NCBI GenBank assembly: GCA_047495785.1 | Contig: JBLDXI010000003.1 | Span: forward strand, 930,001-994,000 | Reading direction: 5' to 3' | DNA from: Lepidodermella squamata | Lineage: Eukaryota > Animalia > Gastrotricha | Length of the DNA: 64,000 bases | Shown here: positions 1 to 64,000 of the stretch, one piece after another | Position numbering within the stretch: the first letter of the stretch is position 1 | Layout: every line of letters starts with the position of its first letter | Notes under the pieces: generated by a model | Seen by the model: the letters and a program-made list of their open reading frames with translations, nothing else | Database searches by the model: none | What the model was told of the DNA's origin: nothing | Made by a program: the position numbers and the translations under genes

Positions 1-254
1 TCGAATGAAATCTGCAGGCCATAAGGGGATCAAAAAGTCCTTTTCAGTTGAATTCGCGACGGAATGAGTTTAAGTCACAGTCTTCTTAAATCTCAACCCC
101 TATTTCCCCCGTTTGATGACTTGGAAACCGAGAAAAGCTTCTTTCATGGTATTCGCATTTATAAAGAATGGAATAGGAATTGGATCCCAAATGGTAAAAA
201 ATTGGGTTCCCATGTGGAGAGCGAAACTTCCGTTAATTCCTGCTACTTGGTGTA

Positions 255-1064
255 TTATGTTGTATTCCATAAGTACTCCCTACTCCCCATACAGGAATTT
301 TGGCTTACGAACTGAGTATCAGGGAAGTTGAGCGACGTTTAAGACGACGAATCAATAACTAAATAACAAATATTTCATAAAATGGGCGTCTGGCCGGTGG
401 CGGGAGGTTGAGTGTCAACAAAGGTTGATCACGTCGAGCGATATAATGAAAATTACAAAAAGGATGCATCGTGATGACATGTTGAGGAAATTGCATTCGC
501 AAGGCTTGAAAATTCATTTTATCGAGCTGACAAACCAGAAACACTAGACCAGCAGAATGGCTTGTCTGACTTTCCTTTCGTTTCATTTCTTTTCGTTCAC
601 TTGCTTCAAAATACCTTGGCTGTCCCAGCTGGCAATGACAGTATCTGGACATTCAACCCAACTTCAACGATTATGAGCAATTGTAGAATGGGGCCTCCGG
701 TCAATTCGCCAACTGAACTGGCAGAAGAGGCAACTCTGATTGAGTACAACCAAAGCTTTTGGTCGATATCGACGACGTTTCTGAAACATTCACCATTTAT
801 ATAGACATTGGAATTTCCTATATTTGTATGGCATGACACGAGTAAAACGTTTGTATCTGAACGGAGCCGGCCGAGATTTACGAATCTGAACGAGTCGAAG
901 AAGAGTGGGGATGAGTAAATCGAGTACGGCGAGTTCAGAAATAAACGATTTACGAGGGCTGTATCAAAAAATATTAACTTCAAACTAGAAGTTTCTCAGT
1001 AGATCCGGAAATGAGCACCGGCTAAAACACAGAGGCGAACAGTGAAACAGGGGGATATAACCAT
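255..1064 (-). CDS. Possible spliced gene of unknown function
   Basis: ORFs 606-983 and 359-652 can be joined in frame through GT-AG introns (GTAK|LDKM). No recognisable domain; ends uncertain. Confidence 0.3.
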
Positions 1065-1236
1065 CAAGAGATCATCACAGCTCGATTAATGCGACCTATC
1101 GTCCTTCGGAAATACTATGTACAGAGTTTTAAGAATGTTTCGCCTATGCCATCAGCCCCAGCGATTACTTCCAGGCTTGATGACGGATTGCGAAATGCAA
1201 TGAGGAGGATTGCAAAACTCAGAACTATTATTTTTA

Positions 1237-1548
1237 TTATTTTTCACTGCCTTCCATAATTTGCCTCGCGATGATCTTTGCCCAAATGTAGAAGCTAGAC
1301 TGGTTGTTGCAGATGGTTTTCGAGCTGAAAACAGCCAAGCATTTCGCCAGTCGCCGCTCGCGCTCTCTGTCGACCATAAGCTGTACTAGAGCAGTTAGGC
1401 GCTTGCTGTCTTGCTTCGCCAACTCATTGAGCTTGTCGCCAATCAGTTGCCTCAACGTCATTCTCGATTCTTCACTGGCCACGGTTAAGATTCCAATCAG
1501 GGCAAAAGTGATAGAAAATAGCTTGAAAAAATAGAAAGTGTTCAGCAT
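1237..1548 (-). CDS. Secreted C-x9-C small protein family, type A copy 1 (103 aa, intronless)
   Basis: Hydrophobic signal peptide; RRLAKCLAVFSSKTICNNQSSFYIWAK motif; TATAAAA about 45 bp upstream; many paralogues in the window. Confidence 0.9.
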   Translation of the reverse strand: MLNTFYFFKLFSITFALIGILTVASEESRMTLRQLIGDKLNELAKQDSKRLTALVQLMVDRERERRLAKCLAVFSSKTICNNQSSFYIWAKIIARQIMEGSEK

Positions 1549-1882
1549 GTTGCTTTCAAGTAGAATGGTGCTGATGGCTACTTGAACTGTTTTTATAACA
1601 CGATTGAAATTTCAGTAAAATTCCAGCCATGATGAGGTACAGGCTCAATTATGTGCGTAGTCACGTCATCCTGTAACAGACGATTAACTATGAACAGGAT
1701 ATCACTATAAACAGGAGTCATTTAACAGGCGTGCGATCACTGACACTACCGATCTGTGGACAACAGGCAATTTGAGTCCCCAATTTTAGATTTTCATCAT
1801 GTCAATTTTCCGATGTTCATCAATCATCAATCATCTAATTATGCAGCAGAAAGTAAATAATCGAATAATATGTCTGTGTTAA

Positions 1883-2660
1883 CCCTTTCATGGCGGAATT
1901 ATTTATCTGCGGTAGAAAAAATATTTGACAGCAGTTTTGGGGGTTTTCAAAGGCCCTGATCACGATTTTGAAATCCGTTTGTCTTTATCTATCACCGTTA
2001 AGGCTGTACAAAAAGTGGCCGAAATCGTCCTATCCGCCCAGCTGATTTCAGTCGATTTTTCGAGCACCCTAATTTCTGTTTCAGGTGTGTTCAGTTTTGG
2101 AATTTTATATTCCAAAATTGCTCCCACGAATGTCCCTAAGATTTTCCCTCATTTATATCACCGAAAACATTCAGAGTGCAAAAGTTTCAGAGGCTCAGCA
2201 TTCAGATCTGAATTCAGCTTTTCCAGTTATTGCTGGCGACAGTTTTTGCAGCACAAAAATCACGCACTCCGCCTGTATGAATCTGGGCGGATAGGACGAA
2301 TTCGGCCGGTTTAATTGAATATCAATGGCGTCGTCATTTTTAATTTCCAACTCGAAAAAATTTGAACAGAGGTCAATGAGACTATGGCGGACACGGAGGT
2401 ATTTTTGTGGGATCAAAAAATGATCGGAAATCTATGCAATTTCAATTTGAAAAAAATCGAAATTTCAATCTCAGGTTGACTATTTTCAAATTGCTGGTAT
2501 GTCCTGACCATGCAAGATAACGGCGTCCTGGTCTCAAAACCTTGTAGACAACATCAAAAAGCAATATTCCTCAAAAGGGCGATCAAGAATTCATCAAATT
2601 CAATTTTCTGCGAATTTTCAAAGTCGAAATTCCGAAATCGTCCTTCCCGCCGTGAAAGGG
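1883..2660. mobile_element. Non-autonomous piggyBac-like element (778 bp)
   Basis: TTAA at 1879-82 and 2661-64; TIRs CCCTTTCATGGCGGAA / TTCCCGCCGTGAAAGGG; absent from paralogous units at ~6245 and ~10035. Confidence 0.9.
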
Positions 2661-3405
2661 TTAAGAACGTTCGCCCCCAGATTTTCCGTCACAGAAAACC
2701 CTTTTAACCTGTTTAGACCGAGACTCGGCATTTTGAAACTACACGTAATTACAGAATGATAATTGTTCGGACTTGCAAGTCCAAAATGTGCCCGTTCCGC
2801 CAGGAGCGATAATCGAGTTCCAAACTATCGTCAGACCAAGGGATAACTCACTTGAAGCACTCTCGAAAAGCCCCAATGCTATGCATGTTTAAGACGCTAG
2901 TTTATTACTGTTAGGATTCCTTATGACTAGGTTTGGGCTCGCTGGAAGCTTTTAGGCACGCGAATCACCTCTAAAATAACTCACATTTTCAAGTATGCCT
3001 CTAAATAATAGAAAATAGAGTATAATAAAAAATATGTTGGAATCACTGCTTTCTGTATCAGGTTTTTTATGAAAGACCCTTCAAGAGGTGGCCGTTCAGT
3101 GATCAGGAGCTAAGTTGAGCTAGCTATGAACTAATTTCTGGCGATGAATCTGGTTTTTTTCGCTTTTCTGCATCTATTTTACCCTGGAGTTCACCTGGGT
3201 TCATTCCAAGCGATTAGGTCACTGTTCAAGTTGCACTGCTGCATTACTCCAAAATGTGTGGTGCAAGATGACTATCACGATCTTTTTCTTCCGGCGTGTC
3301 TTATTTGTCCTTAAAGCTTGCTTTTGATGGCAGTTTCCGGCTTTTGTCAAACTGCTAGACATCAGCCACGGAGGAGGGATCGATGGACTTTTTCGTGCTC
3401 TCGAA

Positions 3406-3527
3406 GTCATTGAGCATATCAATGTCCTGAAGGAAAGAAAAAATAAGCGCAGAGTGTATCGCCACTCTGCGGTCCGTAGAAATCTGTAATAAAAAAGAAG
3501 CTGTCTACATTTTGGCTAAAGTGCTGG
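3406..3527 (+). pseudogene. Remnant of type-B C-x9-C gene
   Basis: Nucleotide similarity to 8261-8390 (tgtatcgccactct..ggtccgt..gaaatctgta..ggctaaagtgctgg) with indels; 5' exon missing. Confidence 0.8.
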
Positions 3528-4056
3528 ATTTGAATTAGACATTTTGGACATTTTCGTCGAATTTGATTGGCAAACTAGGAGGAGATTGGTAACAGTTTTT
3601 AATTGGCGACGGAAAACAGATGAGTTCAATTGTCACGCTTCGCCGATCAAAGAAGGGGAAAAGGAATTGGAGGAGTGTGTCTAAATGAATTAAAAATTAA
3701 ATTGATAGAATCCTGTACATTAGTAATCAGGCTTCTAGTTCGAACTGCGATTGAACACCTTGAGTGAAAGCGAACTAGACCTCAGAGACAATGATTAAGC
3801 TTCTATTTTTCCTGCCTAGTTAATTGCTAATACGTCATCGCTGTGATTTTCTGTGTCGCATATAGCCGCTAAAAGCTATCACGACATCCTTTTAATTAAT
3901 CATTCATCCTGGTTTTAGTAATTGGTCCGATACGCAATGCAACGATCACGCACAATATTAGGGTAGCAAATTAGATTACAGTTAATAAAATGTCGACCCT
4001 CCGTTAAAAGCCTCGGCACAGCGTCAACTTTTAACGTCATTCAACTTCAAATCAAG

Positions 4057-4365
4057 ATGCGAAATATTTACCATTTCCTCAAGCTATTATCCTTCACATT
4101 TTCTTTGATTGGAATCTTAACCGCAGCTAGTGAAGATTCGAGAAAGATAAAATGGAAGATGCTGGGCGAGAAGATAAATTTGTTGGCTGAGAAAGACGGC
4201 TGGCGTTTAACCAATCTACTTCATCGAATGGTCAACCGGGAATGGAGGCGGCGGCTGGAAAAATGCTTGGCTGTTTTCAGCTCGAAAGCCATCTGCAACA
4301 ATCAGTCTAGCTTCTACATTTGGGCGAAGATTATGGCAAGCAAAATTATGGATGGCAGCGAGTAA
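4057..4365 (+). CDS. Secreted C-x9-C family, type A copy 2 (102 aa)
   Basis: Signal peptide; WRRRLEKCLAVFSSKAICNNQSSFYIWAK; AATAAA downstream. Confidence 0.9.
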   Translation: MRNIYHFLKLLSFTFSLIGILTAASEDSRKIKWKMLGEKINLLAEKDGWRLTNLLHRMVNREWRRRLEKCLAVFSSKAICNNQSSFYIWAKIMASKIMDGSE

Positions 4366-5201
4366 TAATTGGATCCCCAAAGATTATACATTTCGATCAC
4401 CATTTGTTCGTTAAAATAAAGTGGGTCCATCTATAATTTGATCTGAGTCATTTTCCCATGCGTCAAATGTATTTCCATCAACTCAAAATCATGAACAACT
4501 ACTTCCTAATGATGACATAGTAATCATATTCTCTTATTTTCTATGGATCTGTGGCCTATTTTGTAGAAGGTGGAGGGTAAAATTAACTGATACAAAGCTG
4601 CCCTTCATGGATCCCATACTAATTCTAAAGGTCAAAGGTCACAGATTAAATCCTGCACGTTATCTCTTTGTCGTTGTTTCCTATTTCCTATAGTAAGTCG
4701 GTAGCAGCTTTAATTCGCCGAAAATGCCGATATTCAACGTTACAGTTGCGACTTGCGACTCCAGTTTATTTGTATAGTTCACAGTATTGGATTTCCGGAC
4801 GACATAAGCTAATTGCGACGTCATCGGGTACAAGGCATAATTTATTCCAGCATCCAGTAAAGAGTTGTGCACGGGCCGGGCCGGGTGTGGGCCTGATTTT
4901 CAATACCCGTCCTCATGTATTTCTTCAAACTGTTTTCAGTATCTATGGCAAAGTAAAACTTTAAGTTATTGCCTTAGCGAAATCGTAATCTTGAATCATA
5001 AATTAGCTGATTTTTCTTAAAAATGAAGTATCTTCCAGGTTTTTGATCAACGCGAAGGAGAAAGCATCGATTTCTTTTACGGGCCGGGCCGGGTTTGGAT
5101 ATATTTACTGACGGTCTTGAGTTCATCCGGGATATTTATCGAATAAAAAGTTTATATTTCTCCTGGTTGATTCATCCGTGCCAACAAAATATTTGGAACT
5201 T

Positions 5202-5232
5202 CAATCTGCAATCTGCAATCTGCAATCTGCAA
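5202..5232. repeat. (AATCTGC)n tandem repeat, ~4 copies
   Basis: Directly visible. Confidence 0.8.
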
Positions 5233-5625
5233 TTACATATTTAATATGCATTTCGTGAACGAAACGTCAATCAATTTTAATTAGAGTTGCCTCGTTTTAA
5301 TAAGCGCTTTGTCCCTTGATGTATTAGATTATCCAGCATCAGAAAGAGATGCTAGATAATCTAGCCAGAGGGTTGCCGATCACTCCATCCATGAGAAGAA
5401 GATACGTCTTATGGCTCCATCGTGTAACAAAAGTGATAAGAGGTAGATTAGAAGTGTTAAGAGCGGTCATGCGGGATCCACGGCCTCAGCCATCCATTAA
5501 ATAAAAATCGGGACGCCTCAAACATTAAAAAGAGTTTTCGAATTTTACTATTTTATAGCTTATAACACTATCGATTAGTGACAGGCTTGACAACGAATTG
5601 CAACAATTCAGAAAGGTTTGTATCA

Positions 5626-5937
5626 TTATTGTTCACTGCCTTCCATGATTTGCCTCGCGATAATCTTTGCCCATATGTAGAAGCTAGACTGGTAGTTGCA
5701 GATGGCCTTCGAGCTGAAAACAGCCAAGCATTTCGCCAGTCGGCGCGCTCGTTCTTTGCCAGCTATAAGCTGAACAAGAGCAGTTAAACGCTTGCTGCCT
5801 TGCTTAGCCAACTCATTTAGCTTGTAGCCAATAATTTGACTCTTCGTCTTTCTTGATTCTCTACTGGCGACGGCTAAGATTCCAATCAGGGCAAAAATGA
5901 GAAAAAATAGCTTGAATAAATAGGAAGCGTTTAACAT
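5626..5937 (-). CDS. Secreted C-x9-C family, type A copy 3 (103 aa)
   Basis: Same motifs; upstream region homologous to those of copies 1 and 4. Confidence 0.9.
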   Translation of the reverse strand: MLNASYLFKLFFLIFALIGILAVASRESRKTKSQIIGYKLNELAKQGSKRLTALVQLIAGKERARRLAKCLAVFSSKAICNYQSSFYIWAKIIARQIMEGSEQ

Positions 5938-6429
5938 GTTGCTTCAGAGTGAAATGACGCTGATTGAGATCTGTTTAGAATTTAGAAGTCCCGATTGCAA
6001 TTTCAGCAAAATTCCAGCCTTGATTACATGCTTAATCATGTGCCGTCCCGTCATCGCGTAACAGACCATGAACTAAAAAACAGTATATAATTGCTCTAAA
6101 CAATGACACGATCGTGGACAACGGGAAACGTGAGTATCCAATTTTAGGCTTCCATGTTTCCAATGTTAATGTCACATGTTAGGTGTTCATCCTTCATCAA
6201 TCGTCTATTTAGGCGGCAGAAGGTGAAATCTAATAATTTATCTGTGATATGAACGTTAAACGCCCCCAGACGTCTCTTAATTTTTAGACCAAGTCTCAGC
6301 ATTTTGAAGCTTCGGTTATAATGTACGGGAGTAGAATTATAAGATGAATGATTATGATGTTATATGAACATTAATCGGAAAAACATGTGAGCCCGGATAT
6401 TTAGAAGAAAGCGTGTTAAACGTGATCTG

Positions 6430-6733
6430 TAGTAGAGGCTGTATTTTCCGAACCCTTGCAATGAGAACAGCACGCTTGTCCGGGAAATTTTTAGAGCGAT
6501 GGACAGAGTTTACGTTAATATGCGGGCATCGCGCTTGATAAGGCGGACATTCCTTTAATGCGGACGCGTACTAATAAGCCCACTCAAATCTAACTATAGA
6601 GCGCGCTGGTCGTAAATAATGGGCCATGTCCTGTCTGCTAAAGGGCCGCTCCAGGGGGCGCCTCGAAATATGGGAGATCGCCCAATGCGGACAACATTTA
6701 TCCGCGACGAATGGTATCCGGATTGTATTACAG
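6430..6733. mobile_element. Degraded pogo/Tc1-like MITE, paralogue of 10200-10490
   Basis: Colinear similarity to 10200-10490; termini decayed. Confidence 0.55.
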
Positions 6734-8045
6734 GACTTATGTTTAATATAAGCACTCTTGGAGAAACAATCTGCCTCTACGAATACTCCGGTGATGTGCG
6801 CAACTTGTGCTAGTAGAAACGTACAGAGGGTACCTATCTGATTGACCAAGGTGTCCGCCGTTGCGGAGAAACGATTAGTGTTCGTCTGTCTGGTCGGGTT
6901 CAGTCAAGTGGTCTTCAAGGCTTTTTTCGAATTCGTCGTTATTAACTATGTTGCTTTTAAGAAGTTCTCTCAGATCTTCCGATAAAAATGCAATCATAGA
7001 ACTAGAAAAGCAGGAAACTTACAACTTTTCGCGAGCGTGTTAAATTGAATTTTGGCACGTCGGGAAATTCCGTTTCCCTGCCCACTGTAACTATTGTCTT
7101 TACGCTTGCTATAGCACGTATAGATATGTTAAATAAGCTTCCTTTGACTTGTTCTGCAAAATGAAACATGTTACCGGAAGGAAGACCGAGACGGCTCGAA
7201 GCAGCTATAAGTATGCGAATCGCATCGAAGAAGGAAGACAACGAATTTACAGAAATCAATCTACGTTTTTTCTATGGGCGCAAATGGTCGATTGGAGAAC
7301 CAAGGAAGGCAATCGCTGAATCAATTATTTGTCATATCAAAACGATGACTGGTCTAAACTTTTGTTTCCTCTTACTGTGTTCACTTTTCCTGTCCTAAAT
7401 CTGAACCTGTCCTGAAATTATCTATTGCTTTTTCCTTCAAACATTGTCAAGCTGCCCTCTCTTGGGTGCCATAGCTTCTAAATAAATAAATAAATAAATA
7501 AGTTTCAACTGTTCCCTGAAAATATTGGAAGATGAAGTAAAATAAAAATGCGCCGCTTCATATTTCATAGCAAGCTTGTATGAAATAAAGACACACTGAA
7601 AAAGTGAAGGCCGGTCAGTGATCAGCAGCTAAGTTTAGCTTACTGAACTAATCTCTGGCGCTGAAACGGACCTTTTCGCTTTTCCGCATCTATTTTGAAT
7701 CCTGGAGCGTGTTCATTATGAACGACTAGGCATGAGGTCAAATTACCCATTTCAGTTATTTGGTGCGTCATGTCTAGAGGCGCGCAGTATGACTAGGCTT
7801 ATCCTTCAAGCAGGATGAGACTTCCAGAAATTGACTGGTGCATTACTCCAAACGTGTGACTATCACGACCTTTTTCTTCCGGCGTGTCTTATTTGTCCTC
7901 CAAGCTTGCGTTGACAGCAGTTTCCGGCTGTTGTCAAACAGCTAGACATCAGCCGCGAGGGATGAATCTACCGGCTTCTTGTTGCGTATAGTTTTTAATT
8001 GATCTCTTACCTCTTATCAAGTTCAAATTCTTCGAAAGGACAATC

Positions 8046-8435
8046 ATGATTGTATTATTAGGCCTCTTCATGTTAATTGCCAGCAGTTCAGCTAGCAAGG
8101 ATTTGCGAAAGACAGCTAAGCATCAAGATTCGAAAGAACGGATCAAACTGCATTCAAATGCCATCCGTAAGTCACCGCAAAATGTTCAGCGGAAACTCTA
8201 CTTTTTAATGTCTTTTCTAGCTACAAATTTCCGAGCAATCCTTTTGGCCAACATAAGTTCAGTCATTGAACTGATCAGTCATCTGAAGCAAAGGGAAAAG
8301 AAGCGCAGAATGGCCAAATGTATCGCCACTCTACGGTCCGTGGAAATCTGTACTAACAGAGGAGCTTTCTACATTTGGGCTAAAGTGCTGGCCAACAAAA
8401 TTGTGGATGTGAGCACAACATACAAAAATGTATGA
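8046..8435 (+). CDS. Secreted C-x9-C family, type B (2 exons, ~111 aa)
   Basis: Signal peptide; likely phase-1 intron 8167-8220 (GTAAG...TTTTCTAG, 54 bp, in frame); KKRRMAKCIATLRSVEICTNRGAFYIWAK. Confidence 0.85.
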   Translation: MIVLLGLFMLIASSSASKDLRKTAKHQDSKERIKLHSNAIRKSPQNVQRKLYFLMSFLATNFRAILLANISSVIELISHLKQREKKRRMAKCIATLRSVEICTNRGAFYIWAKVLANKIVDVSTTYKNV

Positions 8436-9412
8436 ACAAATTTGTATCATTTTGTTTCGAAAGCGAGACATTGTCGACGTTACTATCAAATTGTATTGGT
8501 GAATATAAATAGATGTACCAGATGCGGTACTAGATGCTGTCCGCTGTCATGCCGCCAATACGCGTCGCCAAATAATGTCTCCACTTCTGCGAGGCGTTCA
8601 AATGCAATTAGGTAGTTATGAAAGATGAAAGATATCGGCAAACGGATGCAAGGAATGCGGACAACTTAGCAGTGGAAAAGGTTTTTCACTTTAACAGAGA
8701 ACCAGCGCTATTGTTTATCGCCGCACTCGGGCCGCCGGGCTCGGGTCTCTGGAATCGGGCTGTCGGCTGTCGGGCTTGGGTCGCTGGACTTGGGTCATCC
8801 TACAACCAATTTATTATATTAACCGTTAACCGACATCAGAAAGTCATGCTGGTAGAGAGTAGAGATAGAGATATAGTGATTTCGCCTAGATATGACGCCC
8901 CGGTGACGTCGATGATCGGTTGCGGATTGAGCTAATCATCATGGCGGATTTTCGGCCATCTAAATGAAAACAAATCCAGGGATATGAGGTAGAGAATGAT
9001 TGCTGATTCGTTCACTGGCGAAGTTTTGCTCAAGGGCGTGAAAAACTCCCATGTTTAAACAGTACTATCATAGAGCGAAGTAGGACCGCGAAACTGGTTG
9101 GGATTACAAAAATCGGCATAAGGGTCTCCCTTTGGTCTTTGACTGAGCTCAACTTAGGGACCGTTGGAGCTGGTAGGGATGATCCCTACCATCCCTAGCG
9201 CTACTTCGCTCTCTCGTACTATCGAAATCCATTATTTCAATGTCGAGCGCTTCGTTTAACCTTCACTGGCGCCAGCGTCAGGCGTACAATGCCTACTGGT
9301 AACCGCAACCGTAATTCAAGTAATTCTAATACTATCGATTAATGGCACTGCCAAGATCGACGAAAGATATGATGAAGGATGTCAATACTCTTCTTCAATT
9401 TTATTATTATTA

Positions 9413-9721
9413 TTATTCACTGCCTTCCATGATTTGCCTCGCGATAATCTTTGCCCAAATGTAGAAGCTAGACTGGTTGTTGCAAATGGTTTTCGAGCTG
9501 AAAACAGCCAAGCATTTCGCCAGTCGCCGCTCTTTCTCTCTGCCGGCCGTAAGATGAACCAGAGCGGTTAAACGTTTGCTGCCTTGCTTAGCCAACTCGT
9601 TTATTTTGTCGCCGATCAGCTGCCTCTTCGTATTTCTCGATTCTTCACTGCCCACGACTAAGATTCCAATGAGGGCAAAAGTGAGAGAAAATAGCTTGAA
9701 TAAATAGGAAGCGTTGAGCAT
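9413..9721 (-). CDS. Secreted C-x9-C family, type A copy 4 (102 aa)
   Basis: Same motifs; TATAAAA upstream (ttttataa at 9761). Confidence 0.9.
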   Translation of the reverse strand: MLNASYLFKLFSLTFALIGILVVGSEESRNTKRQLIGDKINELAKQGSKRLTALVHLTAGREKERRLAKCLAVFSSKTICNNQSSFYIWAKIIARQIMEGSE

Positions 9722-10199
9722 GTTGCTTCAGAGTGAAATGACGCTGATAATGAGATCTGCTTTTATAACTCTATTGAAATTTTAGAAAAATTCCAGCCAT
9801 GATGATTACATGCTTAATCATGTCTCGCTATCGCGTAACGGCCCATCAACTAAATAAACAGGAACCATTTAACAGTAGAGCACATTCATTGACACTATAT
9901 TCCTTTGAGAACGGAAAATTTTAGTCGCAAAACTTAGGGTTTTTTTATTGATGTTTATGTCAATTGTTGGGTGTCTATCAAACAGTAGTCATTTAACTAT
10001 AAGTAGGGAAGGGATATCTAATAATTTGTCTGTGATACGTATGAACGTTGAACGCCCCCAGGTGTTCCCTAATTATCCGTAAAATGTACGTTTGAACTTT
10101 TAGGCCAAGTCTCGGCATTTTAAGCGATGGATTTGCGAGTTGATTGATAATATCATGAACATCTATAATTGGAGATTCCGAGGGAATCGTGTTAAACTG

Positions 10200-10490
10200 C
10201 AGTAGAAGCTGTATAATCTAAACCCCGCGAAGCGGACAGCGGGCTTGTCCGGAAAACTTCAATGCGACGGACAGATTTAACATGTGCGTATATTGCGCTT
10301 AATAAGTCCCTTAATGCGGACGCTAACTAGTACGGCTCCTCAAGTCTAACTAATCAAAACAAACAATATATGCGCGTGAAAATTGGCTTGATCCTGCCCG
10401 CTAAAGGGCCGTTTCTCGGGATATAAGCGATCGCCCATTCCGGACATCGTCCCCGTGATCGATGGTGTCCGGATTGTACAGCATCAACTG
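10200..10490. mobile_element. pogo/Tc1-like MITE
   Basis: Imperfect TIRs CAGTAGAAGCTGTATAATC / GATTGTACAGCATCAACTG; second copy at 6430. Confidence 0.6.
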
Positions 10491-11112
10491 GACAGTTAGG
10501 TATGCAATCTTGGGTGGCACATAATACAGGAACACAGACAGAAGGTATCTGATTGACCAAGGGGTACAATCAGACGTCCGCCGTTAGAGGGACACGATTA
10601 GGATTTCGGGACGTACATCTACGTCTGGACTGATTTTAGACGTTCAAGTAGGTTTGCAGTTCAACGTTCGAGGATTATAAGTGATTTTCTTCTCTCTGCT
10701 CAACTATATGCGTTCGATGATGTTCCTCTTATTAATTGCATAGAGGTTAGAGGTTGTCAAACGATGAGGCATCAGGTCACAGGTTCAATTACACATTATA
10801 CTTTGTGCACGGTATGACCAGGCTTATTGTTCAAGCAGGATAGGGCTTCCAGACTAGCACATTTCTCCAAATGTATGATGCAAGATACATCTCACGACCT
10901 TTATCCTATCGGTGTGTTCTATTTCTATTTCTCCTCTATGCTTGCTTTCATGGCAGTTTCCGGCTTTTGTCGAATTGCTAGACAGCAAACAGCAGCCACG
11001 GATAAAGGAATCGATGGACTTCCTTTGCTGTGTGGTCTCTAATTGATAATTATAACCTCGAACAACATTTTTGATCAGATTCCTTCAGTTCAAAACCTTC
11101 AAAGAGACAATC

Positions 11113-11356
11113 ATGATTCTATTATTAGGCCTTTTACTGTTAATTGCTACCAGTTCAGCTAGCAAGGATTCGCGAAAGACTACGAAGGTTCAAGATTTGA
11201 AAAAACGGAGTAAACTCCAACTTCTAATGCCATCGCACATAGGTCACTGCAAAATCTTTTTCCAAATAGCCTCAAGTGACTCGTCGGTCCGTGGAAATCT
11301 CTACTAACAAAGCAGTTTTCTACATTTCAGCCTAAGGGCTGGGTAACAAAATTGTG
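11113..11356 (+). pseudogene. Type-B C-x9-C pseudogene with internal deletion
   Basis: Signal exon near-identical to 8046; most of exon 2 deleted; 3' end frameshifted. Confidence 0.8.
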
Positions 11357-12405
11357 AATGACAATTCGATTTATTACAAAAATTATAAATAAATCCATAG
11401 CCTTTTACCTTTTACATCATTGTACAAAATGTGATACTACCCTTCTGCCAGGCGCTCAAATAAATCAAATGAAGATAATTTTCCCTTCATGGGCCAACGG
11501 TTGCAAGGAATGTGTAATTAGCAACGGAAAAGAAAGATTGAATCGATTTCTAAACTAAAGCATTCAGCATTCAGTTGACATCACTGATCTTAATAATCGA
11601 CAAAAAATTAGAGCATCTTAGCTAAATATACTCATGTTGTAATATTATGTCAACTGTCAGCTCGTGATAAAACCGTCACGCCAAACCCTGAAATGAAGGG
11701 CGAGCTTGGACAGTTTGCTTGATACCGAATATTCGTAACTCTGAGAATAATTACTAAGAGTATAGGTAATTGTTTTTCTCTCCCTGTTTTGAGAGGAGGA
11801 CAGAGGAGGGCTACGAACTAGGAACGAGACATGTCGGATTTTTTAGTGAAAGCTTGTTCAATGACTATAAAACGAATCCAGTCGCCCGATCCAAATTCGA
11901 CTACAAAGCTTCTTCGTGTTTCTACAGAAGAAGCGTAATCTGACATGTTAAGGGTAGAAAGAGGACATGGAACACAGACGTTACCCTTCGCACCCTTCGC
12001 AGATCTTAGAAGGGAAATTAAAGGGAGTGTGTCTAAGTCAATTAAATTCCTGTACATCGGACTTTAACTAGTTCGAACTACGTTTTAATACATTGGGTGA
12101 ACTACGAAAACTACGAACTAGATATCTGAGACTCCTATTCATTGATTCTCCTGTTTAGTGAATTGCTAACGCCTCATCCGTGTGAGTTATTGTCGAGCAA
12201 AATATAGCCGAAAATGCTAATGAGCTATCACAACTCACGACATCCTTTAAATTACTGGATCCTGGTTACTGTCGGTGGTCCGATCCGAGACGCCGTTATC
12301 ACGCACAAAATTAGGGTAGTGAATTGGATTAGTCGATAAATTGTCAACCTAGCTATAAAACCCTTTGTGCTGTGTTCACTTAACGTCATTCTACTAAAAC
12401 TCAAG

Positions 12406-12714
12406 ATGCTGAATACTTCCCATTTTCTCAAGTTATTTTCCTTCACTTTTGCTTTGGCTGGAATGTTAGCTGACGCCAGTGAAGATTCAAGAAAAATTAA
12501 GTGGAAGCTGTTGGGCGACAAGATAAATTTGCTGGCTGAGAAAGACGGCAGGCGTTTAACAAATCTAGTTCAAAACATGGTTAACCGTGAATGGAGGCGG
12601 CGGCTGGCGAAATGCATGGCCGTTTTCAACTCGAAAGCCATCTGCAACAACCAGTCAAGCTTCTATATTTGGGCGAAGATCATGGCGAGGAGAATCATGG
12701 AAGGCAGCGAGTAA
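12406..12714 (+). CDS. Secreted C-x9-C family, type A copy 5 (102 aa)
   Basis: ATG at 12406 aligns with paralogue starts; TATAAAA at ~12354. Confidence 0.9.
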   Translation: MLNTSHFLKLFSFTFALAGMLADASEDSRKIKWKLLGDKINLLAEKDGRRLTNLVQNMVNREWRRRLAKCMAVFNSKAICNNQSSFYIWAKIMARRIMEGSE

Positions 12715-13727
12715 TAAGAGATGAACTATTACGGGTATCTCAAACATTACCTACAAATTTCGATCACCATTTCTTCTCTAAAGTCAATTGAATATGGCTT
12801 ATAAAAAATTTCCGCTTCAAGTTTTGAGACCTATGAATACTCTTTTCAGTGCGTTTTCATCGATTCTGCTAAGGACAAATAAAACAGATTTTCGTTCGTT
12901 TTCGTTCGTATTGTAATTCAATGAGCCAAAGCTTATTTCCTGCAAAAGCATATCCTTGAGTCTTTCGAAAAATAAAACGAAGGTTGAACATTCGAAGTTG
13001 TGAACGAAAGTAGCCAGCGCTTTCATTGATCCAATAGAATTCCATGGGTCACATTCCATATCGTAAGTTAGTAGCTTTACTACGAAGTAGGAAGAAAATG
13101 CGCAACTGCAAGGCTTCAGTTTCAGCCCGATCTATATAGTTTGCGCGTAGATGCCGTTCTTTTATATGATTTTGTTGTTGTTGGTATGTTAGAATCAAGT
13201 TGGCGTTTATACATACCAAAACGCGCGAATCTCTCTCGAATTCCTTATTTCTCCAAAAAAGGAAATAGAATTCTCGTGCTATTTTATTTGAATTGTTTGT
13301 ATGCAAAAAATCGATCAGTTCAAAACTTGGCGCCCGCGGGAAAAATCTACCTCCATTTTGTAGCATAAAATTGAGTTCAAATTTGTGCCCGTTTTGCAGA
13401 ATGAAATGAGACATGTATCTGATAAAATATGTTCAATTTTCTCCAGGTGACAAAAATACCTGAAACTGCAGTCTGAAAATAGAATAATACACGCCGAGAA
13501 CGAAACGTCAATTACCTAAGTTTTATTAGATTTACCTCATTTGGAAAAGTGCGTTGTCCCGTGATTAATGATTCATCAGGCTAACCTCTTTCTCATACTG
13601 CGGTAGAGGTAAAGCGATAGGATAGACATTTTCGTGGAAATATACCTAATTGTAAGTCCGTTGCGGTTTGTATTACTCATTAGGGATTTTCGACCAGTTC
13701 CACCTAAATCCTAAATGAGAAGGGGGT

Positions 13728-14400
13728 TTGGCCGTCAGCATTCAAAAAAGTCCATATCTGCCCAATATACACAAGAAAAAATCAAAATCAGATAAGGCCA
13801 ATTATCGCCCGGTTGGGATGGGGGAGATAATCGGCAAGGTCTTCGAACGAATTGTAGCAGCCGCTCTGCTGAAAAAAGGGAAAAGCGAACAGAGTCATCC
13901 CTCCCGACCAAGCAGCTTTCATGGCCGGTTGCAGCACTACTGTCGATCACTGCTGCGAATTGCGTATCGCTAGTGCAGCACTAGAGATCCATCCTGGTCT
14001 CCGAGGGCGGCCGGGACAAAATTAAAAAAATTAGCTGCACTGCTGCGAATTAGCTGCACTGCAGTGATCGACATGTTATCGACATTTAACAACCAATGAA
14101 TCTTCATGCCTACGCCCACGCGGCACCCTCAATCCTAGATCGGCTGGACCCAGTCCAAGATCGCTGTTGTAAAATTACCGGGGTCCAACTCCCAGCCCTC
14201 AAATTCGATCGAGGTATGAGATCTACGAACCGCCGCTGACAACATCAAGAAGATCGGCAACTCGTCACCAGTTTCAACTTCGAATCCACTCGAGATTCGG
14301 CGGCGAACACTCAAAAGCCCCAATCGAGCCATACGCTCGCCTTCTACAGCTCATTGAAGACTGGAATAAACTCCCTCGTAACGCATTCCGGCAGCGTATA
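13728..14400. mobile_element. Rearranged LINE (non-LTR) remnant containing a small foldback element
   Basis: IHKKKSKSDKANYRPV...KVFERIV on + is a typical LINE RT N-terminal motif; RLGLLSVRRR on - is a LINE ORF2 C-terminal motif; inverted repeat TGTCGATCACTGC at 13941 and 14061. Confidence 0.7.
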
Positions 14401-15026
14401 AACATTAATCTATTCAAGCGTGAAATTAACACTCTACGCCTGCCACAAGATCGCTTAAATCAAGGCTGAACATTGTTTTGTAAAAACTGCAGCCAGAAGC
14501 TGAATCGCTGATCCTATTGATGTGCAACTTGAGACGGTTGAAGAAGTTACATTCATCATGAGCTTGAAAACTCCCACGTCGAAGCACGTCGAAATCCGGG
14601 CCTGTCTGCAAGGAAGAGAGCTATAAAATATCCATAATATTCTGGATAGTCCATATAGAAGTTCTCAGCTAACGAACGCCATCGCGGATTGTAATAACCA
14701 TAATAATTGGAAAGCTCGCTGTCTGCTTCTTTCTCAGCTTCCTGTGTCGTCATTTCCCAAAGAAATCAGATAAAGGGGTGCAATTACCATTTTATTGTAA
14801 TAAAAATGAATAGATTCGGAGGCGATGTTAGGAGCGACTAATATGCTTGCTCAATGGCAAAGAATTGCTGTGCAAAATCACAATTATCAGACATTTTTGC
14901 CGCACCTAAATACCGAATCATAACGCAAAATCCTCAATTTTTTCAAACGCTGAAAAGCCCTGCCTTTCAGCGCCTGCCTCTTTTCAAACTCTCCTCCTAT
15001 TTTTTGTATTCACGGTTGATGTTCCA

Positions 15027-15335
15027 TTATTCGCCGCCTTCCATGATTTGCCTCGCCATCATCTTCGCCCAAATATAGAAGCTAGACTGGTTGTTGCAGA
15101 TGGCTTTCGAGTTGAAGACAGCCATGCATTTCGCCAGTCGCCGCCTCTTTTCGCTTTCGACCATAAGGTGAATTAGAGTAGTTAAACGCTGGCCGTCCTT
15201 TTTAGAAAACGCAATCAACTTTTCGCTCAGCAGTATCTTCTTCATCTTTTTGGGCTCTTCACTGCCAACTGCTAAGATTCCTATCACAGCAAAAGAGAAG
15301 GAGAACAGCTTAAGCAAATAGAAAGTGTTTAACAT
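15027..15335 (-). CDS. Secreted C-x9-C family, type A copy 6 (102 aa)
   Basis: Same motifs (KRRRLAKCMAVFNSKAIC). Confidence 0.9.
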   Translation of the reverse strand: MLNTFYLLKLFSFSFAVIGILAVGSEEPKKMKKILLSEKLIAFSKKDGQRLTTLIHLMVESEKRRRLAKCMAVFNSKAICNNQSSFYIWAKMMARQIMEGGE

Positions 15336-16721
15336 CTCGCGTTTGAGATAAGCGATCCAGAATGAAAGCTGTGTTTTTGAGTTTTACTGGAACACGATTG
15401 TAAAATCCCTCACTTAACCAACCAATTATCACTTGCCGACTCATGCGCGTGGTCACGGACTTGCAACTATACACCATAGCGGCAAAACAATAGTACGTGA
15501 CCGTTTGAGGATAAGTGACAAGGTTCTGAGTACCCGGTTCGAGATTTTTTAACGCTTTGAAATTTGAAATTTGATGTCAATTGTCTGGTTTCCGTCAACG
15601 TCTAATTATGAGCCAGACAACGAAATGTCCACACACCATGTAAATCACCATCAAATTCCGCGAGTTGAATGAAGGGCGTATCCAACCACTTTGTAAGCCA
15701 TCATTTGAATCATTTTTATTTGATTTATGTAACGAGTAATCAAAACTTGTGTTTTCCATTTTTGTGACATTTTGCAACTCAAGCACAATATTGCATGGAA
15801 AATTCGTCTCGCTGTTAGTAAATTCTATAACCACCTCGCGGCTTTCTATTCACAAACAACCATAAATTGTTGCGGGAAGTGGAACTTAGTCGTGAAATCT
15901 AGGTTTTGCCCCATGTTCTGAATGAAAGTTTCCAGTGATTTGATTGGCTCGATGATAATTTAATAGGGCATAGCGTAAACCCTTCACCGTCATCGTTTTG
16001 TATTGATTCGCGAGTACGAATTTTCTGGCGGCCGAGTTTGATCCAAGGGCTTTCCGATCCTACTTTCTACTTCGCAGTCGGTGTCTCGAGAAGGCAAAAA
16101 TAGATCGCTCCAATTTTTATTCAAATTCCATCGTCAAAATCGATGATATTCCTGGAAAATAAAGATGGCCATCTAAATTATCAGCGCTCGTACAATTTTG
16201 GAATGCGAGCACCCGTTAAGATTCCGCTAAATCCCATAAAACTTTGAGCCGACATTTTGCGTTCAGAAATGACCAAGGCGCAGTTGACTAGGGCTGAAAT
16301 AGGTTAAACTTAAATGAGTCATTACTATTCGGTTAGTATCACTTTAGGAAAGCTTGGTACTCTGCCCATGATTCAGACATGTTGTTTGCGCAGTTAACAG
16401 GAACGCGCCCATGGAGCGTAGGCAATAACTGCCTGGTAATGCATGGGATTGATCATTTATCCAATCACTGATGAATTTCCGGGGAAAGTTGGTCATTACT
16501 AATGACTTGAACATCCTTCTTTAGTGTCACTGCTAAATCCATGTCCACAGGCCGATGTCTAAACCGGCTGCTAATTACGCCGTCCCCTCGTTATAGTTGA
16601 AAATCCCTACAGAATCCCGTGTATCAGCTTTAAATAGTCATGGCTATTTATAAGATAGAATTCAATCGTTTTATTTAAACGATAGAAAAAGTTTAACGAC
16701 ATTCGAGGACTCAAAAACAAC

Positions 16722-17030
16722 ATGCCGAACGCTTCCTATTTTCTGACTTTATTTTCTGCAACATTTGCTCTGATCGGAATCTTATCAGTTGCAAGCGAAG
16801 AATCAACACGGATGCAATGGAAGCTGTTGGGCGAAAAGTTGAATGAGCTGGCTAAGCAGGACAGCAGGCGTGTAACCGCTCTAGTAAAAAATATGGTCGA
16901 CAGCGAAAGGAGGCGGCGGCTAGCGAAATGCATGGCTGTCTTCAGCTCCACTGCCATCTGCAACTACCAGTCAAGCTTCTATATTTGGGCAAAGATGATG
17001 GCTAGACAAATCATGGAAGGCAGCGAGTAA
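16722..17030 (+). CDS. Secreted C-x9-C family, type A copy 7 (102 aa)
   Basis: Same motifs (RRRRLAKCMAVFSSTAIC). Confidence 0.9.
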   Translation: MPNASYFLTLFSATFALIGILSVASEESTRMQWKLLGEKLNELAKQDSRRVTALVKNMVDSERRRRLAKCMAVFSSTAICNYQSSFYIWAKMMARQIMEGSE

Positions 17031-17269
17031 TAGATCAACTAGGAGGCTCAAACATTCCTCCATTTTGTTTTCCATCATTTTCACGTTTGGCATAAATAAA
17101 CAATGAATGAATGAAATGCCTCGCTGATGTTTTTGAAGTGCTGAAATCGACATCGCTCTAGCTCTGAATTTTGCCCAAAGTGTTCAAGCCTGGCTCGCGA
17201 AAACTGCCAATCGAATACTCCCAAATGTTTACTTCCACGTTTATCAACGAAGTTTCGCGAAGTTCGCTC

Positions 17270-17357
17270 TATTAGAGAGCTGATGAATCATCTGAAAGGG
17301 AGAGAAACGATACGAAGAATCGCCATTCGCATTGTCAGGTCCAGGTCCGTAAAAATC
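17270..17357 (+). pseudogene. Short type-B remnant
   Basis: gagctgatgaatcatctgaaagggagagaa..ggtccgtaaaaatc resembles 8268-8349; Cys codons lost. Confidence 0.5.
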
Positions 17358-17818
17358 ATCCATCCGTGATATGAAAAGAACTATCAATATACTCGACAAG
17401 TTGAAATTTGCGTGGAAATGAGAAGTCTTTTATTCGCATACCTCGTAGAGGAGTCTGAGTCAATTATCTCTATCCAGAACACCAGAAATCTCGCGGCAGA
17501 TTAGTTGGGACTACGTTTGAAAGCTTTGGGTTAAGACGAACTAGTGATTTGTGACGGATCTATCATTACTACTACTTCATTGCTAATACATCAATTTGGT
17601 GCTATCGTTTCACTCGAAACCCAAATCTGATAATACTATCACATACTCTTTTTAATTGGTAATTAGTCACTCCCGGTAATTGTTGAGGAGTCCGATACAT
17701 GATGTCGTTGATCGCGCACGAAATAGGGCAGGGCATTTGGATTTTTTAATTAATTGTCATTCGCGTGTTAAAACCTCGGCAAAAGTGATACATAGCTTCA
17801 TTCTGCTCAAAACACAAT

Positions 17819-18130
17819 ATGCGAAATACTTTCTATTTCATCAGATTAATTTCCTTCACTTGGGCTTTGGTTGGATTCTTAGCGGTCGCCGGTGAGGAAT
17901 CGCGAAAGATGAAGTGGAAGCTGTTGAGCAACAAACTAAATGAGCTAGCCAAGAAAGACAGCCCACGTATAACTGCTCTGGTTCACCATTTTGTCGACCA
18001 GGAAAAGAGGCGAAGGCTGGCGAAATGCATGGCCGTTTTCAACTCGAAAGCCATCTGCAACAACCAGTCAAGCTTCTATATTTGGGCGAAGATGATGGCT
18101 AGGCAAATCATGGAAGGCAGCGAGCAATAG
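17819..18130 (+). CDS. Secreted C-x9-C family, type A copy 8 (103 aa)
   Basis: Same motifs; AATAAA downstream. Confidence 0.9.
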   Translation: MRNTFYFIRLISFTWALVGFLAVAGEESRKMKWKLLSNKLNELAKKDSPRITALVHHFVDQEKRRRLAKCMAVFNSKAICNNQSSFYIWAKMMARQIMEGSEQ

Positions 18131-19035
18131 ATCACCTGGGAATCATAAACGTTAAGATTATAAGTCTCGTTTTCAGCACCATTGATCTTCGAAATAAACG
18201 TCCGATCTTTGAAATTGACGAATTCTTGTTCGCGGAGATTTTAGAAGATCTATATGCAGTAATCCGACTAGGTCCAGCTCTGAGGGGGGTAAATCGAGCC
18301 ATTTGCAGGCCAGAATTTGCAAGTCAACAGGAGGGACCCTTGCGTTTTTCAGAAATTTTCGAGCGCCAGGGGGGTTTGTTTAGTCGGAGCACTGTCAATA
18401 TGGGCAGTTGAAGAAATGTCGGGTCACCTCCATATTCAACTTGAAATTCATTCAAAATCGTCACCAAACTAAATACTATCAAAATGTCATTATACGCCTC
18501 AGTTTTCAGCTGACTTCTGATCGTTTTATTATTGTAAATGTTCCACGGTTTCCAAACCTTCACAATAATTCATAGCTCATATCATCATCTCTTTGGCATG
18601 GTTTCATCTCGTAATAGTGGGTTACTCCGACGGAAATACAGCAATTCAAAGTGTCAGTTACTTCACGATTGCTGGTCCAATTTTTGGTACACATTCTACG
18701 CTAATGGATTTCCGGACAATCAATGGTTTTATAGTAGAAGATTACATGTAGGTGTCAATATAATACTAACGGCGCGAAGAACCGGATTTTCAAAATATTT
18801 AATTTGCTCATGGTTTTTCCCGCGCATCCACTCTACAGACATCCGACGGTCATGAGTCAAACATTTTGAATGCATAGCTAAGAGGCTGAGTGGTTGAATA
18901 GCCCTTCCTGTTCCTTCGCTTTAGTTTCTGGTTTCAATAACGCAAGCGGAAATGAGGGGATTCGAGGGTTTTTACGATATAAAAACCAGATACAAACTTT
19001 GATTTCAAAGAGCAAACATTTGCAGGTTTTGAAGA

Positions 19036-19405
19036 ATGCCTTTTAATCTTGAACGTCTCACAATCCTAATATTAATGGTATCCTCAACGATATCACTGCA
19101 AATTGAACGTACTGATAAATCAAATTCGAAGACGCTCTGTAAGTTGACAATTTTTAGCTTATATATCGGTATTTCATGCATATTTGTTTTCAGCTAAATT
19201 ACTGTTGTCTAGCATTGTTTCACGGCGTGACAATCCCGCAAAGATGGATGAATTGGCGCAGTTTCTATCGAAAGCAATTAGACAGCGGCGATTGACTGAA
19301 TGCATCCGACTCCTTGGTTCACGTGCAGTTTGTGAGAATCAGGTCGGCTTCTACCTATGGGCGCAATATCTCGCCCGCAAGATAATGACTGGAAGCAGGC
19401 ATTGA
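19036..19405 (+). CDS. Divergent C-x9-C family member (2 exons)
   Basis: Exon 1 19036-19138 (MPFNLERLTILILMVSSTIS...); phase-1 intron 19139-19193; exon 2 includes RQRRLTECIRLLGSRAVCENQVGFYLWAQYLARKIM. Confidence 0.85.
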
Positions 19406-20995
19406 ACTGAAATTACTAGCCTTTTAATAGAAGAAATAAAAAAACATTAGGGTTTTGACAAATCAGACTGCCAGATTCGAGTCGATTTTTTGGCCTGATT
19501 GTTGAAAAAGTCGCTGCCATGAAAACCATTCACGCAGAAAATCCCTTAATTAATGAAATCAAATAATTAGAATTAATCAATCAATCAATTATTGCTAAAT
19601 AAAAGAAAAACAATTTATTTTCTCCAAGCGTTACCATCTGTAACTTTGTTTCAATAACAAGCGATGGACATTCTATTTAACGTGCCAATTTTCCCAACTC
19701 GAGTCATATGCGTAGGCATGGCATTTGAAATCGGACACAACTAATTGCTTGACAGGCTAGTGCTAGACAGAGTTGATAGATAAAGTGGTGATGTTACTAG
19801 ACACGAAATTGCGATATTTTATGCGTTAGTAATTCACACAGATCACCCGCTGGCGTTGAATTTAACCTATTCTCTGTTAAATTCCCGCTTTCGATAGTAC
19901 TGCTGATCACCATCATGCGTGAAATCTCTGACAAAGCAAAATTATGACTAGAAATCGGCATTAAATATAATTGATCTCTCCATGAAAAAAGATGTAAACC
20001 TGAATTCAGATTTCGATAAATTATACCAATTTTTGGTGGCTGGATGAAATAAGACATTGGCCTAGTTTAATCAAAATTTCCTCCCAGGAATCCATCCATG
20101 CGAACAGCATAAACGGAATTAATGCTAATTTCAAAACGCGCCGAGAACAAAGTGTCAATTAATTCGAATAAAATATAATTGATCCCTGTCGTTTGGAACA
20201 AGATCCGTGTCCCGTGATTCATTAGTTGCCAACAGGGAGCATGAACGTTTTCGCCGAATTTAAGCGTCACCATTGTAAATTCTTGACATAAGATTTCGTT
20301 ATATTCGTATCACCCAGTTCTAGTTGATCGACGTTAATGCGGGCAGCCGCGCAGACAATGACAGCACGGACAGCCGATGTACTCTATTCTTGATTCGTTT
20401 AAACACGCGCAGAATACGAGCATCTAACAATGACACAAAAGGGATCAAGTATAGTAACCAAACACCAAACCGCCGTGAGTTTAGAATTTCGGCATTTCGG
20501 CTTCTTAAAGTCTACGAAATATCTTCGAAAGATGATATTGAAACTAGCTTCAATTTACCTAAGATTGCGTACTTTGACCTATGATCGATTGAACTTATAC
20601 TGGCATTAGAATAACGTCATACAATTAGAGTCAGCCGCGGTCTGTTTCGCACGGACGATCTATTGACATCATAGCACCTAAAGATGATTGCCCAGTTAAA
20701 CTCAAACTCAAAGTCAAACGAGTCAATTACGCAGATTCTGACACTCGCACCTGGCTAGTGACGGCAAACAATAACTGGAAGATCTATTTTTGGAATTTCC
20801 GTGCTATCTGACGCATCAATGGTCCCTTTTGATAGCAGAAATAAAAGTCAAAGTGACAACTCGGATGTTCTCTAATTGTCTTTAACTTCATCGAACGCAT
20901 CAGCAAATTATGCGGCAGATGACAGAAAATTTCACGGGAGATCTTGAGCCTCAATCCCGAATCTTTTGAATGTTTCTATTCTACTCAGAAACAAA

Positions 20996-21304
20996 ATGCG
21001 AATTACCAAAAATATGTTTGCGGGTTGTTTGCTAATCTTTTTTACGATTGCCTTGCATGCAGTCGTGGGCAAGGAGGCTAAAACGTGGCGATGGAATTTA
21101 GTGGCCGGAGAACTGAACGAAGCAGCTCGACGAACTGGCGACAAGCGCGTCATCTCGCTGATGAAGCATGTGGTCAACTCTGAGACAAAGCGGCGACTGA
21201 CGAAATGTCTCAAAGTTTTCAGATCTGCTGCCATCTGCAACAATCGAGCTACATTTTTCCTTTGGGCCAGATGGTTGGCGGAATCCATCAAGGAAGGAAT
21301 TTGA
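20996..21304 (+). CDS. Divergent intronless C-x9-C family member (102 aa)
   Basis: Signal peptide; KRRLTKCLKVFRSAAICNNRATFFLWARWLA. Confidence 0.88.
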   Translation: MRITKNMFAGCLLIFFTIALHAVVGKEAKTWRWNLVAGELNEAARRTGDKRVISLMKHVVNSETKRRLTKCLKVFRSAAICNNRATFFLWARWLAESIKEGI

Positions 21305-22034
21305 CTCATGCATCTGATCAATCAGGAAACCTATAAATACACAAGCTTAATGATTTTCCTTGCATGCTTCAAGAAAGATGAACTTTTTCAACTGAACGTG
21401 GCCAATCTTCAACCATGAAGGCTTTATTCGATTCTTCAATATCAGCTTGAACGACATTTGTAATAAGCACGGTTATAGATTAACCTATGTTGCTGATAAT
21501 GAAAGCTGATAATATGACAATGGCCGGAAATGAAGTGTCACAAAGTTGATACTAAGGCTGTTGTGACTTCGGCAGACTATTTCCAAAATTTCACCATACA
21601 ATATCCAGCAAAGGTCGCTCTAAGCGATTCTCCGCACTTGAATTAGCTTCACTCATCTACGACTCGTTCCGATTTTCACACCACGTGCTGCAAATCTCAC
21701 AGTCGTAGAATATTTATGATAGTACAATGTCTGGCAAATATTATTTAAGACTTTTGCATAAAGGTACCAAAAGACAAAAGATCGACTATGGTTCGAGAAA
21801 CAGAATGAGCTTACAACGCGGTCTTAATTCTACAACAGTTTCGAGTTTCCAAGTTCTTATTGTACCTGATTGCTTTCCCTTTTGGAACAAATCCATCGTT
21901 TATTTTCGAAAGGGTATGATCTGTCTAGTCTGTATTAGAATAGCAGCTTTTGGACTAGGATCGGGGCTCAGGTTTAGCACTTGAAAAATATAAACAAAAA
22001 CGAAGTTTTTCATACAATCAAATTGATTGAAAAT

Positions 22035-23248
22035 CTACTTCTTGTCATTGGCTGGTTTCGATTTCAGCGGAACTTCGCAAATGAACGACTTTTCCTTGTA
22101 ACACTGCTGGTCATTCCACTTCCAATTGAAGTCGCCCCGCATTTCTAGACAGAACTCGTTCCCCTAAGATCAGAAAGACTTACAAAAGCGAATGGTAGAA
22201 TTTTCAAGTAACCAAAGAGCTATCTGGCTGATTTTCCTTCCAGAATGAGAATCCGGCGTCGGACATGGTTTTTGCCACCTGGCCTGCTCGCTGAGGGATC
22301 CAAGACCACAACTTATTGACTTCAGGGTTCGAGAAAGTGGTCCAGTAAGAACCAGTCGAGTTTCTCAAGATATTGGTTGCACCGATCCAATAGGTTCCAT
22401 TGGAGAAGACTAATAGGAATAGGTGAAAGCTTTAAGAATATTGATATAACTTCGCTATTTCTTGATTTTATGAGCAACAAGCCTTATGTCTAAATCCTTA
22501 ATAACCTGAGCTTCAAGTTTTTTACCTTCAGTGCTGTTGAGGTAGCGAGCAATGGATTCTTGTTCGAGCCGGCTCTGGATGTTAACGAGCTTGCTTCCTC
22601 TCTTGGCACAATCAATCATAGCAGAGAGCCAATTCAGCGACTTGTCCTTAACGAATTCATAGCACTTCCCAATAGAGGGGCTACCTACAAATCCAGCCGG
22701 ACATTTCGCCAAAGTCTTCACTAAAAAATAAGCCGATTTTCAAAGAGTGAAAACAAAGTGTAAGTCTTACAGTATTCTGGAGCATCATCCTCGCAGAATC
22801 GTTCATCAGAAGCGTCGGAGCAGTCTTTTGAGCCATCGCATAGCTTCGCCTTGTCAATGCAAGTCTTATCAGAATCCCAGCACAAATGATTCTTCTCCTG
22901 CTCGCACTTCTGCTTTGGCGATAGCGTGGTGGTCGGAGGCACCCAAGGAGTATAACGGCCGGCCATGTATTGACCACGGCCGTAATAGACCTGCTGAGTG
23001 GTTGCCGGAGCTGGAGTTGTAGTTTTCGCCAGATCCTCCAGCGTATCATTGAAACGTGTCTCAAAGCGCTCGAGTTTACGCTCGAATCGGTTCAACTGGT
23101 TCATAATACGAGCGACAAGATTGTCACTCTCCTGGTGGTACTTGCCATAGCTCCGCTCTTCCTCCTCAAAGTCATCATCCTCATTTTCAAAGGCTTTCAG
23201 GCCAGAAACGAGGCATAGCAGCCCTATTATTACCAAAACTTTCATCAT
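22035..23248 (-). CDS. Secreted protein: coiled coil + LDL-receptor class A repeat + C-type lectin domain (4 coding exons)
   Basis: Signal MMKVLVIIGLLCLVSG; LDLa CIDKAKLCDGSKDCSDASDE; CTLD KCYEF..WLSAMIDC..YWIG..QPD..WND..C..FICE; GT-AG introns keep frame. Confidence 0.9.
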
Positions 23249-23431
23249 GTATGTGTGTATGTATATCCTGAAAAGAGAATTGGGTGTTATGGTTGATAAA
23301 CATGTATTAATTAAACTTACACTCAATTAGCAATTCCGCGCACTCCAAACGACCAAATGAACCCGTCACGCGAGGTTATCGTAGTGCGTTCTATAGCTGA
23401 TTGCTGAATTCATCCTTTGTAATTTTTTGTT

Positions 23432-23908
23432 TCATTTTGAAACTACGCTTCGGTAGTGGCCAGGTAAAGAAAAAGCTATGTGAATCTCGCGGCCTCGGTC
23501 GAAGCCGCCGGAATAGTAAAGGGGGTAGGGGCCATCCTCGCCATGGTGGACTACTATGGTGGTGGCTAAAACTTTAGCTAAAGCGACAATTGCTATCTCC
23601 CCAGCTGATTTCCCTGGCGTTTTCAGCTCTTCCACGCTTTCCTCCAGGCTTTTTGTAACGTAGTTCGCGTAGAGACCTGGGTTTGACAGGACTTCACTCG
23701 CCGCTAAATCTCGGTAAATCTGAGGCTTGGGCGGGTCGTGGCCCTGTTGGTGAGAAATCGATAGGAAAAGGCAGTCGCCAGCTCCTCCAACGTCCAGCGG
23801 CTCCAAATCTTGCTCCGCTAGTCGCTCTTCGAGAATTTTCGTCGTTTTAGCTTCGTAAGCTGCTCGGTCGAAAGACTCGCTGATGACATCATCACCGCCA
23901 GCGTCCAT
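23432..23908 (-). CDS. Intronless OTU-domain cysteine protease (deubiquitinase-like)
   Basis: DVGGAGDCLFLSIS Cys motif and GHYRSV His motif; start at 23908 or 23956. Confidence 0.85.
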   Translation of the reverse strand: MDAGGDDVISESFDRAAYEAKTTKILEERLAEQDLEPLDVGGAGDCLFLSISHQQGHDPPKPQIYRDLAASEVLSNPGLYANYVTKSLEESVEELKTPGKSAGEIAIVALAKVLATTIVVHHGEDGPYPLYYSGGFDRGREIHIAFSLPGHYRSVVSK

Positions 23909-24619
23909 TTTGGAAGTGAATACAGAGATGCAAGGTTTTGCGAGTGAGTTTTTCATACTGATGTTTTGCCAATATTAAGTGCGTGCTATGAATAATTTAT
24001 GGCGGCGCCATGGTTTCTACGTATAAAAACATACGCATGAAATTTAAATTTATGAACCTGGAGCTAAATTGAGACGTCGATTTAGGCCACAATGAAGCTG
24101 CCGAAAAAATCAAGGAATTGCATATATTAAAAAAATATCCAATAAAGAACAAAACACTTTGAAACCTTATACAATAATTGCGCAAATAAGCGAAATTTCG
24201 GTTTTAAAGTGTTTGTAGCAGCACTATTGTTAGGGCTATACTTATGGGTCAGTTTTAATGCTCAATTCCAATTTGAGAAAGAACAAGGTTTAGCTCATCA
24301 TATTGCCGTTATATTTTAACCAGCGTTGCTTAGACCCGATGACCTCGAGCTCTTCAATAACGCCTTAGCCGAATACGGGTTGCCCGAATGGTATGCTGAA
24401 TTATGCTTATCCCGTTCAATAGTAGTTTCAATAATAGCCAATCCTAACACAATGTCCCAAAAGTAACGCAAACAAAGGAAATACGAAAAAGGGATCAGAA
24501 ACTCTAAAATCGTGGATAAAGGATAGAACATTCGCTCAATGGGCTGAATTTCTGAAAATTATTTCAAAATCCTCCAAAAATTCTCCAAAATTACAAATGC
24601 TTGCGCAATTCATGGTACA

Positions 24620-24746
24620 CGCGGTAGAAGCCCAGGGTTGAGGCGTCTAGTCGGATCGCAAACATGAAAGATTAACGAGATTACAATTTTCGAATTATTT
24701 TAAAATTCAAAGTTTGACATAGTAGCTGTTATAGGAACAAATACGG
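24620..24746. mobile_element. 5'-truncated copy of the pogo-like MITE at 47864
   Basis: Ends ATAGGAACAAATACGG+TA; internal similarity to 47920-48044. Confidence 0.7.
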
Positions 24747-25373
24747 TAATTGGCGCTGCCCTCTGTCTAATGATCCTTAATTAAATTGAACCGTAAGTAC
24801 TGATGTGTAAGCCGTTACATATACAAGCATCTGTAACGAAATGGAAAATAAAATGAGACTTGGGGCAAGTTGAAATTACAGGGTGTAATTAGGTTTCTCA
24901 CCCGAATCAACATTCGCCACCAATTGACCGCGAGCGTTTATCGCGCAAATGTCATTGCGCATACGCAGACTTCTCGATTTTTAGCAATATTATCTTATGT
25001 TGAGCTTTCCCTTTATACTCTGCAATATTCTAATAAAAACGAATTTATGGGTCAACCAATAAAATATGGGAATTTCTGAAAACTGAAAAATCACCCTGAG
25101 AAATAGGGTGTAAGTAAATGAATTAGGATGATTTTTAAGCATGAGCTCCCAGGTCCCTAACTGAGGGGAATTTACAAGCTAGAAACCCACCCCAATTAAG
25201 GTAATAATTTTTTGCTGGTGTACTCACATGTTCATTTACATCAGTGCCAAAATTATCGTACTGTCATTTGAGAAATTGGTAATTTGTACCGAGTCAATAA
25301 GGCCCACCACCGCCCACAGCCAGACCGGAAAAAAGGTGAGAAAATCAATATAAACTGGAAGACAAACAGGCCG

Positions 25374-28300
25374 ATGTCCATTTGTGCGTCGATTTTTCTC
25401 TACTCAGGTATTTGCCTAATTTTGCTCATGCTGAATTCCGTATTCGCGACGTCGCAAAATATAAAAATAATTATTTTCACCAACCCGTTTTCCACTTGAC
25501 TTTAATTATTTTCAGCTTGTTTATTGTTTCTTTGGATTATTTCGGCCGATCAAGCGACACAGTGCTATTTACACTAAACTACTACAGCGACTTGAAATCT
25601 AGCTTTCTCCGCTCGATCGATGAGTGTGGAAAAAGTATATACACATGCATTAAAAAGCTTACGATTTCGAGTGTATCGCATTTCTTATACATAATGCCTT
25701 TTTAGCCGGTTGCGCTTTCTTATAGTACGGCGATATATAATAAGTGAAAAATCAGCAATCAGCCGCGCAGCTACATATCACAGCGCAGAAAAAACGCAGA
25801 ATACATTATATCAAAGCACCTGCATATGTTCGCTGAAAATGCATTCCTTAAAATTCCTACAATTCGAGAAAAAAATTCCATAAAACAACTCGATGGTCAG
25901 TTATTACGTGCGACGGCGTTTATTTGCTCGAAGTAAATTTTATTTTTTCAATAATTTTTCAAAATTGTTCTTATTATTTCCCAGATTTGAAGAATGTGTT
26001 TGGATGGGGCCTCTTATTATCGCTTTTCGTCACCCTTATCACCTATTTCAGCGCCAATAATCGCGAACGAAGCGGCCTTTTTCGTTATATTGCAAGAGGA
26101 TTCCGCGTTTTTGCCGCCGATGATAATTTGGAGAGATGGGCGCAGTTGAAGCGCCCGGGCTCCGTGTGCCCACCTGGGCGCCCGTTGAGCCTTGACGGGC
26201 GCCCAGACGATTGCCCTCTTCATATCCACGCCGAGTCCGGTTTTGGACACGAAGCTTTGCCGGTTTTCTGCTTCAATTCAATGAATTTGTGAGTTGACCT
26301 GTAAGAATATTAAAATTAGGTCAATTGACTCGAAAATAAATTCTCACATTGAAAAACCGAGTTTTAGGTCCATTTTTCATGTAATTAATGACACATATCA
26401 ATCAATTCCTCTCGATTTTCTCATCCTTTCCATCATTATGCCTCGGAACTTGATTTTTTTTTAAATTCCAGGCACAAACATTTCGAACCCGATATTTTGC
26501 CGACTTCGGATTCCCTTGAGCGTGGCTATTACCATGGTAAACAACGCAAAAAGGAGCATCCATTCCAGGGTCTTCACATCTTAGCCATCAACCGACTATC
26601 ATCCGACGCTCGATCTAGCGATCGCAAATTTCCGGATATTTTTCAACGCCGAGTTTTCGATACGAAAATGCACGGCGACGCGGCTGTTATTGAATTTCTA
26701 TCGCTGAATATCAGCACTGGTGACCTAGTTTTAATTGCCACATTTGGCGATGTCGCGATTTCGAATGTTTTAACCGGTGTTTTGGGGACATTCTTCGGCA
26801 GTCAAGCTGTTGCGAGGTTCAAACCGCGAGATTCCTTTGTGATGATTGGCCAGAAAGGGGCGGAGATCGGGACGGCAGTCGAGCAACTACATCATAAGAG
26901 GAAATGGGATAAATTCGCTTTTGTGGCTACAATTACCGTCTGTCCTAAAATGCCTTGTAAGTTAAAAAATTAATAGATTTCAATTTCAATTTTTTGAAAT
27001 TTAATGAATTTTAAATCACCCGAAAAATAATAATTTATTGGTTGAAAAATGAATAAATTGGAAAATTCTTGAAATGTCTCAACCTCCAGTCCTCAGTTTT
27101 TTCTCTGGAATTTTTAATAATTTTGATGAAATTTTAAATTTATTTCTTATTTCCAGTTTCTCGATCTTTGACTCATGTTCCAGAGCCTAAAGTGTTGAAA
27201 GGCCTGTTTGGAAGTGTCGGAAACGGTCATCAAAGTTGGGTACCAAACTGTGGCGTAGACCTAGCCTGCCCATCCCCTGATATGCTGCCAATGTTTGTTT
27301 GGTCAGGCATCGAAAAGTTCAAATCGCCACATTTATGCCTGAATAGCCAGCTCATATTCGGTCCAACTGTTTCGGAAGCTTTGTTCGGCTACTTCAATTT
27401 AGCTCAATTTGACCCTTTCAGCGGAGTTCTTGTGACAACGCTGATTTATTCACCTTTGGAGGACGGTAAGAATTCTTTCAAAATATTTTGAATATTTCCG
27501 AATTTTTGAAAATTCAATGATATTAATCTCAAATTATTTAATTTTTTTAGACATCAACCGAATGATAATTTTCCTAAGAAATTTCAAACCCGGTGACCTA
27601 TTAATTGGCCTCATATTTGGCGGTCGAGTTTCCGCCGCCGGACGTCGGTACCAGGAAACCTTTTTCAATGCTGCCACCCTTCTCTCTCAAATTTTCGGCT
27701 TTCAAAAACTCGCAGAACTGCGTTACCGAAGCGCGATTTTAGTAATCGGCCAGAAATCGAGTGATAACTCAACTGAATCGTTCGAAATTTTGCACCATGT
27801 TGACGATAAGAAGAAAGGCGCCACTCTGGAACCAATTGAATACGTTGGCTGTATCCCGAAATTCATCAATGGATTTCAACGTATGAAGAGCGAAAAATCA
27901 AGCCATGGCATATTTTGTTCCGGCGTCACCGAATTTTACGGCGACTATTGCAAATTTAACACGATGGGTTCCGATTTGGAACTCAGCTCTCAGGAAAAGA
28001 ATGAGCCGGCTTTATCGATATCAGGGCCTTTTCCAATTAAAATTGTAATAATGGCTGGAACCGATTGGAACCAACTTGGTACCACGCTGGAAACTCTGGT
28101 CGAACAGCCTGGAACCTGGTTCGATTCCAGTAAAATCTACGTCACGACTTCAAAATTCAGAAATAATTCTGAAATTCAATCGATTGTCGAGTCGGTGTAT
28201 CATTTTAAATTGGCCGAATTAGCCGCAGATAATTACGATGATTTTTACGAAAAATCGTTGAAATATGCGGCCGATATTTCTAAATCGGATGATTTTGTCG

Positions 28301-29037
28301 TAATTATCGAACCCGATGTTACCTTGAGTCCGGATTTTATCGATTACCTCAATCAAGCCGTATCGAAGATCAAACCTGAAGTTCGAGGCGCTTCTGGCTG
28401 GAATCCGTTCGGCTACGAGCATTTATCGCAGGGTGACACAATAGTTTACCACGCTGATTACGGCCTCCCATCGCCTTGCTTCATGATTCGCAGCTATTTT
28501 CTAGCCTCGTATTTGATGAACCAATATCGAAGATGTTGCTACGGTCGCAGGGTCCAATTCTGGGACATCAAATCGAATTTTTACTACCCCGACCGGTCAA
28601 GGTGTTTCAAAAAGCCGCCGCCGTTCTCCTCAGCTCGATCCGAGGTCGATGCTCAATTATTCGCTGATATTTATTACCAACCCCGCCGAACGAGTTTGAC
28701 GCGGGTAGCCGGGTTGAATTTCGATTTTGAAGCAGACCAGGGAGGTGATTGGAACGTTTTAACGGCTGATTCATCACGTGATCTGGTCGAAATTGCTGAG
28801 CGCTTTCAAATTTATCCGCTAAATAAAACTCCGGCTGCTATAAAATTCGTTGCCCACAATGGCATTTTCAGGCAAGTTTTCTAATGTAGAATCACATTTT
28901 TATTTTCACCAATTTTTCCAAATTTTTTGAATTATTATGATTTTTCCAGATTTACGGCAAAGCTCGACGGCAAGGTGCAGTATCTTCTAGTTAATGCTAC
29001 AAATTTTCTGCTCCCATCAAACTTCACCTCAATTTGA
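25374..29037 (+). CDS. POMGNT1-like type II membrane protein: two ILEI/PANDER (GG-lectin) domains + GT13-like domain
   Basis: N-terminal TM; ILEI motifs (RDSFVMIGQKG); GT13 motif IIEPDVTLSPDF and SGWN; the last intron uses a GC donor (28872-28949). Confidence 0.8.
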
Positions 29038-29190
29038 TATCTATGAAAAATTTCTAAATATTAGAACAGACTACGGTTGTACCTTTTTATATTTTCAAAT
29101 AAATATGAGATACCAGAGGAATTTATTGCAAATTTTCTCAAGCTTTCAAGGATAATTCAGCAGTCATCTTTCAGCTTGCTATATTTCAGC

Positions 29191-29661
29191 TCATCGGCGA
29201 GTGATAGCAGAAGTGAAAATAGCCAACAGCGTGATCAAAGGTAGAGCGAGCCATGAAGCTTCGAAAATAACGGCGCCGTTGCAGAAGTCCTTGTTGTTGC
29301 AGCAGTAAACATTCGTATTGGCGGCTGTTCCTGGTGTGCAAATAGCATCGCAGGACCGAACTATCGTATTGTTCGGATAGACTGTTTTCTATAGGAATCG
29401 AAGGAAAGATGGTTAGTAGTCAAATTTATTTCGATTCAACGAATAATCATTATTTTATTTTTAATGTTTGAAACTTACGCTACATTGCTGGCAGTTAGCA
29501 GCAGTTCCACTGGCATCTCTCGTTGAGTTACAGGACAATGCCGCTGTGAATTAAATTTCGCAAAATTTCACAATATTCTCAATTTTACGACTTGAATCTC
29601 ACTTACAGGTAAGCTGGATGGCCAAAGCCGAAAAAATGACTGCGGTCGTGATGAAATTCAT
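29191..29661 (-). CDS. Small GPI-anchored Ly6/uPAR (three-finger) protein (3 coding exons)
   Basis: Signal MNFITTAVIFSALAIQ; 8 Cys ending YCCNNKDFCN; hydrophobic C-terminal tail. Not in the ORF track. Confidence 0.85.
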
Positions 29662-30566
29662 GGTTAATTTCGCTTCTATTAGTTTCAAATTACTGCAAAA
29701 ATGAGTAAATTGAAGTTAACAAATTCGAAAAGCTTTAGGAACTTCAGGTAGAAAACTTGATAATAACTGTTTAAGTTTGATAGAAATGAATGTAGCGGCG
29801 TTTTAAATTCCTAGCTGCTGAGACTGCATAGCTGTTTTACTGAAGGTTACCCAAAAAGAATGCTCTTCAAAAATACGGTTGGTAATGTGATAATGTGATG
29901 TTTTATACGCTTTTTTCTGCCCATAGCGTCAACAAGGTGTGAAAAAACTCGTTAGAAGTGAATGCGCATTTTGTAAGCAAGCATGTTTTCCTCACGTAAG
30001 GGTGGTATTTACATATCAACTCAACTTTGTTACCAGAGCAGTGACAAAAAACTCAAAGAACAGTTTACTGAGGGGCGCATTGGAGCCATAATCATTATGT
30101 TTTAGGTTGTAAGTAGAAATTTTTCCATTCTTCTGATTGGCCGAAAGAAAATCAGCGGCAAATTCAAATAATATGTAAATCACAAAAAATGTCTTTAAGT
30201 TTTAAATCCAAAATAAATAAATAATGTTGATTATCAACTATTTTCGGTCAAAATATCCCGCCGGCGGTCTATTCAGAATCCCGCTGTGTTTTCTGCTGCT
30301 GATACCAGATTTTGGCTTACTAGCAACTTTCTTGTCTTGTCACTTGTCTATTCGTCGTCTTTCATTACCACAAATATGTGTAACTTTTCGAACGGACGTA
30401 TAGTTGTCGCCAAGTAGTTCGGTCACATTAATCACGGTAAATCGGTCACATTTTATTCTTAATCTCTTCGTTCACTTTCCCGTGAACCATTTCATCACAG
30501 CTTACAGCTCATCACAAATCACAAATTGTTAATGATCACATTGGTTTAGAATCTTCGGTTTTGAGA

Positions 30567-32752
30567 TTAAATAGCACGCCAGTACTGCGACAACCTTATC
30601 ATGAACACTTTCATTAGTTGCCGCGGAATAGATGAAGGCAAAGCTGCGCAAGTCATGCTTAGCATTTTCTTGATAATTTTTTGCCTGATTTCGATTGACT
30701 CGGCTGAAAGTAATCTCAGGTTAATGCCCATTCTTAGCAACGGTAGAACGTGTCGCGCTGTAACTTGAAATAGCGACAATTGTAGTTATTTTAAGGTTTT
30801 AGCTCAAGTGTCCTTACTGTGCGCATAAGTAGTCAGCCTTCCAACAATTCCCTTGAATGCTTCTTCGAATCGCTCGAAGTCTTCCTCGGGATCACCGCCA
30901 AGATCCATGCAATCAATTCTTTCGAAAATTCTTTTTGATGTTTGCAAGAAATCGTCGCACTGCAGTATATATTGCTGCATTTTTTCGATGTTCTGGTTAA
31001 GGAAATATTTAGTTTAATTGCTGATTGCTTCTTATTGCTTACATCGCGCTCAAGGCCTCTTTCAATAGCTTTCAGCTGAATTTCCTCCAGCGTCCAATGA
31101 GACCTGACCCTCACGCCGTGGTTATCCAGTAGCCATTGCTTGTAGAAAGCCATATCTCGACCGTATCTTCCTTTCACAAACTCGAGATGCCAATTAGGTC
31201 CGAGATATTGAAACAGCGAGCCTGTCATCGCCAGCCATTTGAGTGACTTTTCATTGTTTTTCATTATATCATGTCGTTAAATAGAAATCAAGTTAGCTTA
31301 CGTTAGTTGTCGCGGTGTGATTTGCTCGTGTAATATTCACTTTTCGCTGGCCAGTAGTTGAAGCTTGCAATGTCAGTTTTTTCGAACTTGATTGAATTAT
31401 TCTACTGATGTTGTCATGTGCAGAAGTGAGATTTTCAGCTTTCAATTTTGTTAAAATCTGTTAAGGAAGTATTCAATCATTACTAAAACCGCAGCATTTC
31501 TTACCGCTTCCAACCCAGAATTCGTGATGCAACATTCAAGATGCAAGACGCAAGGTGCAACTTGAAATACCTCTTTGGGTAATAGGAACATGGGTAGAAA
31601 TAATCTGTGCCAGCCGGCTTCCTCGCGTTCGCGTTCGTTCATCTGGTGCCACTGGTCTTCTATTTCATCAAATTTCCTTTCCTCACCAACAGCTTCTTCA
31701 TGTCGAAAATCCTTGGTACAAAAAATGCATGCATGGTGCGAGCCGTGATGCCCACACGCTTGAATGTAAACAAGCATAGGGTAATCGCATATCAAAATAA
31801 TTTTGATGCGGTATCGAATATTATTTTTGTCCCGCACTCCTTCCATGGCCCATTTCACCAATTCGTCAACCACCGGTTGCAAGTATTTCCTGACTGATTC
31901 GTAAGACTCCTTGCCTTCGTAGATTAAGAGCTGAAATTCTTCGTTCAAACCAGTTTTCTTTTTCTTTGTCACAAAGCATAACGTCGCTTGTACCAGACAA
32001 TCCCCAACGGAGGTTCGTCGAGGTGTCCCATCGATCTGCAAGCGTACTTCGTTCAGCATACGAGATTTCAAGTGACCAGATGCTATCCATTTTTCCAAAA
32101 ACTGATCCAGTTTGATTCTTACGCCTCTTTCCTTCTCGTTTTCGTCTTAAAAGCGAATGAAGCATATTTAAAATTATTGACTAACCAATCAGCAAACCTT
32201 CTATGCCATCGATTTCCAAATAACCGGACATGACTCTGCGAGCTCTTATTAATCCAGGACCAGATATTCTCGCTCGGCCTAAAAGCTTGGCAATCGGATA
32301 GGCCGAACGCGTAGGTACAAGCTTCGATGCTTGTTGCTCCATTACTCTATTGAAAAGAATATGGTCAATTGACACATTAACGTCTTTTTCTTTTAATGAA
32401 AGTTTTACTTTTCGCAAGTTTCTGCTCGTTCTATCGATGCTTTCACACACCCATCTGGTCTACGCGAGGAGACCTCGGGCAGATTTACGACTTTTGCTTT
32501 CATTTCCAATCTCTCTATTTTTTCATTCCCCACATAATGCCGGAATGCAGAAGAATTCTTGAAGTTATCCATATGCTCCTCCAACGCTTGTTGAACGCGA
32601 ATAACTTTTTGCTGCCTCGACAGCTCTCGATAAGGCTTGCGGATAGCTTTTCGTTTAGCAATAGTTTTATTGACTGGGGCTATTCTAATAATCGCGGGTC
32701 TCCCAGCTAAATCGTTTCCCAGCAATACTCCTACCGCTGGGATGTCGCCCAT
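30567..32752 (-). CDS. RAG1/Transib-like DDE transposase, 7 exons, ~620 aa, apparently intact
   Basis: Motifs in RAG1 order: RKPYRELSRQQK (NBD-like), QIDG, GKESYE, ICDYPM, GSHHACIFC, PCVLHL, TTYAHITARHV, SAESIE. Six 47-62 bp GT-AG introns remove all stops and frame changes. Confidence 0.88.
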
Positions 32753-33343
32753 GATACAATACTTGGAATTTCGATAATTTAACACTATTTTTATAAATAT
32801 GAACGTTAGTAACGAGAATTTTTACTGAACTTGAAATGAAAGACGATCTACACGTTTTACTAGCGCACTACCTGTCGACAAGGCGCGGAAATCGTCGTCA
32901 CAAAAATTGTTTGCCTCGAAAGGGTACTATTTTCCTACCTTGTTTGAAAGCTACCGCTGCGGCAGTTTTTAAAAAGTAATTTTGCTTTACGTAATTCATC
33001 TTGCTTGCTTGATAATAGTTATTTAGATTCGGCTCAATTGGCAAACGAATTATGATCCCTTTTCAAGATATTACTAATCTGATCGGCACTTTTGAAAAAT
33101 GCTCGACTATTTTCAAAATTGACGACCATCCGTTCTACGCCAAATTTTTCCCAGCGTGAGATGACGTTTTTTCACCCTCTGTGGATGCATTAAGATTCCT
33201 ATTCTAGGCGCGATACCAAGCCATCCCGCGGTGTTTTACGCATTCAATTTAGATACATTTATCGCTGAACCATCTTGGAACTAATTATTTTAATTTATTG
33301 CATTATTTCATATTTTTTATATTTTAGATATATTAACTCTTGA

Positions 33344-34228
33344 ATGTCGGAAATAAGGATGTCCTGGAAAGACGACGTTCGGGTCTTCTCCATCGAAGAA
33401 CGTACCGTGGCAAGTTTGCAAGCAGAAATTCTTCGACAATGGAAATGGAAACTCACAGGGTCGTTTCCACTAGCGATCAAGTACTTTGACGGAAGCTTCT
33501 GGGTTTCGGTCGTGGACGAACAGGCGTTGGCCCGGGCGTTTCGGCTCAGTCCTGACGAGCCTCCTCATTTCAAACTGACCATCGCCGAACCCGAAGAAAA
33601 TGACCTAAACGAGGTAGTCGCAAGGCTAACGTTGAACTCGAGGCCTTCATCGCGGCGCAGCAGCCTAGCAAGTGCGCGGTCCGATCGTTCATCTCGTTCC
33701 TCTGCGCGTTCGTCGGTTAATTCTTCAGCACACTCTTCAGCTCGCTCATCTGTTCATTCTTCAGCCAACAACTCGCGGTCGGCGAGTCCTGATCCCGACG
33801 TGAATCCTGATGCCACTGTGGCGCCCGATAAAACTTTGCTGCCAGGCTGGAACTTTCGACGGACAAGTGTACTGATCGATACCCCGCGTCGCATCCCGAT
33901 TCGCGAGAAAATGGCTATGCTTATTAATGCTGCTCCTGCTCGCCAGACTGGCCCACGTCGGCATCTCTACTTGAAGGTTGGCGTTAACATTTAACATATT
34001 TCATAAAATAATATTTACATTAATGAATATTTAAAGTGCGAACTCGAAGCCTTCGCTGATCTCATTGACGAACACTACGATCGATTTCTCGCGAAAAATA
34101 CATCCGAGCCCGAGCTGGCCAACATAATAATCGAAGCTCACAAGAATTGGACCGACGTGTTTGGAACACGGCCGCTTACTGGCGCAGCGAAAAAATTGAA
34201 AGAACTGATTCTTACATACGTAAATTGA
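33344..34228 (+). CDS. Transposon accessory protein: PB1/ubiquitin-like N-domain, Ser-rich linker, Myb/SANT-like helical C-domain
   Basis: DDVRVF...IKYFDGSFWVSVVDEQALARA...FKLTI resembles PB1; intron ~33976-34036; exon 2 CELEAFADLI...SEP...FGTR...KKLKEL; lies inside the TIRs. Confidence 0.7.
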
Positions 34229-35539
34229 TTAATTTTTTCGCCTGATTCATTTTCGTCTGATAAATAACTTTGGCTATAAATTATATGCGAATGCGTGAAG
34301 ACATCTTTCACAGTAAGCCAAACTTATTATTATCTTAAAATTAACAGTTGATTCATGTATTGGAAATATTATAATTTTTTGCTCTCTTTTCTCGTTATCA
34401 ATTAAATATAAATAAATGAGCGTTGCCATTATTAAGTAATGCCGCTTGTCGTTCTTTTGCATCTCGCCGCAAGTCTTGAACGAATCTACGGACTTATCAT
34501 CTATCACCCCACGGATATAATCGACCATTTAGTTGGCTTATGGAGAATTTTATAATAGCTGTGTGAAATATCAATAAAATCTCTCGAGAAATCTTCGACT
34601 TCTGAAGGCGATGTTCATGTATTTAACTTTTGATCGCTGCCTCTATCTATCTACATGTAACTATGGATTATTCTGGAAAAACTCCTATGTCAAAATACGT
34701 CTTGTCTTTCAGTTATAATTGCAAATACCTCCGTGATGTTGACATTTTGAAACATGTGTTTTATAACGTGAATCTATATTGTTGGATTAACTTACCATAC
34801 TTGCCAGTTGCTTGCAAATTTTTTCACTGATCTTTCTGCTCTAAAAAGGCATTTTTTATTTGATATTTTTTGCATGAATGACTGAGATATTTTTTTCCGA
34901 GTCTTCGCACGTGCCGAGCCAATACGATTATTTTTAATAAAAAATTCGAAATTTGAAAATCGCGGTTTTATTTGAATCAGCCAATGGAAATCTTCGTTTT
35001 TTCGCGCCAAAAAACCTCAAACACAATGATATCAACACGCGACAATCAGCGGTAACCTGAGAGTTCAAAATTCGATAAAAAATGTACCTGAATGCTGAAA
35101 GCTGACTATCTCGAGTTGAATGGAAAAATCGAAATTTTTCAAGGCGAATATGTTTTTTTTAATTCTTAAAAATTTTATTTTCTCAAAATTGCGCTCAGAT
35201 TTTATTACATATTTTTCGTATTTTTCACAGCCATTTTTGCGTTAAATTTTAGAAATAAATTGTTGCCGCAAGGATCATGCGTAAACTGCGAAAGCGCTTT
35301 ATCAAATTGTGTTATCTAGTAATGAACGAGCGACACCAATTACACAGGCAATGCGACCAAGCAGCCGCCAAAATCGATAGCAACAATAATTCACAAAATG
35401 CGCGTTGCGGCGGCCATCAAGTAACAATTAAATAGCGCGGTCCATAAATGTAGTAGCTAGTAATCATCGCTTTCACGCTAGACCGATATGTGAGCGTAAA
35501 CATCACTGGATCGCGATATTTTACAAAATTTCCACCAAA

Positions 35540-38162
35540 ATGTTTCCAAGTTCGTGGACAGAAATTATTTTAAGATTCTTCGCAAACCGGTTATCGCGCA
35601 TCAATTTACCTGCAGTTTTCATCAGTTTACTAATTACGGGAGTTATTTACATTTTAATCATGTCAAATTCACCGTTTGGACTGGTTATGGTGTCAAAAGC
35701 TAGGCGTGATCGAAGCGAAGTGACGAAATTGCCGTCGATAATGCGACCGGTTTTGCCGCATCGCGCGGCTCTTTTCGACAAGGCCATGGCTCAACCATTT
35801 CCCGAGGCGGCTAATTATGACGTGATCGGAAAGGATATGCCATGTCCGTTTCAGAGTAAACGAAAGTGTGAGTGGCCTTTCTTCGCCCAATCCGGTTTTG
35901 GGAAATGGCAGCTTCCTATCATCTGCTGGAGGTCGAAAAACATGTGAGTTTTTAATATAAGCGTCCCTAGTTACGCCCTTAGCGTTGCTAAGGACGCATG
36001 AAGATTCGCAAAGGTCAAGCCTTAATATGGTTAACAGGAAACTGCCCGTAACTAAGGACGCTTGTTTTTGAAATATCCTTAGCAACCTGATTTTGATTCG
36101 TAGACTCGGCCATCTGGTGCCGCAGGAGGCTGAAAATTATCGCGGGCTCCACATTGTGGTAATGCGGCAGGACAATTACTCCAGAGTCGCTTTCCAGCTG
36201 TCCTTTGACACCTTCACATCTGATGAAGAATTGTCCAACTTCCTAATCCACCACGTTGCCATTGGAAACTTACTTATACTAGCTAGCCATGACGACGCTG
36301 TGAGCAATCTACGCCCGTTATCTCGCAATCTATTACGCCATTTCGGCTCGAAAGAGATGGAAAACTTGGCGTTTCGGGATAGCTTCGTGATGGTTGGCGT
36401 GAAAGGGGCTGACCCGGGCCGAGCGATTGAATCCATTCGCCGTAAGAGGATCTCAGAAGAGTTTCCAACTGAAGTCTCAATTCATGGATGTTTCGAGCCT
36501 ACTGAGTGTAAGTTTCGGAAACAGGAATCCAAACTCTTCATTCTCGAGTTTTTAATAGTCGAGCCGATGAAACCCCTACCGTCCGAGCGAGAATTGAGAT
36601 TGGATCGGAGGGAAACTATCAGGAAAGGCATTTGGCCCAACTGCGGCCTTAACGCTGTCTGTTCGCCTGGACACCTCTTTCCAATGCATATCAGGACAGG
36701 GATCATTGAAGCTCCGGGTCCAGAGCTTTGCATAAACAGCCAACTAGTTTTCCATGCCGATTACCACGCAGGCTCGAGAGGCTTCAATCTAGCGATTTAC
36801 GACCCAGAAGAAGGCTTGGTAGTTTCGCACAACTCTTTCGATCCTACAGTGCATGGTAACATTTTTTTAAAGTGGTTTAAAATGTTATACAAAGCGATTC
36901 CAGAGCCCACTAGAATGTTTCAATACCTAGAAACGGTAAAGGCAAACCAAATCCTGTTTGGAGTAATTCACGAGGACGCATCGCAAGATAACGTTTCCGA
37001 GATACTGACGGAAAAATTTGGGGTAAAATTAGGAGCAGAGCTGTACTCGTTTTCCATCGGCTATTTCATCGCCCAACTTGGTTCAACTAATTTGGCCCTC
37101 GAAAGCCTACGGCACTTCTACCCTGGGATTCCTGAGACCACAGAGCCAATGGAGCTATCTACTTGCCTGCCGAAGCAAAGTAAGCAGATCGATCTTTTGA
37201 AATGATAGCATTGTTTTTTCTTCAGTTCGAGGTCTTGCTTTGTCAAAGCACGGTGGAGCAGCGCAAACTGACGAAGGAGCGTCTCTCAAACGCCAGTTTT
37301 GCGAGACCTTTCCGGATCAGTACGGAGAATTATGTGCTCAGCCTTTCCTTCCCTCAAACGAGCGCTCATCGGAAAATGGAGCAACAATCGCTAGCTTGTT
37401 TTCTTTCACGTTTCCTATCATCGTAATGGCTGGCAGCGATCTTCGAGGTCTCGCTAAAACCCTGGAGACAGTTACAGCGAAACAGGTCCCTGTTGAGCTG
37501 GATTTGGCTTTTAAAGTTGTCTGCGCATCAAGTTACATGACCCAAGTTTTTGGCGAGGAAATAGAACAGCTGACAAATCTCTTCGAATTTCGATTATCCC
37601 TCTTAAAATCTGAGAGCTACGACGATTTGTATCGAGATTGTCTGGTCTACGGAGCCGAAACTGCTGAAGTTTTAAAGGTAGAACTTTAGTCAAAAATCAA
37701 ATTATTGAAAATATGTGTTTCCAGGAGGATTGGTTCCTTTTCATCGAGCCAAACGTGCAAATAGCCCCCGACTTCTTACCATTCATCAGGCGGGCGTGGA
37801 ATGCCACGAAGTTGAATAGCTACGCAATTTCTGGTTGGACCAAGGATAGCAATACTTCTGCGTCTTCATCCGACTTAATGACGGCCGCGCATTCCATATT
37901 ACCCTCACCGTGTTTTCTTGTCAGGTATGATTACCTGCTCAAAACAGTGATGCCTCGATACGATGAATGCTGTTCAAGAAGCCGATCATCCAAATGGCCC
38001 GTTTCCACCGGGAATCTAGCCACTATTCCTAGATTTTCGAGATGCTTCAAAGAACCGAATCCTCACAGCTCGTGTCTAGTATCTAATGCGGGCGAGAGTG
38101 AGGCGAATTCATGTTGGGAGAAAATTCAACACCACTCAAACACTTCCCTTAGGGCGTATTAA
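35540..38162 (+). CDS. Second POMGNT1-like gene (ILEI x2 + GT13-like); 3' end uncertain
   Basis: TM segment; FRDSFVMVGVKG; GSRGFNLAIYDP; FIEPNVQIAPDF; SGW; colinear with the 25374 gene. Confidence 0.78.
35959..36063. mobile_element. Small intronic foldback/MITE
   Basis: Inverted repeat AAGCGTCCCTAGTTACG / CGTAACTAAGGACGCTT. Confidence 0.5.
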
Positions 38163-38568
38163 TGAAGTTTATTGAAATTAGAATAATAAAAGAAGGTCAA
38201 GTTATCAGAGATTTGATTGCTGCTTTTTAGCTAGTATCTGCAACAAGGATGCACGCTTGCAGTGGCTGATACTGTGATCCGACATTGTTCTGAGATATTG
38301 AGAAAGAAAATTGACGGAGAAATCAATGATGAAGCAGCACCTCACCCTGGTTTCACCTGTGTCGCAGCCATTCGTAGCAGAATCAGCTATCGTTCCGCCA
38401 GTCACTTGGGTATGACCTCCTCTTGGCCGGCTGTGAGGGAAAGAAAGTAAATTCAAGAAGTTCCCAACTTCGAAAAATTTACCAAAAAAAGCCTGATCCA
38501 GGTCGACAATTGTAGAATACCTAGCCAACATTTTTTAAAGTCGACAAAAGTATATGGTTGTATGTTGT

Positions 38569-41500
38569 TTAGCGAACCGTGTTCGTGCAAGAGGCGGTGT
38601 CTATGTAAATTTGGTACGGGAAGGTATCAGCTGCACCTATCGCTTTAAGCTGGAAAAGACTCAAGGGTTTTTATAATTCCATACAGCGAAATTTCTCACC
38701 GGTGTTCCACTCGAGCAGCCAGTTCGATCCGAGACGCATTTTGCCGTCAGATCTGAGTTTGCAGTGAAGCCAGTTCCGTCGTAGCAGAAGTAGTAGTAAA
38801 TCTGGGTTTCGCAGACCGAGCGAGTCCAAGAGAATCCTGTCGGGCTCTATGAAGCATTCAATGATATCAGAAATTTAAAAGTGATCGTAATCTGTTTTGC
38901 AGCATGCTAACTTCGAGATTAAGCGCGCTCACCCTTGCTTCAACGCCAGCTTTGCAATTGCCGCTGTTGTACGTAACAGGGCGGCACATGGAATACAGAA
39001 AAGTCGTAGTTGACGAGCAACGACCCCAAGTTAACTAAAATAAGGAGAGAGTTTGTAAATTCCCTGTTAATAGACATAAAATCAACTCCAACAGCATTTT
39101 GGGCAGTTTGGCAATCGGTTGTCGAGGCGTAGGATGCAGGATCTGCCGGTAACTGGGAAATCAGTGAGACGGTGAAGACTTTAATATAAGAAAATAAATT
39201 GTTATACCCTTGAGATAGTCGCAGCTGAACCGCAGCCGTTGAAATCGTTGACACAAATGAAAATGTTAGCAGCATCATCGTAACAGGAATAGTATCGCTA
39301 TCACACACCGAATACAAATAGTTTTACAAGCAGCAGAAAATACGCGAAGAAAGTAAGAGGGAGTCTATAAGGTTTGGCGATAGCTAATCTTATAGCATTT
39401 AAAAGTTATATATATATATATATACTATCATGAATAAGCTAAGAACTGCGAGATTGGTGGATGAACATTGAACAAATCCGGAAAAAGAAAATTTACCCGG
39501 GCCAAACGCCGAAAATTACCGAATATAAAATCATGTCTTTCATTATTTGTTGGGGAAATAAAGAACAAATTTTCGAGCGCGGAAGAAAACATCTTTGAAC
39601 TATCATGTTAACAAAATTCTTACCGCATAGCTGTCACAAGCTGATTTTGAGGTGAATGTCGTAGTCGTCTGGTCGGATGGTAACTGAGACGAAATGGGAT
39701 TTTCTAATAAGATGGTGAAATAGGAGAAAGAATGTTCCGAACCGGAGATTCACCGCTAGCACAGTCTGCTCCCCAGGGTGCGCAATATCGTGCCCCGCCC
39801 GCCCCTGTTTGTACGCAGCGTTTCCACTTGTTGTAAGCTGTTAGCGCAGCCTGGCAAGCTGTATAGTCCGCAGGAGCGGCGTCCAACGATGCCTTGCAAG
39901 CAACATTATTTCATGAGTTCAATTGAACATTAGAGTCTTGAAGCTTATTGAAAATGTACCGTTATATCAGTGCCAGTACATGTCGCAACACAAGACATTG
40001 TGTTCGAATTTCGGTAGTAACAGAGCTTGTTGCCATTATTTCCACCCTGAGCAAATATAAGCAAGTTGAAAGCGATTTTCTACTACATATTGCCCATTTA
40101 CTGACCGAATAAGTTTGACAGCTACTCTTTCCGGTTGCTCCTGTGAAAGGAGTCGATGGGTTCTAAAGCATGACGTCGAATAATGTTTTCTATTTGTTCT
40201 ATTTTTATCAGATCCTTACTCTAGCTCCGCCGGTGACGCAGGCAGCTCCGTCTAGTATTCATTGCTAAGCGTAAAAATCAAGTCGTGACACTACTTGAGG
40301 TAAATTACCCGGTCGGCATTTGGCGACACCGCTTTCGACGCAACGATAGTAGGTGGTCTGAACAAATTAGTGAATCTGTAGTGCGTCTTTTGAGGAAATA
40401 TATTTAGTTACTATTGCTGTTCCAGCATTGGTACAAGACGTCAGATCGTTCAGCCATTTATTCCCAGAGGGTAGCTACGGGAAAACCATGATTTCAATCT
40501 TGAATCAATCTAAAACTGAAACTGACCTGAAGTTGGACATCCGTAGTAGTTGCGCAGCCAACTGTGTCGTAGCGGCATTCAAAAGCATTGGCTGAGTAGA
40601 CGTAGCACGAGATGTATTGAACAGCACTTTGGCAATTAGCCAACGAAGTTCCGAAATCTGCTGTTGGATCAGCTGTTTCTCCAGTTATTCCCGTCGGGTT
40701 GCAAGATGTTGGGCGGCATGTCGCTATGTTGGCTTTCAAACATCTCGTTATAACCTAATAGAATCACAGTTTTCGGAGGTTCAAGGTTCAAGGGGTTTAT
40801 ATTCTTACCAATGCGGCACTCGCGGTCTGGCATGTGGTCAGGGTGTCGTAACCAGTAGTTCCAGTGCCCAGCTATTAACAAGGATTCAGCGCATGAAATT
40901 GAAACGTTTTTACCAATCTATACCTTGACAGGACAGTTATCTGTTGTAGTTAAAGCGCTGGGTATACAGCTCCAATAATTGGTCGCAGGTACGTAGCATA
41001 GCAGATAATACTGAAATGAAAAAAATAACCACGAAGGGTAGGTAGTAGATGCTAATCGTGAACTCACATCCCAAGCTAGGCACTGATCTGCAGTTTGAAA
41101 CGTGGTTGTTGGCCGTTGAGTCTCAGAACCTTGACAAGTGCCTTCTGGATTTGGGCGACATCGGGCTGTCGTGCCATCAAGACAACGTCGCCACGCGGGC
41201 TGCATAAGGGGTAATAAGAAACATTATGCTTTCAATGACGATGACAGCTCAGCCTACGTCAGTATAAGCTGCGCAAGATGCTGCAGTAGCAAAAACTCCT
41301 GTTGAGTCAGAAGAAGGTACTTGAATGAAGTTTGCTGTATCACCACATGCGGCATTATCATCTGTGGAGCAGGTGATATCAGTGTCCGCAGCAGGTTTCG
41401 TTGCTGTTGAAGTCGATAGGTAGCACCGTCGTTTTGGCTAGTGAATTTTAGTTAGAATTATTTGAGAATTATGACATCGACTTACAGCGTAACCTGTGCA

Positions 41501-44500
41501 GTCGGAGTAGGATGCGAATTGAAAGCTTGTTGGGCTGGGTCGCTTTATTAAAAAATAATCGAAGATCAAGACGGAAAAACAAAGACGAGATCCTCACGCT
41601 TGAGTAACCAGTCAATCCTGTCGAACAGTCTGTTAGGGGATCATTTGACCCCGATTGATACGGCCGGCAGACAATGGTTGCGGAGACTTTCACGCATCTT
41701 TGCCAAAGAGGCTACGATTGAGCCAGATATAAAACTGAAGTGCGAAATTGAATGGAAACTCACCACAAAATCACTAGACGGGCACGTGGTGAAGTAAACA
41801 TTGTAAGGTATCTGTAATGAGATTTTCACTGATTTTCACGGCTCGGCTTAAATTATTCATCATACATTCTTCAATGGACTCGCGCATTTGTCGTAGTCAT
41901 TGGCGCAAGTAAAGCCAGCCCCTTCAGTGGCAGTGGTCGATGTGGATGTGTCGTAGCATGCTAGAAGGGCAGTATAGGCGTCACACAAGGCGAAAGTCGA
42001 GAAATCAGTTGGTCCGTAAGATCCCTTGAAAAACTTGTTGAAAGACCAGAAGAAGTCTTGATTTCAACTTACGACGACTTCAGTGCTCGGGCAAGTAGTC
42101 TGGGCACCAGTATAGTAAGGCCGGCAATATTTTCCCTTATTGGCATCCGGCGAGTACCGAACACAACGCAGCCATTTGGGCTGCGAAAATCCCATTACAA
42201 TTTCATCTATAAATTAGACATGCCTAATTACCGGAATCCAAGCCGAGCATTGCGAAGTGCTTGTAAAGAAAACATCGTGAGGGAGCTATAAAATGTAAAC
42301 ATGATCCAAATGTATAGGATAAGGTTGTCTCAACCCGTATTGTGTTAGCCGGGCAACCACGTTGAGTATCGGCGATGCATTGAATCGTTGATGGATTCGT
42401 CGTAGTCGTACTAAAACAGCCGTAGTAAGCTGTAAAAGCTTCACACTGGGCCTTCGACGAGAATAGGTAAGGATTGATGCCGTAGGTCGTTGAATCAGAT
42501 AAAGATGGGAACTGGTCCTCGTTACTCAGGCATCCAGCCTCAACTGGTCGACTGCAGAATCCGTTGATGATTGAATTATATAATGATGGAAAACATCTTA
42601 CCAAGTAGCTCTTGGGAAGTCAGTTGCGCCACTTTTTCTTAGACACCTTATCCATGAAGCCGGGGTGTAGGGTGCGCATGCTGTACCAACTGCTGGATTT
42701 ATATTTTCTGATCCGTCTTTTTGTAGAGGGATTCTAGGAATAGGGCTAGAGCCCGATGGATAGGTACATAGATAGTCAGCAACGCATGAGTATGATTCAG
42801 TAGATCCGAATTCGTAGCAGTAAACGCGAGCCTGGTAGGCCGTACAAGCCGCTAGGCTGAAAGCTGTCCCACCGAAAAGCTGAGAAGTCATTTCTCGGTT
42901 AACTAAAGATGCGATTCTTTGGAATTAACTCACTGTAGTTTGGGCTATGTTTGAGGCATCTGAGCATCCAACAGCTGTCACCCGGCAATGAACGGTAGCA
43001 CTGAGGCCCGGATTGTTTAAGCATCGGGACCAAGTAACCGAAGTATCAGCCTCACAAGTGGCTTTTGTATCAGCTAAAACGTTGCCCTTGAAATTTTTCT
43101 GACTAAGACAAGTAGCGTCAAAAGTCGCATCATTATCGGGAAGACAAGTCCTCGCGTTTGGCGTTGATTTGTAGTAGCAATAATGGACAATCTAGGGTAA
43201 TGTTCAGCTTGAGGTAACTTTGAAAAATCGCAAGCCTTACGTATTTATTCGATTCACAGTCCGCTAAAATTGGGTAGGGCACTGTGCTAGGCGACGTGTT
43301 AAGCTGTCCCAACATTTCTTGGTTTGAATAGCTTTCAAAAAAAAGAAAGGTGCTGTCTTACCAAAGTGCTAGTGGTAGTAGGCGAGGCGCTGCAAGATCC
43401 TCCAGGACTTGCCACATCGCGTAGTGGACGGCAGATTACGAGAGTATCACTCATTCGACAACGCACGTGGTTCAGCTAATAAGAAATTTATGTTTCAGCT
43501 TTAATAAATGTTAATAAGGTCTTTTTATTGTTTAAGCTGGAACCTACACTGAACCCTTATTCCAACCGTCTACCTTTTAGTTTTTGCAGTCAAGGTTGAG
43601 TCTAGTCAAATCAACCCGAGTTTACCTTATTGCTAGTGTCGTAAATCAGGTTCGCATTTCCAGTTGTACATCGCGACGCGGCTGCCACTTTAGTAGAATA
43701 TCCAACATACCCAGCGAGCTGTAAACAATTGAAATTTGAATCAAACAGAACATTGATTCAGATCATGCCTACCTCGTAATCAGTGGAGAGGCAACCACCA
43801 TCCAAATCCGTCGGACACTTGAGGGTATAGCTACTAGCTGTGTTGGAGTAGCAAACCTTGGTGTACTGAAAATTTTTGGTGACGTTCAAATCCTTTTCTC
43901 GAAAATGCATTGAAAAACTTGCGTAAAGATTGTTTAGGCAAGCTGTTCGCGAGCTGTACGATGCTGCTACCACTGTCAACTGTGGGAAACCAATAGTAAG
44001 AGCTGAGTGCTATACGGAAAATGTTGTACCAGTGTTTCGACTGGTGAACCCGGAGCCGCAATGCAGGTTGACCCACCAGATATCGATTGCGGACGGCTGC
44101 AAAATGGCTTAAAGATTGAGGTTCAGAAGAATGATGTAAAACCACTCACCAAATGATAATCTGCGCTCCCGTCGCGATATCGCCAGTTGGCCCGGATCCA
44201 CATCGGATGTGCACGAGCTAAAATTTAAATTTGATACTCCGCCGCTTAACGCTTCATAGAGCTACATACCGCTTCTCCGGCTGTTGTCACCGCAAGTGAA
44301 GGTGTAGAGGTGAAGTAATAGTTATTGGCCTGATTTTGTAGCGTAGAATCCAAAGCACTGCCAAAGAAATGTTGACTGATTTGAAAGGCTCCTGTGGGAC
44401 ATCCGGCTGTGAAATCTGTCGCATAGGCCACGGTCGAGAAAAAAGGGTCATTGGTTGTCGTAGAAGGGGTGTAACATGCTTTCACAGCCTTCAGAACTCA

Positions 44501-46194
44501 GGAATGTTAGGATAAGAGGCCCTGAATTGTTGGAAGCCTTACATATCGATTATTGTTGCAATGCAGAAGTGAGACAAAAGACGCCGATGTTAAAGGAGCC
44601 GAAATACCCATCTGCAACAAAGTTAGGTAAAAAGAAGCTACGTTGTCATAAACATGATCGCTACCTCAGTCTCTCCTACAACTTTTCCCGGTGAGTTGCA
44701 ACCTGATGTCGCGATCCCCACCAGTTTTGGCCGGCAAATCACCAAGTTACTCGCCGAGACACCACATCTAACATGATTTATCTTCAAAATCGAAAACGTC
44801 ATGGTTTGTTTGATAATTTTCAAAGAAACTTACAGAGGCGGTTTGAGAGTACTTTGCAATGCACGTAGCGTCAGTTGTAGATTGTGTGGCTGTCGTTCCA
44901 ACGACATAGGTCGCTGAGAGCAAGTAACCGTTGGTCCCACATTGCCCGCTCAAAGTATCAGAAGCCGAGGTAACTGAATAGTAATTACTCCCGGAAACTT
45001 GAGTAGCGGTGTAACAAGTTCGGCAAGCGTAGTAGGCATCACAGTCTGCTTTCGACGTGAAGGGAGCAATTGGAAAAGGGCTTTCGGATGGGGTTACACA
45101 AGCAGTTGAAGATGTATCCGCTGTCAATGCTACTGCGCTTGTATCTGAGGTGTTCGAGTCAGCAAAAGTGACAGTTTCCGCCGGACGGCAAGTTGGCGAA
45201 GCGTAGCCATCAGCTGCAGTTCCAGTCACGCACCGAACATGAGTACCCGGTTCGTAGGTTGAGCAATCGCTGGGCGCTAGGGTGTTTGAGACCTGAACTT
45301 CAGTTGTAGTCGAACAGCGGATTAAATCTGAAATGCAACGGTAGGCTGAGTTTGTTTTTGAATAGCAACGAATTTGGCCGTTGAAGGCCTCGCACTGCGA
45401 TTTGTCAACCCAAACTGATGCGGTATCTACGGGTGGTTGGCGCATCTCGGTGGCTTGACAACCGATTTTCGTGCTTGACGCAGTCTGGGGCCGGCAATAT
45501 CGGCCAGTCGAGTTTAGACAGCGATAAACTGGTTTCTGAGGAAATCTCAATTACACGATGATATTAAGATGATAAAATTCACTTACAGCGATATAAGCCA
45601 AACAATTTGCTACTGACGTGAAATATGTGTCCGCATCAGGGTATCGATAATCCGACCCTGAAGTACTAAGACAACCAGGAATATCGCTTTTACACTGAAA
45701 ATCGGTGAGCATTGCGACGAAAATTAATATGAAAAATGAATACTCACTGTGTAGGCATTGCTCAGCGAGTTGTAGCACATTACGTAAGATGTGTAGTTGT
45801 TACATTCGATGAGAGTGCCCCAAGTTACGTCCGATGGTTTCTAAATAAGCAACTTTTCATAAATGCATTTATTAATTGAATACTACTCTTGTTTCGCCAG
45901 CAATGCAGCCAGTTGTCCGGCAGATTCGAACGCTGTTAGCGTCACATCGATAATATGGCCCCTGCGAGTGTTCCATTGAGAAATGGGTATTAAATAATTT
46001 AGACAAGCTCAAACCGGTGGAGGGGCCAGGTTTATTTTGTCGAGATCAGGGATAGCATTGTCAAGATTGCCCGGAGAGCATGCCTCGATCACGGCCACAA
46101 TGGCTATAATATTTCAAATCAAACGTTGTCAGGTACCTTGGATTTTCAACTAACCTAGAAGTGAGACTAAAATTGATAGTTCCCTCTTGAACAT
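38569..46194 (-). CDS. Very large secreted Cys/Thr/Ser-rich repeat protein, dozens of short exons
   Basis: Signal MFKRELSILVSLL|AIVAVIEA; recurring RC..CRP..C..P..C..Y..CY..C..D..GC units in many minus-strand ORF fragments separated by ~45-55 bp introns; stop at 38569. Confidence 0.75.
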
Positions 46195-46840
46195 TTGCGC
46201 AATTTTTGCGAAATGAGTGATTTTATTGTGGGCGCTTGGCCGCTCATGAAAAGCGCGTAAACATGCTGTTTTTAGTTGTGATGAGCATATGAGACCATTA
46301 TGTTAACCCGAGACCCATGTTTGTCTAATTGACAAGAGCGTCTCAACATGCGAGAGAGACTCGCCATCCAACTATTTTTGACGAGTAGCATCGCGGTAAT
46401 TATTAAGTTAACTACAAAATTGCGCAACAATGTGATATAATCGAGCTACATGCATCAAACAAACACCATTTGAGGTTGAGATGATGGACTCCTGAGCATT
46501 GGGCATTGGGGTTTGAGGCTACGTTTTCATTCAAGGCCATGATATAATAAACCTGTATCACCTTGAAATCGGTCGTTTTAGCTCGAAGTTCCAAGTCAAC
46601 AGGACCTCGAAAAAATAACGTCAAAGTTTATTGCTGCTTACTCCGATGAAACCTCCATGTTATGAACAACGCCCTAAACTTTGCTAGCAGCTTATATTTA
46701 TTGTTTTCTTCGGTCTGGTAGGTATAGCTCATCAAAAATCAATTACTCTACTGAATATATTGCGCTTGCTTACAGTATAGTCCTGGTTAAGCCTCAAAAA
46801 ATACTCAGATTATGATTAGATCATGGGCCGTTAAAAGCGC

Positions 46841-47155
46841 TCAAAAATTCGGCGATGACTTGACGCAGGTCTTGGATGATTTGAAGTCGCACCTAAGACC
46901 AGCTCCACACTCTGTTGTGATGCGGGTGCCAAGGATCAACAGATGAGCGCATGACTCGCCTTCTTCCATTTGGCGGATGCAACCTGGGCAGCAGCCGCAG
47001 TAACCGCCCTTCGGATCGAGACGATGGCCTTCAGGGCAACCATTCCTCATAATGTCGAAACCACACTCCGTAGTCACGCAAGCATTAGGTGGGCAAACCA
47101 TAGCCGCCGAGACGCCGAGAATCGCCAACAAAGCTGCGAAGATCTTCAAATGCAT
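46841..47155 (-). CDS. Secreted single-domain IGFBP-N-like / fungal-protease-inhibitor-like Cys-rich protein
   Basis: Signal peptide; GGYCGCCPGC...EGESC...CGAGLRC; TATA box at ~47231. Confidence 0.85.
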   Translation of the reverse strand: MHLKIFAALLAILGVSAAMVCPPNACVTTECGFDIMRNGCPEGHRLDPKGGYCGCCPGCIRQMEEGESCAHLLILGTRITTECGAGLRCDFKSSKTCVKSSPNF

Positions 47156-47863
47156 GGCTGTTATTACAGTGCTAATCGTTCAGTTTAAAAATGCTTAGTA
47201 CCTGAGGTGGGGCGAATAAACTATCAGCCTTTTATAGGCTGCAATTCGGTAGGCTGAGGGCGTGGTTCGTTAATTAGGGTTTTTTCCCAGGCGCCCTAGT
47301 GCCAACTTTGCATCACCTGTTGATAAAATGAATTCGCGACACCACAGGGCTCTTTGTGGTTGACAAGGTATTTGACTGACATTTAAAATCTAACCTACAT
47401 CCCAGATACCTGCTGTTCCTGTTTGTTCACACTCCAACGGCATAATAACCGCTAAGTCGATAACAGCCTTTTACGCTCGTCCATTTTTAATTATTCTAAG
47501 GTATATTCGCATTGATCAAGACATTCAAGGGAGTGTAAAAGATATGTAATAATTAGTAATCGAGATTAAATTTCTCATCATTATTTTTTTATGCGTGCTT
47601 TTATTCGGAAATCTGAGCTAACGGACCAAGCACCACCAAATTATCCAAAAAACATTTTTTTGAGTTTCCCCTCGCCAGAATTTCTATTTTTTAGTACGAT
47701 TCCTATCCGATAGATCTCACTTTCTCGGTCATTTTGCGATCTCAGCCGTCGCTGCATGACATCAAGGATTAGGGCGCACCATCGATTTAAAGTTACCGCC
47801 AAAATATGTTCTCTCACGCAACTCAACGTTATGCGATTCCAATGCCTTTCAATTGATAGGATA

Positions 47864-48044
47864 CCGTATTTGTTCTAATAAAAGCTCATTCACTAATAAT
47901 CGCCCATCCCTAATAGTAGCCCAGGGCTGAGGTGTCAAGTCGGTTCGAAAACTTGAAAAATGAACGATTCAACAAAAATTATTTTTTGAATTTTCCAAAA
48001 TTTCGAGGTTGAAATAGCCCGGGCTGCCATAGGAACAAATACGG
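47864..48044. mobile_element. Tc1/mariner (pogo-like) MITE
   Basis: TA-CCGTATTTGTTC ... GAACAAATACGG-TA. Confidence 0.85.
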
Positions 48045-48227
48045 TATACATATTTTCTGGCGCTGTACTCCAGGAGAAAGCTGCTTGTTGCAGGCTCAAG
48101 TCTACGATGCTTCAAAGTTACACGCTTTCGCGATCAAACGCGTAAAATCAAACGCGAGCCCATTAAATATCGAACGCATGAAAAATAAATTATTTTCTAG
48201 ATTTATTTCACGTGATGATTCAAGTTC

Positions 48228-49134
48228 TTAGCAGGTAACAGTTGGCTTGCGGATGAAGTTGCCAAGAGGGTCGCATTCCTGTTGGATGCAGTTCTTGCCA
48301 AGTTGGACAATGTCGGTGTTGCTACGAGCGCATTCTAAACAAAGTAAAATTGTGAGAATTTGTATAATTTGAAGCTAAGATTAAAACTCACCGCAGGACA
48401 TTTGCATGGCTTGGCTGACATGAGCAGCGTAGCCTTCGATGGGCTCGCCATTGCGATCGACGCAGGAGCAGGCGCCCTCGTGGCACTGGCGGGCCTTGTA
48501 GTTCCCGAGGGCATCGCACTGACGCTTGCGGGCTCCCAACATGTGGGTGGTTTCCTTCTCAGCCTTATCGCGGGCACATTCTGAACCAACAAAATCCTGA
48601 ACAATTCGGAAGAACACGCAATTAAAGCTTACGGCAGCCCATCTCCTTGAAATGGCCGATGTTAGCCTCGAAGCCTGGGATTGGGGTTCCATCCTTCTGG
48701 ACGCATTGGCAAACAGATTCGCGGCACTGCTTCGGGGCGAAGAATCCTTCCTCGTCACAAACTGGAGTCGGAGCACCCATCAAAGGGCCCATCGATTCGA
48801 TATCTTGCATGAGCTTGTGGCAAGGTTTAAGTGTTGACTTGACGCAAGTCTTAGTCGATTCAGCGTCGCATTCAAGACCAGCTCCGCACTCTGAGTCGAC
48901 GCTGGTACCAAGGAGCAACAGGTGAGCGCAAGACTCGCCTTCTTCCATCTGGCGGATGCAACCAGGGCAGCAGCCGCAGTAACCACCATTCATGTCGAGG
49001 CGATAGCCTGCAGGGCAGCCCTTCTCGAAGTCAAAGCCACACCTCAGAGCCGCGCAAGCATTAGGTGGACAAACCACCATAGCTGCCGAGACACCGAGAA
49101 TCGCTGAAATAATGGCCAAGGTCTTTCCGATCAT
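48228..49134 (-). CDS. Secreted IGFBP-N-like + thyroglobulin type-1 repeat protein (thyropin-like), 3 exons
   Basis: Same N-domain as 46841, then PVCDEEGFFAPKQC..CQCV..G and QCDALGNYKARQC..CSCVD.NG; degenerate third repeat. Confidence 0.9.
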
Positions 49135-49934
49135 TCTCGCAGAAAGTTGGTTATTTTATGAGTGGGATGAAAGTATGTTATGGACGAATCCTGCGACGGC
49201 TTTTATAGGCCTCTAGTCCATTAGTGAACAAAAAACTTGTTTTGACTGCATTATTGGCGTGGGAACGAGTCAGGTATTTTTCCACACATATTATAACCAA
49301 GTAGATAACATGTTTTCATGACACCCCACCCGCCCAGTGATTATAATGGAAACTCGATTACCTAGATCAAGACAGGTCTCAGATTAATTTTTGATGATTC
49401 AGGATCAAAGAGCGAAGTCCGAATTTAGCTATTCGAGTAAATGTGAATGCATCAAAGATTTGAATAACGAACTAGGATTTTCTCAAATTTGTCGCCAAAT
49501 GTTCCAGTTGGGAAAAACTACTGCTATTTTGAAAGGTTGTGCGCCTTGATTATTTTCCGGAGCGTTTCGAAAGTATTAAAATAAAATGAAAAATTGAACA
49601 AGTTGACTCTTTGATGACAGCACATAATTCATGATAAACCTTTTTCATCGAGGCCATTCAGAATGAGAAACGGCGACCTTTTCGCACTTTTCAGATTCCT
49701 CCTATTCAAAAAGAAATGAGTCAGAGCGCTTTTTCTTAATTCTCCTACCGTTAAGAGAAGACGTCTGTTTTGAAGTTTGAAGAAACCCTCGTGGTTTGTT
49801 AGTTCGCCTCACATCTGTTACTCGCAAAAGCACAAACAGTTGACACCTTGCTGTTTGACCTCAGCAGCAATACAGGAAGTTATCTTCACGTTATCTTATC
49901 TAGCATAGCCCGAGGGCTCGTTAAGCCAAGTGAA

Positions 49935-51113
49935 ATGACAATTTACAAAACGGGGTCATTATTTGCAGTGGCGTTGATCGCCGCTGCTTATGGCTCTTGG
50001 CCAGCAGATTGGATGGCAGCTCTACCTGAGAAGGTAGTGAACGATGTGCCCTTGGTTCAACTGTCTCTACCAGGTAGCTTATAGGAATTTCCTACAAGAT
50101 TGCGTAGTCTCAAACCATTTTGCAGGGTCCCACGATTCCTTCACCTACAACCTATCAGGGTCAATAGCCCCGCCAATCGTGATCAAATGGGCCAAGACTC
50201 AAAATTGGAATGTCACAGCGTGAGTCAATACTAAACTCCCTTAAATCCCTTTGTTGACAGACCAACTGAACTCCTCAGGCAACTCAATGGAGGGATTCGA
50301 TATTTCGACTTGAGAATCTATATGGATCATCAGGGCGTGTTCCGCTTCTGCCACGGCGATATCCACGGAGGTTTAGCAGTCTTACCCACCCTGCAACTGG
50401 TCAAAGACTTCCTAAACCAACATACGGGCGAATTCGTCATTCTCCACTTCCAAGCTTTCGAAAAAATCGACCTGAATAACCATCGCATCTTAATATCTTC
50501 TGTCGTCAACCTTTTCGGAACGATCGCTGTGGCGAGGTGTGACTACGGTGGTGTCATACAGAATGTGACTCTGGGCGATGTTCGAAGGGCAGGCCAGCGA
50601 GTTTTTCTCGTCTCCTACGACCCAATGACCGCTCAAGTTGATAAATGCACGTTTTGGAACTCAACAGCACTCACTAATCCTTACTATCCTACTACTCAAG
50701 TGGAAACCATGGCTGATACCCTGGCGAGTGAGTTACGCAATCGAACTGAAGCGGTCGACCCTCCTAATCAGTTCTTCGTTTATCAATCGGTTTGTTAGGA
50801 TTTAGCTTGATTTTCAGGATTTATACGGCTGATTTTTCAGGTTTTAACGCCGGATGCTGATTACATAATCCACCACTTAGGTGGTTCCCTCGAGAAATTA
50901 GCACTTCCGGCTACGGATTACGTTGCTAGCCAGTGGATTCCGCTGAAGGTTCGAGGCGACTGCCGAAATGCCGGCTACCTTAACATCGTTATGTGTGATT
51001 TTGTTGACAATTATGACTTCGCAACTCAAGTCGCGCTTGCCAATTGGAATTTTACGACATGCCCGCAAGAAAAAGAAGACATTCCATTCATTCACTTCGT
51101 TCCAATGGTTTGA
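49935..51113 (+). CDS. PI-PLC X-domain (PLCXD-like) protein with a predicted signal peptide, 4 exons
   Basis: LPG|SHDS, KWAKTQ, QLNGGIRYFDLR, CHG, NIVMCDFV motifs. Confidence 0.9.
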
Positions 51114-52111
51114 AATCAAATTTCGACTGAATTTTTAAAATAAAATTTTTATTGCGGTTGAAATAATTTTAATCCTTTTGCACCTTGCGTAATATTGCGC
51201 GCGCGCCCAGACGCGATAAATGACCTAATTACGGACAACGAGCGGCAAAAGTGCGCACAAGTGCTAATTATAGGCGCACTTCATACACACGCAATAACTG
51301 TCAAATAAAATGAGTGTAGCTGTTATATTGTTTATCCCCGCCCATCTTCTCGGCTGTTGTTTTAACAGCCGCAACTCACTCGGCTGTTATTATCGCGGCC
51401 CCATACGCGGTTTGAAATTCGGCCGTTTTATTGCTACTCCTCTTATTTAGACACTTGGACGGCTTTTATTACCCTAGCAAATACATAGAATTTGCTGATT
51501 TTCGCATCTACGTTAGGCCCTATTGCCAATGATGTGAGTTGAGGATTTTCCATAGCTATTTTTTATAAATTCAAGGTAATTGTTTACTTAATTTTTAATT
51601 TCAGTAGCCATTTTAAAATTGATATAGCCTGAGGTTTTTGTTATCTCTTGCTATCATGCGGCCGTATCTTTGAGGTCTGTTTCGACATGCGAGAGAGCTG
51701 TCCTCATTATTATTATTATGGCGCGTTATCTCGCCATGGTGACATGTCGCATGTAGGTCACGCGGTTGTCGAACGAGCGTAATAGCCCTGCGCCGGATGT
51801 AAAGAAAGAGGTTGTAAGACTAGAAACAGACCTTAGTCTGAGTACTTCATAACTCTAATATGATAGCAGCTAAAATTCTACTTAAGTTTTTGAAAATTAA
51901 ATACATTTTTTAAATTTTTAATCAATTGAATTATTTAAATTTATATTCGTGAACTCTGAAAAGATGAGTGTCGGGAACTCATATTCTCCCGGAAAATATG
52001 CTAATATTTGGAAATTTTAACCATTAGGCATTTGCACCTGTCTCTATTGAGGTATACTCGTATAGCCCGTGTCGTATCATTTTTTTGTCATCTTACTATG
52101 CATACTAATAA

Positions 52112-53817
52112 GAGGGAAATTTTGTGCGTCGACCAGATTGACCACTTTGTAGACCAACCGCGCGCGCACTTGTAGACCAATATGCGCGCGCGTCGACCAA
52201 AATGAGTGCGCGTGTAGACCAAAATTAGGGCGTGTGTAGACCAAGTAAATACAAGCCGTAAATAGGAGCCAACTATTTATTTTCGCAATTTTTGCAACGA
52301 CAAGCGGTACATTTTTGATTAACAACGAAGCAAGAGCATTTTCGACCCTTGCCAACTCGATTAACACAATTTTTGAAAGCTACGACGAGTTGAAAAACAA
52401 CTGGCTACCTGGTTCATGCGAGGAATCCCAGGCTTTCCTTGGTAATAGGGACCCATTTTTTTGGCAACGAGGCGCGAGTAGAGAAGAGGTTGTTACGTTG
52501 AACCTATATTGTTGTGCTACCGGAGGGCGTCGGCGTAAAAATGTTTTCTCGACTTGGATGCTAGATCATTTTTTTCTAAATTATGCGAATAGTTTAATAG
52601 AAGATAGCGGCCCGGCGGTCGACGGCAGACCGTCATAACAGCAAATACCCAAAACAGCATACGCGACAAAACAGCAGAAACACGATTCATCTTTTACATA
52701 GTAAGTTTTCGCTGTTTTGTCGCGAAATAAAAAATATGCTGTTTTGTCGCATTCGCTGTTCTGCGAAGTTGCTGTTTTGTCGCCGTACCCGGTCGACGCA
52801 TCTTTCAATTCCGATCACTTGAAATTAGTCCTATAATAATATCGCAAATTGCTGATTTCTTAAAAAATCCTAGGATAAGTTTTAGCTATTTTGATTTGTT
52901 GTTGCAGTTGTAGGTAGCGCGTTCATGCGGCGACCCAGTTCAATGACCGGACACGGTCCGTAGCTCTTATTCACGCAGCTAAACCGGCGTGTAAACACTC
53001 CAATACAGATAATCCCTTGATCCGTCGGCTGTAAAACACGGCAAACTGTCTCAGACGTCGCGCGGGGGTGCGTGTCGAGGTGCGCAGCGGGTGCGTGCGT
53101 GTGCGCGTGTTGTTTGAAGATTGGATGAAATGGGTGGATTGCGCGTGATTGGTGCAATAAATGCGTTGCGAATCAGCTGCTTAACTTGATCATTAAGTGT
53201 GGACACTGCTGCTGATTTCGCTGGTGAGCAATCGACTTAGTGAAAACGACAACGGCTGACGGTGTTTCGACTGTTTTCAACTGGTTGCGGCACACGCTTC
53301 TGCCCGCACAATCGCAATAGCAGTAGGCTTCTGTCATGCCATTTCGCCAATTATTTGCCTTCAGGAAATCAGGCCTCGGAATCTTTGTTATAATATATGC
53401 CTATAAACAAACCCCAATGGTGTGGGGTTTGTTTATAGGCCAACTCGTCCGCCTCGACTATCTGCTTGACGATTGCCTCTAAACAATCAGCCTCCTCATC
53501 AACCTGATTTTCTATAGCCTCGGCGGTAAAAGGCTCCTCGGCCGATTTTTCACTGGATAGCTCTTCGCCTGATAGCTCAAAGGATAATTGAAGGTTTAAA
53601 ATCGTCAAAGGCATCGAAATTAGCCAAAATTAGCCGATATACACGTTGGTCTACAATTAAATTTTTGAATGGTCTACAATTTAACAGTTTGGTCGACAAG
53701 TGTGCGTGCTGGTCTACAGCTGTTGCGTTTGGTCTGCGCGCGCACCCTTTTGGTCTACGCACCACCTTGAGTGGTCTACAATTGTGCGTAATCTGGTCTA
53801 CAAATTTTTCAAGCCCT
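52112..53817. mobile_element. hAT-like non-autonomous element
   Basis: 8-bp direct repeat ACTAATAA at 52104-11 and 53818-25; AGGG/CCCT termini; TAGACCA arrays at the left end and TGGTCTA arrays at the right end. Confidence 0.75.
52624..52789. mobile_element. Nested Merlin/MULE-like MITE
   Basis: GG...CC termini; 8-bp TSD CGGTCGAC; inverted CGACAAAACAGC repeats. Confidence 0.7.
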
Positions 53818-55108
53818 ACTAATAAACATGCTGATACGCACAGAGATGGCCGCGGCAATATGTTTTACGCACGTGTTTTTTTCTGCTCTCTTTTACTCTG
53901 ATTTTACTATGCATAGCACTCTGACGTATAGCGACCTGTGATAATATATTTATTTACCCAACTGTTCACTATGACTCGTCACCGTCGTAAGGAATTCGCC
54001 CGGTTTATGCAAATTATTAACCATTTTTTTTCAAAAAATTCCACCTCGATGATTGTGGACAAATTAATTTTTTAAATCCAATTTTGTAGGCTGCGTATTA
54101 TTCGTGATTTTTTTCACTCAAATTGTCATATATTAATTTACGCTGAATTTTTTTTTCACGCTCATTGAATATTTCCAGCCACAACAATAATAACAAAAGG
54201 CTAACAACAAACGATTAACGAGCAAGTACATTTGTCTCGCCTTAGTCACGCGCCCAAACTGGTGAGATATTACGAAAAATCAACTATACACTACGTATAG
54301 TCCACGCTTAAAGTTTGAGCATGCTTATAATAATTGATGAATAATATTATTATAGCCGCCTTTGTGTCACATGCCTGCCATTTTACAAGGTAATTATTTT
54401 TTTAGCTAGTAAACTTGACCTATGCGGCATGCTTTAACAGTCAATTATTCTTTCATTACCACGTCATTTTTTTTATGAATTAATCCGAAAATTGCGATTT
54501 AGGAAATATCCAGTTTTTTTAAATAATTCTTTTGAAAAAATATTGAGCTATATTCTGCCACATTTTTCTTTGCTGTTTTATGAGAAATTTCTCGACTATT
54601 TTTTGTCTATTTTTTCCATTGAGCTTTTCTTCCCATTGCAGGCCAATTATCTTTTCACGCCTCAGACAGCTGTACACATAGTACTATTCACATTGGCAGC
54701 CTCCTTTCATCGCTTTTTATCTCTCCTTAAGATAAGGAATTCCATAAACAGGAAGTATTATCATTCTACTATAGATATTACTAAAATTCTATAATTATTT
54801 ATTATTTCAATAGAAAGCCGTAACTTCGGGCGAATTCAGAGCCCACTGATTTCTTTTTTTCGAGCATTTTCTTAGCAATGATTCATCAGCGCGTGCGAAT
54901 TTTTTGCAGGAGAACTTTTTTATTCCTTATTCAAGACGATTTTTCTTGATTATTTTTAGATTTTTTCCTGGCATTTGTTGAAAATTCCGATTTGTTACAT
55001 GGAATAATTTAAACTCCGCCGCGCTCAAGGCGGGTCAAATTTCGCTCGAGAAAACCGCTGATCCAGAAAAATTTGATTTCTTTTATTTTCAAATTTTCCG
55101 AAAAAATC

Positions 55109-58100
55109 ATGTCGATCGATGTTAACGCTACTTCTGCCGTGGCGGCTCAGCCGACTACAACCCTGCTGCATTTCGAACAATCCGGCCTGTCGAAAGTCAT
55201 TGAAGAATCGGCTCGGCTTAATTTAGCCTCGGGTGACTACGCGCCCAGTGAACAGCCACTGCTAGCGGCGGGTGCTGATGCCGGTGATGATTGGCCGATG
55301 ATTTTCGGCTCATCGACTACAACCACGTTAGCCCCGCCGCCGCCGCCGACTACGACGATTAAGCCGGATATTATCGTTGGATTTGTCTTTCTAGGCCTGT
55401 CTGGCCTGCTTCTGCTCAGTATTATCGCTGTTTGTATCTACGTACAACGGCCGTGCAAAAAGTAGGATTTAATTTTTTTTATTTTAAATTGAGAAAAAAT
55501 TGGAATTTAATTTTTATGAATTTATTCAGAAGTTTTAAAATTCAAATCTCATGTTTAATTTTAAAATTCCAAGATTTTTCATTTATTTCCTAAAATTTGA
55601 AACTATTAAATCGAATATAATAAAAATTTGAAAGTCTTGATTTTTTCTAAAATTTTCGACAAATTATAATTTTTTTTATAATTTTTTTCAATTTTTTTTT
55701 AAGGCCTTTTTTATTAATTTAGACTGGTCCGAATTTACCGCCACCGGGAGCGGAAGAAAATGTTGACGAAAATGGGCGTCGATGAAATTCACGATTTGCA
55801 GTACGATGCTGGTTTCATTCCGAAAACTGCTAAACCCAATTTCAGACGCCACAGGTAAGCTGCTGGATTAATCGCAGTTTTTTGTATTTTATCAAATATG
55901 GGCGTTTACTTATTTTTTGCTTATTTATAATACATTTTTAAGTGGTTCGAATCCGCAGGCGAGAAGGTAAAACATATACGTGCCTTGGAATGCAATTTTT
56001 TAGGGTATTTTTGTGCTTTGGTTAATGGCTGTTGCTTGGGTTACGGATCCTGGATCCGGTAGTTGGCCGTAAATATATGAAATAGTTTCGGCAATTAAAA
56101 CTAACATTTATCATTTAGAAGAAAAATTTGGAAAATAGTCGTCGTCTGTTGCTTGGAACTAATAGAGAAATTCCGTATTTTCCCAGCGCAAATTCAGACT
56201 ATTTTTGGTTACCTGAACCTTGAAAACCTTTTCGTGAATAATTTCTCGTAGCTGAATGTAGTAACCGAAATGACTGACAACACAAAACGATCTATTTCTC
56301 CGGAGGTGAACCGCCTATAGATTATTCGCGATTTCATTAAAAATTCATTAAATAAATCGAGAAAATCCCGTAAAAACCGAATGGAGTCTGGTTTGGTAAT
56401 TATCAGTATTTTACCGGGTTGGATCAAATCGGGTGTGACTTTTTTCATCCGACCATGTCATATTTCATCTGACAACCAAAAATGTGACTAAAATCATCCG
56501 ACATGGAAATATTAATTTTCTCGATTTTCCCGAGTTCGATTTTTCCGTAGGGGCATACCCCTTTTATGCACCCTATTTTGCCCTCCGAACCCGTATAATT
56601 TTATGGTGAAAGATTTATGGCGATCTGAATAGTCACCTTTTTACTGGAATCTTTTTAAAATATGAGAAAGCAAGTCGGTAGGTTTTAGTCTAATTTTTGG
56701 TTGTCGGATGAAATAAGAAATTAGTCGGATGAAAAAAGTTTTCCCCCAAATTTTTACGTGTTTAAATGGGGTCCCCCAGAGAGTAGCAGGCTTCAAATAA
56801 AGCAGAGAGCAACAAATGGTGCACATTTCAGACCAAATGGCTTCAAAGCACTCCCATAAAAAAAGTAAAATAAAGTATTAAGCAATGATCACCATGTTTT
56901 GGAATTAATGCTATTATTTTACTTTGAAGCCATTTTTTAATTTTGCTTCGAGGTCATGGTGCTTTGAAGCCTGTTACTAAATTTTCCCTACTTCGTAGGG
57001 GACCCGTTTAAATCTACTTCATCGCCTTTCTTTTCGATGTACTTCATCAATAGGTTGCCTTACTTATAGGACACCTTGAAAGTGCTAAGAGTAAAATATA
57101 CTTGAACACTTGAACCTGAAGTAATTTGAAATATCCCATTTTGTACGCTGGAAAATTTCTCACCTCGAAAATGGGCTATTAGGACTAACTACTAGCCGCT
57201 GGCTGATCTAGAATTCTCATGTTGTATAGCCTTCAATTTGAATTTTTCACTAAAAATTTCACAATTACGACTAAAAATTGAATTTTTCAGTTTAAAATCT
57301 GTAAATTGTTTAAATTGTTGTAATACTCAATTTAGGCGTCGGATTACTAATACATTTGTCACGCGAAATACATTTATTGATAGATTTTTTTACGTTTCAA
57401 TGTAGCTGTCTGTTACTCTCAATTACAGTGCAGACTTTTTTTCGAAAAATTTGTTTTCCAACTTGCTAAAATTCGATACTTGTATAATCGATACTTGAAA
57501 TCGATATCGGCTCTGCAGAGTGATTTAGAGAATATTGAGATTCTAGAGAATACGTGAAACTAGAAATTGCCTAATATGGGGAAATATTGAGTCGGAGCCT
57601 CGAATTAAAGGCGCCCATTCGCCCGACTCTATATTTTAATTTCATTACATTAAATTTTCGAATTCCAGTAAAATGTAGATAATTTTAAAGAGGAATAAAT
57701 TTATTCTCCACGATTTCGGAAGGGTTTCTTGTGTTATTACTGGTTACTAAAATTAATTACTGCAGTGTTTTATTTTGTCATTTTTTCAATTTTTCAGCCG
57801 GCTCATCAGTCAGCATTTCGATACAATAATCGACCTCGACCCGGACTACCAGCACCCGCACTTGCAGTACTACAAGCAGCACGCAGCGCTCATTGCAGCT
57901 AAGCGCATCACGGCGAAATCGCGGCTGCGAGGCCGCTGGTCGCAGGGTGAGTCGGGCGCGGGGCCCGTTTCGGGCGCCCAGCCCAGCTCGCTCATCCACC
58001 CGCGCACGCACACGCTATCGACCGGGCGGCCTAGCATTGAAGAGCCGTTGATTTCTGAGCAAGTTCACGGCGGGTCGTTGCCGGTGTTCACAGATGACCA

Positions 58101-59925
58101 GCCGCGGCGGTTGAGTCACCCTGGTGCTTACGACTCGCTGCCGGTGCCGGGTGACAGCGATGCGGCTCTGCTGACGATGACTACGGAGGTGGACGGTGAC
58201 AAATTGTTGTCAAATCAGGTATTTTAACAACATTGCCAATTTTCTGACTCGGGAATTTGAAATTATTTAAAATTTAAAAATGTTTGAATTTCCCATATTT
58301 GGAAATTTTTTGAATTTATAAAAAATTCGGAAATGTTTGAAATTTTAGAAAATTCTAATTATTTCAACTGCGAGAAATAATCGCCGAAAATTAGCTCTGG
58401 ACCAAATTCAGTAACTCGATGGTGAAACCCCCAATTCCAATGTAGTTTGACCCGTTTATGAATTTGCGGATTTCAATAATCAGTTTGACCCATAAGTTGC
58501 AAAATTCTTATTCGTAATGAATTTTCTTTCAATTTTTATTTTCAAAAATTAAATGTGATTGAATTTTTCTAAATGTTCCTATTAGACCGTTCTCAAGTGA
58601 AAAGTGGGATATGGCGAATTTTCTGTATTTTCCAGCAAATCGCAAAAGAGGGACGATTTTTGAATTTTCCAGATGTTCAGGCTATCTTGAGAATTTTCAA
58701 TTTTTTCAATTTCGGACTTCTCAAAGGCTCCATTCCTACTACAAATACGGGAAATTCGAAACTGTCGCCGAAAAGCTAATCGATTAGGGTTTAAGTAGCG
58801 GCACTAGCTTGATTCTGCCAAAATTTTAGATTATCTAGCAAGGTTCCTCACCTCAGACTACCACAAAAAGATTTCAAATAACGCATGAAAAAAAGAATTT
58901 GATTTTTAATTGATGCAATAAAAGGCTAAATTTTTTCAAGTGCGACCCTGCAGCCCATTTGATGCCGATTTTCAATGCAACCGTGATGACTGTCAACCTC
59001 TGTTTAATATCGTTTGACGATCGTTAATTTACCTTGAGAGTGGCATAAAAATCTCACAATATCCAAAAAATCTCGCCAAACCCCACTTTTCACTTTTTAA
59101 TAATGAAATAATTTTCTGGTCTAAGTTTTGTGGAGCCGAAAGTTGGGCAAGCAAATTGTGAACAATTATTTCGCCCAACAATGCCTTTTCAAAATGTTCG
59201 GGAATTTTTCGAATTAATTAAATTTAGTTAATACACCACGAAATTCTCGGGAATTTTCAGTGTAACGCCTAGTTCTGGTTCAACCGGGTAAAATACCGAA
59301 ATTACCGAACCGGTTACCATCGAGGTTTTCCGGGTTTTCTCCGTTCAATTTTTTATTTCTTCGGTTAAATCGAGGATGAAAGATGTAATATTCTCTAGGT
59401 AGGTTTAAAATTCAAAAAAATAGTTGAATTTCCTACGAAAAGTTGCCAAATCAACAAAGTTGCACAATTTCTGGGTATGTAATCAATTTTTTAAATTTTT
59501 TTATCAATTCCTTCTAGGCCAGTGGAAGTCGGCTGGGCGATGACGAGTACGAAGACAACCGCGGTTCGCTGTCCTCGGCGACAATGGGCGTTGAGAGCGT
59601 GTCGAAAAACACGCCTCAATCCGTTGTCCTGCAGGAGATGATCGCGAAAAGCCGTGCGGCGTCGATTTCGCGCGCCTCGGGCGAAAGCCACCCGCCCGTG
59701 CCTCTGCTACCTCGGCGCAGCCTGGCGCACCAAATGTCCGAGCAGCAACAGGTGGGCCGGTTCCGCGTTTCGCTGCCTATGCGGCGGCCGTCGTCCGGCG
59801 CCGAGCTCACGGGCCTTCATAATAGTAATAGCAACAACCACCTCGACGTCCGGCAGCCTATGCCTCGGTCTTCCAGCGGCGGCAAACAGTCGACAATAGC
59901 GGAAAACGCGTCGGATAAATACTAG
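55109..59925 (+). CDS. Single-pass membrane protein with disordered cytoplasmic tail (4 exons), unknown family
   Basis: GC-rich exons at ~55109-55461, 55723-55855, 57798-58218 and 59518-59925 in AT-rich introns; TM IIVGFVFLGLSGLLLLSIIAVCIYV after a Thr/Pro stalk. Confidence 0.75.
56431..56747. mobile_element. Intronic MITE
   Basis: Inverted repeats ACTTTTTTCATCCGAC / GTCGGATGAAAAAAGT with repeated subterminal ATCCGAC. Confidence 0.65.
56762..57011. mobile_element. Intronic foldback MITE flanked by TTAA
   Basis: TTAAATGGGGTCCCC / GGGGACCCGTTTAA; nested CAGGCTTCAAA / TTTGAAGCCTG. Confidence 0.6.
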
Positions 59926-60817
59926 TTGCATAAATCGCGAAATAATACCCTACTTCATAGCCTACAACATGCAATTTACATTTTTTATGTTACAGAGAAA
60001 TGATATTTGAATGAAAAATTGATACCAGAAAAAGCCGTTTGAGATGAACAACAAATTTAATCATGATTACATGAATCTTTATTCTGTGGTTTTTTTTGAG
60101 AAAAAGTAAATGAGAATGGATGTCTTTGTTTGTTTTGTTTTCGAGTTTTGTCTTCTCAGCGGCCAGCGGACCAGTGTTTCGGAATACAGTGATAATCAAA
60201 AAATCGGCACGGTGGAGTTGAAATGCTGCAAAACGGACCAAAATGGCGCCCTTTTCGCTAGCTCCAAAGATAGCTCCAGTGAATAGTTTCAAGAATATAT
60301 TCATGAGATGTCTTGAAACTAGGACATTCTTACTTACGTGCCAAAAATCGCAGAAAAATTTGAGCGGTTGGAATAAGGTTACTGCAAATCAAAAATAATT
60401 TTTTCGGAATTTTTCTCGCATAATTAATAACTTAGAGGGATTCGGAATATTAATTAGCATATTACGAATATTTCGGTATTTTTCGGCACATCTTCCGCAA
60501 AAGTACTCCACAACTACCGCAAAACTACCGCAAAGAAAAAAAATGAAAAAAGTGATCAGACTCATATTTACCTGCAGCAAAATTTATTATTTATCAATTA
60601 ATATGAACAAATACAATGATCGCTCTTGATTTCCATCAAAAAAGAAATAAAAATTTTTTTTTCAAGGTTTATGGCGCGTTACGGTTAGAGCCCTCGTGTA
60701 GCCGGTTTCACCAGATTGGTTTATACAATGTGTCTTTAGGTGGAAACTCATCCTGATTACTCGTGTCCCGCATTCCCGCATCATTGCGTGTCTTTTGTTA
60801 CGTAAATAGGTGTTTTT

Positions 60818-61719
60818 ATGGCTAAAATCTATTGTGTGGTGTCTTCGGAGGCGAACCCACCGCGATTGATTGAGATCGCGGAGAACCAAAAGCATGCCGA
60901 ATTGATTGCAGCACTCCGAACTAATTTGCTACCGAAAGAAACGTCGATAGAACTTTATTACGATGTAAGTTCAATCTTTTTTCATTGTGTCGCACTCATT
61001 TCGATGCTTATCAATCTTAAATTTAAGCTGGACGAAAAGACGGACGTGCTGATTGCTACCGATGAGTGCGTAAGTAGAGTGATCAGAATGCACTTGGTAT
61101 TTCGTCCCAAGGAGCCGGCCTACTTTTACATTCTACCCGCTACAGCTAAAACGGACGAGAATCCAATCATACGCCCCCCGCTTGCATCAAGTTCAACCTC
61201 TAGCTCACCAACTGGCTTGAATATGGGGCCATTGAAGACACCAAAGCCGCAATCAACGTTGTCATTGTCACGGAAGCGCCTTTTTGAAACAAAGAAGGTC
61301 CGCTTTGAGGAAAGTGAAGACGAAGATGAAGACGATCCCCCGAGCTATAAGTAAGATATCGATTCGTCTACGGAAAGACTGGTTACTCAATGTCTTTTAC
61401 ACTCAGATATCACAGCAGATTTGCTACTCCATGCAGGTAGGCCTGTCCATTTGAACATTTAGAATGTAGGTATATGTTGTTATCAATTAGGAGATTGACT
61501 CGCAAACGATTCAAAACTTCGTTTAAGGGACGGCCCGGCGATTATTCCCCGGCGGAAGAAGATTGCTGCCAAGCGATCGCCGAATGGCTGAATAAGAAGC
61601 GCAAAGATTTATCGGAACCACATTTTTTTGAGGCGATGGCGGCCTTAAAGGTCGATTTCGAAGAGACGTTTGGCACTAGAAAAGTGGCCAACATCATCAA
61701 AAAGATGAGCGATCTGTAA
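60818..61719 (+). CDS. PB1-like + Ser-rich + Myb/SANT-like protein, homologue of the 33344 gene; may be spliced to the downstream recombinase
   Basis: Three in-frame introns; C-domain SEP-x16-FGTR-x6-KK colinear with the 33344 protein. Confidence 0.7.
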
Positions 61720-61763
61720 ACTTCGCATTTGTTGACACCTGTTGATTCCTTTTCCATTTTAGG

Positions 61764-64000
61764 ATGGCTGTTGTTAAATTAAAGCTTGGTAAACTAGTGA
61801 AGCTTGCCGAGCTTGATTTGGTAGATTCATTCGAATCGCTCAAGTCGCAAGCAATGACGCTTTTCGAGATTGATTACCGAAAGATGAATTACATGTGGGG
61901 TAAGTAATATCATTTGCTGATCGATAAGCTTGTATTTGGTTTCATTCTAGTTTGTGATTCTGAACCCATTATTCTCGACGAGACGCAGCTCAAATTAGCT
62001 CTGAAAACGGGAGGAGTTCTGACGATTGATTTGGTGCCAGAATCAGACAGCGTAACAGTTACCAGCGGAATCAGCTGGAAAAAGCAGCCTAGAGCTCGGG
62101 GGCGATTCTTGAAGCAGAAGAAGAATTCCAAACCCCGTCATCCTGGTCTGGGAAGGCCTTGTCCGAAGTGTTATAAACCTCTTCGTGACAAAACATCGTT
62201 GGAGCGTCATCTTATGTCTGCTGCATGTCCGATGGGCCCTACTGAATCAACTGATTTGCCATCATTATTAGCCGAGTCGAAGCGGTTAGTCAGTTCGCTA
62301 AATAATTAAGAATAATTACGTATCATATTGAAATTGCAGGACGGCGGTGATGAACAAGTACGCTTTAAAAGTGGATAAAGAAGATGAAGGTGAAAAATCT
62401 CCATCTCAGCCTTCCGTTAACGTTACCGTAAACAACTTCCAGTCCAGCTCGAATGCGATCACTGCCCCCAGGCAGGGGCCGAAAACGGGTCGTGAAGTTG
62501 AGAATTTCATTAACGACTTTCGCAAATCATTTGAGAATCCTATATTTGGCTCGAGTAATCGAGCCCCAGCAACTGTCAAGAAAATTATTGAAGGTGCGGC
62601 CCAGGTTATCAATCTTTGTGGGTACAAGTTTGTCGACGATCTATATACTCGCGAGGGATTTCAAGCTCTTAAGCGGCCTTTTAAACGAAATATCAAGTTC
62701 GGCACGAAGAAGTCGTTGTGTCAGGCCTACAGAGAATTTGTAGAATTCCTTGAATACTATGATGACCTCGGCATTGACGAACGTCGTCGAGTTCTACTTC
62801 TCTCCTTTTTGAAAAAGGCTCACGACTCCTTTAATCGCGGCGTCGCAATTGACAATGCCGATAGGCGGGTACGTATTTCTGAAGCGATAAGAAATAGAGA
62901 ACTGCCCACCTTTTCTGAGGTCTGTCTTGTTCTTGATGTTTTTCGAGCTAGGGTATGTTGAAGCATTTTTAATTATTTGAGCTAACTTTTAAGTTTTCAG
63001 GTTGAAGAACTGGACACTAAGCCTGAAATCGACGTTAAAGATTTCAAATTACTTCTCGGTTATGTAGGTTTCAGTCGTGTCAAACGCTGCGCTATTCGCC
63101 CGGGAGCTCTGACACTGATGAAAGTTTCCGAATTCAATAAGCCGGTCTTAGAATCTGAAAACGTGGTTCTAGTACACGTGAAAGGTGAGAGTTTTGAGAA
63201 AGTCCGTAATTTCATCTATGAACGCTTTTCAGGTCAGAAAGCGTCAACATACAACGACGGTTTTGTTAATTACTCCAAAGACGTCTACGACATTTGTTCC
63301 AAATATCTCGAAGACTGGCGTGTTTCATCCGCACTAGCGCAATTCTTCATCTGGCCAACTACAATGAAAGCCGTGACATCCCAAGACCTGGGAAGAGTCT
63401 GCAAGGACTTTTTTCGAGAATCAGTTCAGAAAGACTTTTGTTTTACTGATTTCCGTCAGTATATTCAGACGGTATTCTCACAAACTTGTTCTGATGAGTT
63501 TGAGAAAAAATGGTTTAACAGGATCATGCAGCACAGGTAAAAAATTAGTGACATTGTGTTTGAGGTTGTAAGTTGAAAAAAATCTGCACGCTGATTGGTC
63601 AGTTGGCTCGTATCCATGACTCCGCCTAGCTACTTGATCGTGCGATCCATAAAATGTTTGCAAAAAATATCTTTTTATGAATGGTTTTACGCATTTGTTG
63701 GAAACGCGTGCTACGATACGGCCTTCATAAAAATAATAAAAGCCACAAATTATATAGATCGCACGATCAAGTAGCAAGGCGGAGTCATGGATACGAGCCA
63801 ACTGACCAATCAGCGTGCAGATTTTTTTCAACTTACAACCTCAAACACAATGGACCTTACTAAGTCGGGTTAACTTGACTGCTCCGCTATAGTGATGACG
63901 TTGGACGACAATACTACGAAATGGCTATGGCACCCAGGTTTCATGCCAAAATGGGTCAAAAAATCGAGTCCGAAATGTTAATTCGAGAGAAAAATTGGCT
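61764..64000 (+). CDS. Tyrosine recombinase (Crypton-like) with PB1-like domain and zinc finger; runs off the window
   Basis: CPKC..RHLMSAAC finger; catalytic-type motifs AIRPG, VKG|QKAS, TDFRQ, MQHS|DDVGRQYY; five in-frame introns. Confidence 0.82.
63552..63852. mobile_element. MITE of the same TIR family as the RAG-like transposon (301 bp)
   Basis: ~95-bp near-perfect TIRs beginning CATTGTGTTTGAGGTT; GA on both sides; lies inside intron 63537-63892. Confidence 0.92.

Follow-up and report, generated by a model that had tools for sequence, protein, structure and literature searches.

An array of some 20 kb on a contig of the gastrotrich Lepidodermella squamata holds the genes of a family, hitherto without a name, of small, basic and putatively secreted proteins of predicted all-helical structure, which, by a reading that we favour tentatively and to which we give not quite an even chance, act extracellularly as intact, folded mini-proteins. 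The array lies in a 64-kb stretch of DNA, the whole of which was analysed and is here called the window. Once its signal peptide is removed, the mature protein would comprise around 75–80 residues, arranged in two modules that share a single long helix. The first, N-terminal one would be an amphipathic helical hairpin, variable in sequence and conserved in its hydrophobic repeat, while the highly conserved C-terminal module would consist of R-hydrophobic-x-x-C-x9-C, an Asn/Ser-rich loop, and then a helix of the form F-Y-x-W-A...A..I. A single disulfide between the two invariant cysteines is most likely, and it would staple the loop to the long helix at its end. The exported protein would remain intact, possibly as an oligomer formed through the exposed hydrophobic stripe of the N-terminal module, and its C-terminal module may be the part recognised by a receptor or other binding partner.

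Both tblastn and a six-frame profile scan confine family members to positions 1237–21304 of the window, in agreement with the array of related small-protein genes described in an earlier note on this sequence. That note counted 11 intact genes and 3 pseudogenes. The intact-looking genes indeed number 11, namely 8 of type A and one each of the divergent types B, C and D, and two clearly broken B-type copies are present, whereas the third supposed pseudogene is a doubtful scrap (Table 1). Profile E-values of the window copies range from 1e-20 to 1e-31, and the open reading frames (ORFs) are still open at a synonymous divergence of 0.3–1.1, so the family signal is far beyond chance. The type B protein has a short signal peptide and a longer basic middle region, followed by a C-terminal module as in type A, and the type D protein is 38% identical to type A. 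In the first broken copy the upstream region and the 3' half of the coding sequence are recognisable, the start and 5' half having gone in one large deletion; the second has one internal deletion, at least one frameshift (its tblastn pieces lie in two frames), a premature stop and a 3' end that cannot be aligned. Type C presents a 73-aa ORF lacking an ATG (19184–19405). Given, upstream of this, an ORF that starts with ATG and includes a stretch resembling a signal peptide (19036–19138), a TATA-like box around 60 nt upstream, and a candidate intron of 55 nt in the correct phase (19139–19193, GTAAGT...TTTTCAG) leading into a second exon at 19194–19405, it is likely a two-exon gene, its exons being read here separately and unjoined. 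Rfam and tRNA scans of the window gave no matches.

Table 1 Features of the array, in window coordinates
Feature	Position	Strand	Basis
Type A gene, subgroup A1, 103 aa, intronless	1237..1548	-	ORF; profile E 3e-31
Type A promoter region, example	1549..1700	-	Upstream alignment of 8 type A genes
Broken B-type copy, outer bounds	3090..3527	+	blastn against intact B gene with flanks; tail fragment, profile E 5.5e-5
Type A gene, subgroup A2, 102 aa	4057..4365	+	ORF; profile
Type A gene, A1, 103 aa	5626..5937	-	ORF; profile
Doubtful tail-like scrap, 15 residues	7245..7289	+	Profile E 0.01 only; blastn support absent
Type B gene, 129 aa	8046..8435	+	ORF; profile E 4e-24
Type A gene, A1, 102 aa	9413..9721	-	ORF; profile
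Broken B-type copy, outer bounds	10812..11360	+	tblastn; blastn against intact B gene
Type A gene, A2, 102 aa counted from ATG	12406..12714	+	ORF; tblastn; profile
Type A gene, A3, 102 aa	15027..15335	-	ORF; profile
Type A gene, A3, 102 aa	16722..17030	+	ORF; profile
Type A gene, A3, 103 aa; query for structure models	17819..18130	+	ORF; profile
Type C gene, candidate two-exon	19036..19405	+	ATG, hydrophobic stretch, splice-like signals; exon 2 profile E 9e-21
Type D gene, ~102 aa from first ATG	20996..21304	+	ORF; profile E 8e-26

Each of the eight type A genes has its own TATA-like promoter (alignment of 200 nt upstream, n = 8), with a TATA-like box around 45–55 nt before the ATG, a TCA-type start-site motif and, around 100 nt upstream, a block of conserved sequence, CACGCACA; TGACG occurs in some copies, and a stretch equivalent to the example in Table 1 precedes the other type A genes. 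For most pairs of copies similarity is limited to the coding region and ends at the ORF borders. It extends further between the copies at 1237 and 9413, which share 85% nucleotide identity reaching around 100 nt upstream, and between those at 4057 and 12406, which share 75% over 661 nt, of which around 320 nt lie upstream. Colinear blocks of a unit with one type A gene on the reverse strand, then a B and a type A gene on the forward strand, are present three times. The array would have grown by segmental duplication of this three-gene unit together with single duplications, after which the copies, each with its own promoter, would have diverged and been retained by purifying selection. Expansion for dosage, as had been proposed, is a poor fit, since the copies are old and diverged (dS 0.3–1.1; maximum dN 0.27) and can be sorted into the subtypes A1, A2, A3, B, C and D, a pattern that suggests old diversification.

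All parts of the type A protein are under purifying selection, with dN/dS at 0.27 overall and below 1 everywhere, and no signal of diversifying selection. The impression that the tail is nearly invariant while the middle region drifts is borne out by values of 0.13 for the tail (codons 64–102; bootstrap 0.06–0.29) and 0.37 for the middle (codons 26–63; bootstrap 0.22–0.61). The step in constraint falls exactly at a pair of arginines (RR), with dN/dS of 0.42 just before it and 0.25, then 0.07, after it. These data bear on the possibility that the ORFs are not genes at all, being chance frames in a DNA repeat or in the cargo of a mobile element. Antisense ORFs of 65–129 aa do lie over several copies, and blocks are repeated within the array. 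However, the confinement of most similarity to the ORFs, a dN/dS of 0.27 at saturated dS, the absence of terminal repeats or a transposase next to the copies, and relatives that at 25–56% identity keep both cysteines, the tryptophan and the signal peptide, among ordinary animal genes, render such an artefact highly improbable; the selection and homology data already contradict it. Eleven open copies, together with the TATA-like and start-site motifs shared upstream of the type A genes, argue instead for real genes. Nor do we take the antisense ORFs to be coding, since it is the sense frame that shows the selection, the signal peptides and the homology alike.

The relatives in question number 65 (P0001–P0065; best E 2e-15), are unnamed, and were recovered by a profile search of 1.84 billion proteins. 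Wherever the source was checked, it proved to be an ENA or Logan assembly of another animal with a compact genome; at least three other sequencing sources are involved (e.g. biosample SAMN13674978 and runs SRR29217541 and SRR23086389), and the label "lineage-specific" previously given to the family is too narrow. They are true homologues, sharing the signal peptide, amphipathic middle region, C-terminal module and intronless structure, but most are without the RR pair, and arrays as large as that of the window were not seen: one compact animal genome carries them as singles, pairs and one triple at no fewer than 7 loci. The window member nearest to them is type C, which is 56% identical to P0006 over 52 aa.

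The description of the family as unrecognised withstood every search made. Pfam yielded no consistent family for 60 members (one beta-defensin match, in 1 of the 60 at E 0.08, is noise), a PDB sequence search found no relative, and the best PDB profile match (E 0.018) was to designed helical bundles. Foldseek against PDB and BFVD returned no fold match with E <1. None of 30 clusters looked up has a name, and the members checked are absent from curated protein sources. A word-indexed protein search found nothing with the window alignment and only 7 unnamed ENA proteins with a 60-sequence alignment, exact look-up of three window proteins gave no database record, and a JGI metagenome scan with the window alignment detected no relative; nor was anything relevant found in the literature on the family motif and secreted Cx9C proteins.

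The tail motif described previously is real: none of the 11 window copies departs from R65, R66, C70, S76, C80, F86, W89, A90, A94 and I97, even where paralogues are only 32–38% identical. Across the whole family two cysteines and one tryptophan are invariant. Among 79 proteins the cysteine spacing is 9 in 65, 8 in 13 and 10 in 1, and 36 contain only two cysteines in total. The products look secreted, as had been claimed, since 54 of 60 members scanned have an N-terminal signal-peptide-type hydrophobic segment in which small residues precede a charged stretch (called by hydropathy and inspection); nearly all lack a later segment of transmembrane grade (19-mer mean hydropathy > ~1.6), the maximum being 2.11 in P0048.

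Structure models were made from a single type A copy and give per-residue output without coordinates, that is, no view of packing or of the cysteine-cysteine distance. AlphaFold (pLDDT 85–86 overall) predicts one helix through the basic cluster, with pLDDT at 94–97 from around 10 residues upstream of the cluster onwards. The second cysteine is placed beyond a break in the long helix, on a short helix of its own, and a 22-residue helix comes after the ring. The unbroken helix favours an intact protein. So does the middle region, where an amphipathic hydrophobic repeat is conserved even in distant relatives (positions 36, 40, 43/44, 51, 54/55 and 58 are hydrophobic in 72–92% of the outside sequences) and where the upper bound of dN/dS is 0.61. 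The hydrophobic face of the long helix rotates by around 150 degrees at the basic cluster, in keeping with a two-module layout.

The earlier note read these proteins as precursors cut by a convertase, and this we regard as a serious possibility, albeit one rather short of an even chance. The signal peptide would be removed and a subtilisin-like convertase would cut after RR, releasing a hormone, neuropeptide or pheromone of 36–37 residues (disulfide loop plus amphipathic helix), with the middle serving as pro-region. The RR pair, invariant in the window, and the sharp fall in dN/dS exactly there stand in its favour and count against an intact protein; such a step would also be seen in a precursor from which a C-terminal peptide is cut. 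Moreover, a basic residue occupies the would-be cleavage position in 72 of 78 family members, some dibasic pair lies nearby in 42 of 78, and the would-be P1, a single arginine four residues before the first cysteine, is kept in 92% of the family. The cluster also marks the hinge where one hydrophobic face gives way to the other and so is not buried on either side, and there is precedent, for example in the bombyxin genes of insects, for peptide-hormone genes that are intronless and amplified in tandem. However, the RR pair occurs in only 23 of 67 outside relatives (34%), around two thirds of which lack a dibasic pair; such a pair is at the site in just 34 of 78 family members, and a furin-type R-x-K/R-R in 8 of 78. 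The site lies within a confidently predicted helix instead of an exposed flexible segment, although a predicted helix is compatible with cleavage. The residue after the site is hydrophobic in 97% of relatives, which furin-type enzymes do not prefer (exceptions exist). Furthermore, the supposed pro-region is itself selected, keeps its amphipathic repeat, and is cationic (around +6 over the 40 residues before the tail), unlike an anionic propiece or spacer, and no amidation signal or other processing mark is conserved, terminal G, GK or GKR being found in 8 of 79 proteins. Cleavage at RR in the lineage of the window is possible; it is not a feature of the family.

A different question is that of role, and here host defence, which may coexist with either intact or cleaved processing, appears unlikely. 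Microbial membranes would be bound and disturbed by the basic, amphipathic protein as a whole or by a single helix of it, the array having diversified under microbial pressure. A mature net charge of around +8 to +10, amphipathic helices, and a tandem multigene array of diverged paralogues are consistent with this, yet the most conserved part, the tail, is nearly invariant and carries just +1 to +4, diversifying selection is not apparent, and no defensin-type or other antimicrobial Pfam family is matched. Cationic antimicrobial precursors combine a strongly cationic mature peptide with, usually, an anionic propiece, a pattern that this family does not show. As the family is basic as a whole, the intact protein may still serve in defence.

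Several known systems invite comparison. Precursors of the calcitonin/CGRP or melanin-concentrating-hormone (MCH) type likewise begin with a signal peptide, followed by a variable stretch, two adjacent basic residues and a conserved C-terminal Cys-Cys loop, which in calcitonin-type peptides is followed by an amphipathic helix. However, the ring spacing of calcitonin is 5, as opposed to 9 (8 in 13 relatives) here, and MCH-type peptides also have a shorter ring; unlike prohormone precursors, the present family has a 22-residue helix after the ring, no amidation signal, no family-wide basic pair and no match to a Pfam hormone family, including Calc_CGRP_IAPP. The earlier exclusion of calcitonin and of an amidation glycine is thus upheld. 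Twin Cx9C (CHCH-domain) proteins of the mitochondrial intermembrane space share the C-x9-C spacing beside helices, but here there is one Cx9C motif, an N-terminal signal peptide in place of Mia40-type import, a second cysteine predicted to lie in a short helix past a break, and no CHCH Pfam match. In genomic organisation the array resembles the clusters of bombyxin (insulin-like) genes and antimicrobial-peptide arrays, with intronless paralogues in both orientations, duplication of multi-gene units and individual promoters; there is no sequence or fold relationship, and one disulfide is expected here as opposed to three.

It is conceivable, though we hold it doubtful, that the family represents a new class of extracellular signal in small animals of a little-sampled group. 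A dedicated receptor would then have the C-terminal module as its ligand, whether as a released peptide of 36–37 residues or as part of the uncut protein, and paralogues A1–A3, B, C and D would carry distinct signals in the manner of pheromones or hormones. Since the module is conserved across deeply diverged genomes and unmatched in Pfam, PDB and BFVD, the family is a candidate for a new ligand or defence fold: if the module is released, a new type of peptide hormone, and if not, a new single-disulfide mini-protein fold. Nothing in animal genomes is missed by annotation more often than small secreted proteins, and the 11 paralogues offer an unusually rich natural series for reading which positions matter. 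Two minor observations may be added. The loop that follows the second cysteine is enriched in N-glycosylation sequons (24 of 79 proteins, against around 4% by chance), though these are not conserved, and introns of 46–48 nt were noted alongside gene density and the content of neighbouring genes.

Both a tblastn search and a six-frame profile scan confine the genes for small secreted C-x9-C proteins to positions 1237-21304 of the 64-kb window, and the 11 genes counted in the earlier note are borne out as eight of type A and one each of types B, C and D. Type C was first listed as a 73-residue ORF lacking an ATG, immediately 5' of which we find a TATA-like box, an ATG ORF with a signal-peptide-like stretch, a GTAAGT donor and, 55 nt past this donor and in the correct phase, a TTTTCAG acceptor; from these signals we take type C to be a probable two-exon gene, the two exons of which had been read separately. 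Two of the three pseudogenes originally reported can be retained, both of them broken B-type copies: one has lost its start and 5' half through a single large deletion, and the other shows one internal deletion together with at least one frameshift, stops prematurely and cannot be aligned at its 3' end. The third, a 15-residue scrap (E 0.01), is doubtful. Long antisense ORFs overlap family genes at 1304-1534 (plus strand) and at 12252-12521, 16736-16963 and 20932-21321 (minus strand), and we judge these to be by-products of the codon make-up of the sense frames.

Positions of family genes and of neighbouring features (window coordinates, except where a contig is named)
Feature	Position	Strand	Description
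Type A			8 genes of 102-103 codons; intact, intronless
Type B	8046-8435		intact; 32-38% identity to type A (range for B and D)
Type D	20996-21304 (from first ATG)		intact; 32-38% identity to type A (range for B and D)
LDL-receptor class A ORF	22721-23326	-
OTU cysteine-protease ORF	23432-23956	-
POMGNT1-like paralogues	26497-28884, 36093-38162	+	multi-exon; ILEI domains, weak GNT-I match
Tnp2-type transposase scrap	31451-32098	-
Several Cys/Ser/Thr-rich ORFs	42224-45550	-	no Pfam match
IGFBP-domain proteins	46841-47155, 48622-49134	-	small, secreted, Cys-rich; IGFBP domain N-terminal
Family genes in relatives' metagenome-derived genome	contig L005: 1589-1891, 8731-9051, 10009-10335
Family genes in relatives' metagenome-derived genome	contig L001: 10013-10312, 10977-11288

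Three repeats of one gene trio, a minus-strand A followed by a plus-strand B and a plus-strand A, begin near 1.2, 5.6 and 9.4 kb; of these, the middle one holds the only intact B and has no second A. Three more type A genes follow, and then C and D. In most copies DNA similarity (73-87% identity) ends at the ORF borders, and within subgroups it reaches 100-650 nt farther upstream. Type A genes have a pairwise synonymous divergence of 0.3-1.1 and a dN/dS of 0.27, which by region is 0.28 in the signal peptide, 0.36 and 0.42 in the two halves of the middle region, 0.25 in the Cys loop and 0.07 in the last helix. Upstream they possess a TCA-type start motif and, at 45-55 nt from the ATG, a TATA-like box. 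These are old genes, each separately promoted and under purifying selection in every part. Their age, and differences that affect as many as a quarter of non-synonymous sites, make the expansion for dosage that had been proposed unlikely. About 100 nt upstream of type A start codons (e.g. 1640-1670, minus strand) lies a conserved block with CACGCACA, common to most type A promoters and in some copies with TGACG, a CRE-like core, in front of it; this block may be a common regulatory element. Across codons 67-80 (the Cys loop) of the eight type A genes, e.g. 18017-18058, synonymous divergence is 0.28, against ~0.6-0.85 elsewhere in the gene, and this suggests local gene conversion or an RNA constraint.

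A word-indexed protein search with the window alignment gave no match. A full HMMER scan of this alignment against 1.84 billion representatives returned 65 proteins at E <= 1e-3, 14 of them at <= 1e-10. The scan set no limits on length: the proteins hit have 44-251 residues, and in every one of them the conserved module (R-hydrophobic-x-x-C-x9-C, a loop and the F-Y-x-W-A helix) is C-terminal. Where clusters of these relatives were looked up (n = 30), all came from ENA or Logan assemblies and all 30 were without a name. Biosample SAMN13674978 is the source of most of these clusters, through several assemblies, and runs SRR29217541 and SRR23086389 of others; their contigs are gene-dense animal DNA (GC 32-39%) bearing genes for a Cys-loop receptor, Fringe, V-ATPase, a kinase, a tRNA synthetase and similar. 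In the relatives' genome the family occupies at least seven loci, as singles, one pair and one triple, always as single ORFs. The genes on contigs L005 and L001 form small same-strand clusters with unrelated genes in between. Type C is the window member nearest to these outside relatives (56% identity over 52 residues), and type A therefore looks to be an expansion confined to the lineage of the window.

Across 79 sequences two Cys and a Trp never vary, and over 90% of the sequences retain the F-Y-x-W-A Phe and one Ala in the last helix. The Cys spacing is 9 residues in 65 of the sequences, with 13 at a spacing of 8 and a single one at 10. Four residues ahead of the first Cys, 72/78 sequences have Arg or Lys, and the residue directly after this position is hydrophobic in 97% of relatives; the position five before the first Cys is basic in only 34/78 (23/67 outside the window). 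The middle region drifts in sequence, yet 72-92% of outside relatives have hydrophobic residues at positions 36, 40, 43/44, 51, 54/55 and 58, and a turn-prone spot is retained near position 47. AlphaFold, run with the family alignment on the full and the mature protein, gave mean pLDDT values of 85 and 86 and pTM values of 0.57 and 0.64, respectively. The model places helices at 27-46 and at 48-74, the latter spanning both the basic cluster and the first Cys. A third, short helix has the second Cys as its end, and beyond a loop comes the last helix, at 88-99; pLDDT is 94-97 from about residue 56 to 95. Along the second helix the conserved hydrophobic face turns by ~150 degrees at the basic cluster, a turn by which the modelled protein reads as two modules hinged at that point. 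We infer a disulfide between the two Cys, as well as the packing of the helices. A Foldseek search against PDB and BFVD gave no match below E = 1.

The earlier note regarded these proteins as precursors cleaved at the RR pair, the basic cluster before the first Cys, and for the window this has substance, given that the pair is invariant in 11/11 paralogues and the drop in dN/dS coincides with it exactly. As a family trait, however, cleavage is harder to sustain: the RR pair is absent in two thirds of outside relatives, a helix predicted with confidence runs through the site, the stretch preceding the site is selected, amphipathic and cationic (~+6), unlike a spacer, and the amidation mark is absent. 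On these four counts we tentatively rank first an intact two-module secreted protein, at a little under an even chance, and place the cleaved precursor second, as a credible but less probable reading. A defence role is possible, and would be compatible with either an intact or a cleaved protein.

Membership in any known family cannot be claimed. Calcitonin-type and twin-Cx9C features were sought in the array family and are lacking, in agreement with the original view that it is neither calcitonin-like nor amidated, and comparison with prohormones had a mixed outcome. Intronless genes for secreted peptides are known to occur in tandem arrays; the present family is a case of this arrangement that has no name and whose module is without a match.

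The window is DNA of an animal, neither human nor prokaryotic in origin. Neighbours of the array contain LDL-receptor class A, OTU, ILEI and GNT-I (POMGNT1-like), IGFBP and thyroglobulin type-1 domains. The LDL-receptor class A ORF is the array's immediate right-hand neighbour, with the OTU ORF and the Tnp2-type scrap, which falls under Pfam's cut-off, farther out. Read by eye, the POMGNT1-like gene at 36-38 kb has two GT-AG introns of 46-48 nt and its paralogue two of ~85 and ~200 nt, sizes that show the compactness of the genome. The two IGFBP-domain genes look like another local duplication, the protein at 48622-49134 having a thyroglobulin type-1 repeat in addition. The Cys/Ser/Thr-rich ORFs may belong, as exons, to a secreted protein of mucin-like or adhesive type.

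Follow-up and report, generated by a model that had tools for sequence, protein, structure and literature searches.

Transib and RAG1 are characterized by a 5-bp TSD and by CAC-heptamer (RSS-like) termini, and ProtoRAG carries a convergent kelch-repeat RAG2-like partner. Chapaev transposons, as compiled in Repbase, have TSDs of 3-4 bp. Chapaev, CACTA/EnSpm and Mirage reportedly form the CMC supergroup, a grouping said to go back to Yuan and Wessler in 2011. A CMCT clade, which unites CMC with Transib, ESTA, Plavaka and Lanisha, has been described, with C(2)C, H(3-4)H, CA..TG termini and 2-5 bp TSDs as clade-wide traits (Kojima 2025, PMC12730594), and DUF1280, which corresponds to Chapaev, was grouped with RAG1 by Majorek et al. 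(PMC3985635). TSDs of 2 bp are also known from animal CMC families, namely TRC/Spongebob and CNEST. Because some Transib relatives have TSDs of 2-3 bp (bioRxiv 10.64898/2026.08.26.747230), TSD and termini taken alone are a weak criterion against Transib.

Here we analyzed a 64,000-nt window of the Lepidodermella squamata (Gastrotricha) genome (GCA_047495785.1, contig JBLDXI010000003.1, forward strand, positions 930,001-994,000), in which an earlier note had described a RAG1-like two-gene transposon. The element is very probably an autonomous, recently active cut-and-paste transposon of the CMC(-Transib) kind and represents a rare, apparently undescribed family, "undescribed" being judged against 1.84 billion representative proteins and Pfam.

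Ends, genes and recent mobility of the element

The transposon spans window positions 30093-35028 (4.9 kb) and ends in CAT...ATG (CATT...AATG). Its TIRs are 16 bp each and identical at 14 of the 16 positions, the left one reading CATTATGTTTTAGGTT and the right one, in reverse complement, CATTGTGTTTGAGGTT. Because their longest exact seed is only 5 nt, the TIRs were missed by a repeat scan and were recovered by a degenerate pattern search, in which the 16-mer had four matches across the window where 0.24 would be expected. Three short motifs, TTTCCATT, GATTGG and ATTCAAATAA, were found in both subterminal regions.

A copy of AT lies on each side of the element. An exact empty site was found in a contig of run X1, which comes from the same organism. 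In it, position 30076 is joined to 35029 via 15 letters, and its sequence, GCCATA+ATATCAAC, equals the filled site less the element and less one AT. This confirms a 2-bp TSD and indicates that the insertion is polymorphic. A second case of a 2-bp TSD was found at a MITE of the same family, which is flanked by GA/GA and has arms of ~120 bp that begin with the same 22 bases. The CAT...ATG ends and 2-bp TSD proposed in the earlier note are thus borne out.

Word depth rises from ~67 outside to 250-450 inside the element (~4-6 fold), with the step exactly at both ends, and pieces of X1 contigs begin exactly at 30093 and stop exactly at 35028. Several other flanks are present in these contigs, and the copies are at least 99% alike. 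Comparing this copy with the X1 contigs, six indels were identified, all outside the predicted CDS: two in the left subterminal region (30336 and 30420), two in the right non-coding region (34593-34597 and 34796), and one each in transposase introns 4 (7 nt) and 5 (1 nt). Coding differences between copies amount to two synonymous and two non-synonymous ones in the transposase and two, both synonymous, in the partner gene. The element has therefore been mobile recently, as its multiple near-identical copies and polymorphic insertion show, and a family both intact and polymorphic is probably still active. The earlier description of the element as a TIR transposon with two genes, intact and apparently active, is supported.

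Predicted splicing of the transposase gene yields seven exons, separated by six GT-AG introns of 47-62 nt, and 621 aa without a stop, in agreement with the ~620-aa uninterrupted ORF expected earlier after removal of six short introns. The position of intron 3 is kept in relatives at ~30% identity, L004 among them. The spacer between the two divergent genes may act as a bidirectional promoter for both. In the transposition cycle that we propose, the transposase would bind the CATTGTG... ends together with the subterminal GATTGG-type motifs, excise the element and reinsert it by cutting the target with a 2-bp stagger, which would generate the 2-bp TSD, and the same enzyme would mobilise short derivatives such as the MITE.

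Table 1. Features of the element and of its MITE derivative, in window coordinates.
Feature	Position	Strand	Content or basis
Left TSD copy (AT)	30091..30092		empty-site contig; sequence
Left TIR	30093..30108	+	degenerate pattern, contig start; likeness to the MITE end continues to ~30114
Left subterminal region and transposase 3' UTR	30109..30566	-	motifs common to the right end
Transposase exon 7 (predicted)	30567..30763	-	end of HxxxxH, SAESIE (E578/E581), stop codon
Transposase exon 6 (predicted)	30818..30992	-	terminates in YAH of the H556...H561 motif
Transposase exon 5 (predicted)	31043..31246	-	gene model; flanked by indel-bearing introns 4 and 5
Transposase exon 4 (predicted)	31302..31457	-	homologous exon in L004 follows the conserved intron position
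Transposase exon 3 (predicted)	31505..32145	-	RNase H-like core D203, E244, D285; zinc motif C295/H-rich/C304/C307
Transposase exon 2 (predicted)	32198..32346	-	gene model
Transposase exon 1 (predicted)	32409..32752	-	ATG 32752-32750; basic N-terminal region
Spacer between divergent genes, 591 bp	32753..33343		gene layout
Partner exon 1 (predicted)	33344..33976	+	~90-aa N-terminal domain (weak PB1-like lead), then Ser/Arg-rich linker
Partner exon 2 (predicted)	34037..34228	+	gene model; holds the stop codon
Right non-coding and subterminal region	34229..35012		sequence, motif comparison
Right TIR	35013..35028	-	degenerate pattern, contig end
Right TSD copy (AT)	35029..35030		empty-site contig; sequence
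MITE, 301 bp, non-autonomous, same family	63552..63852		remaining two TIR-pattern matches

The divergent partner gene

The partner gene lies on the + strand, divergent from the transposase, and is predicted to encode 274 aa with one 60-nt GT-AG intron. No homologue was found for its product by word-index search and no Pfam domain was detected; together with the divergent orientation, this agrees with the earlier claim that the partner is unrelated to RAG2. The protein is probably a family-specific accessory factor, possibly a PB1-type interaction module with an RS-rich linker; because the single-sequence AF2 model is unreliable (pLDDT 37), a feature score of 0.84 is all that points to PB1.

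In the relatives, other neighbours were observed, namely a weak Ulp1-like protease gene on L005, the locus of a DUF1280-like relative, and an unrelated divergent ORF on L004. The partner showed no likeness to the ORFs adjoining the relatives' transposases. Such variable neighbours, as well as the absence of a homologue and a Pfam domain, would fit an ORF, captured or arisen de novo, that rides in the element and is not a transposition partner. We consider this possible but rather doubtful, since the ORF is intact with a clean GT-AG intron, the differences in it between copies are all synonymous, the indels all avoid it, and the word depth over it equals that over the transposase gene.

Fold and kinship of the transposase

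An AF2 model of exon 3 only (pLDDT 74) shows the order b1-b2-b3-a1-b4-a2, with D203 ending b1 and D285 coming after b4. In the structure comparison suggested earlier, this model matched residues 544-822 of mouse RAG1 (Z 12.0, 217 residues aligned), covering preR, RNase H and ZnC2, and scored lower with BbRAGL (Z 10.1), HzTransib (Z 7.7) and the next-best integrases (5). The DEDE, CxxC and HxxxxH motifs align with the RAG1 core, in agreement with the motif series of the earlier note. C304-x2-C307 and H556-x4-H561 are present in the spliced protein, the CxxC is kept in relatives, and G-x-E-S/T, with the fourth acidic residue E244 at the position of RAG1 E662, is found in every close relative. 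The catalytic residues are most likely D203, D285 and E581, the last being assigned from the H+20 motif spacing only. For exon 1 and the N-terminal region no family was detectable, and the likeness to a nonamer-binding domain suggested earlier gained no support from a PDB sequence search with exon 1.

A RAG1-type fold is, however, non-discriminating, because predicted CMC structures also match at TM 0.7: an atlas shape search listed only CMC-type clusters, the nearest predicted structures being Transposase_21 and DUF1280 clusters (TM 0.69-0.76). To our knowledge, no CMC transposase has had its structure solved or its reaction reconstituted, and RAG1 is therefore the only possible PDB match for any CMC enzyme. 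That HzTransib scored below RAG1 suggests a general likeness of fold and not close kinship. Moreover, the spacings from D to CxxC (19) and from H to E (20) are identical in the arthropod CMC protein P0012, and an EGKESY motif and H(4)H are common to the element and P0009/P0014.

At the sequence level, phmmer searches of the 1.84 billion representative proteins matched P0008, P0012 and P0013 (E 1.4e-4 to 9e-4, library-wide), which are arthropod Transposase_21-related CMC clusters, as well as the DUF1280-like P0009, and no match to RAG1/Transib was found among these proteins. Alignment with CMC-type proteins by hhalign gave probabilities of 96% (E 4e-9) and 97% (E 1e-10), which indicates sequence kinship of CMC type. 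PDB sequence searches with exon 3, a 12-sequence profile and exon 1 returned chance matches only, RAG1/Transib not among them. In Pfam, the best match was Transposase_21 (E 1.3e-4, 21.7 bits against a cut-off of 28.6), matched in two of seven family members, and DUF1280 came next (E 0.07, 13.2 bits against 25; P0009 itself reached 22 bits against the same cut-off). Across the seven family members, DUF1258 (Mirage) gave no match up to E 5, and none of the RAG1 Pfam models matched. Because all Pfam scores stay below the curated cut-offs, they do not place the element in a named superfamily.

As 2-bp TSDs have been described for animal CMC families, the element could belong to a family already catalogued in Repbase/Dfam (animal Chapaev, Mirage or TRC-type EnSpm) and be nothing new. 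We judge this unlikely, as the best of the 1.84 billion representatives is 32% identical, over a fragment, no Pfam model passed its threshold, a word-index protein search with exon 3 gave nothing useful, and the genome's own protein is missing from the protein collections. Word-index searches with the partner gene and P0009 were likewise unproductive. Six close relatives were found among the representatives, all of them metagenome fragments of ~30% identity, and two scans of metagenome contigs revealed no related locus.

The earlier note had placed the lineage between Transib/RAG and CMC. If the family were an intermediate or sister of Transib/RAG1 in particular, and nearer to the ancestor of RAG than known CMC groups are, it would tell us about how V(D)J recombination originated. 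This would be in line with RAG1 as the best solved-structure match, with the acidic residue at the E662 place, with an H(4)H spacing and T-x-Y-x-H-x4-H motif that resemble RAG1, with the protein-language-model search (DUF1280 0.97, RAG1 clusters 0.96, Transposase_21 0.94) and with the grouping of RAG1 and DUF1280 by Majorek et al. (PMC3985635). Nevertheless, this placement is not supported and is very unlikely, as the shared motifs are CMCT-wide, the structural likeness has the general explanations given above, CMC but not RAG1/Transib was matched by sequence or profile at the thresholds tried, and the ends, TSD and D-x-P fit CMC, with P0012 having the same motif spacing. In a related version, the family and its metagenomic relatives, perhaps with DUF1280/Chapaev-like proteins, would be the closest living branch to Transib/RAG1 on the CMC side, one in which the H(4)H spacing and a fourth acidic residue have been retained; as an active outgroup amenable to experiment, it could then be used for dating hairpin-forming, RSS-type cleavage, although we hold this, too, to be quite improbable.

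Because RAG1 likeness is common to the whole CMCT group, we regard the element as representing a family that is new and rare but of a known kind, and not as a special relative of RAG1, and the picture of RAG origins is unchanged by it. The clade from which RAG1 arose gains an intact, polymorphic family in one of its sparsely sampled parts. The family would also provide a practical CMC system for structural work and for reconstituting the reaction, with a compact 621-aa enzyme, ends of 16-22 bp, a natural MITE substrate and a 2-bp target stagger, in which it could be asked what small family-specific partner genes do.

Comparison with known systems

Compared with RAG1, RAG1L and Transib, the element has the same preR-RNase H-ZnC2 fold, a DEDE-like acidic set, and CxxC and HxxxxH equally spaced to the catalytic residues, but it differs from RAG1/Transib in lacking a sequence-level match, in its 2-bp instead of 5-bp TSD, and in CATTGTG termini instead of a CAC heptamer. 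Unlike that of ProtoRAG, its partner is divergent, of 274 aa, without a Pfam domain, and not kelch RAG2-like. The 2-bp TSD would fit Mirage, but the DUF1258 match is absent. With animal CACTA/EnSpm the element shares the best Pfam match (Transposase_21), D-x-P after the second Asp and a TM of 0.70-0.73. TSDs of 2 bp are seen in TRC/Spongebob and CNEST as well, and within CACTA/EnSpm (otherwise 3 bp) the TSD fits the animal TRC type only. Its termini are CATTG and not CACTA, CCC or CACGG, and arthropod CMC proteins have H(3)H in place of its H(4)H. With Chapaev it shares the top language-model match, TM values of 0.69/0.67, EGKESY and H(4)H (P0009/P0014) and the hhalign value of 96%, and differs by the sub-threshold DUF1280 score and the 2-bp TSD; the DUF1280-like relative on L005 has its protease gene in place of the partner. 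While the element stands apart from the CMC/CMCT group in scoring below every Pfam cut-off of the group, in an identity of at most 32% and in an orphan partner gene, it shares with the group an RNase H-like DDE core, C(2)C and H(4)H, CA...TG ends, a 2-bp TSD, detectable sequence homology and a multi-gene organization, which is common in the clade.

Boundaries, copies and insertion polymorphism of the element

When Logan contigs of X1, a sequencing run of the same organism, were aligned to window positions 29700-35400, contig pieces started exactly at 30093 and stopped exactly at 35028, and the mean word depth was approximately 250-450 within the element versus 52-72 in the flanks. Distinct loose flanks were joined at 30092/30093 and at 35029, which indicates that further copies reside elsewhere in the genome, and less than 1% of positions differed between the X1 contigs and the window copy. 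Loose ends at 33481, 33516 and 34920, together with a joint from 33703 to 31384 carrying 5 extra letters, indicate that internally deleted or rearranged copies are present elsewhere as well. A 747-nt X1 contig contained 377 nt identical to the left flank, after which 30076 was joined to 35029 in a 15-letter junction ending GCCATA. Taking the element and one AT out of the filled site leaves GCCATA and then ATATCAAC, the sequence read in this contig, which shows a TSD of 2 bp and a polymorphic insertion. This contig carries a small difference 12-16 bp left of the insertion point, by which an origin as an excision product appears disfavoured; the data suggest that the empty site belongs to a distinct haplotype in which the insertion never took place.

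The left end of the element at 30093 reads CATTATGTTTTAGGTT, and the reverse complement of the right end reads CATTGTGTTTGAGGTT, matching it at 14/16 positions. A generic repeat scan did not report this TIR pair, since it has no exact seed longer than 5 nt, and a degenerate 16-mer search of the 64 kb found 4 sites against 0.24 expected. The remaining two sites are the ends of a MITE that belongs to this family and measures 301 bp; its arms, of approximately 120 bp each, are inverted and near-perfect, and they begin with the same 22 bases as the large element does at its left end. The large element is flanked on both sides by AT and the MITE by GA. The ends as read, the empty site in X1 and the modelling of both genes bear out the earlier note's description of a two-gene transposon with CAT ends and a 2-bp TSD. 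The MITE falls within 60818-64000, a region read as an intron-containing tyrosine-recombinase element, and is therefore a nested insertion.

As for the host setting, the window is identified as metazoan by neighbouring ORFs, one with an ILEI domain (E 9e-25) and another with an LDL-receptor class A domain; its introns are short, and the large element is situated approximately 1 kb upstream of the ILEI ORF. The right flank at 35049-35236 was represented in X1 by two haplotype contigs that differ at 13 positions plus indels, each at about half the flank depth, indicating a heterozygous or mixed sample. In X2, a pond metagenome, one 151-nt contig matches the transposase core over window 31631-31781 apart from one difference, which indicates that the host or a close relative was present in the pond sample.

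Predicted genes and a putative transposition mechanism

Coordinates of the element, its predicted exons and neighbouring features (window positions)
Feature	Position	Strand	Basis
Large element	30093-35028		
Right end	35013-35028		
Predicted transposase exon 1	32752-32409	-	GT-AG joining
Predicted transposase exon 2	32346-32198	-	GT-AG joining
Predicted transposase exon 3	32145-31505	-	GT-AG joining
Predicted transposase exon 4	31457-31302	-	GT-AG joining
Predicted transposase exon 5	31246-31043	-	GT-AG joining
Predicted transposase exon 6	30992-30818	-	GT-AG joining
Predicted transposase exon 7	30763-30567	-	GT-AG joining
Predicted gene 2 exon 1	33344-33976	+	
Predicted gene 2 exon 2	34037-34228	+	
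MITE	63552-63852		
Host ORF, ILEI domain	36093-37205		
Host ORF, LDL-receptor class A domain	22721-23326		

Joining of minus-strand frames at GT-AG sites predicted a transposase gene of seven exons and six introns (47-62 nt), with an uninterrupted spliced ORF of 621 aa, in agreement with the approximately 620 aa and six introns proposed earlier. All six indel events between the window copy and the X1 contigs fell outside the predicted coding sequence, including a 7-nt one in predicted intron 4 and a 1-nt one in predicted intron 5, a placement with a chance probability of approximately 0.009 given that 54% of the element is coding. In addition, the metagenome contigs L001 and L004, which carry relatives of approximately 30% identity, have a GT-started interruption exactly at the intron 3 position; in L004 the interruption spans 54 nt, runs from GT to AG and precedes an exon whose homology to exon 4 is recognisable. 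Indel placement and intron 3 conservation both support the predicted splicing. Among the copies compared, the transposase CDS had four substitutions, two synonymous and two non-synonymous, and both differences in gene 2 (2/2) were synonymous.

Gene 2 encodes a predicted 274-aa product and diverges from the transposase gene across a 591-bp spacer. No Pfam domain was found in its product, no homologue in the protein search and no paralogue in the window, and it showed no likeness to the ORFs adjoining the relatives' transposases. A feature search related its N-terminal ~90 residues, which precede a Ser/Arg-rich linker, to PB1 domains (score 0.84), and a single-sequence structure failed (pLDDT 37). 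We take a PB1-like N-terminus as a lead and treat gene 2 as an accessory gene specific to the family.

Taken together, the data establish an element with defined boundaries, inverted ends and a target duplication of 2-bp stagger. It exists in several near-identical copies, is polymorphic for presence or absence, has a miniature derivative and encodes an intact predicted DDE-type enzyme whose RNase H core carries a Cys/His insertion. Both ends of the element share the subterminal motifs TTTCCATT, GATTGG and ATTCAAATAA. The transposase may bind these motifs and the terminal CATTGTG... repeat, and would cut out the element and integrate it with a 2-bp stagger; it could also mobilise the MITE in trans, and the spacer between the genes may act as a bidirectional promoter.

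Fold and sequence kinship of the transposase

An AF2 model of exon 3 only, based on a 12-row alignment (pLDDT 74), displayed strands and helices in RNase H order, with D203 ending the first strand and D285 directly following the fourth. RAG1 chains ranked top in Foldseek (E 4e-5), and VIA-align gave Z 12.0 over 217 residues for mouse RAG1 544-822, 10.1 for amphioxus RAGL, 7.1-7.7 for HzTransib and 5 for retroviral integrases. Because both methods matched the model to RAG1, the assignment of QIDG, GKESYE, ICDYP and CIFC to D600, E662, D708 and C727/C730 proved structurally sound. To our knowledge, transposases of the CMC (CACTA(EnSpm)-Mirage-Chapaev) clade have no solved structure, so that RAG1 is the sole PDB match obtainable for any enzyme of the clade. 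An ESM Atlas shape search with the exon 3 model returned Transposase_21 clusters from plants, fungi and rotifers, a DUF1280 cluster from cnidarians and a CMC cluster from arthropods (TM 0.69-0.76, rmsd 3-4 A), with no RAG1 cluster among the representatives listed, and feature-based search scores were 0.97 for DUF1280, 0.96 for RAG1 and 0.94 for Transposase_21.

At the sequence level, the transposase appears nearly an orphan: phmmer with exon 3 against 1.84 billion representatives yielded 13 matches at E < 1e-3, the six top ones being fragments of 99-266 aa with 31-44% identity (27-40% in alignment A2), two of which, P0001 and P0003, were located on short metagenome contigs. The other matches of interest are full-length: P0008, P0012 and P0013, whose arthropod clusters show a relationship to Transposase_21, DUF1258 and Plavaka, and P0009, with a sub-threshold DUF1280 match. 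The Pfam models Transposase_21 (E 1.3e-4, 21.7 bits versus 28.6) and DUF1280 (E 0.07) were likewise sub-threshold, and none of seven family members (0/7) matched the Pfam RAG1 families. Profile-profile comparison gave 96% (E 4e-9) with the DUF1280-like pair and 97% (E 1e-10) with the arthropod CMC trio, so the family seems about equally related to both. DUF1280 corresponds to Chapaev and DUF1258 to Mirage, and RAG1 has been placed beside DUF1280 (Majorek et al., PMC3985635). The metagenome contig L005, carrying the DUF1280-like/Chapaev-like P0009, has a same-strand downstream ORF (3764-4549) that weakly matches Ulp1 protease (Peptidase_C48), at E 0.001 and 19.4 bits versus a cut-off of 20.7.

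Probable placement in the CMC/CMCT clade

In the predicted spliced protein, the second Asp lies 19 residues ahead of CxxC and the second His of HxxxxH 20 residues ahead of E581, spacings equal to those of RAG1. Both are also the same in P0012, an ordinary CMC protein. C(2)C and H(3-4)H are common to EnSpm, Mirage, Chapaev, Transib, RAG1, Plavaka, ESTA and Lanisha, most of which have CA..TG termini and 2-5 bp TSDs, and ESTA likewise matches RAG1 in HHpred (Kojima, PMC12730594). TSDs of 2 bp have been described for the CMC elements CNEST and Spongebob/TRC, and 2-3 bp TSDs occur in Transib relatives (bioRxiv 10.64898/2026.08.26.747230). All RAG1-like and RAG1-unlike features are thus within the known range of the clade.

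The evidence places the element in the CMC/CMCT clade (the latter including Transib) as a rare orphan family, and not in a lineage specifically between Transib/RAG and CMC, as the earlier note had proposed. What holds of that reading is a two-gene transposon of RAG1 fold that has CAT ends, makes 2-bp TSDs and is probably still active; its status as a special intermediate is not supported. The acidic residue in G-x-E-S/T, invariant in close relatives of the transposase, and the H(4)H spacing that the transposase has in common with P0009 and P0014, neither decisive, point slightly towards the RAG1/Chapaev side.

Follow-up and report, generated by a model that had tools for sequence, protein, structure and literature searches.

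The locus described here lies in a 64,000-nucleotide stretch of the genome of the gastrotrich Lepidodermella squamata (hereafter the window) and raises the question of whether the same small protein accompanies two enzymes that cut DNA by unrelated chemistries. The original prediction held that the genes starting at 33344 and 60818, designated helper 1 and helper 2, share a PB1-like domain, a Ser-rich linker and a gap-free C-terminal match, one standing with a DDE transposase and the other with a tyrosine recombinase. The two matching peptides were found where they had been placed, at 34103-34207 (+) and 61612-61716 (+), each encoded by the terminal exon of a small, spliced gene (Table 1). With a probability of roughly 0.6, both genes belong to one rare family of transposon helpers, composed of a ubiquitin-shaped head, a disordered Ser-rich linker and a three-helix tail and divided into two old branches, for which a cofactor mechanism is proposed below.

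Table 1. Positions in the window of the helper genes and of the elements to which they belong.
Feature	Position	Strand	Remark
Element 1, two-gene cut-and-paste element, apparently CMC-like	30093..35028	.	transposase (-) and helper 1 (+) head to head
Left terminal inverted repeat	30093..30108	+	CATTATGTTTTAGGTT, then a subterminal block common to the right end
Transposase gene, several exons	30836..32821	-	open frames 32408-32821, 31454-32146 and 30836-31276; approximate boundaries
Helper 1, exon 1	33344..33976	+	N-terminal beta-grasp-like domain (~33344-33600), Ser/Arg-rich linker, conserved segment
Helper 1, exon 2	34037..34228	+	three-helix C-terminal domain (to 34225), then stop codon
Right terminal inverted repeat	35013..35028	-	reverse complement CATTGTGTTTGAGGTT
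Helper 2, exon 1a	60818..60964	+	N-terminal domain, first half
Helper 2, exon 1b	61028..61350	+	N-terminal domain, second half; Ser-rich linker; acidic tract
Helper 2, last exon	61491..61719	+	basic leader, three-helix C-terminal domain (to 61716), stop TAA 61717-61719
Recombinase-like gene	61764..64000	+	ATG at 61764, runs past the window end to ~L022:4349; PB1 sub-threshold in paralogues
301-bp palindromic miniature element	63552..63852	.	within the last intron of the recombinase-like gene

Element 1, which contains helper 1, is 4.9 kb long and is present in three full copies that are 98.5-98.8% identical, together with a fourth, older copy at 95-96%. Its ends were not revealed by an inverted-repeat scan and were defined by aligning the copies, the alignments of which stop at 30090-30093 and 35028-35032; the terminal repeats match at 14 of 16 positions between the left and right ends. 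The flanks of the window copy, the sole insertion with both flanks read, have the form AT-element-AT, with no empty site seen, and this single insertion suggests a target duplication of 2 bp. The target duplication of Transib is 5 bp. Helper 1 had been placed inside RAG-like terminal repeats, an assignment that was not supported: a phmmer search of all PDB chains with the 231-aa core exon of the transposase found neither RAG1 nor Transib, the flanks share 2 bp rather than 5 bp, and Pfam Transposase_21 (CACTA tnp2) gave a match under its cut-off (E 1.5e-4, 21.5 bits; cut-off 28.6). A tblastn search with the same core against a phage collection found no match. The termini of the element (CATT...AATG) match the 5'-CA..TG-3' termini of CMC elements, which are also characterized by a C(2)C motif after the second catalytic Asp and by a target duplication of 2-5 bp (PMC12730594), and a C(2)C motif was read in the transposase translation (...CDYPMLV...G...ACIFC). 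The RAG/Transib-like label was set aside, and the transposase of element 1, as judged from its sequence, looks CMC (CACTA/Mirage/Chapaev)-like, not specifically RAG/Transib-like. Within element 1, the two exons of helper 1 are joined over a GT..AG intron of 60 nt in phase 0 (33977-34036), and 2 of 825 coding sites vary among the three copies, both silently, compared with 34 of 1583 sites outside the coding sequence (Fisher p 6e-5); helper 1 is constrained within its element.

Helper 2 lies upstream of the recombinase-like gene, as had been stated, and occupies a separate reading frame immediately 5' of it. Because the first intron of helper 2 (60965-61027) keeps the frame, the open reading frame of the original prediction ran through it; the two N-terminal halves appear as two separate matches in a paralogue (L033/L049). 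The adjoining gene encodes, in order, a beta-grasp (PB1-like) domain of its own, a C2H2-like zinc finger and a recombinase-like core. This head of the enzyme matches PB1 (PF00564) below threshold in paralogue L029 (E 5.2e-4, 20.4 bits; cut-off 23.6) and in P0002 (E 0.012). The designation tyrosine recombinase rests on motifs read in the alignment (IRPG, VHVKGQK, FTDFRQ and MQHR, followed in the last exon by GRQYY), the order of which fits the catalytic Arg, the Lys hairpin, His-x-x-Arg, His/Trp and Tyr with one tetrad residue replaced, the His position of FTDFRQ being Thr or Asn; profile searches, on the other hand, do not bear it out, as the core exons of four families gave no Phage_integrase or DUF3504 match and nothing at curated scores in Pfam, and a PDB profile search with the core was blank. 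The window's recombinase-like element is single copy, with no second DNA-level copy in the genome. The miniature element in the last intron of the recombinase-like gene has at least 40 copies elsewhere in the genome, 95-100% identical and matched on both strands.

Helper 2 could also be read as the N-terminal portion of a single long recombinase protein made by splicing, in which case a free gene would have been compared with a fused domain. In the window copy, a 47-nt GTAAAC...TTTTAG intron (61716-61762) would join the frames in phase, and the gap of just 44 bases between them is short for two transcription units. However, the window copy is the only one among five families with such a frame-keeping intron across the helper stop, which L033, L034, L029 and L054 do not have. 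In all five families, the helper's own frame has a stop directly after the tail, and the next frame starts with Met right after a pyrimidine-rich AG. Gene calls for outside helpers likewise stop a few residues past the tail: all eight outside proteins end at most 9 residues from the tail domain, and for six of them the distance is no more than 3. This comparison of junctions led to rejection of the model in which helper 2 makes up the recombinase gene's N-terminal exons, and a single long protein is considered quite improbable.

Regarding the kinship of the two helpers, searches with spliced gene models used one exon at a time. Aligned by BLASTP, the C-terminal exons matched over 38 residues without gaps, 11 of them identical (E 5e-5 for that single comparison). 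In hhalign, tail profiles of the helper-1 type (4 sequences) and the helper-2 type (8 sequences) were linked at a Prob of 91.8-93.7% with scores of 35.5-38.1, far above every one of 300 column shuffles (mean 8.5, maximum 14.6), which are a lenient null model, and above the reversed profile (10.6). When repeated with 8 proteins from other samples only, the comparison gave a Prob of 69% (P 4.4e-5) over 55 columns. Proteins of both types finish with the motif F/W-x-D/E-x-F-G-x-R-x6-K-K-L/M-x2-L. The proposed gap-free match was thereby confirmed, and the C-terminal three-helix domains of the two helpers are, on the evidence of these profiles, homologous. The tail was modelled as three helices with a pLDDT of ~88 over residues 18-75. 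Its VIA matches, tied at Z 3.5-4.6, comprise the TetR helix-turn-helix, homeodomains, GT-1, TRF1 Myb, Zeste and CENP-B, and Foldseek returned nothing below E 0.9. The best structural matches are DNA-binding helix-turn-helix folds, and the predicted fold suggests that the tail is helix-turn-helix-like; as the scores are low and tied (Z <=4.6), a DNA-binding role is not established. The likeness to Myb/SANT proteins that had been drawn was not upheld, since these fold matches are spread among many helix-turn-helix folds and Pfam gave no Myb, SANT or MADF match and nothing at curated scores in any tail exon. A PDB profile search with the 12-sequence tail alignment was blank.

The N-terminal heads are weakly linked by sequence. 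BLASTP between them gave E 0.15, exon-wise profiles of helper 2 against helper 1 stayed below 1%, and a broadened profile comparison reached 25-54% with scores of 24-28 against a shuffle maximum of 15.4. A word search using helper 1 exon 1 scored 0 of 2996 candidates. The model of the helper 1 head (mean pLDDT 59.6; E2-8, E11-17, H22-33, E41-48, E51-56, H59-62, E76-80) has the order strand-strand-helix-strand-strand-helix-strand, which corresponds with low confidence to a beta-grasp. Its top Foldseek and VIA matches are nearly all ubiquitin-like, PB1, SUMO or DIX folds, with VIA values of Z 5.3 for a ubiquitin-like protein, 4.9 for a PB1 complex (4mjs) and 4.0-4.6 for SUMO/DIX. With this pLDDT and such tied scores (Z <=5.3), PB1 is not distinguishable from other ubiquitin-like folds, and Pfam PB1 (PF00564) matched neither helper head at the curated score; of the proposed PB1-like domain, a beta-grasp in helper 1 is indicated by a low-confidence model, and the narrower PB1 identity is not established. 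The Ser-rich linker is present in both helpers and, being of low complexity, carries no evidential weight for kinship. These heads and linkers fit the alternative that the helpers share merely a common small helix-turn-helix fold, captured independently from host genes, the order of parts having arisen by convergence. Genome-wide searches with single-family HMMs also failed to connect the types (E 2.5 in one direction and nothing in the other), and the two genes differ in the positions and phases of their introns, which give no support for common descent. Nevertheless, neither the tail profile score, well beyond every shuffle, nor the repeat with independent outside proteins is readily reconciled with independent capture, the same motif closes the protein in both types, and 1.84 billion proteins yielded no host-gene relatives, so that this alternative appears unlikely.

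A single helper family is also the reading within which the recurrence of both pairings can be placed. A-type helpers accompany a CMC-type DDE transposase, head to head inside terminal inverted repeats, and a paralogous element (L032) keeps this two-gene layout with a helper that is 33-36% and a transposase that is 41-80% identical. In the B-type, the helper precedes a recombinase-like gene by 35-110 bases, the product of that gene opening with a second PB1-like domain, and this pair is found again in at least three other families of the genome (L033, L034, L029) and on at least two outside contigs (L054, L055). The L036 family, with at least 8 copies, carries the same helper and is probably a third element type partnered by it within one genome. 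Profile matches in the genome number 36, and eight new ones are given by position only (C4:2864997, C7:2071676, C42:1712374, C34:7628, C31:305885, C105:138326, C25:692619 and C15:847490). The order of parts is identical in both helper types and the alignment is colinear. Identity between the types is ~20%, so any sharing would be old, and its direction and date are unreadable. The notion of a module on mechanistically unrelated elements is thus borne out as far as one tail family, different enzymes, recurring pairings and a third element type are concerned, while its exchange between elements is inferred. The occurrence of the same rare helper on two elements with unrelated cutting enzymes makes it look like a swappable transposon part, not tied to one enzyme type. 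With 9 matches among 1.84 billion proteins and no Pfam family, the helper is nearly absent from public protein data and awaits description as a new domain family.

As a mechanism, the three-helix tail may bind the end sequences of its own element, and the beta-grasp head may dock on the enzyme, which in the recombinase elements would involve PB1 domains paired head to head, or on other helpers; the helper would then bring together the enzyme and the two element ends. Such a cofactor would serve any cutting chemistry, and its occurrence on unrelated elements would be accounted for. A further-reaching and rather unlikely reading is that the helper is an enzyme-independent cofactor that binds ends by its tail, assembles the cutting complex by beta-grasp pairing or polymerisation, is required by DDE and tyrosine-recombinase-like enzymes and has been transferred from one element class to another. 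Should the helper recruit the enzyme to the ends or assemble it there, a portable protein could supply complex assembly and end recognition independently of the catalytic mechanism, which would bear on the origin of new transposon types and on how programmable transposition tools are designed. Alternatively, the helper may be no transposition cofactor but selfish cargo directed at the host, for instance a chromatin-tethering factor or the anti-silencing factor that the original prediction had suggested. No PB1-like partner domain is evident in the translated CMC transposase frames, which would agree with such a cargo, and transposons of diverse kinds are known to carry accessory genes that act on host marks, among them TET/JBP in fungal elements (PMC12730594). 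However, the recombinase-like enzymes bear a matching beta-grasp head directly beside the helper gene, which fits docking between helper and enzyme better, and no sequence feature indicates chromatin activity; a host-directed cargo is considered very unlikely.

Small non-catalytic second proteins, such as the Myb-like protein of Harbinger and TnpA of En/Spm, are thought to bind element ends and to recruit or assemble the enzyme. The helper resembles them in being a small non-catalytic protein encoded beside a transposase, whereas no sequence or Pfam relationship to them was found, and it adds a beta-grasp head and also accompanies a recombinase-like enzyme. Among tyrosine-recombinase transposons, domain shuffling has been reported between groups of Cryptons (Kojima and Jurka 2011; PMC3212892). 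Cryptons and the recombinase-like element have in common that no reverse transcriptase is seen, a low copy number, introns and extra DNA-binding domains on or beside the recombinase (PMC3212892). In contrast, the present element gives no DUF3504, Phage_integrase or GCR1_C match, and its helper gene and PB1-like head are absent from the Crypton description (PMC3212892). A PB1-type beta-grasp domain has been found on DNA transposons of flowering plants, the PB1-MULEs, where it is likewise patchy among related families (Joly-Lopez et al. 2016; PMC4948706). There, PB1 occurs with plant Mutator-like elements only and is recognised by the conserved-domain database (PMC4948706), whereas the PB1-like head described here is unmatched in Pfam and belongs to a separate helper gene with a three-helix tail, beside CMC, recombinase-like and third-type enzymes in an animal genome. 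One accessory gene type recurring on mechanistically different elements is also exemplified by the TET/JBP dioxygenase of fungal elements (PMC12730594) and by the C48/Ulp1 peptidase of Cryptons and MULEs (PMC3212892, PMC4948706), and domain shuffling or repeated capture has been proposed for such accessories (PMC12730594, PMC3212892, PMC4948706). Both are enzymes of known families, whereas the helper has no catalytic motif or named family and links DDE elements with recombinase-like elements. Accessory genes common to unrelated transposons are already known, those in the cited work being enzymes (PMC12730594, PMC3212892, PMC4948706); here, the shared part appears to be a small non-catalytic helper spanning two DNA-cutting chemistries, and probably a third element type, in one genome.

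A rare family of helper proteins appears to accompany mobile elements with mechanistically unrelated enzymes; this core of the original prediction stands in softened form, whereas its labels "RAG-like", "PB1" and "Myb/SANT" proved over-specific. The window is eukaryotic in character, with a G+C of about 41%, sparse open reading frames and GT..AG introns that are short (47-140 bases); no part of it appears human. Both peptides quoted in the prediction were found where it had placed them. Helper 1 is encoded by two exons separated by a 60-base phase-0 intron, and helper 2 by three; the frame originally proposed for helper 2 crossed its first intron because that intron is in frame. In the contig 11 paralogue of helper 2, the two halves match separately. 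The spliced models were searched exon by exon, not as joined proteins.

Features of the helper loci in the window and at related loci (L-numbers)
Feature	Location	Strand
Bounds of the helper 1 element (copy alignments)	30090-30093 and 35028-35032	
Helper 1 exons, then stop	33344-33976, 34037-34225	+
Open frame with ILEI domains	36093-37202	+
Helper 2 exons, then stop TAA	60818-60964, 61028-61350, 61491-61716	+
Spacer between helper 2 and enzyme gene	61720-61763	
Zinc-finger leader, recombinase-like gene	61951-62306	
Palindromic miniature element	63552-63852	
Spacer motif, twice, in helper 2 paralogue	L033:2228-2284	
Zinc-finger leader, third element type	L036:2284-2661	
Tandem tail domains (contig 42)	L028:7649-7861 and 8003-8299	
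Tandem A-type tail exons (contig 32)	L024:7290-7514 and 7709-7945	
MULE-type transposase gene	L056:3274-4938	-

Judged by profile comparison, the similarity between the C-terminal domains (tails) of the two helper types is real. Compared pairwise, the tail exons match weakly (11/38 identical, E 5e-5 as a single comparison), and each recovers its own relatives in the genome. Separately built tail profiles of the two types align with a probability of 92-94% and a score of 35-38, far above the maximum of 14.6 among 300 column shuffles, a lenient null (mean 8.5), and the 10.6 of a reversed profile, so that the C-terminal match originally claimed is borne out. A repeat using only eight outside proteins, taken from the search of 1.84 billion, gave 69% (P 4.4e-5) over 55 columns spanning all three helices. 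No crossing between the two types occurred in genome-scale searches with single-family HMMs. The link between the N-terminal domains (heads) is weak: BLASTP gave E 0.15 and exon-wise head profiles stayed below 1%, and adding two intron-free paralogues to broaden the profile gave 25-54% (score 24-28; highest shuffle score, 15.4) in a colinear alignment of 72 columns. The Ser-rich linkers of both helpers are of low complexity.

The head of helper 1, modeled at low confidence (mean pLDDT 59.6), has the order strand-strand-helix-strand-strand-helix-strand, and its top Foldseek and VIA rows are nearly all ubiquitin-like, PB1, SUMO or DIX folds, tied at Z ≤5.3. The model thus shows a beta-grasp domain but does not single out PB1; Pfam gave PB1 solely as a sub-threshold match to the head of the enzyme itself, in two relatives. 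A tail model based on helper 2 and an alignment of 13 sequences comprises three main helices and one short helix, with a pLDDT near 88 across residues 18-75. Foldseek matched it to no structure, Pfam and PDB searches with the tail sequence were likewise blank, and VIA tied TetR helix-turn-helix domains, homeodomains, GT-1, TRF1 Myb and Zeste at Z ≤4.6; a DNA-binding helix-turn-helix-like fold is plausible, but these matches do not establish the narrower Myb/SANT label.

Helper 2 is followed downstream by a further beta-grasp-like domain, then by a C2H2-like zinc finger and by a recombinase-like core extending beyond the window end. A reading of helper 2 and recombinase as one long gene was dropped after junctions in five families were compared. 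In all five, a stop immediately follows the tail, and a pyrimidine-rich AG closely precedes the Met start of the next frame; a frame-keeping intron across the junction is possible only in the window copy. All eight retrieved outside proteins stop no more than nine residues from the tail, and for six of them the distance is at most three. Given these stops, starts and protein ends, helper 2 is most likely a protein of its own, with 44 bases between its frame and the enzyme gene downstream. This spacer contains a conserved motif, GACACCTGTTG. In every case, the ATG of the downstream frame lies 0-12 bases (mostly 0-2) after the AG, and an AG also stands 8-17 bases ahead of the ATG in helper 1 and helper 2; this pattern might reflect operon-like units with trans-splicing.

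The enzyme is classed as recombinase-like by its motif order (IRPG, VHVKGQK, FTDFRQ, MQHR, GRQYY), with one tetrad residue replaced; Pfam and PDB profile searches gave no match. The helper and recombinase-like pair was found in three further families of this genome (L029, L033 and L034) and is complete on outside contigs L054 and L055; on outside contig L056, a beta-grasp-like start follows helper P0011 before the contig ends. The window copy has no duplicate at the DNA level; its last intron holds a 301-bp palindromic miniature element present in at least 40 genome copies (95-100% identical, both strands). One recombinase-like family, on contig 42, has two tail domains in tandem; a KH-like region (Pfam KH_PARP14_6, E 0.017) comes next, together with a zinc finger. 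On L056 and L057, a pair of metagenome contigs that represent one locus, a MULE-type transposase gene is found about 1 kb upstream of P0011 in divergent orientation; it may be a chance neighbour or a further partner.

The helper 1 element is represented by three full copies (98.5-98.8% identical) and a fourth at 95-96%. Its terminal sequences, CATTATGTTTTAGGTT and CATTGTGTTTGAGGTT, each lead into a subterminal block common to both ends, and the window copy has AT on either flank. The transposase core exon, which contains ...CDYPMLV...ACIFC, matched CACTA tnp2 below threshold (E 1.5e-4) and did not match the sequences of solved RAG1 or Transib. With its CA..TG termini and apparent 2-bp duplication, the element, predicted to be RAG-like, fits the description of the CMC group in PMC12730594 better than it fits Transib. 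Among the three copies, 2/825 helper 1 coding sites vary, both silently, against 34/1583 non-coding sites (Fisher p 6e-5). On contig 6, the same head-to-head pair is retained in a diverged family (helper 33-36%, transposase 41-80% identical). A neighbouring open frame, immediately to the right of the element, encodes two ILEI (FAM3-type) domains (Pfam E 8.9e-25) and probably represents an ordinary gene of the host. On contig 32, the two tandem A-type tail exons lie between large TPR-repeat genes with no transposase nearby, and may be relics or a copy captured by the host.

The same helper layout recurs in a third element type, the L036 family (at least eight copies), in which the gene after the helper has a related zinc-finger leader and a core of its own. 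This core is nearest to DUF7869 clusters in a protein atlas (score 0.90, a lead only), some of which include a DDE transposase domain. The leaders of the L036 and window enzymes are alike (tblastn E 0.001) and by eye follow the pattern G-[RK]-F...K...G-x-[GR]-R-x-C-x-x-C-x-K...L-x-[RK]-H-L. The tail profile found 36 places in this genome and, among 1.84 billion proteins, only 9 at E ≤0.001; a word search with helper 1 exon 1 found no relatives.

Identity between the two helper types is about 20%, so we can only infer that the module was exchanged between elements. Considering the helper anatomy and the corresponding head carried by the recombinase-like enzymes, the tail would most likely bind the element ends and the head would dock or self-associate, the helper thereby assembling the enzyme on the element. 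Accessory parts shared on transposons are a known kind, given the precedents of PB1-MULEs (PMC4948706), the C48 peptidase (PMC3212892, PMC4948706) and TET/JBP (PMC12730594); the helper module itself and its occurrence in different classes of element are, as far as searched, new.
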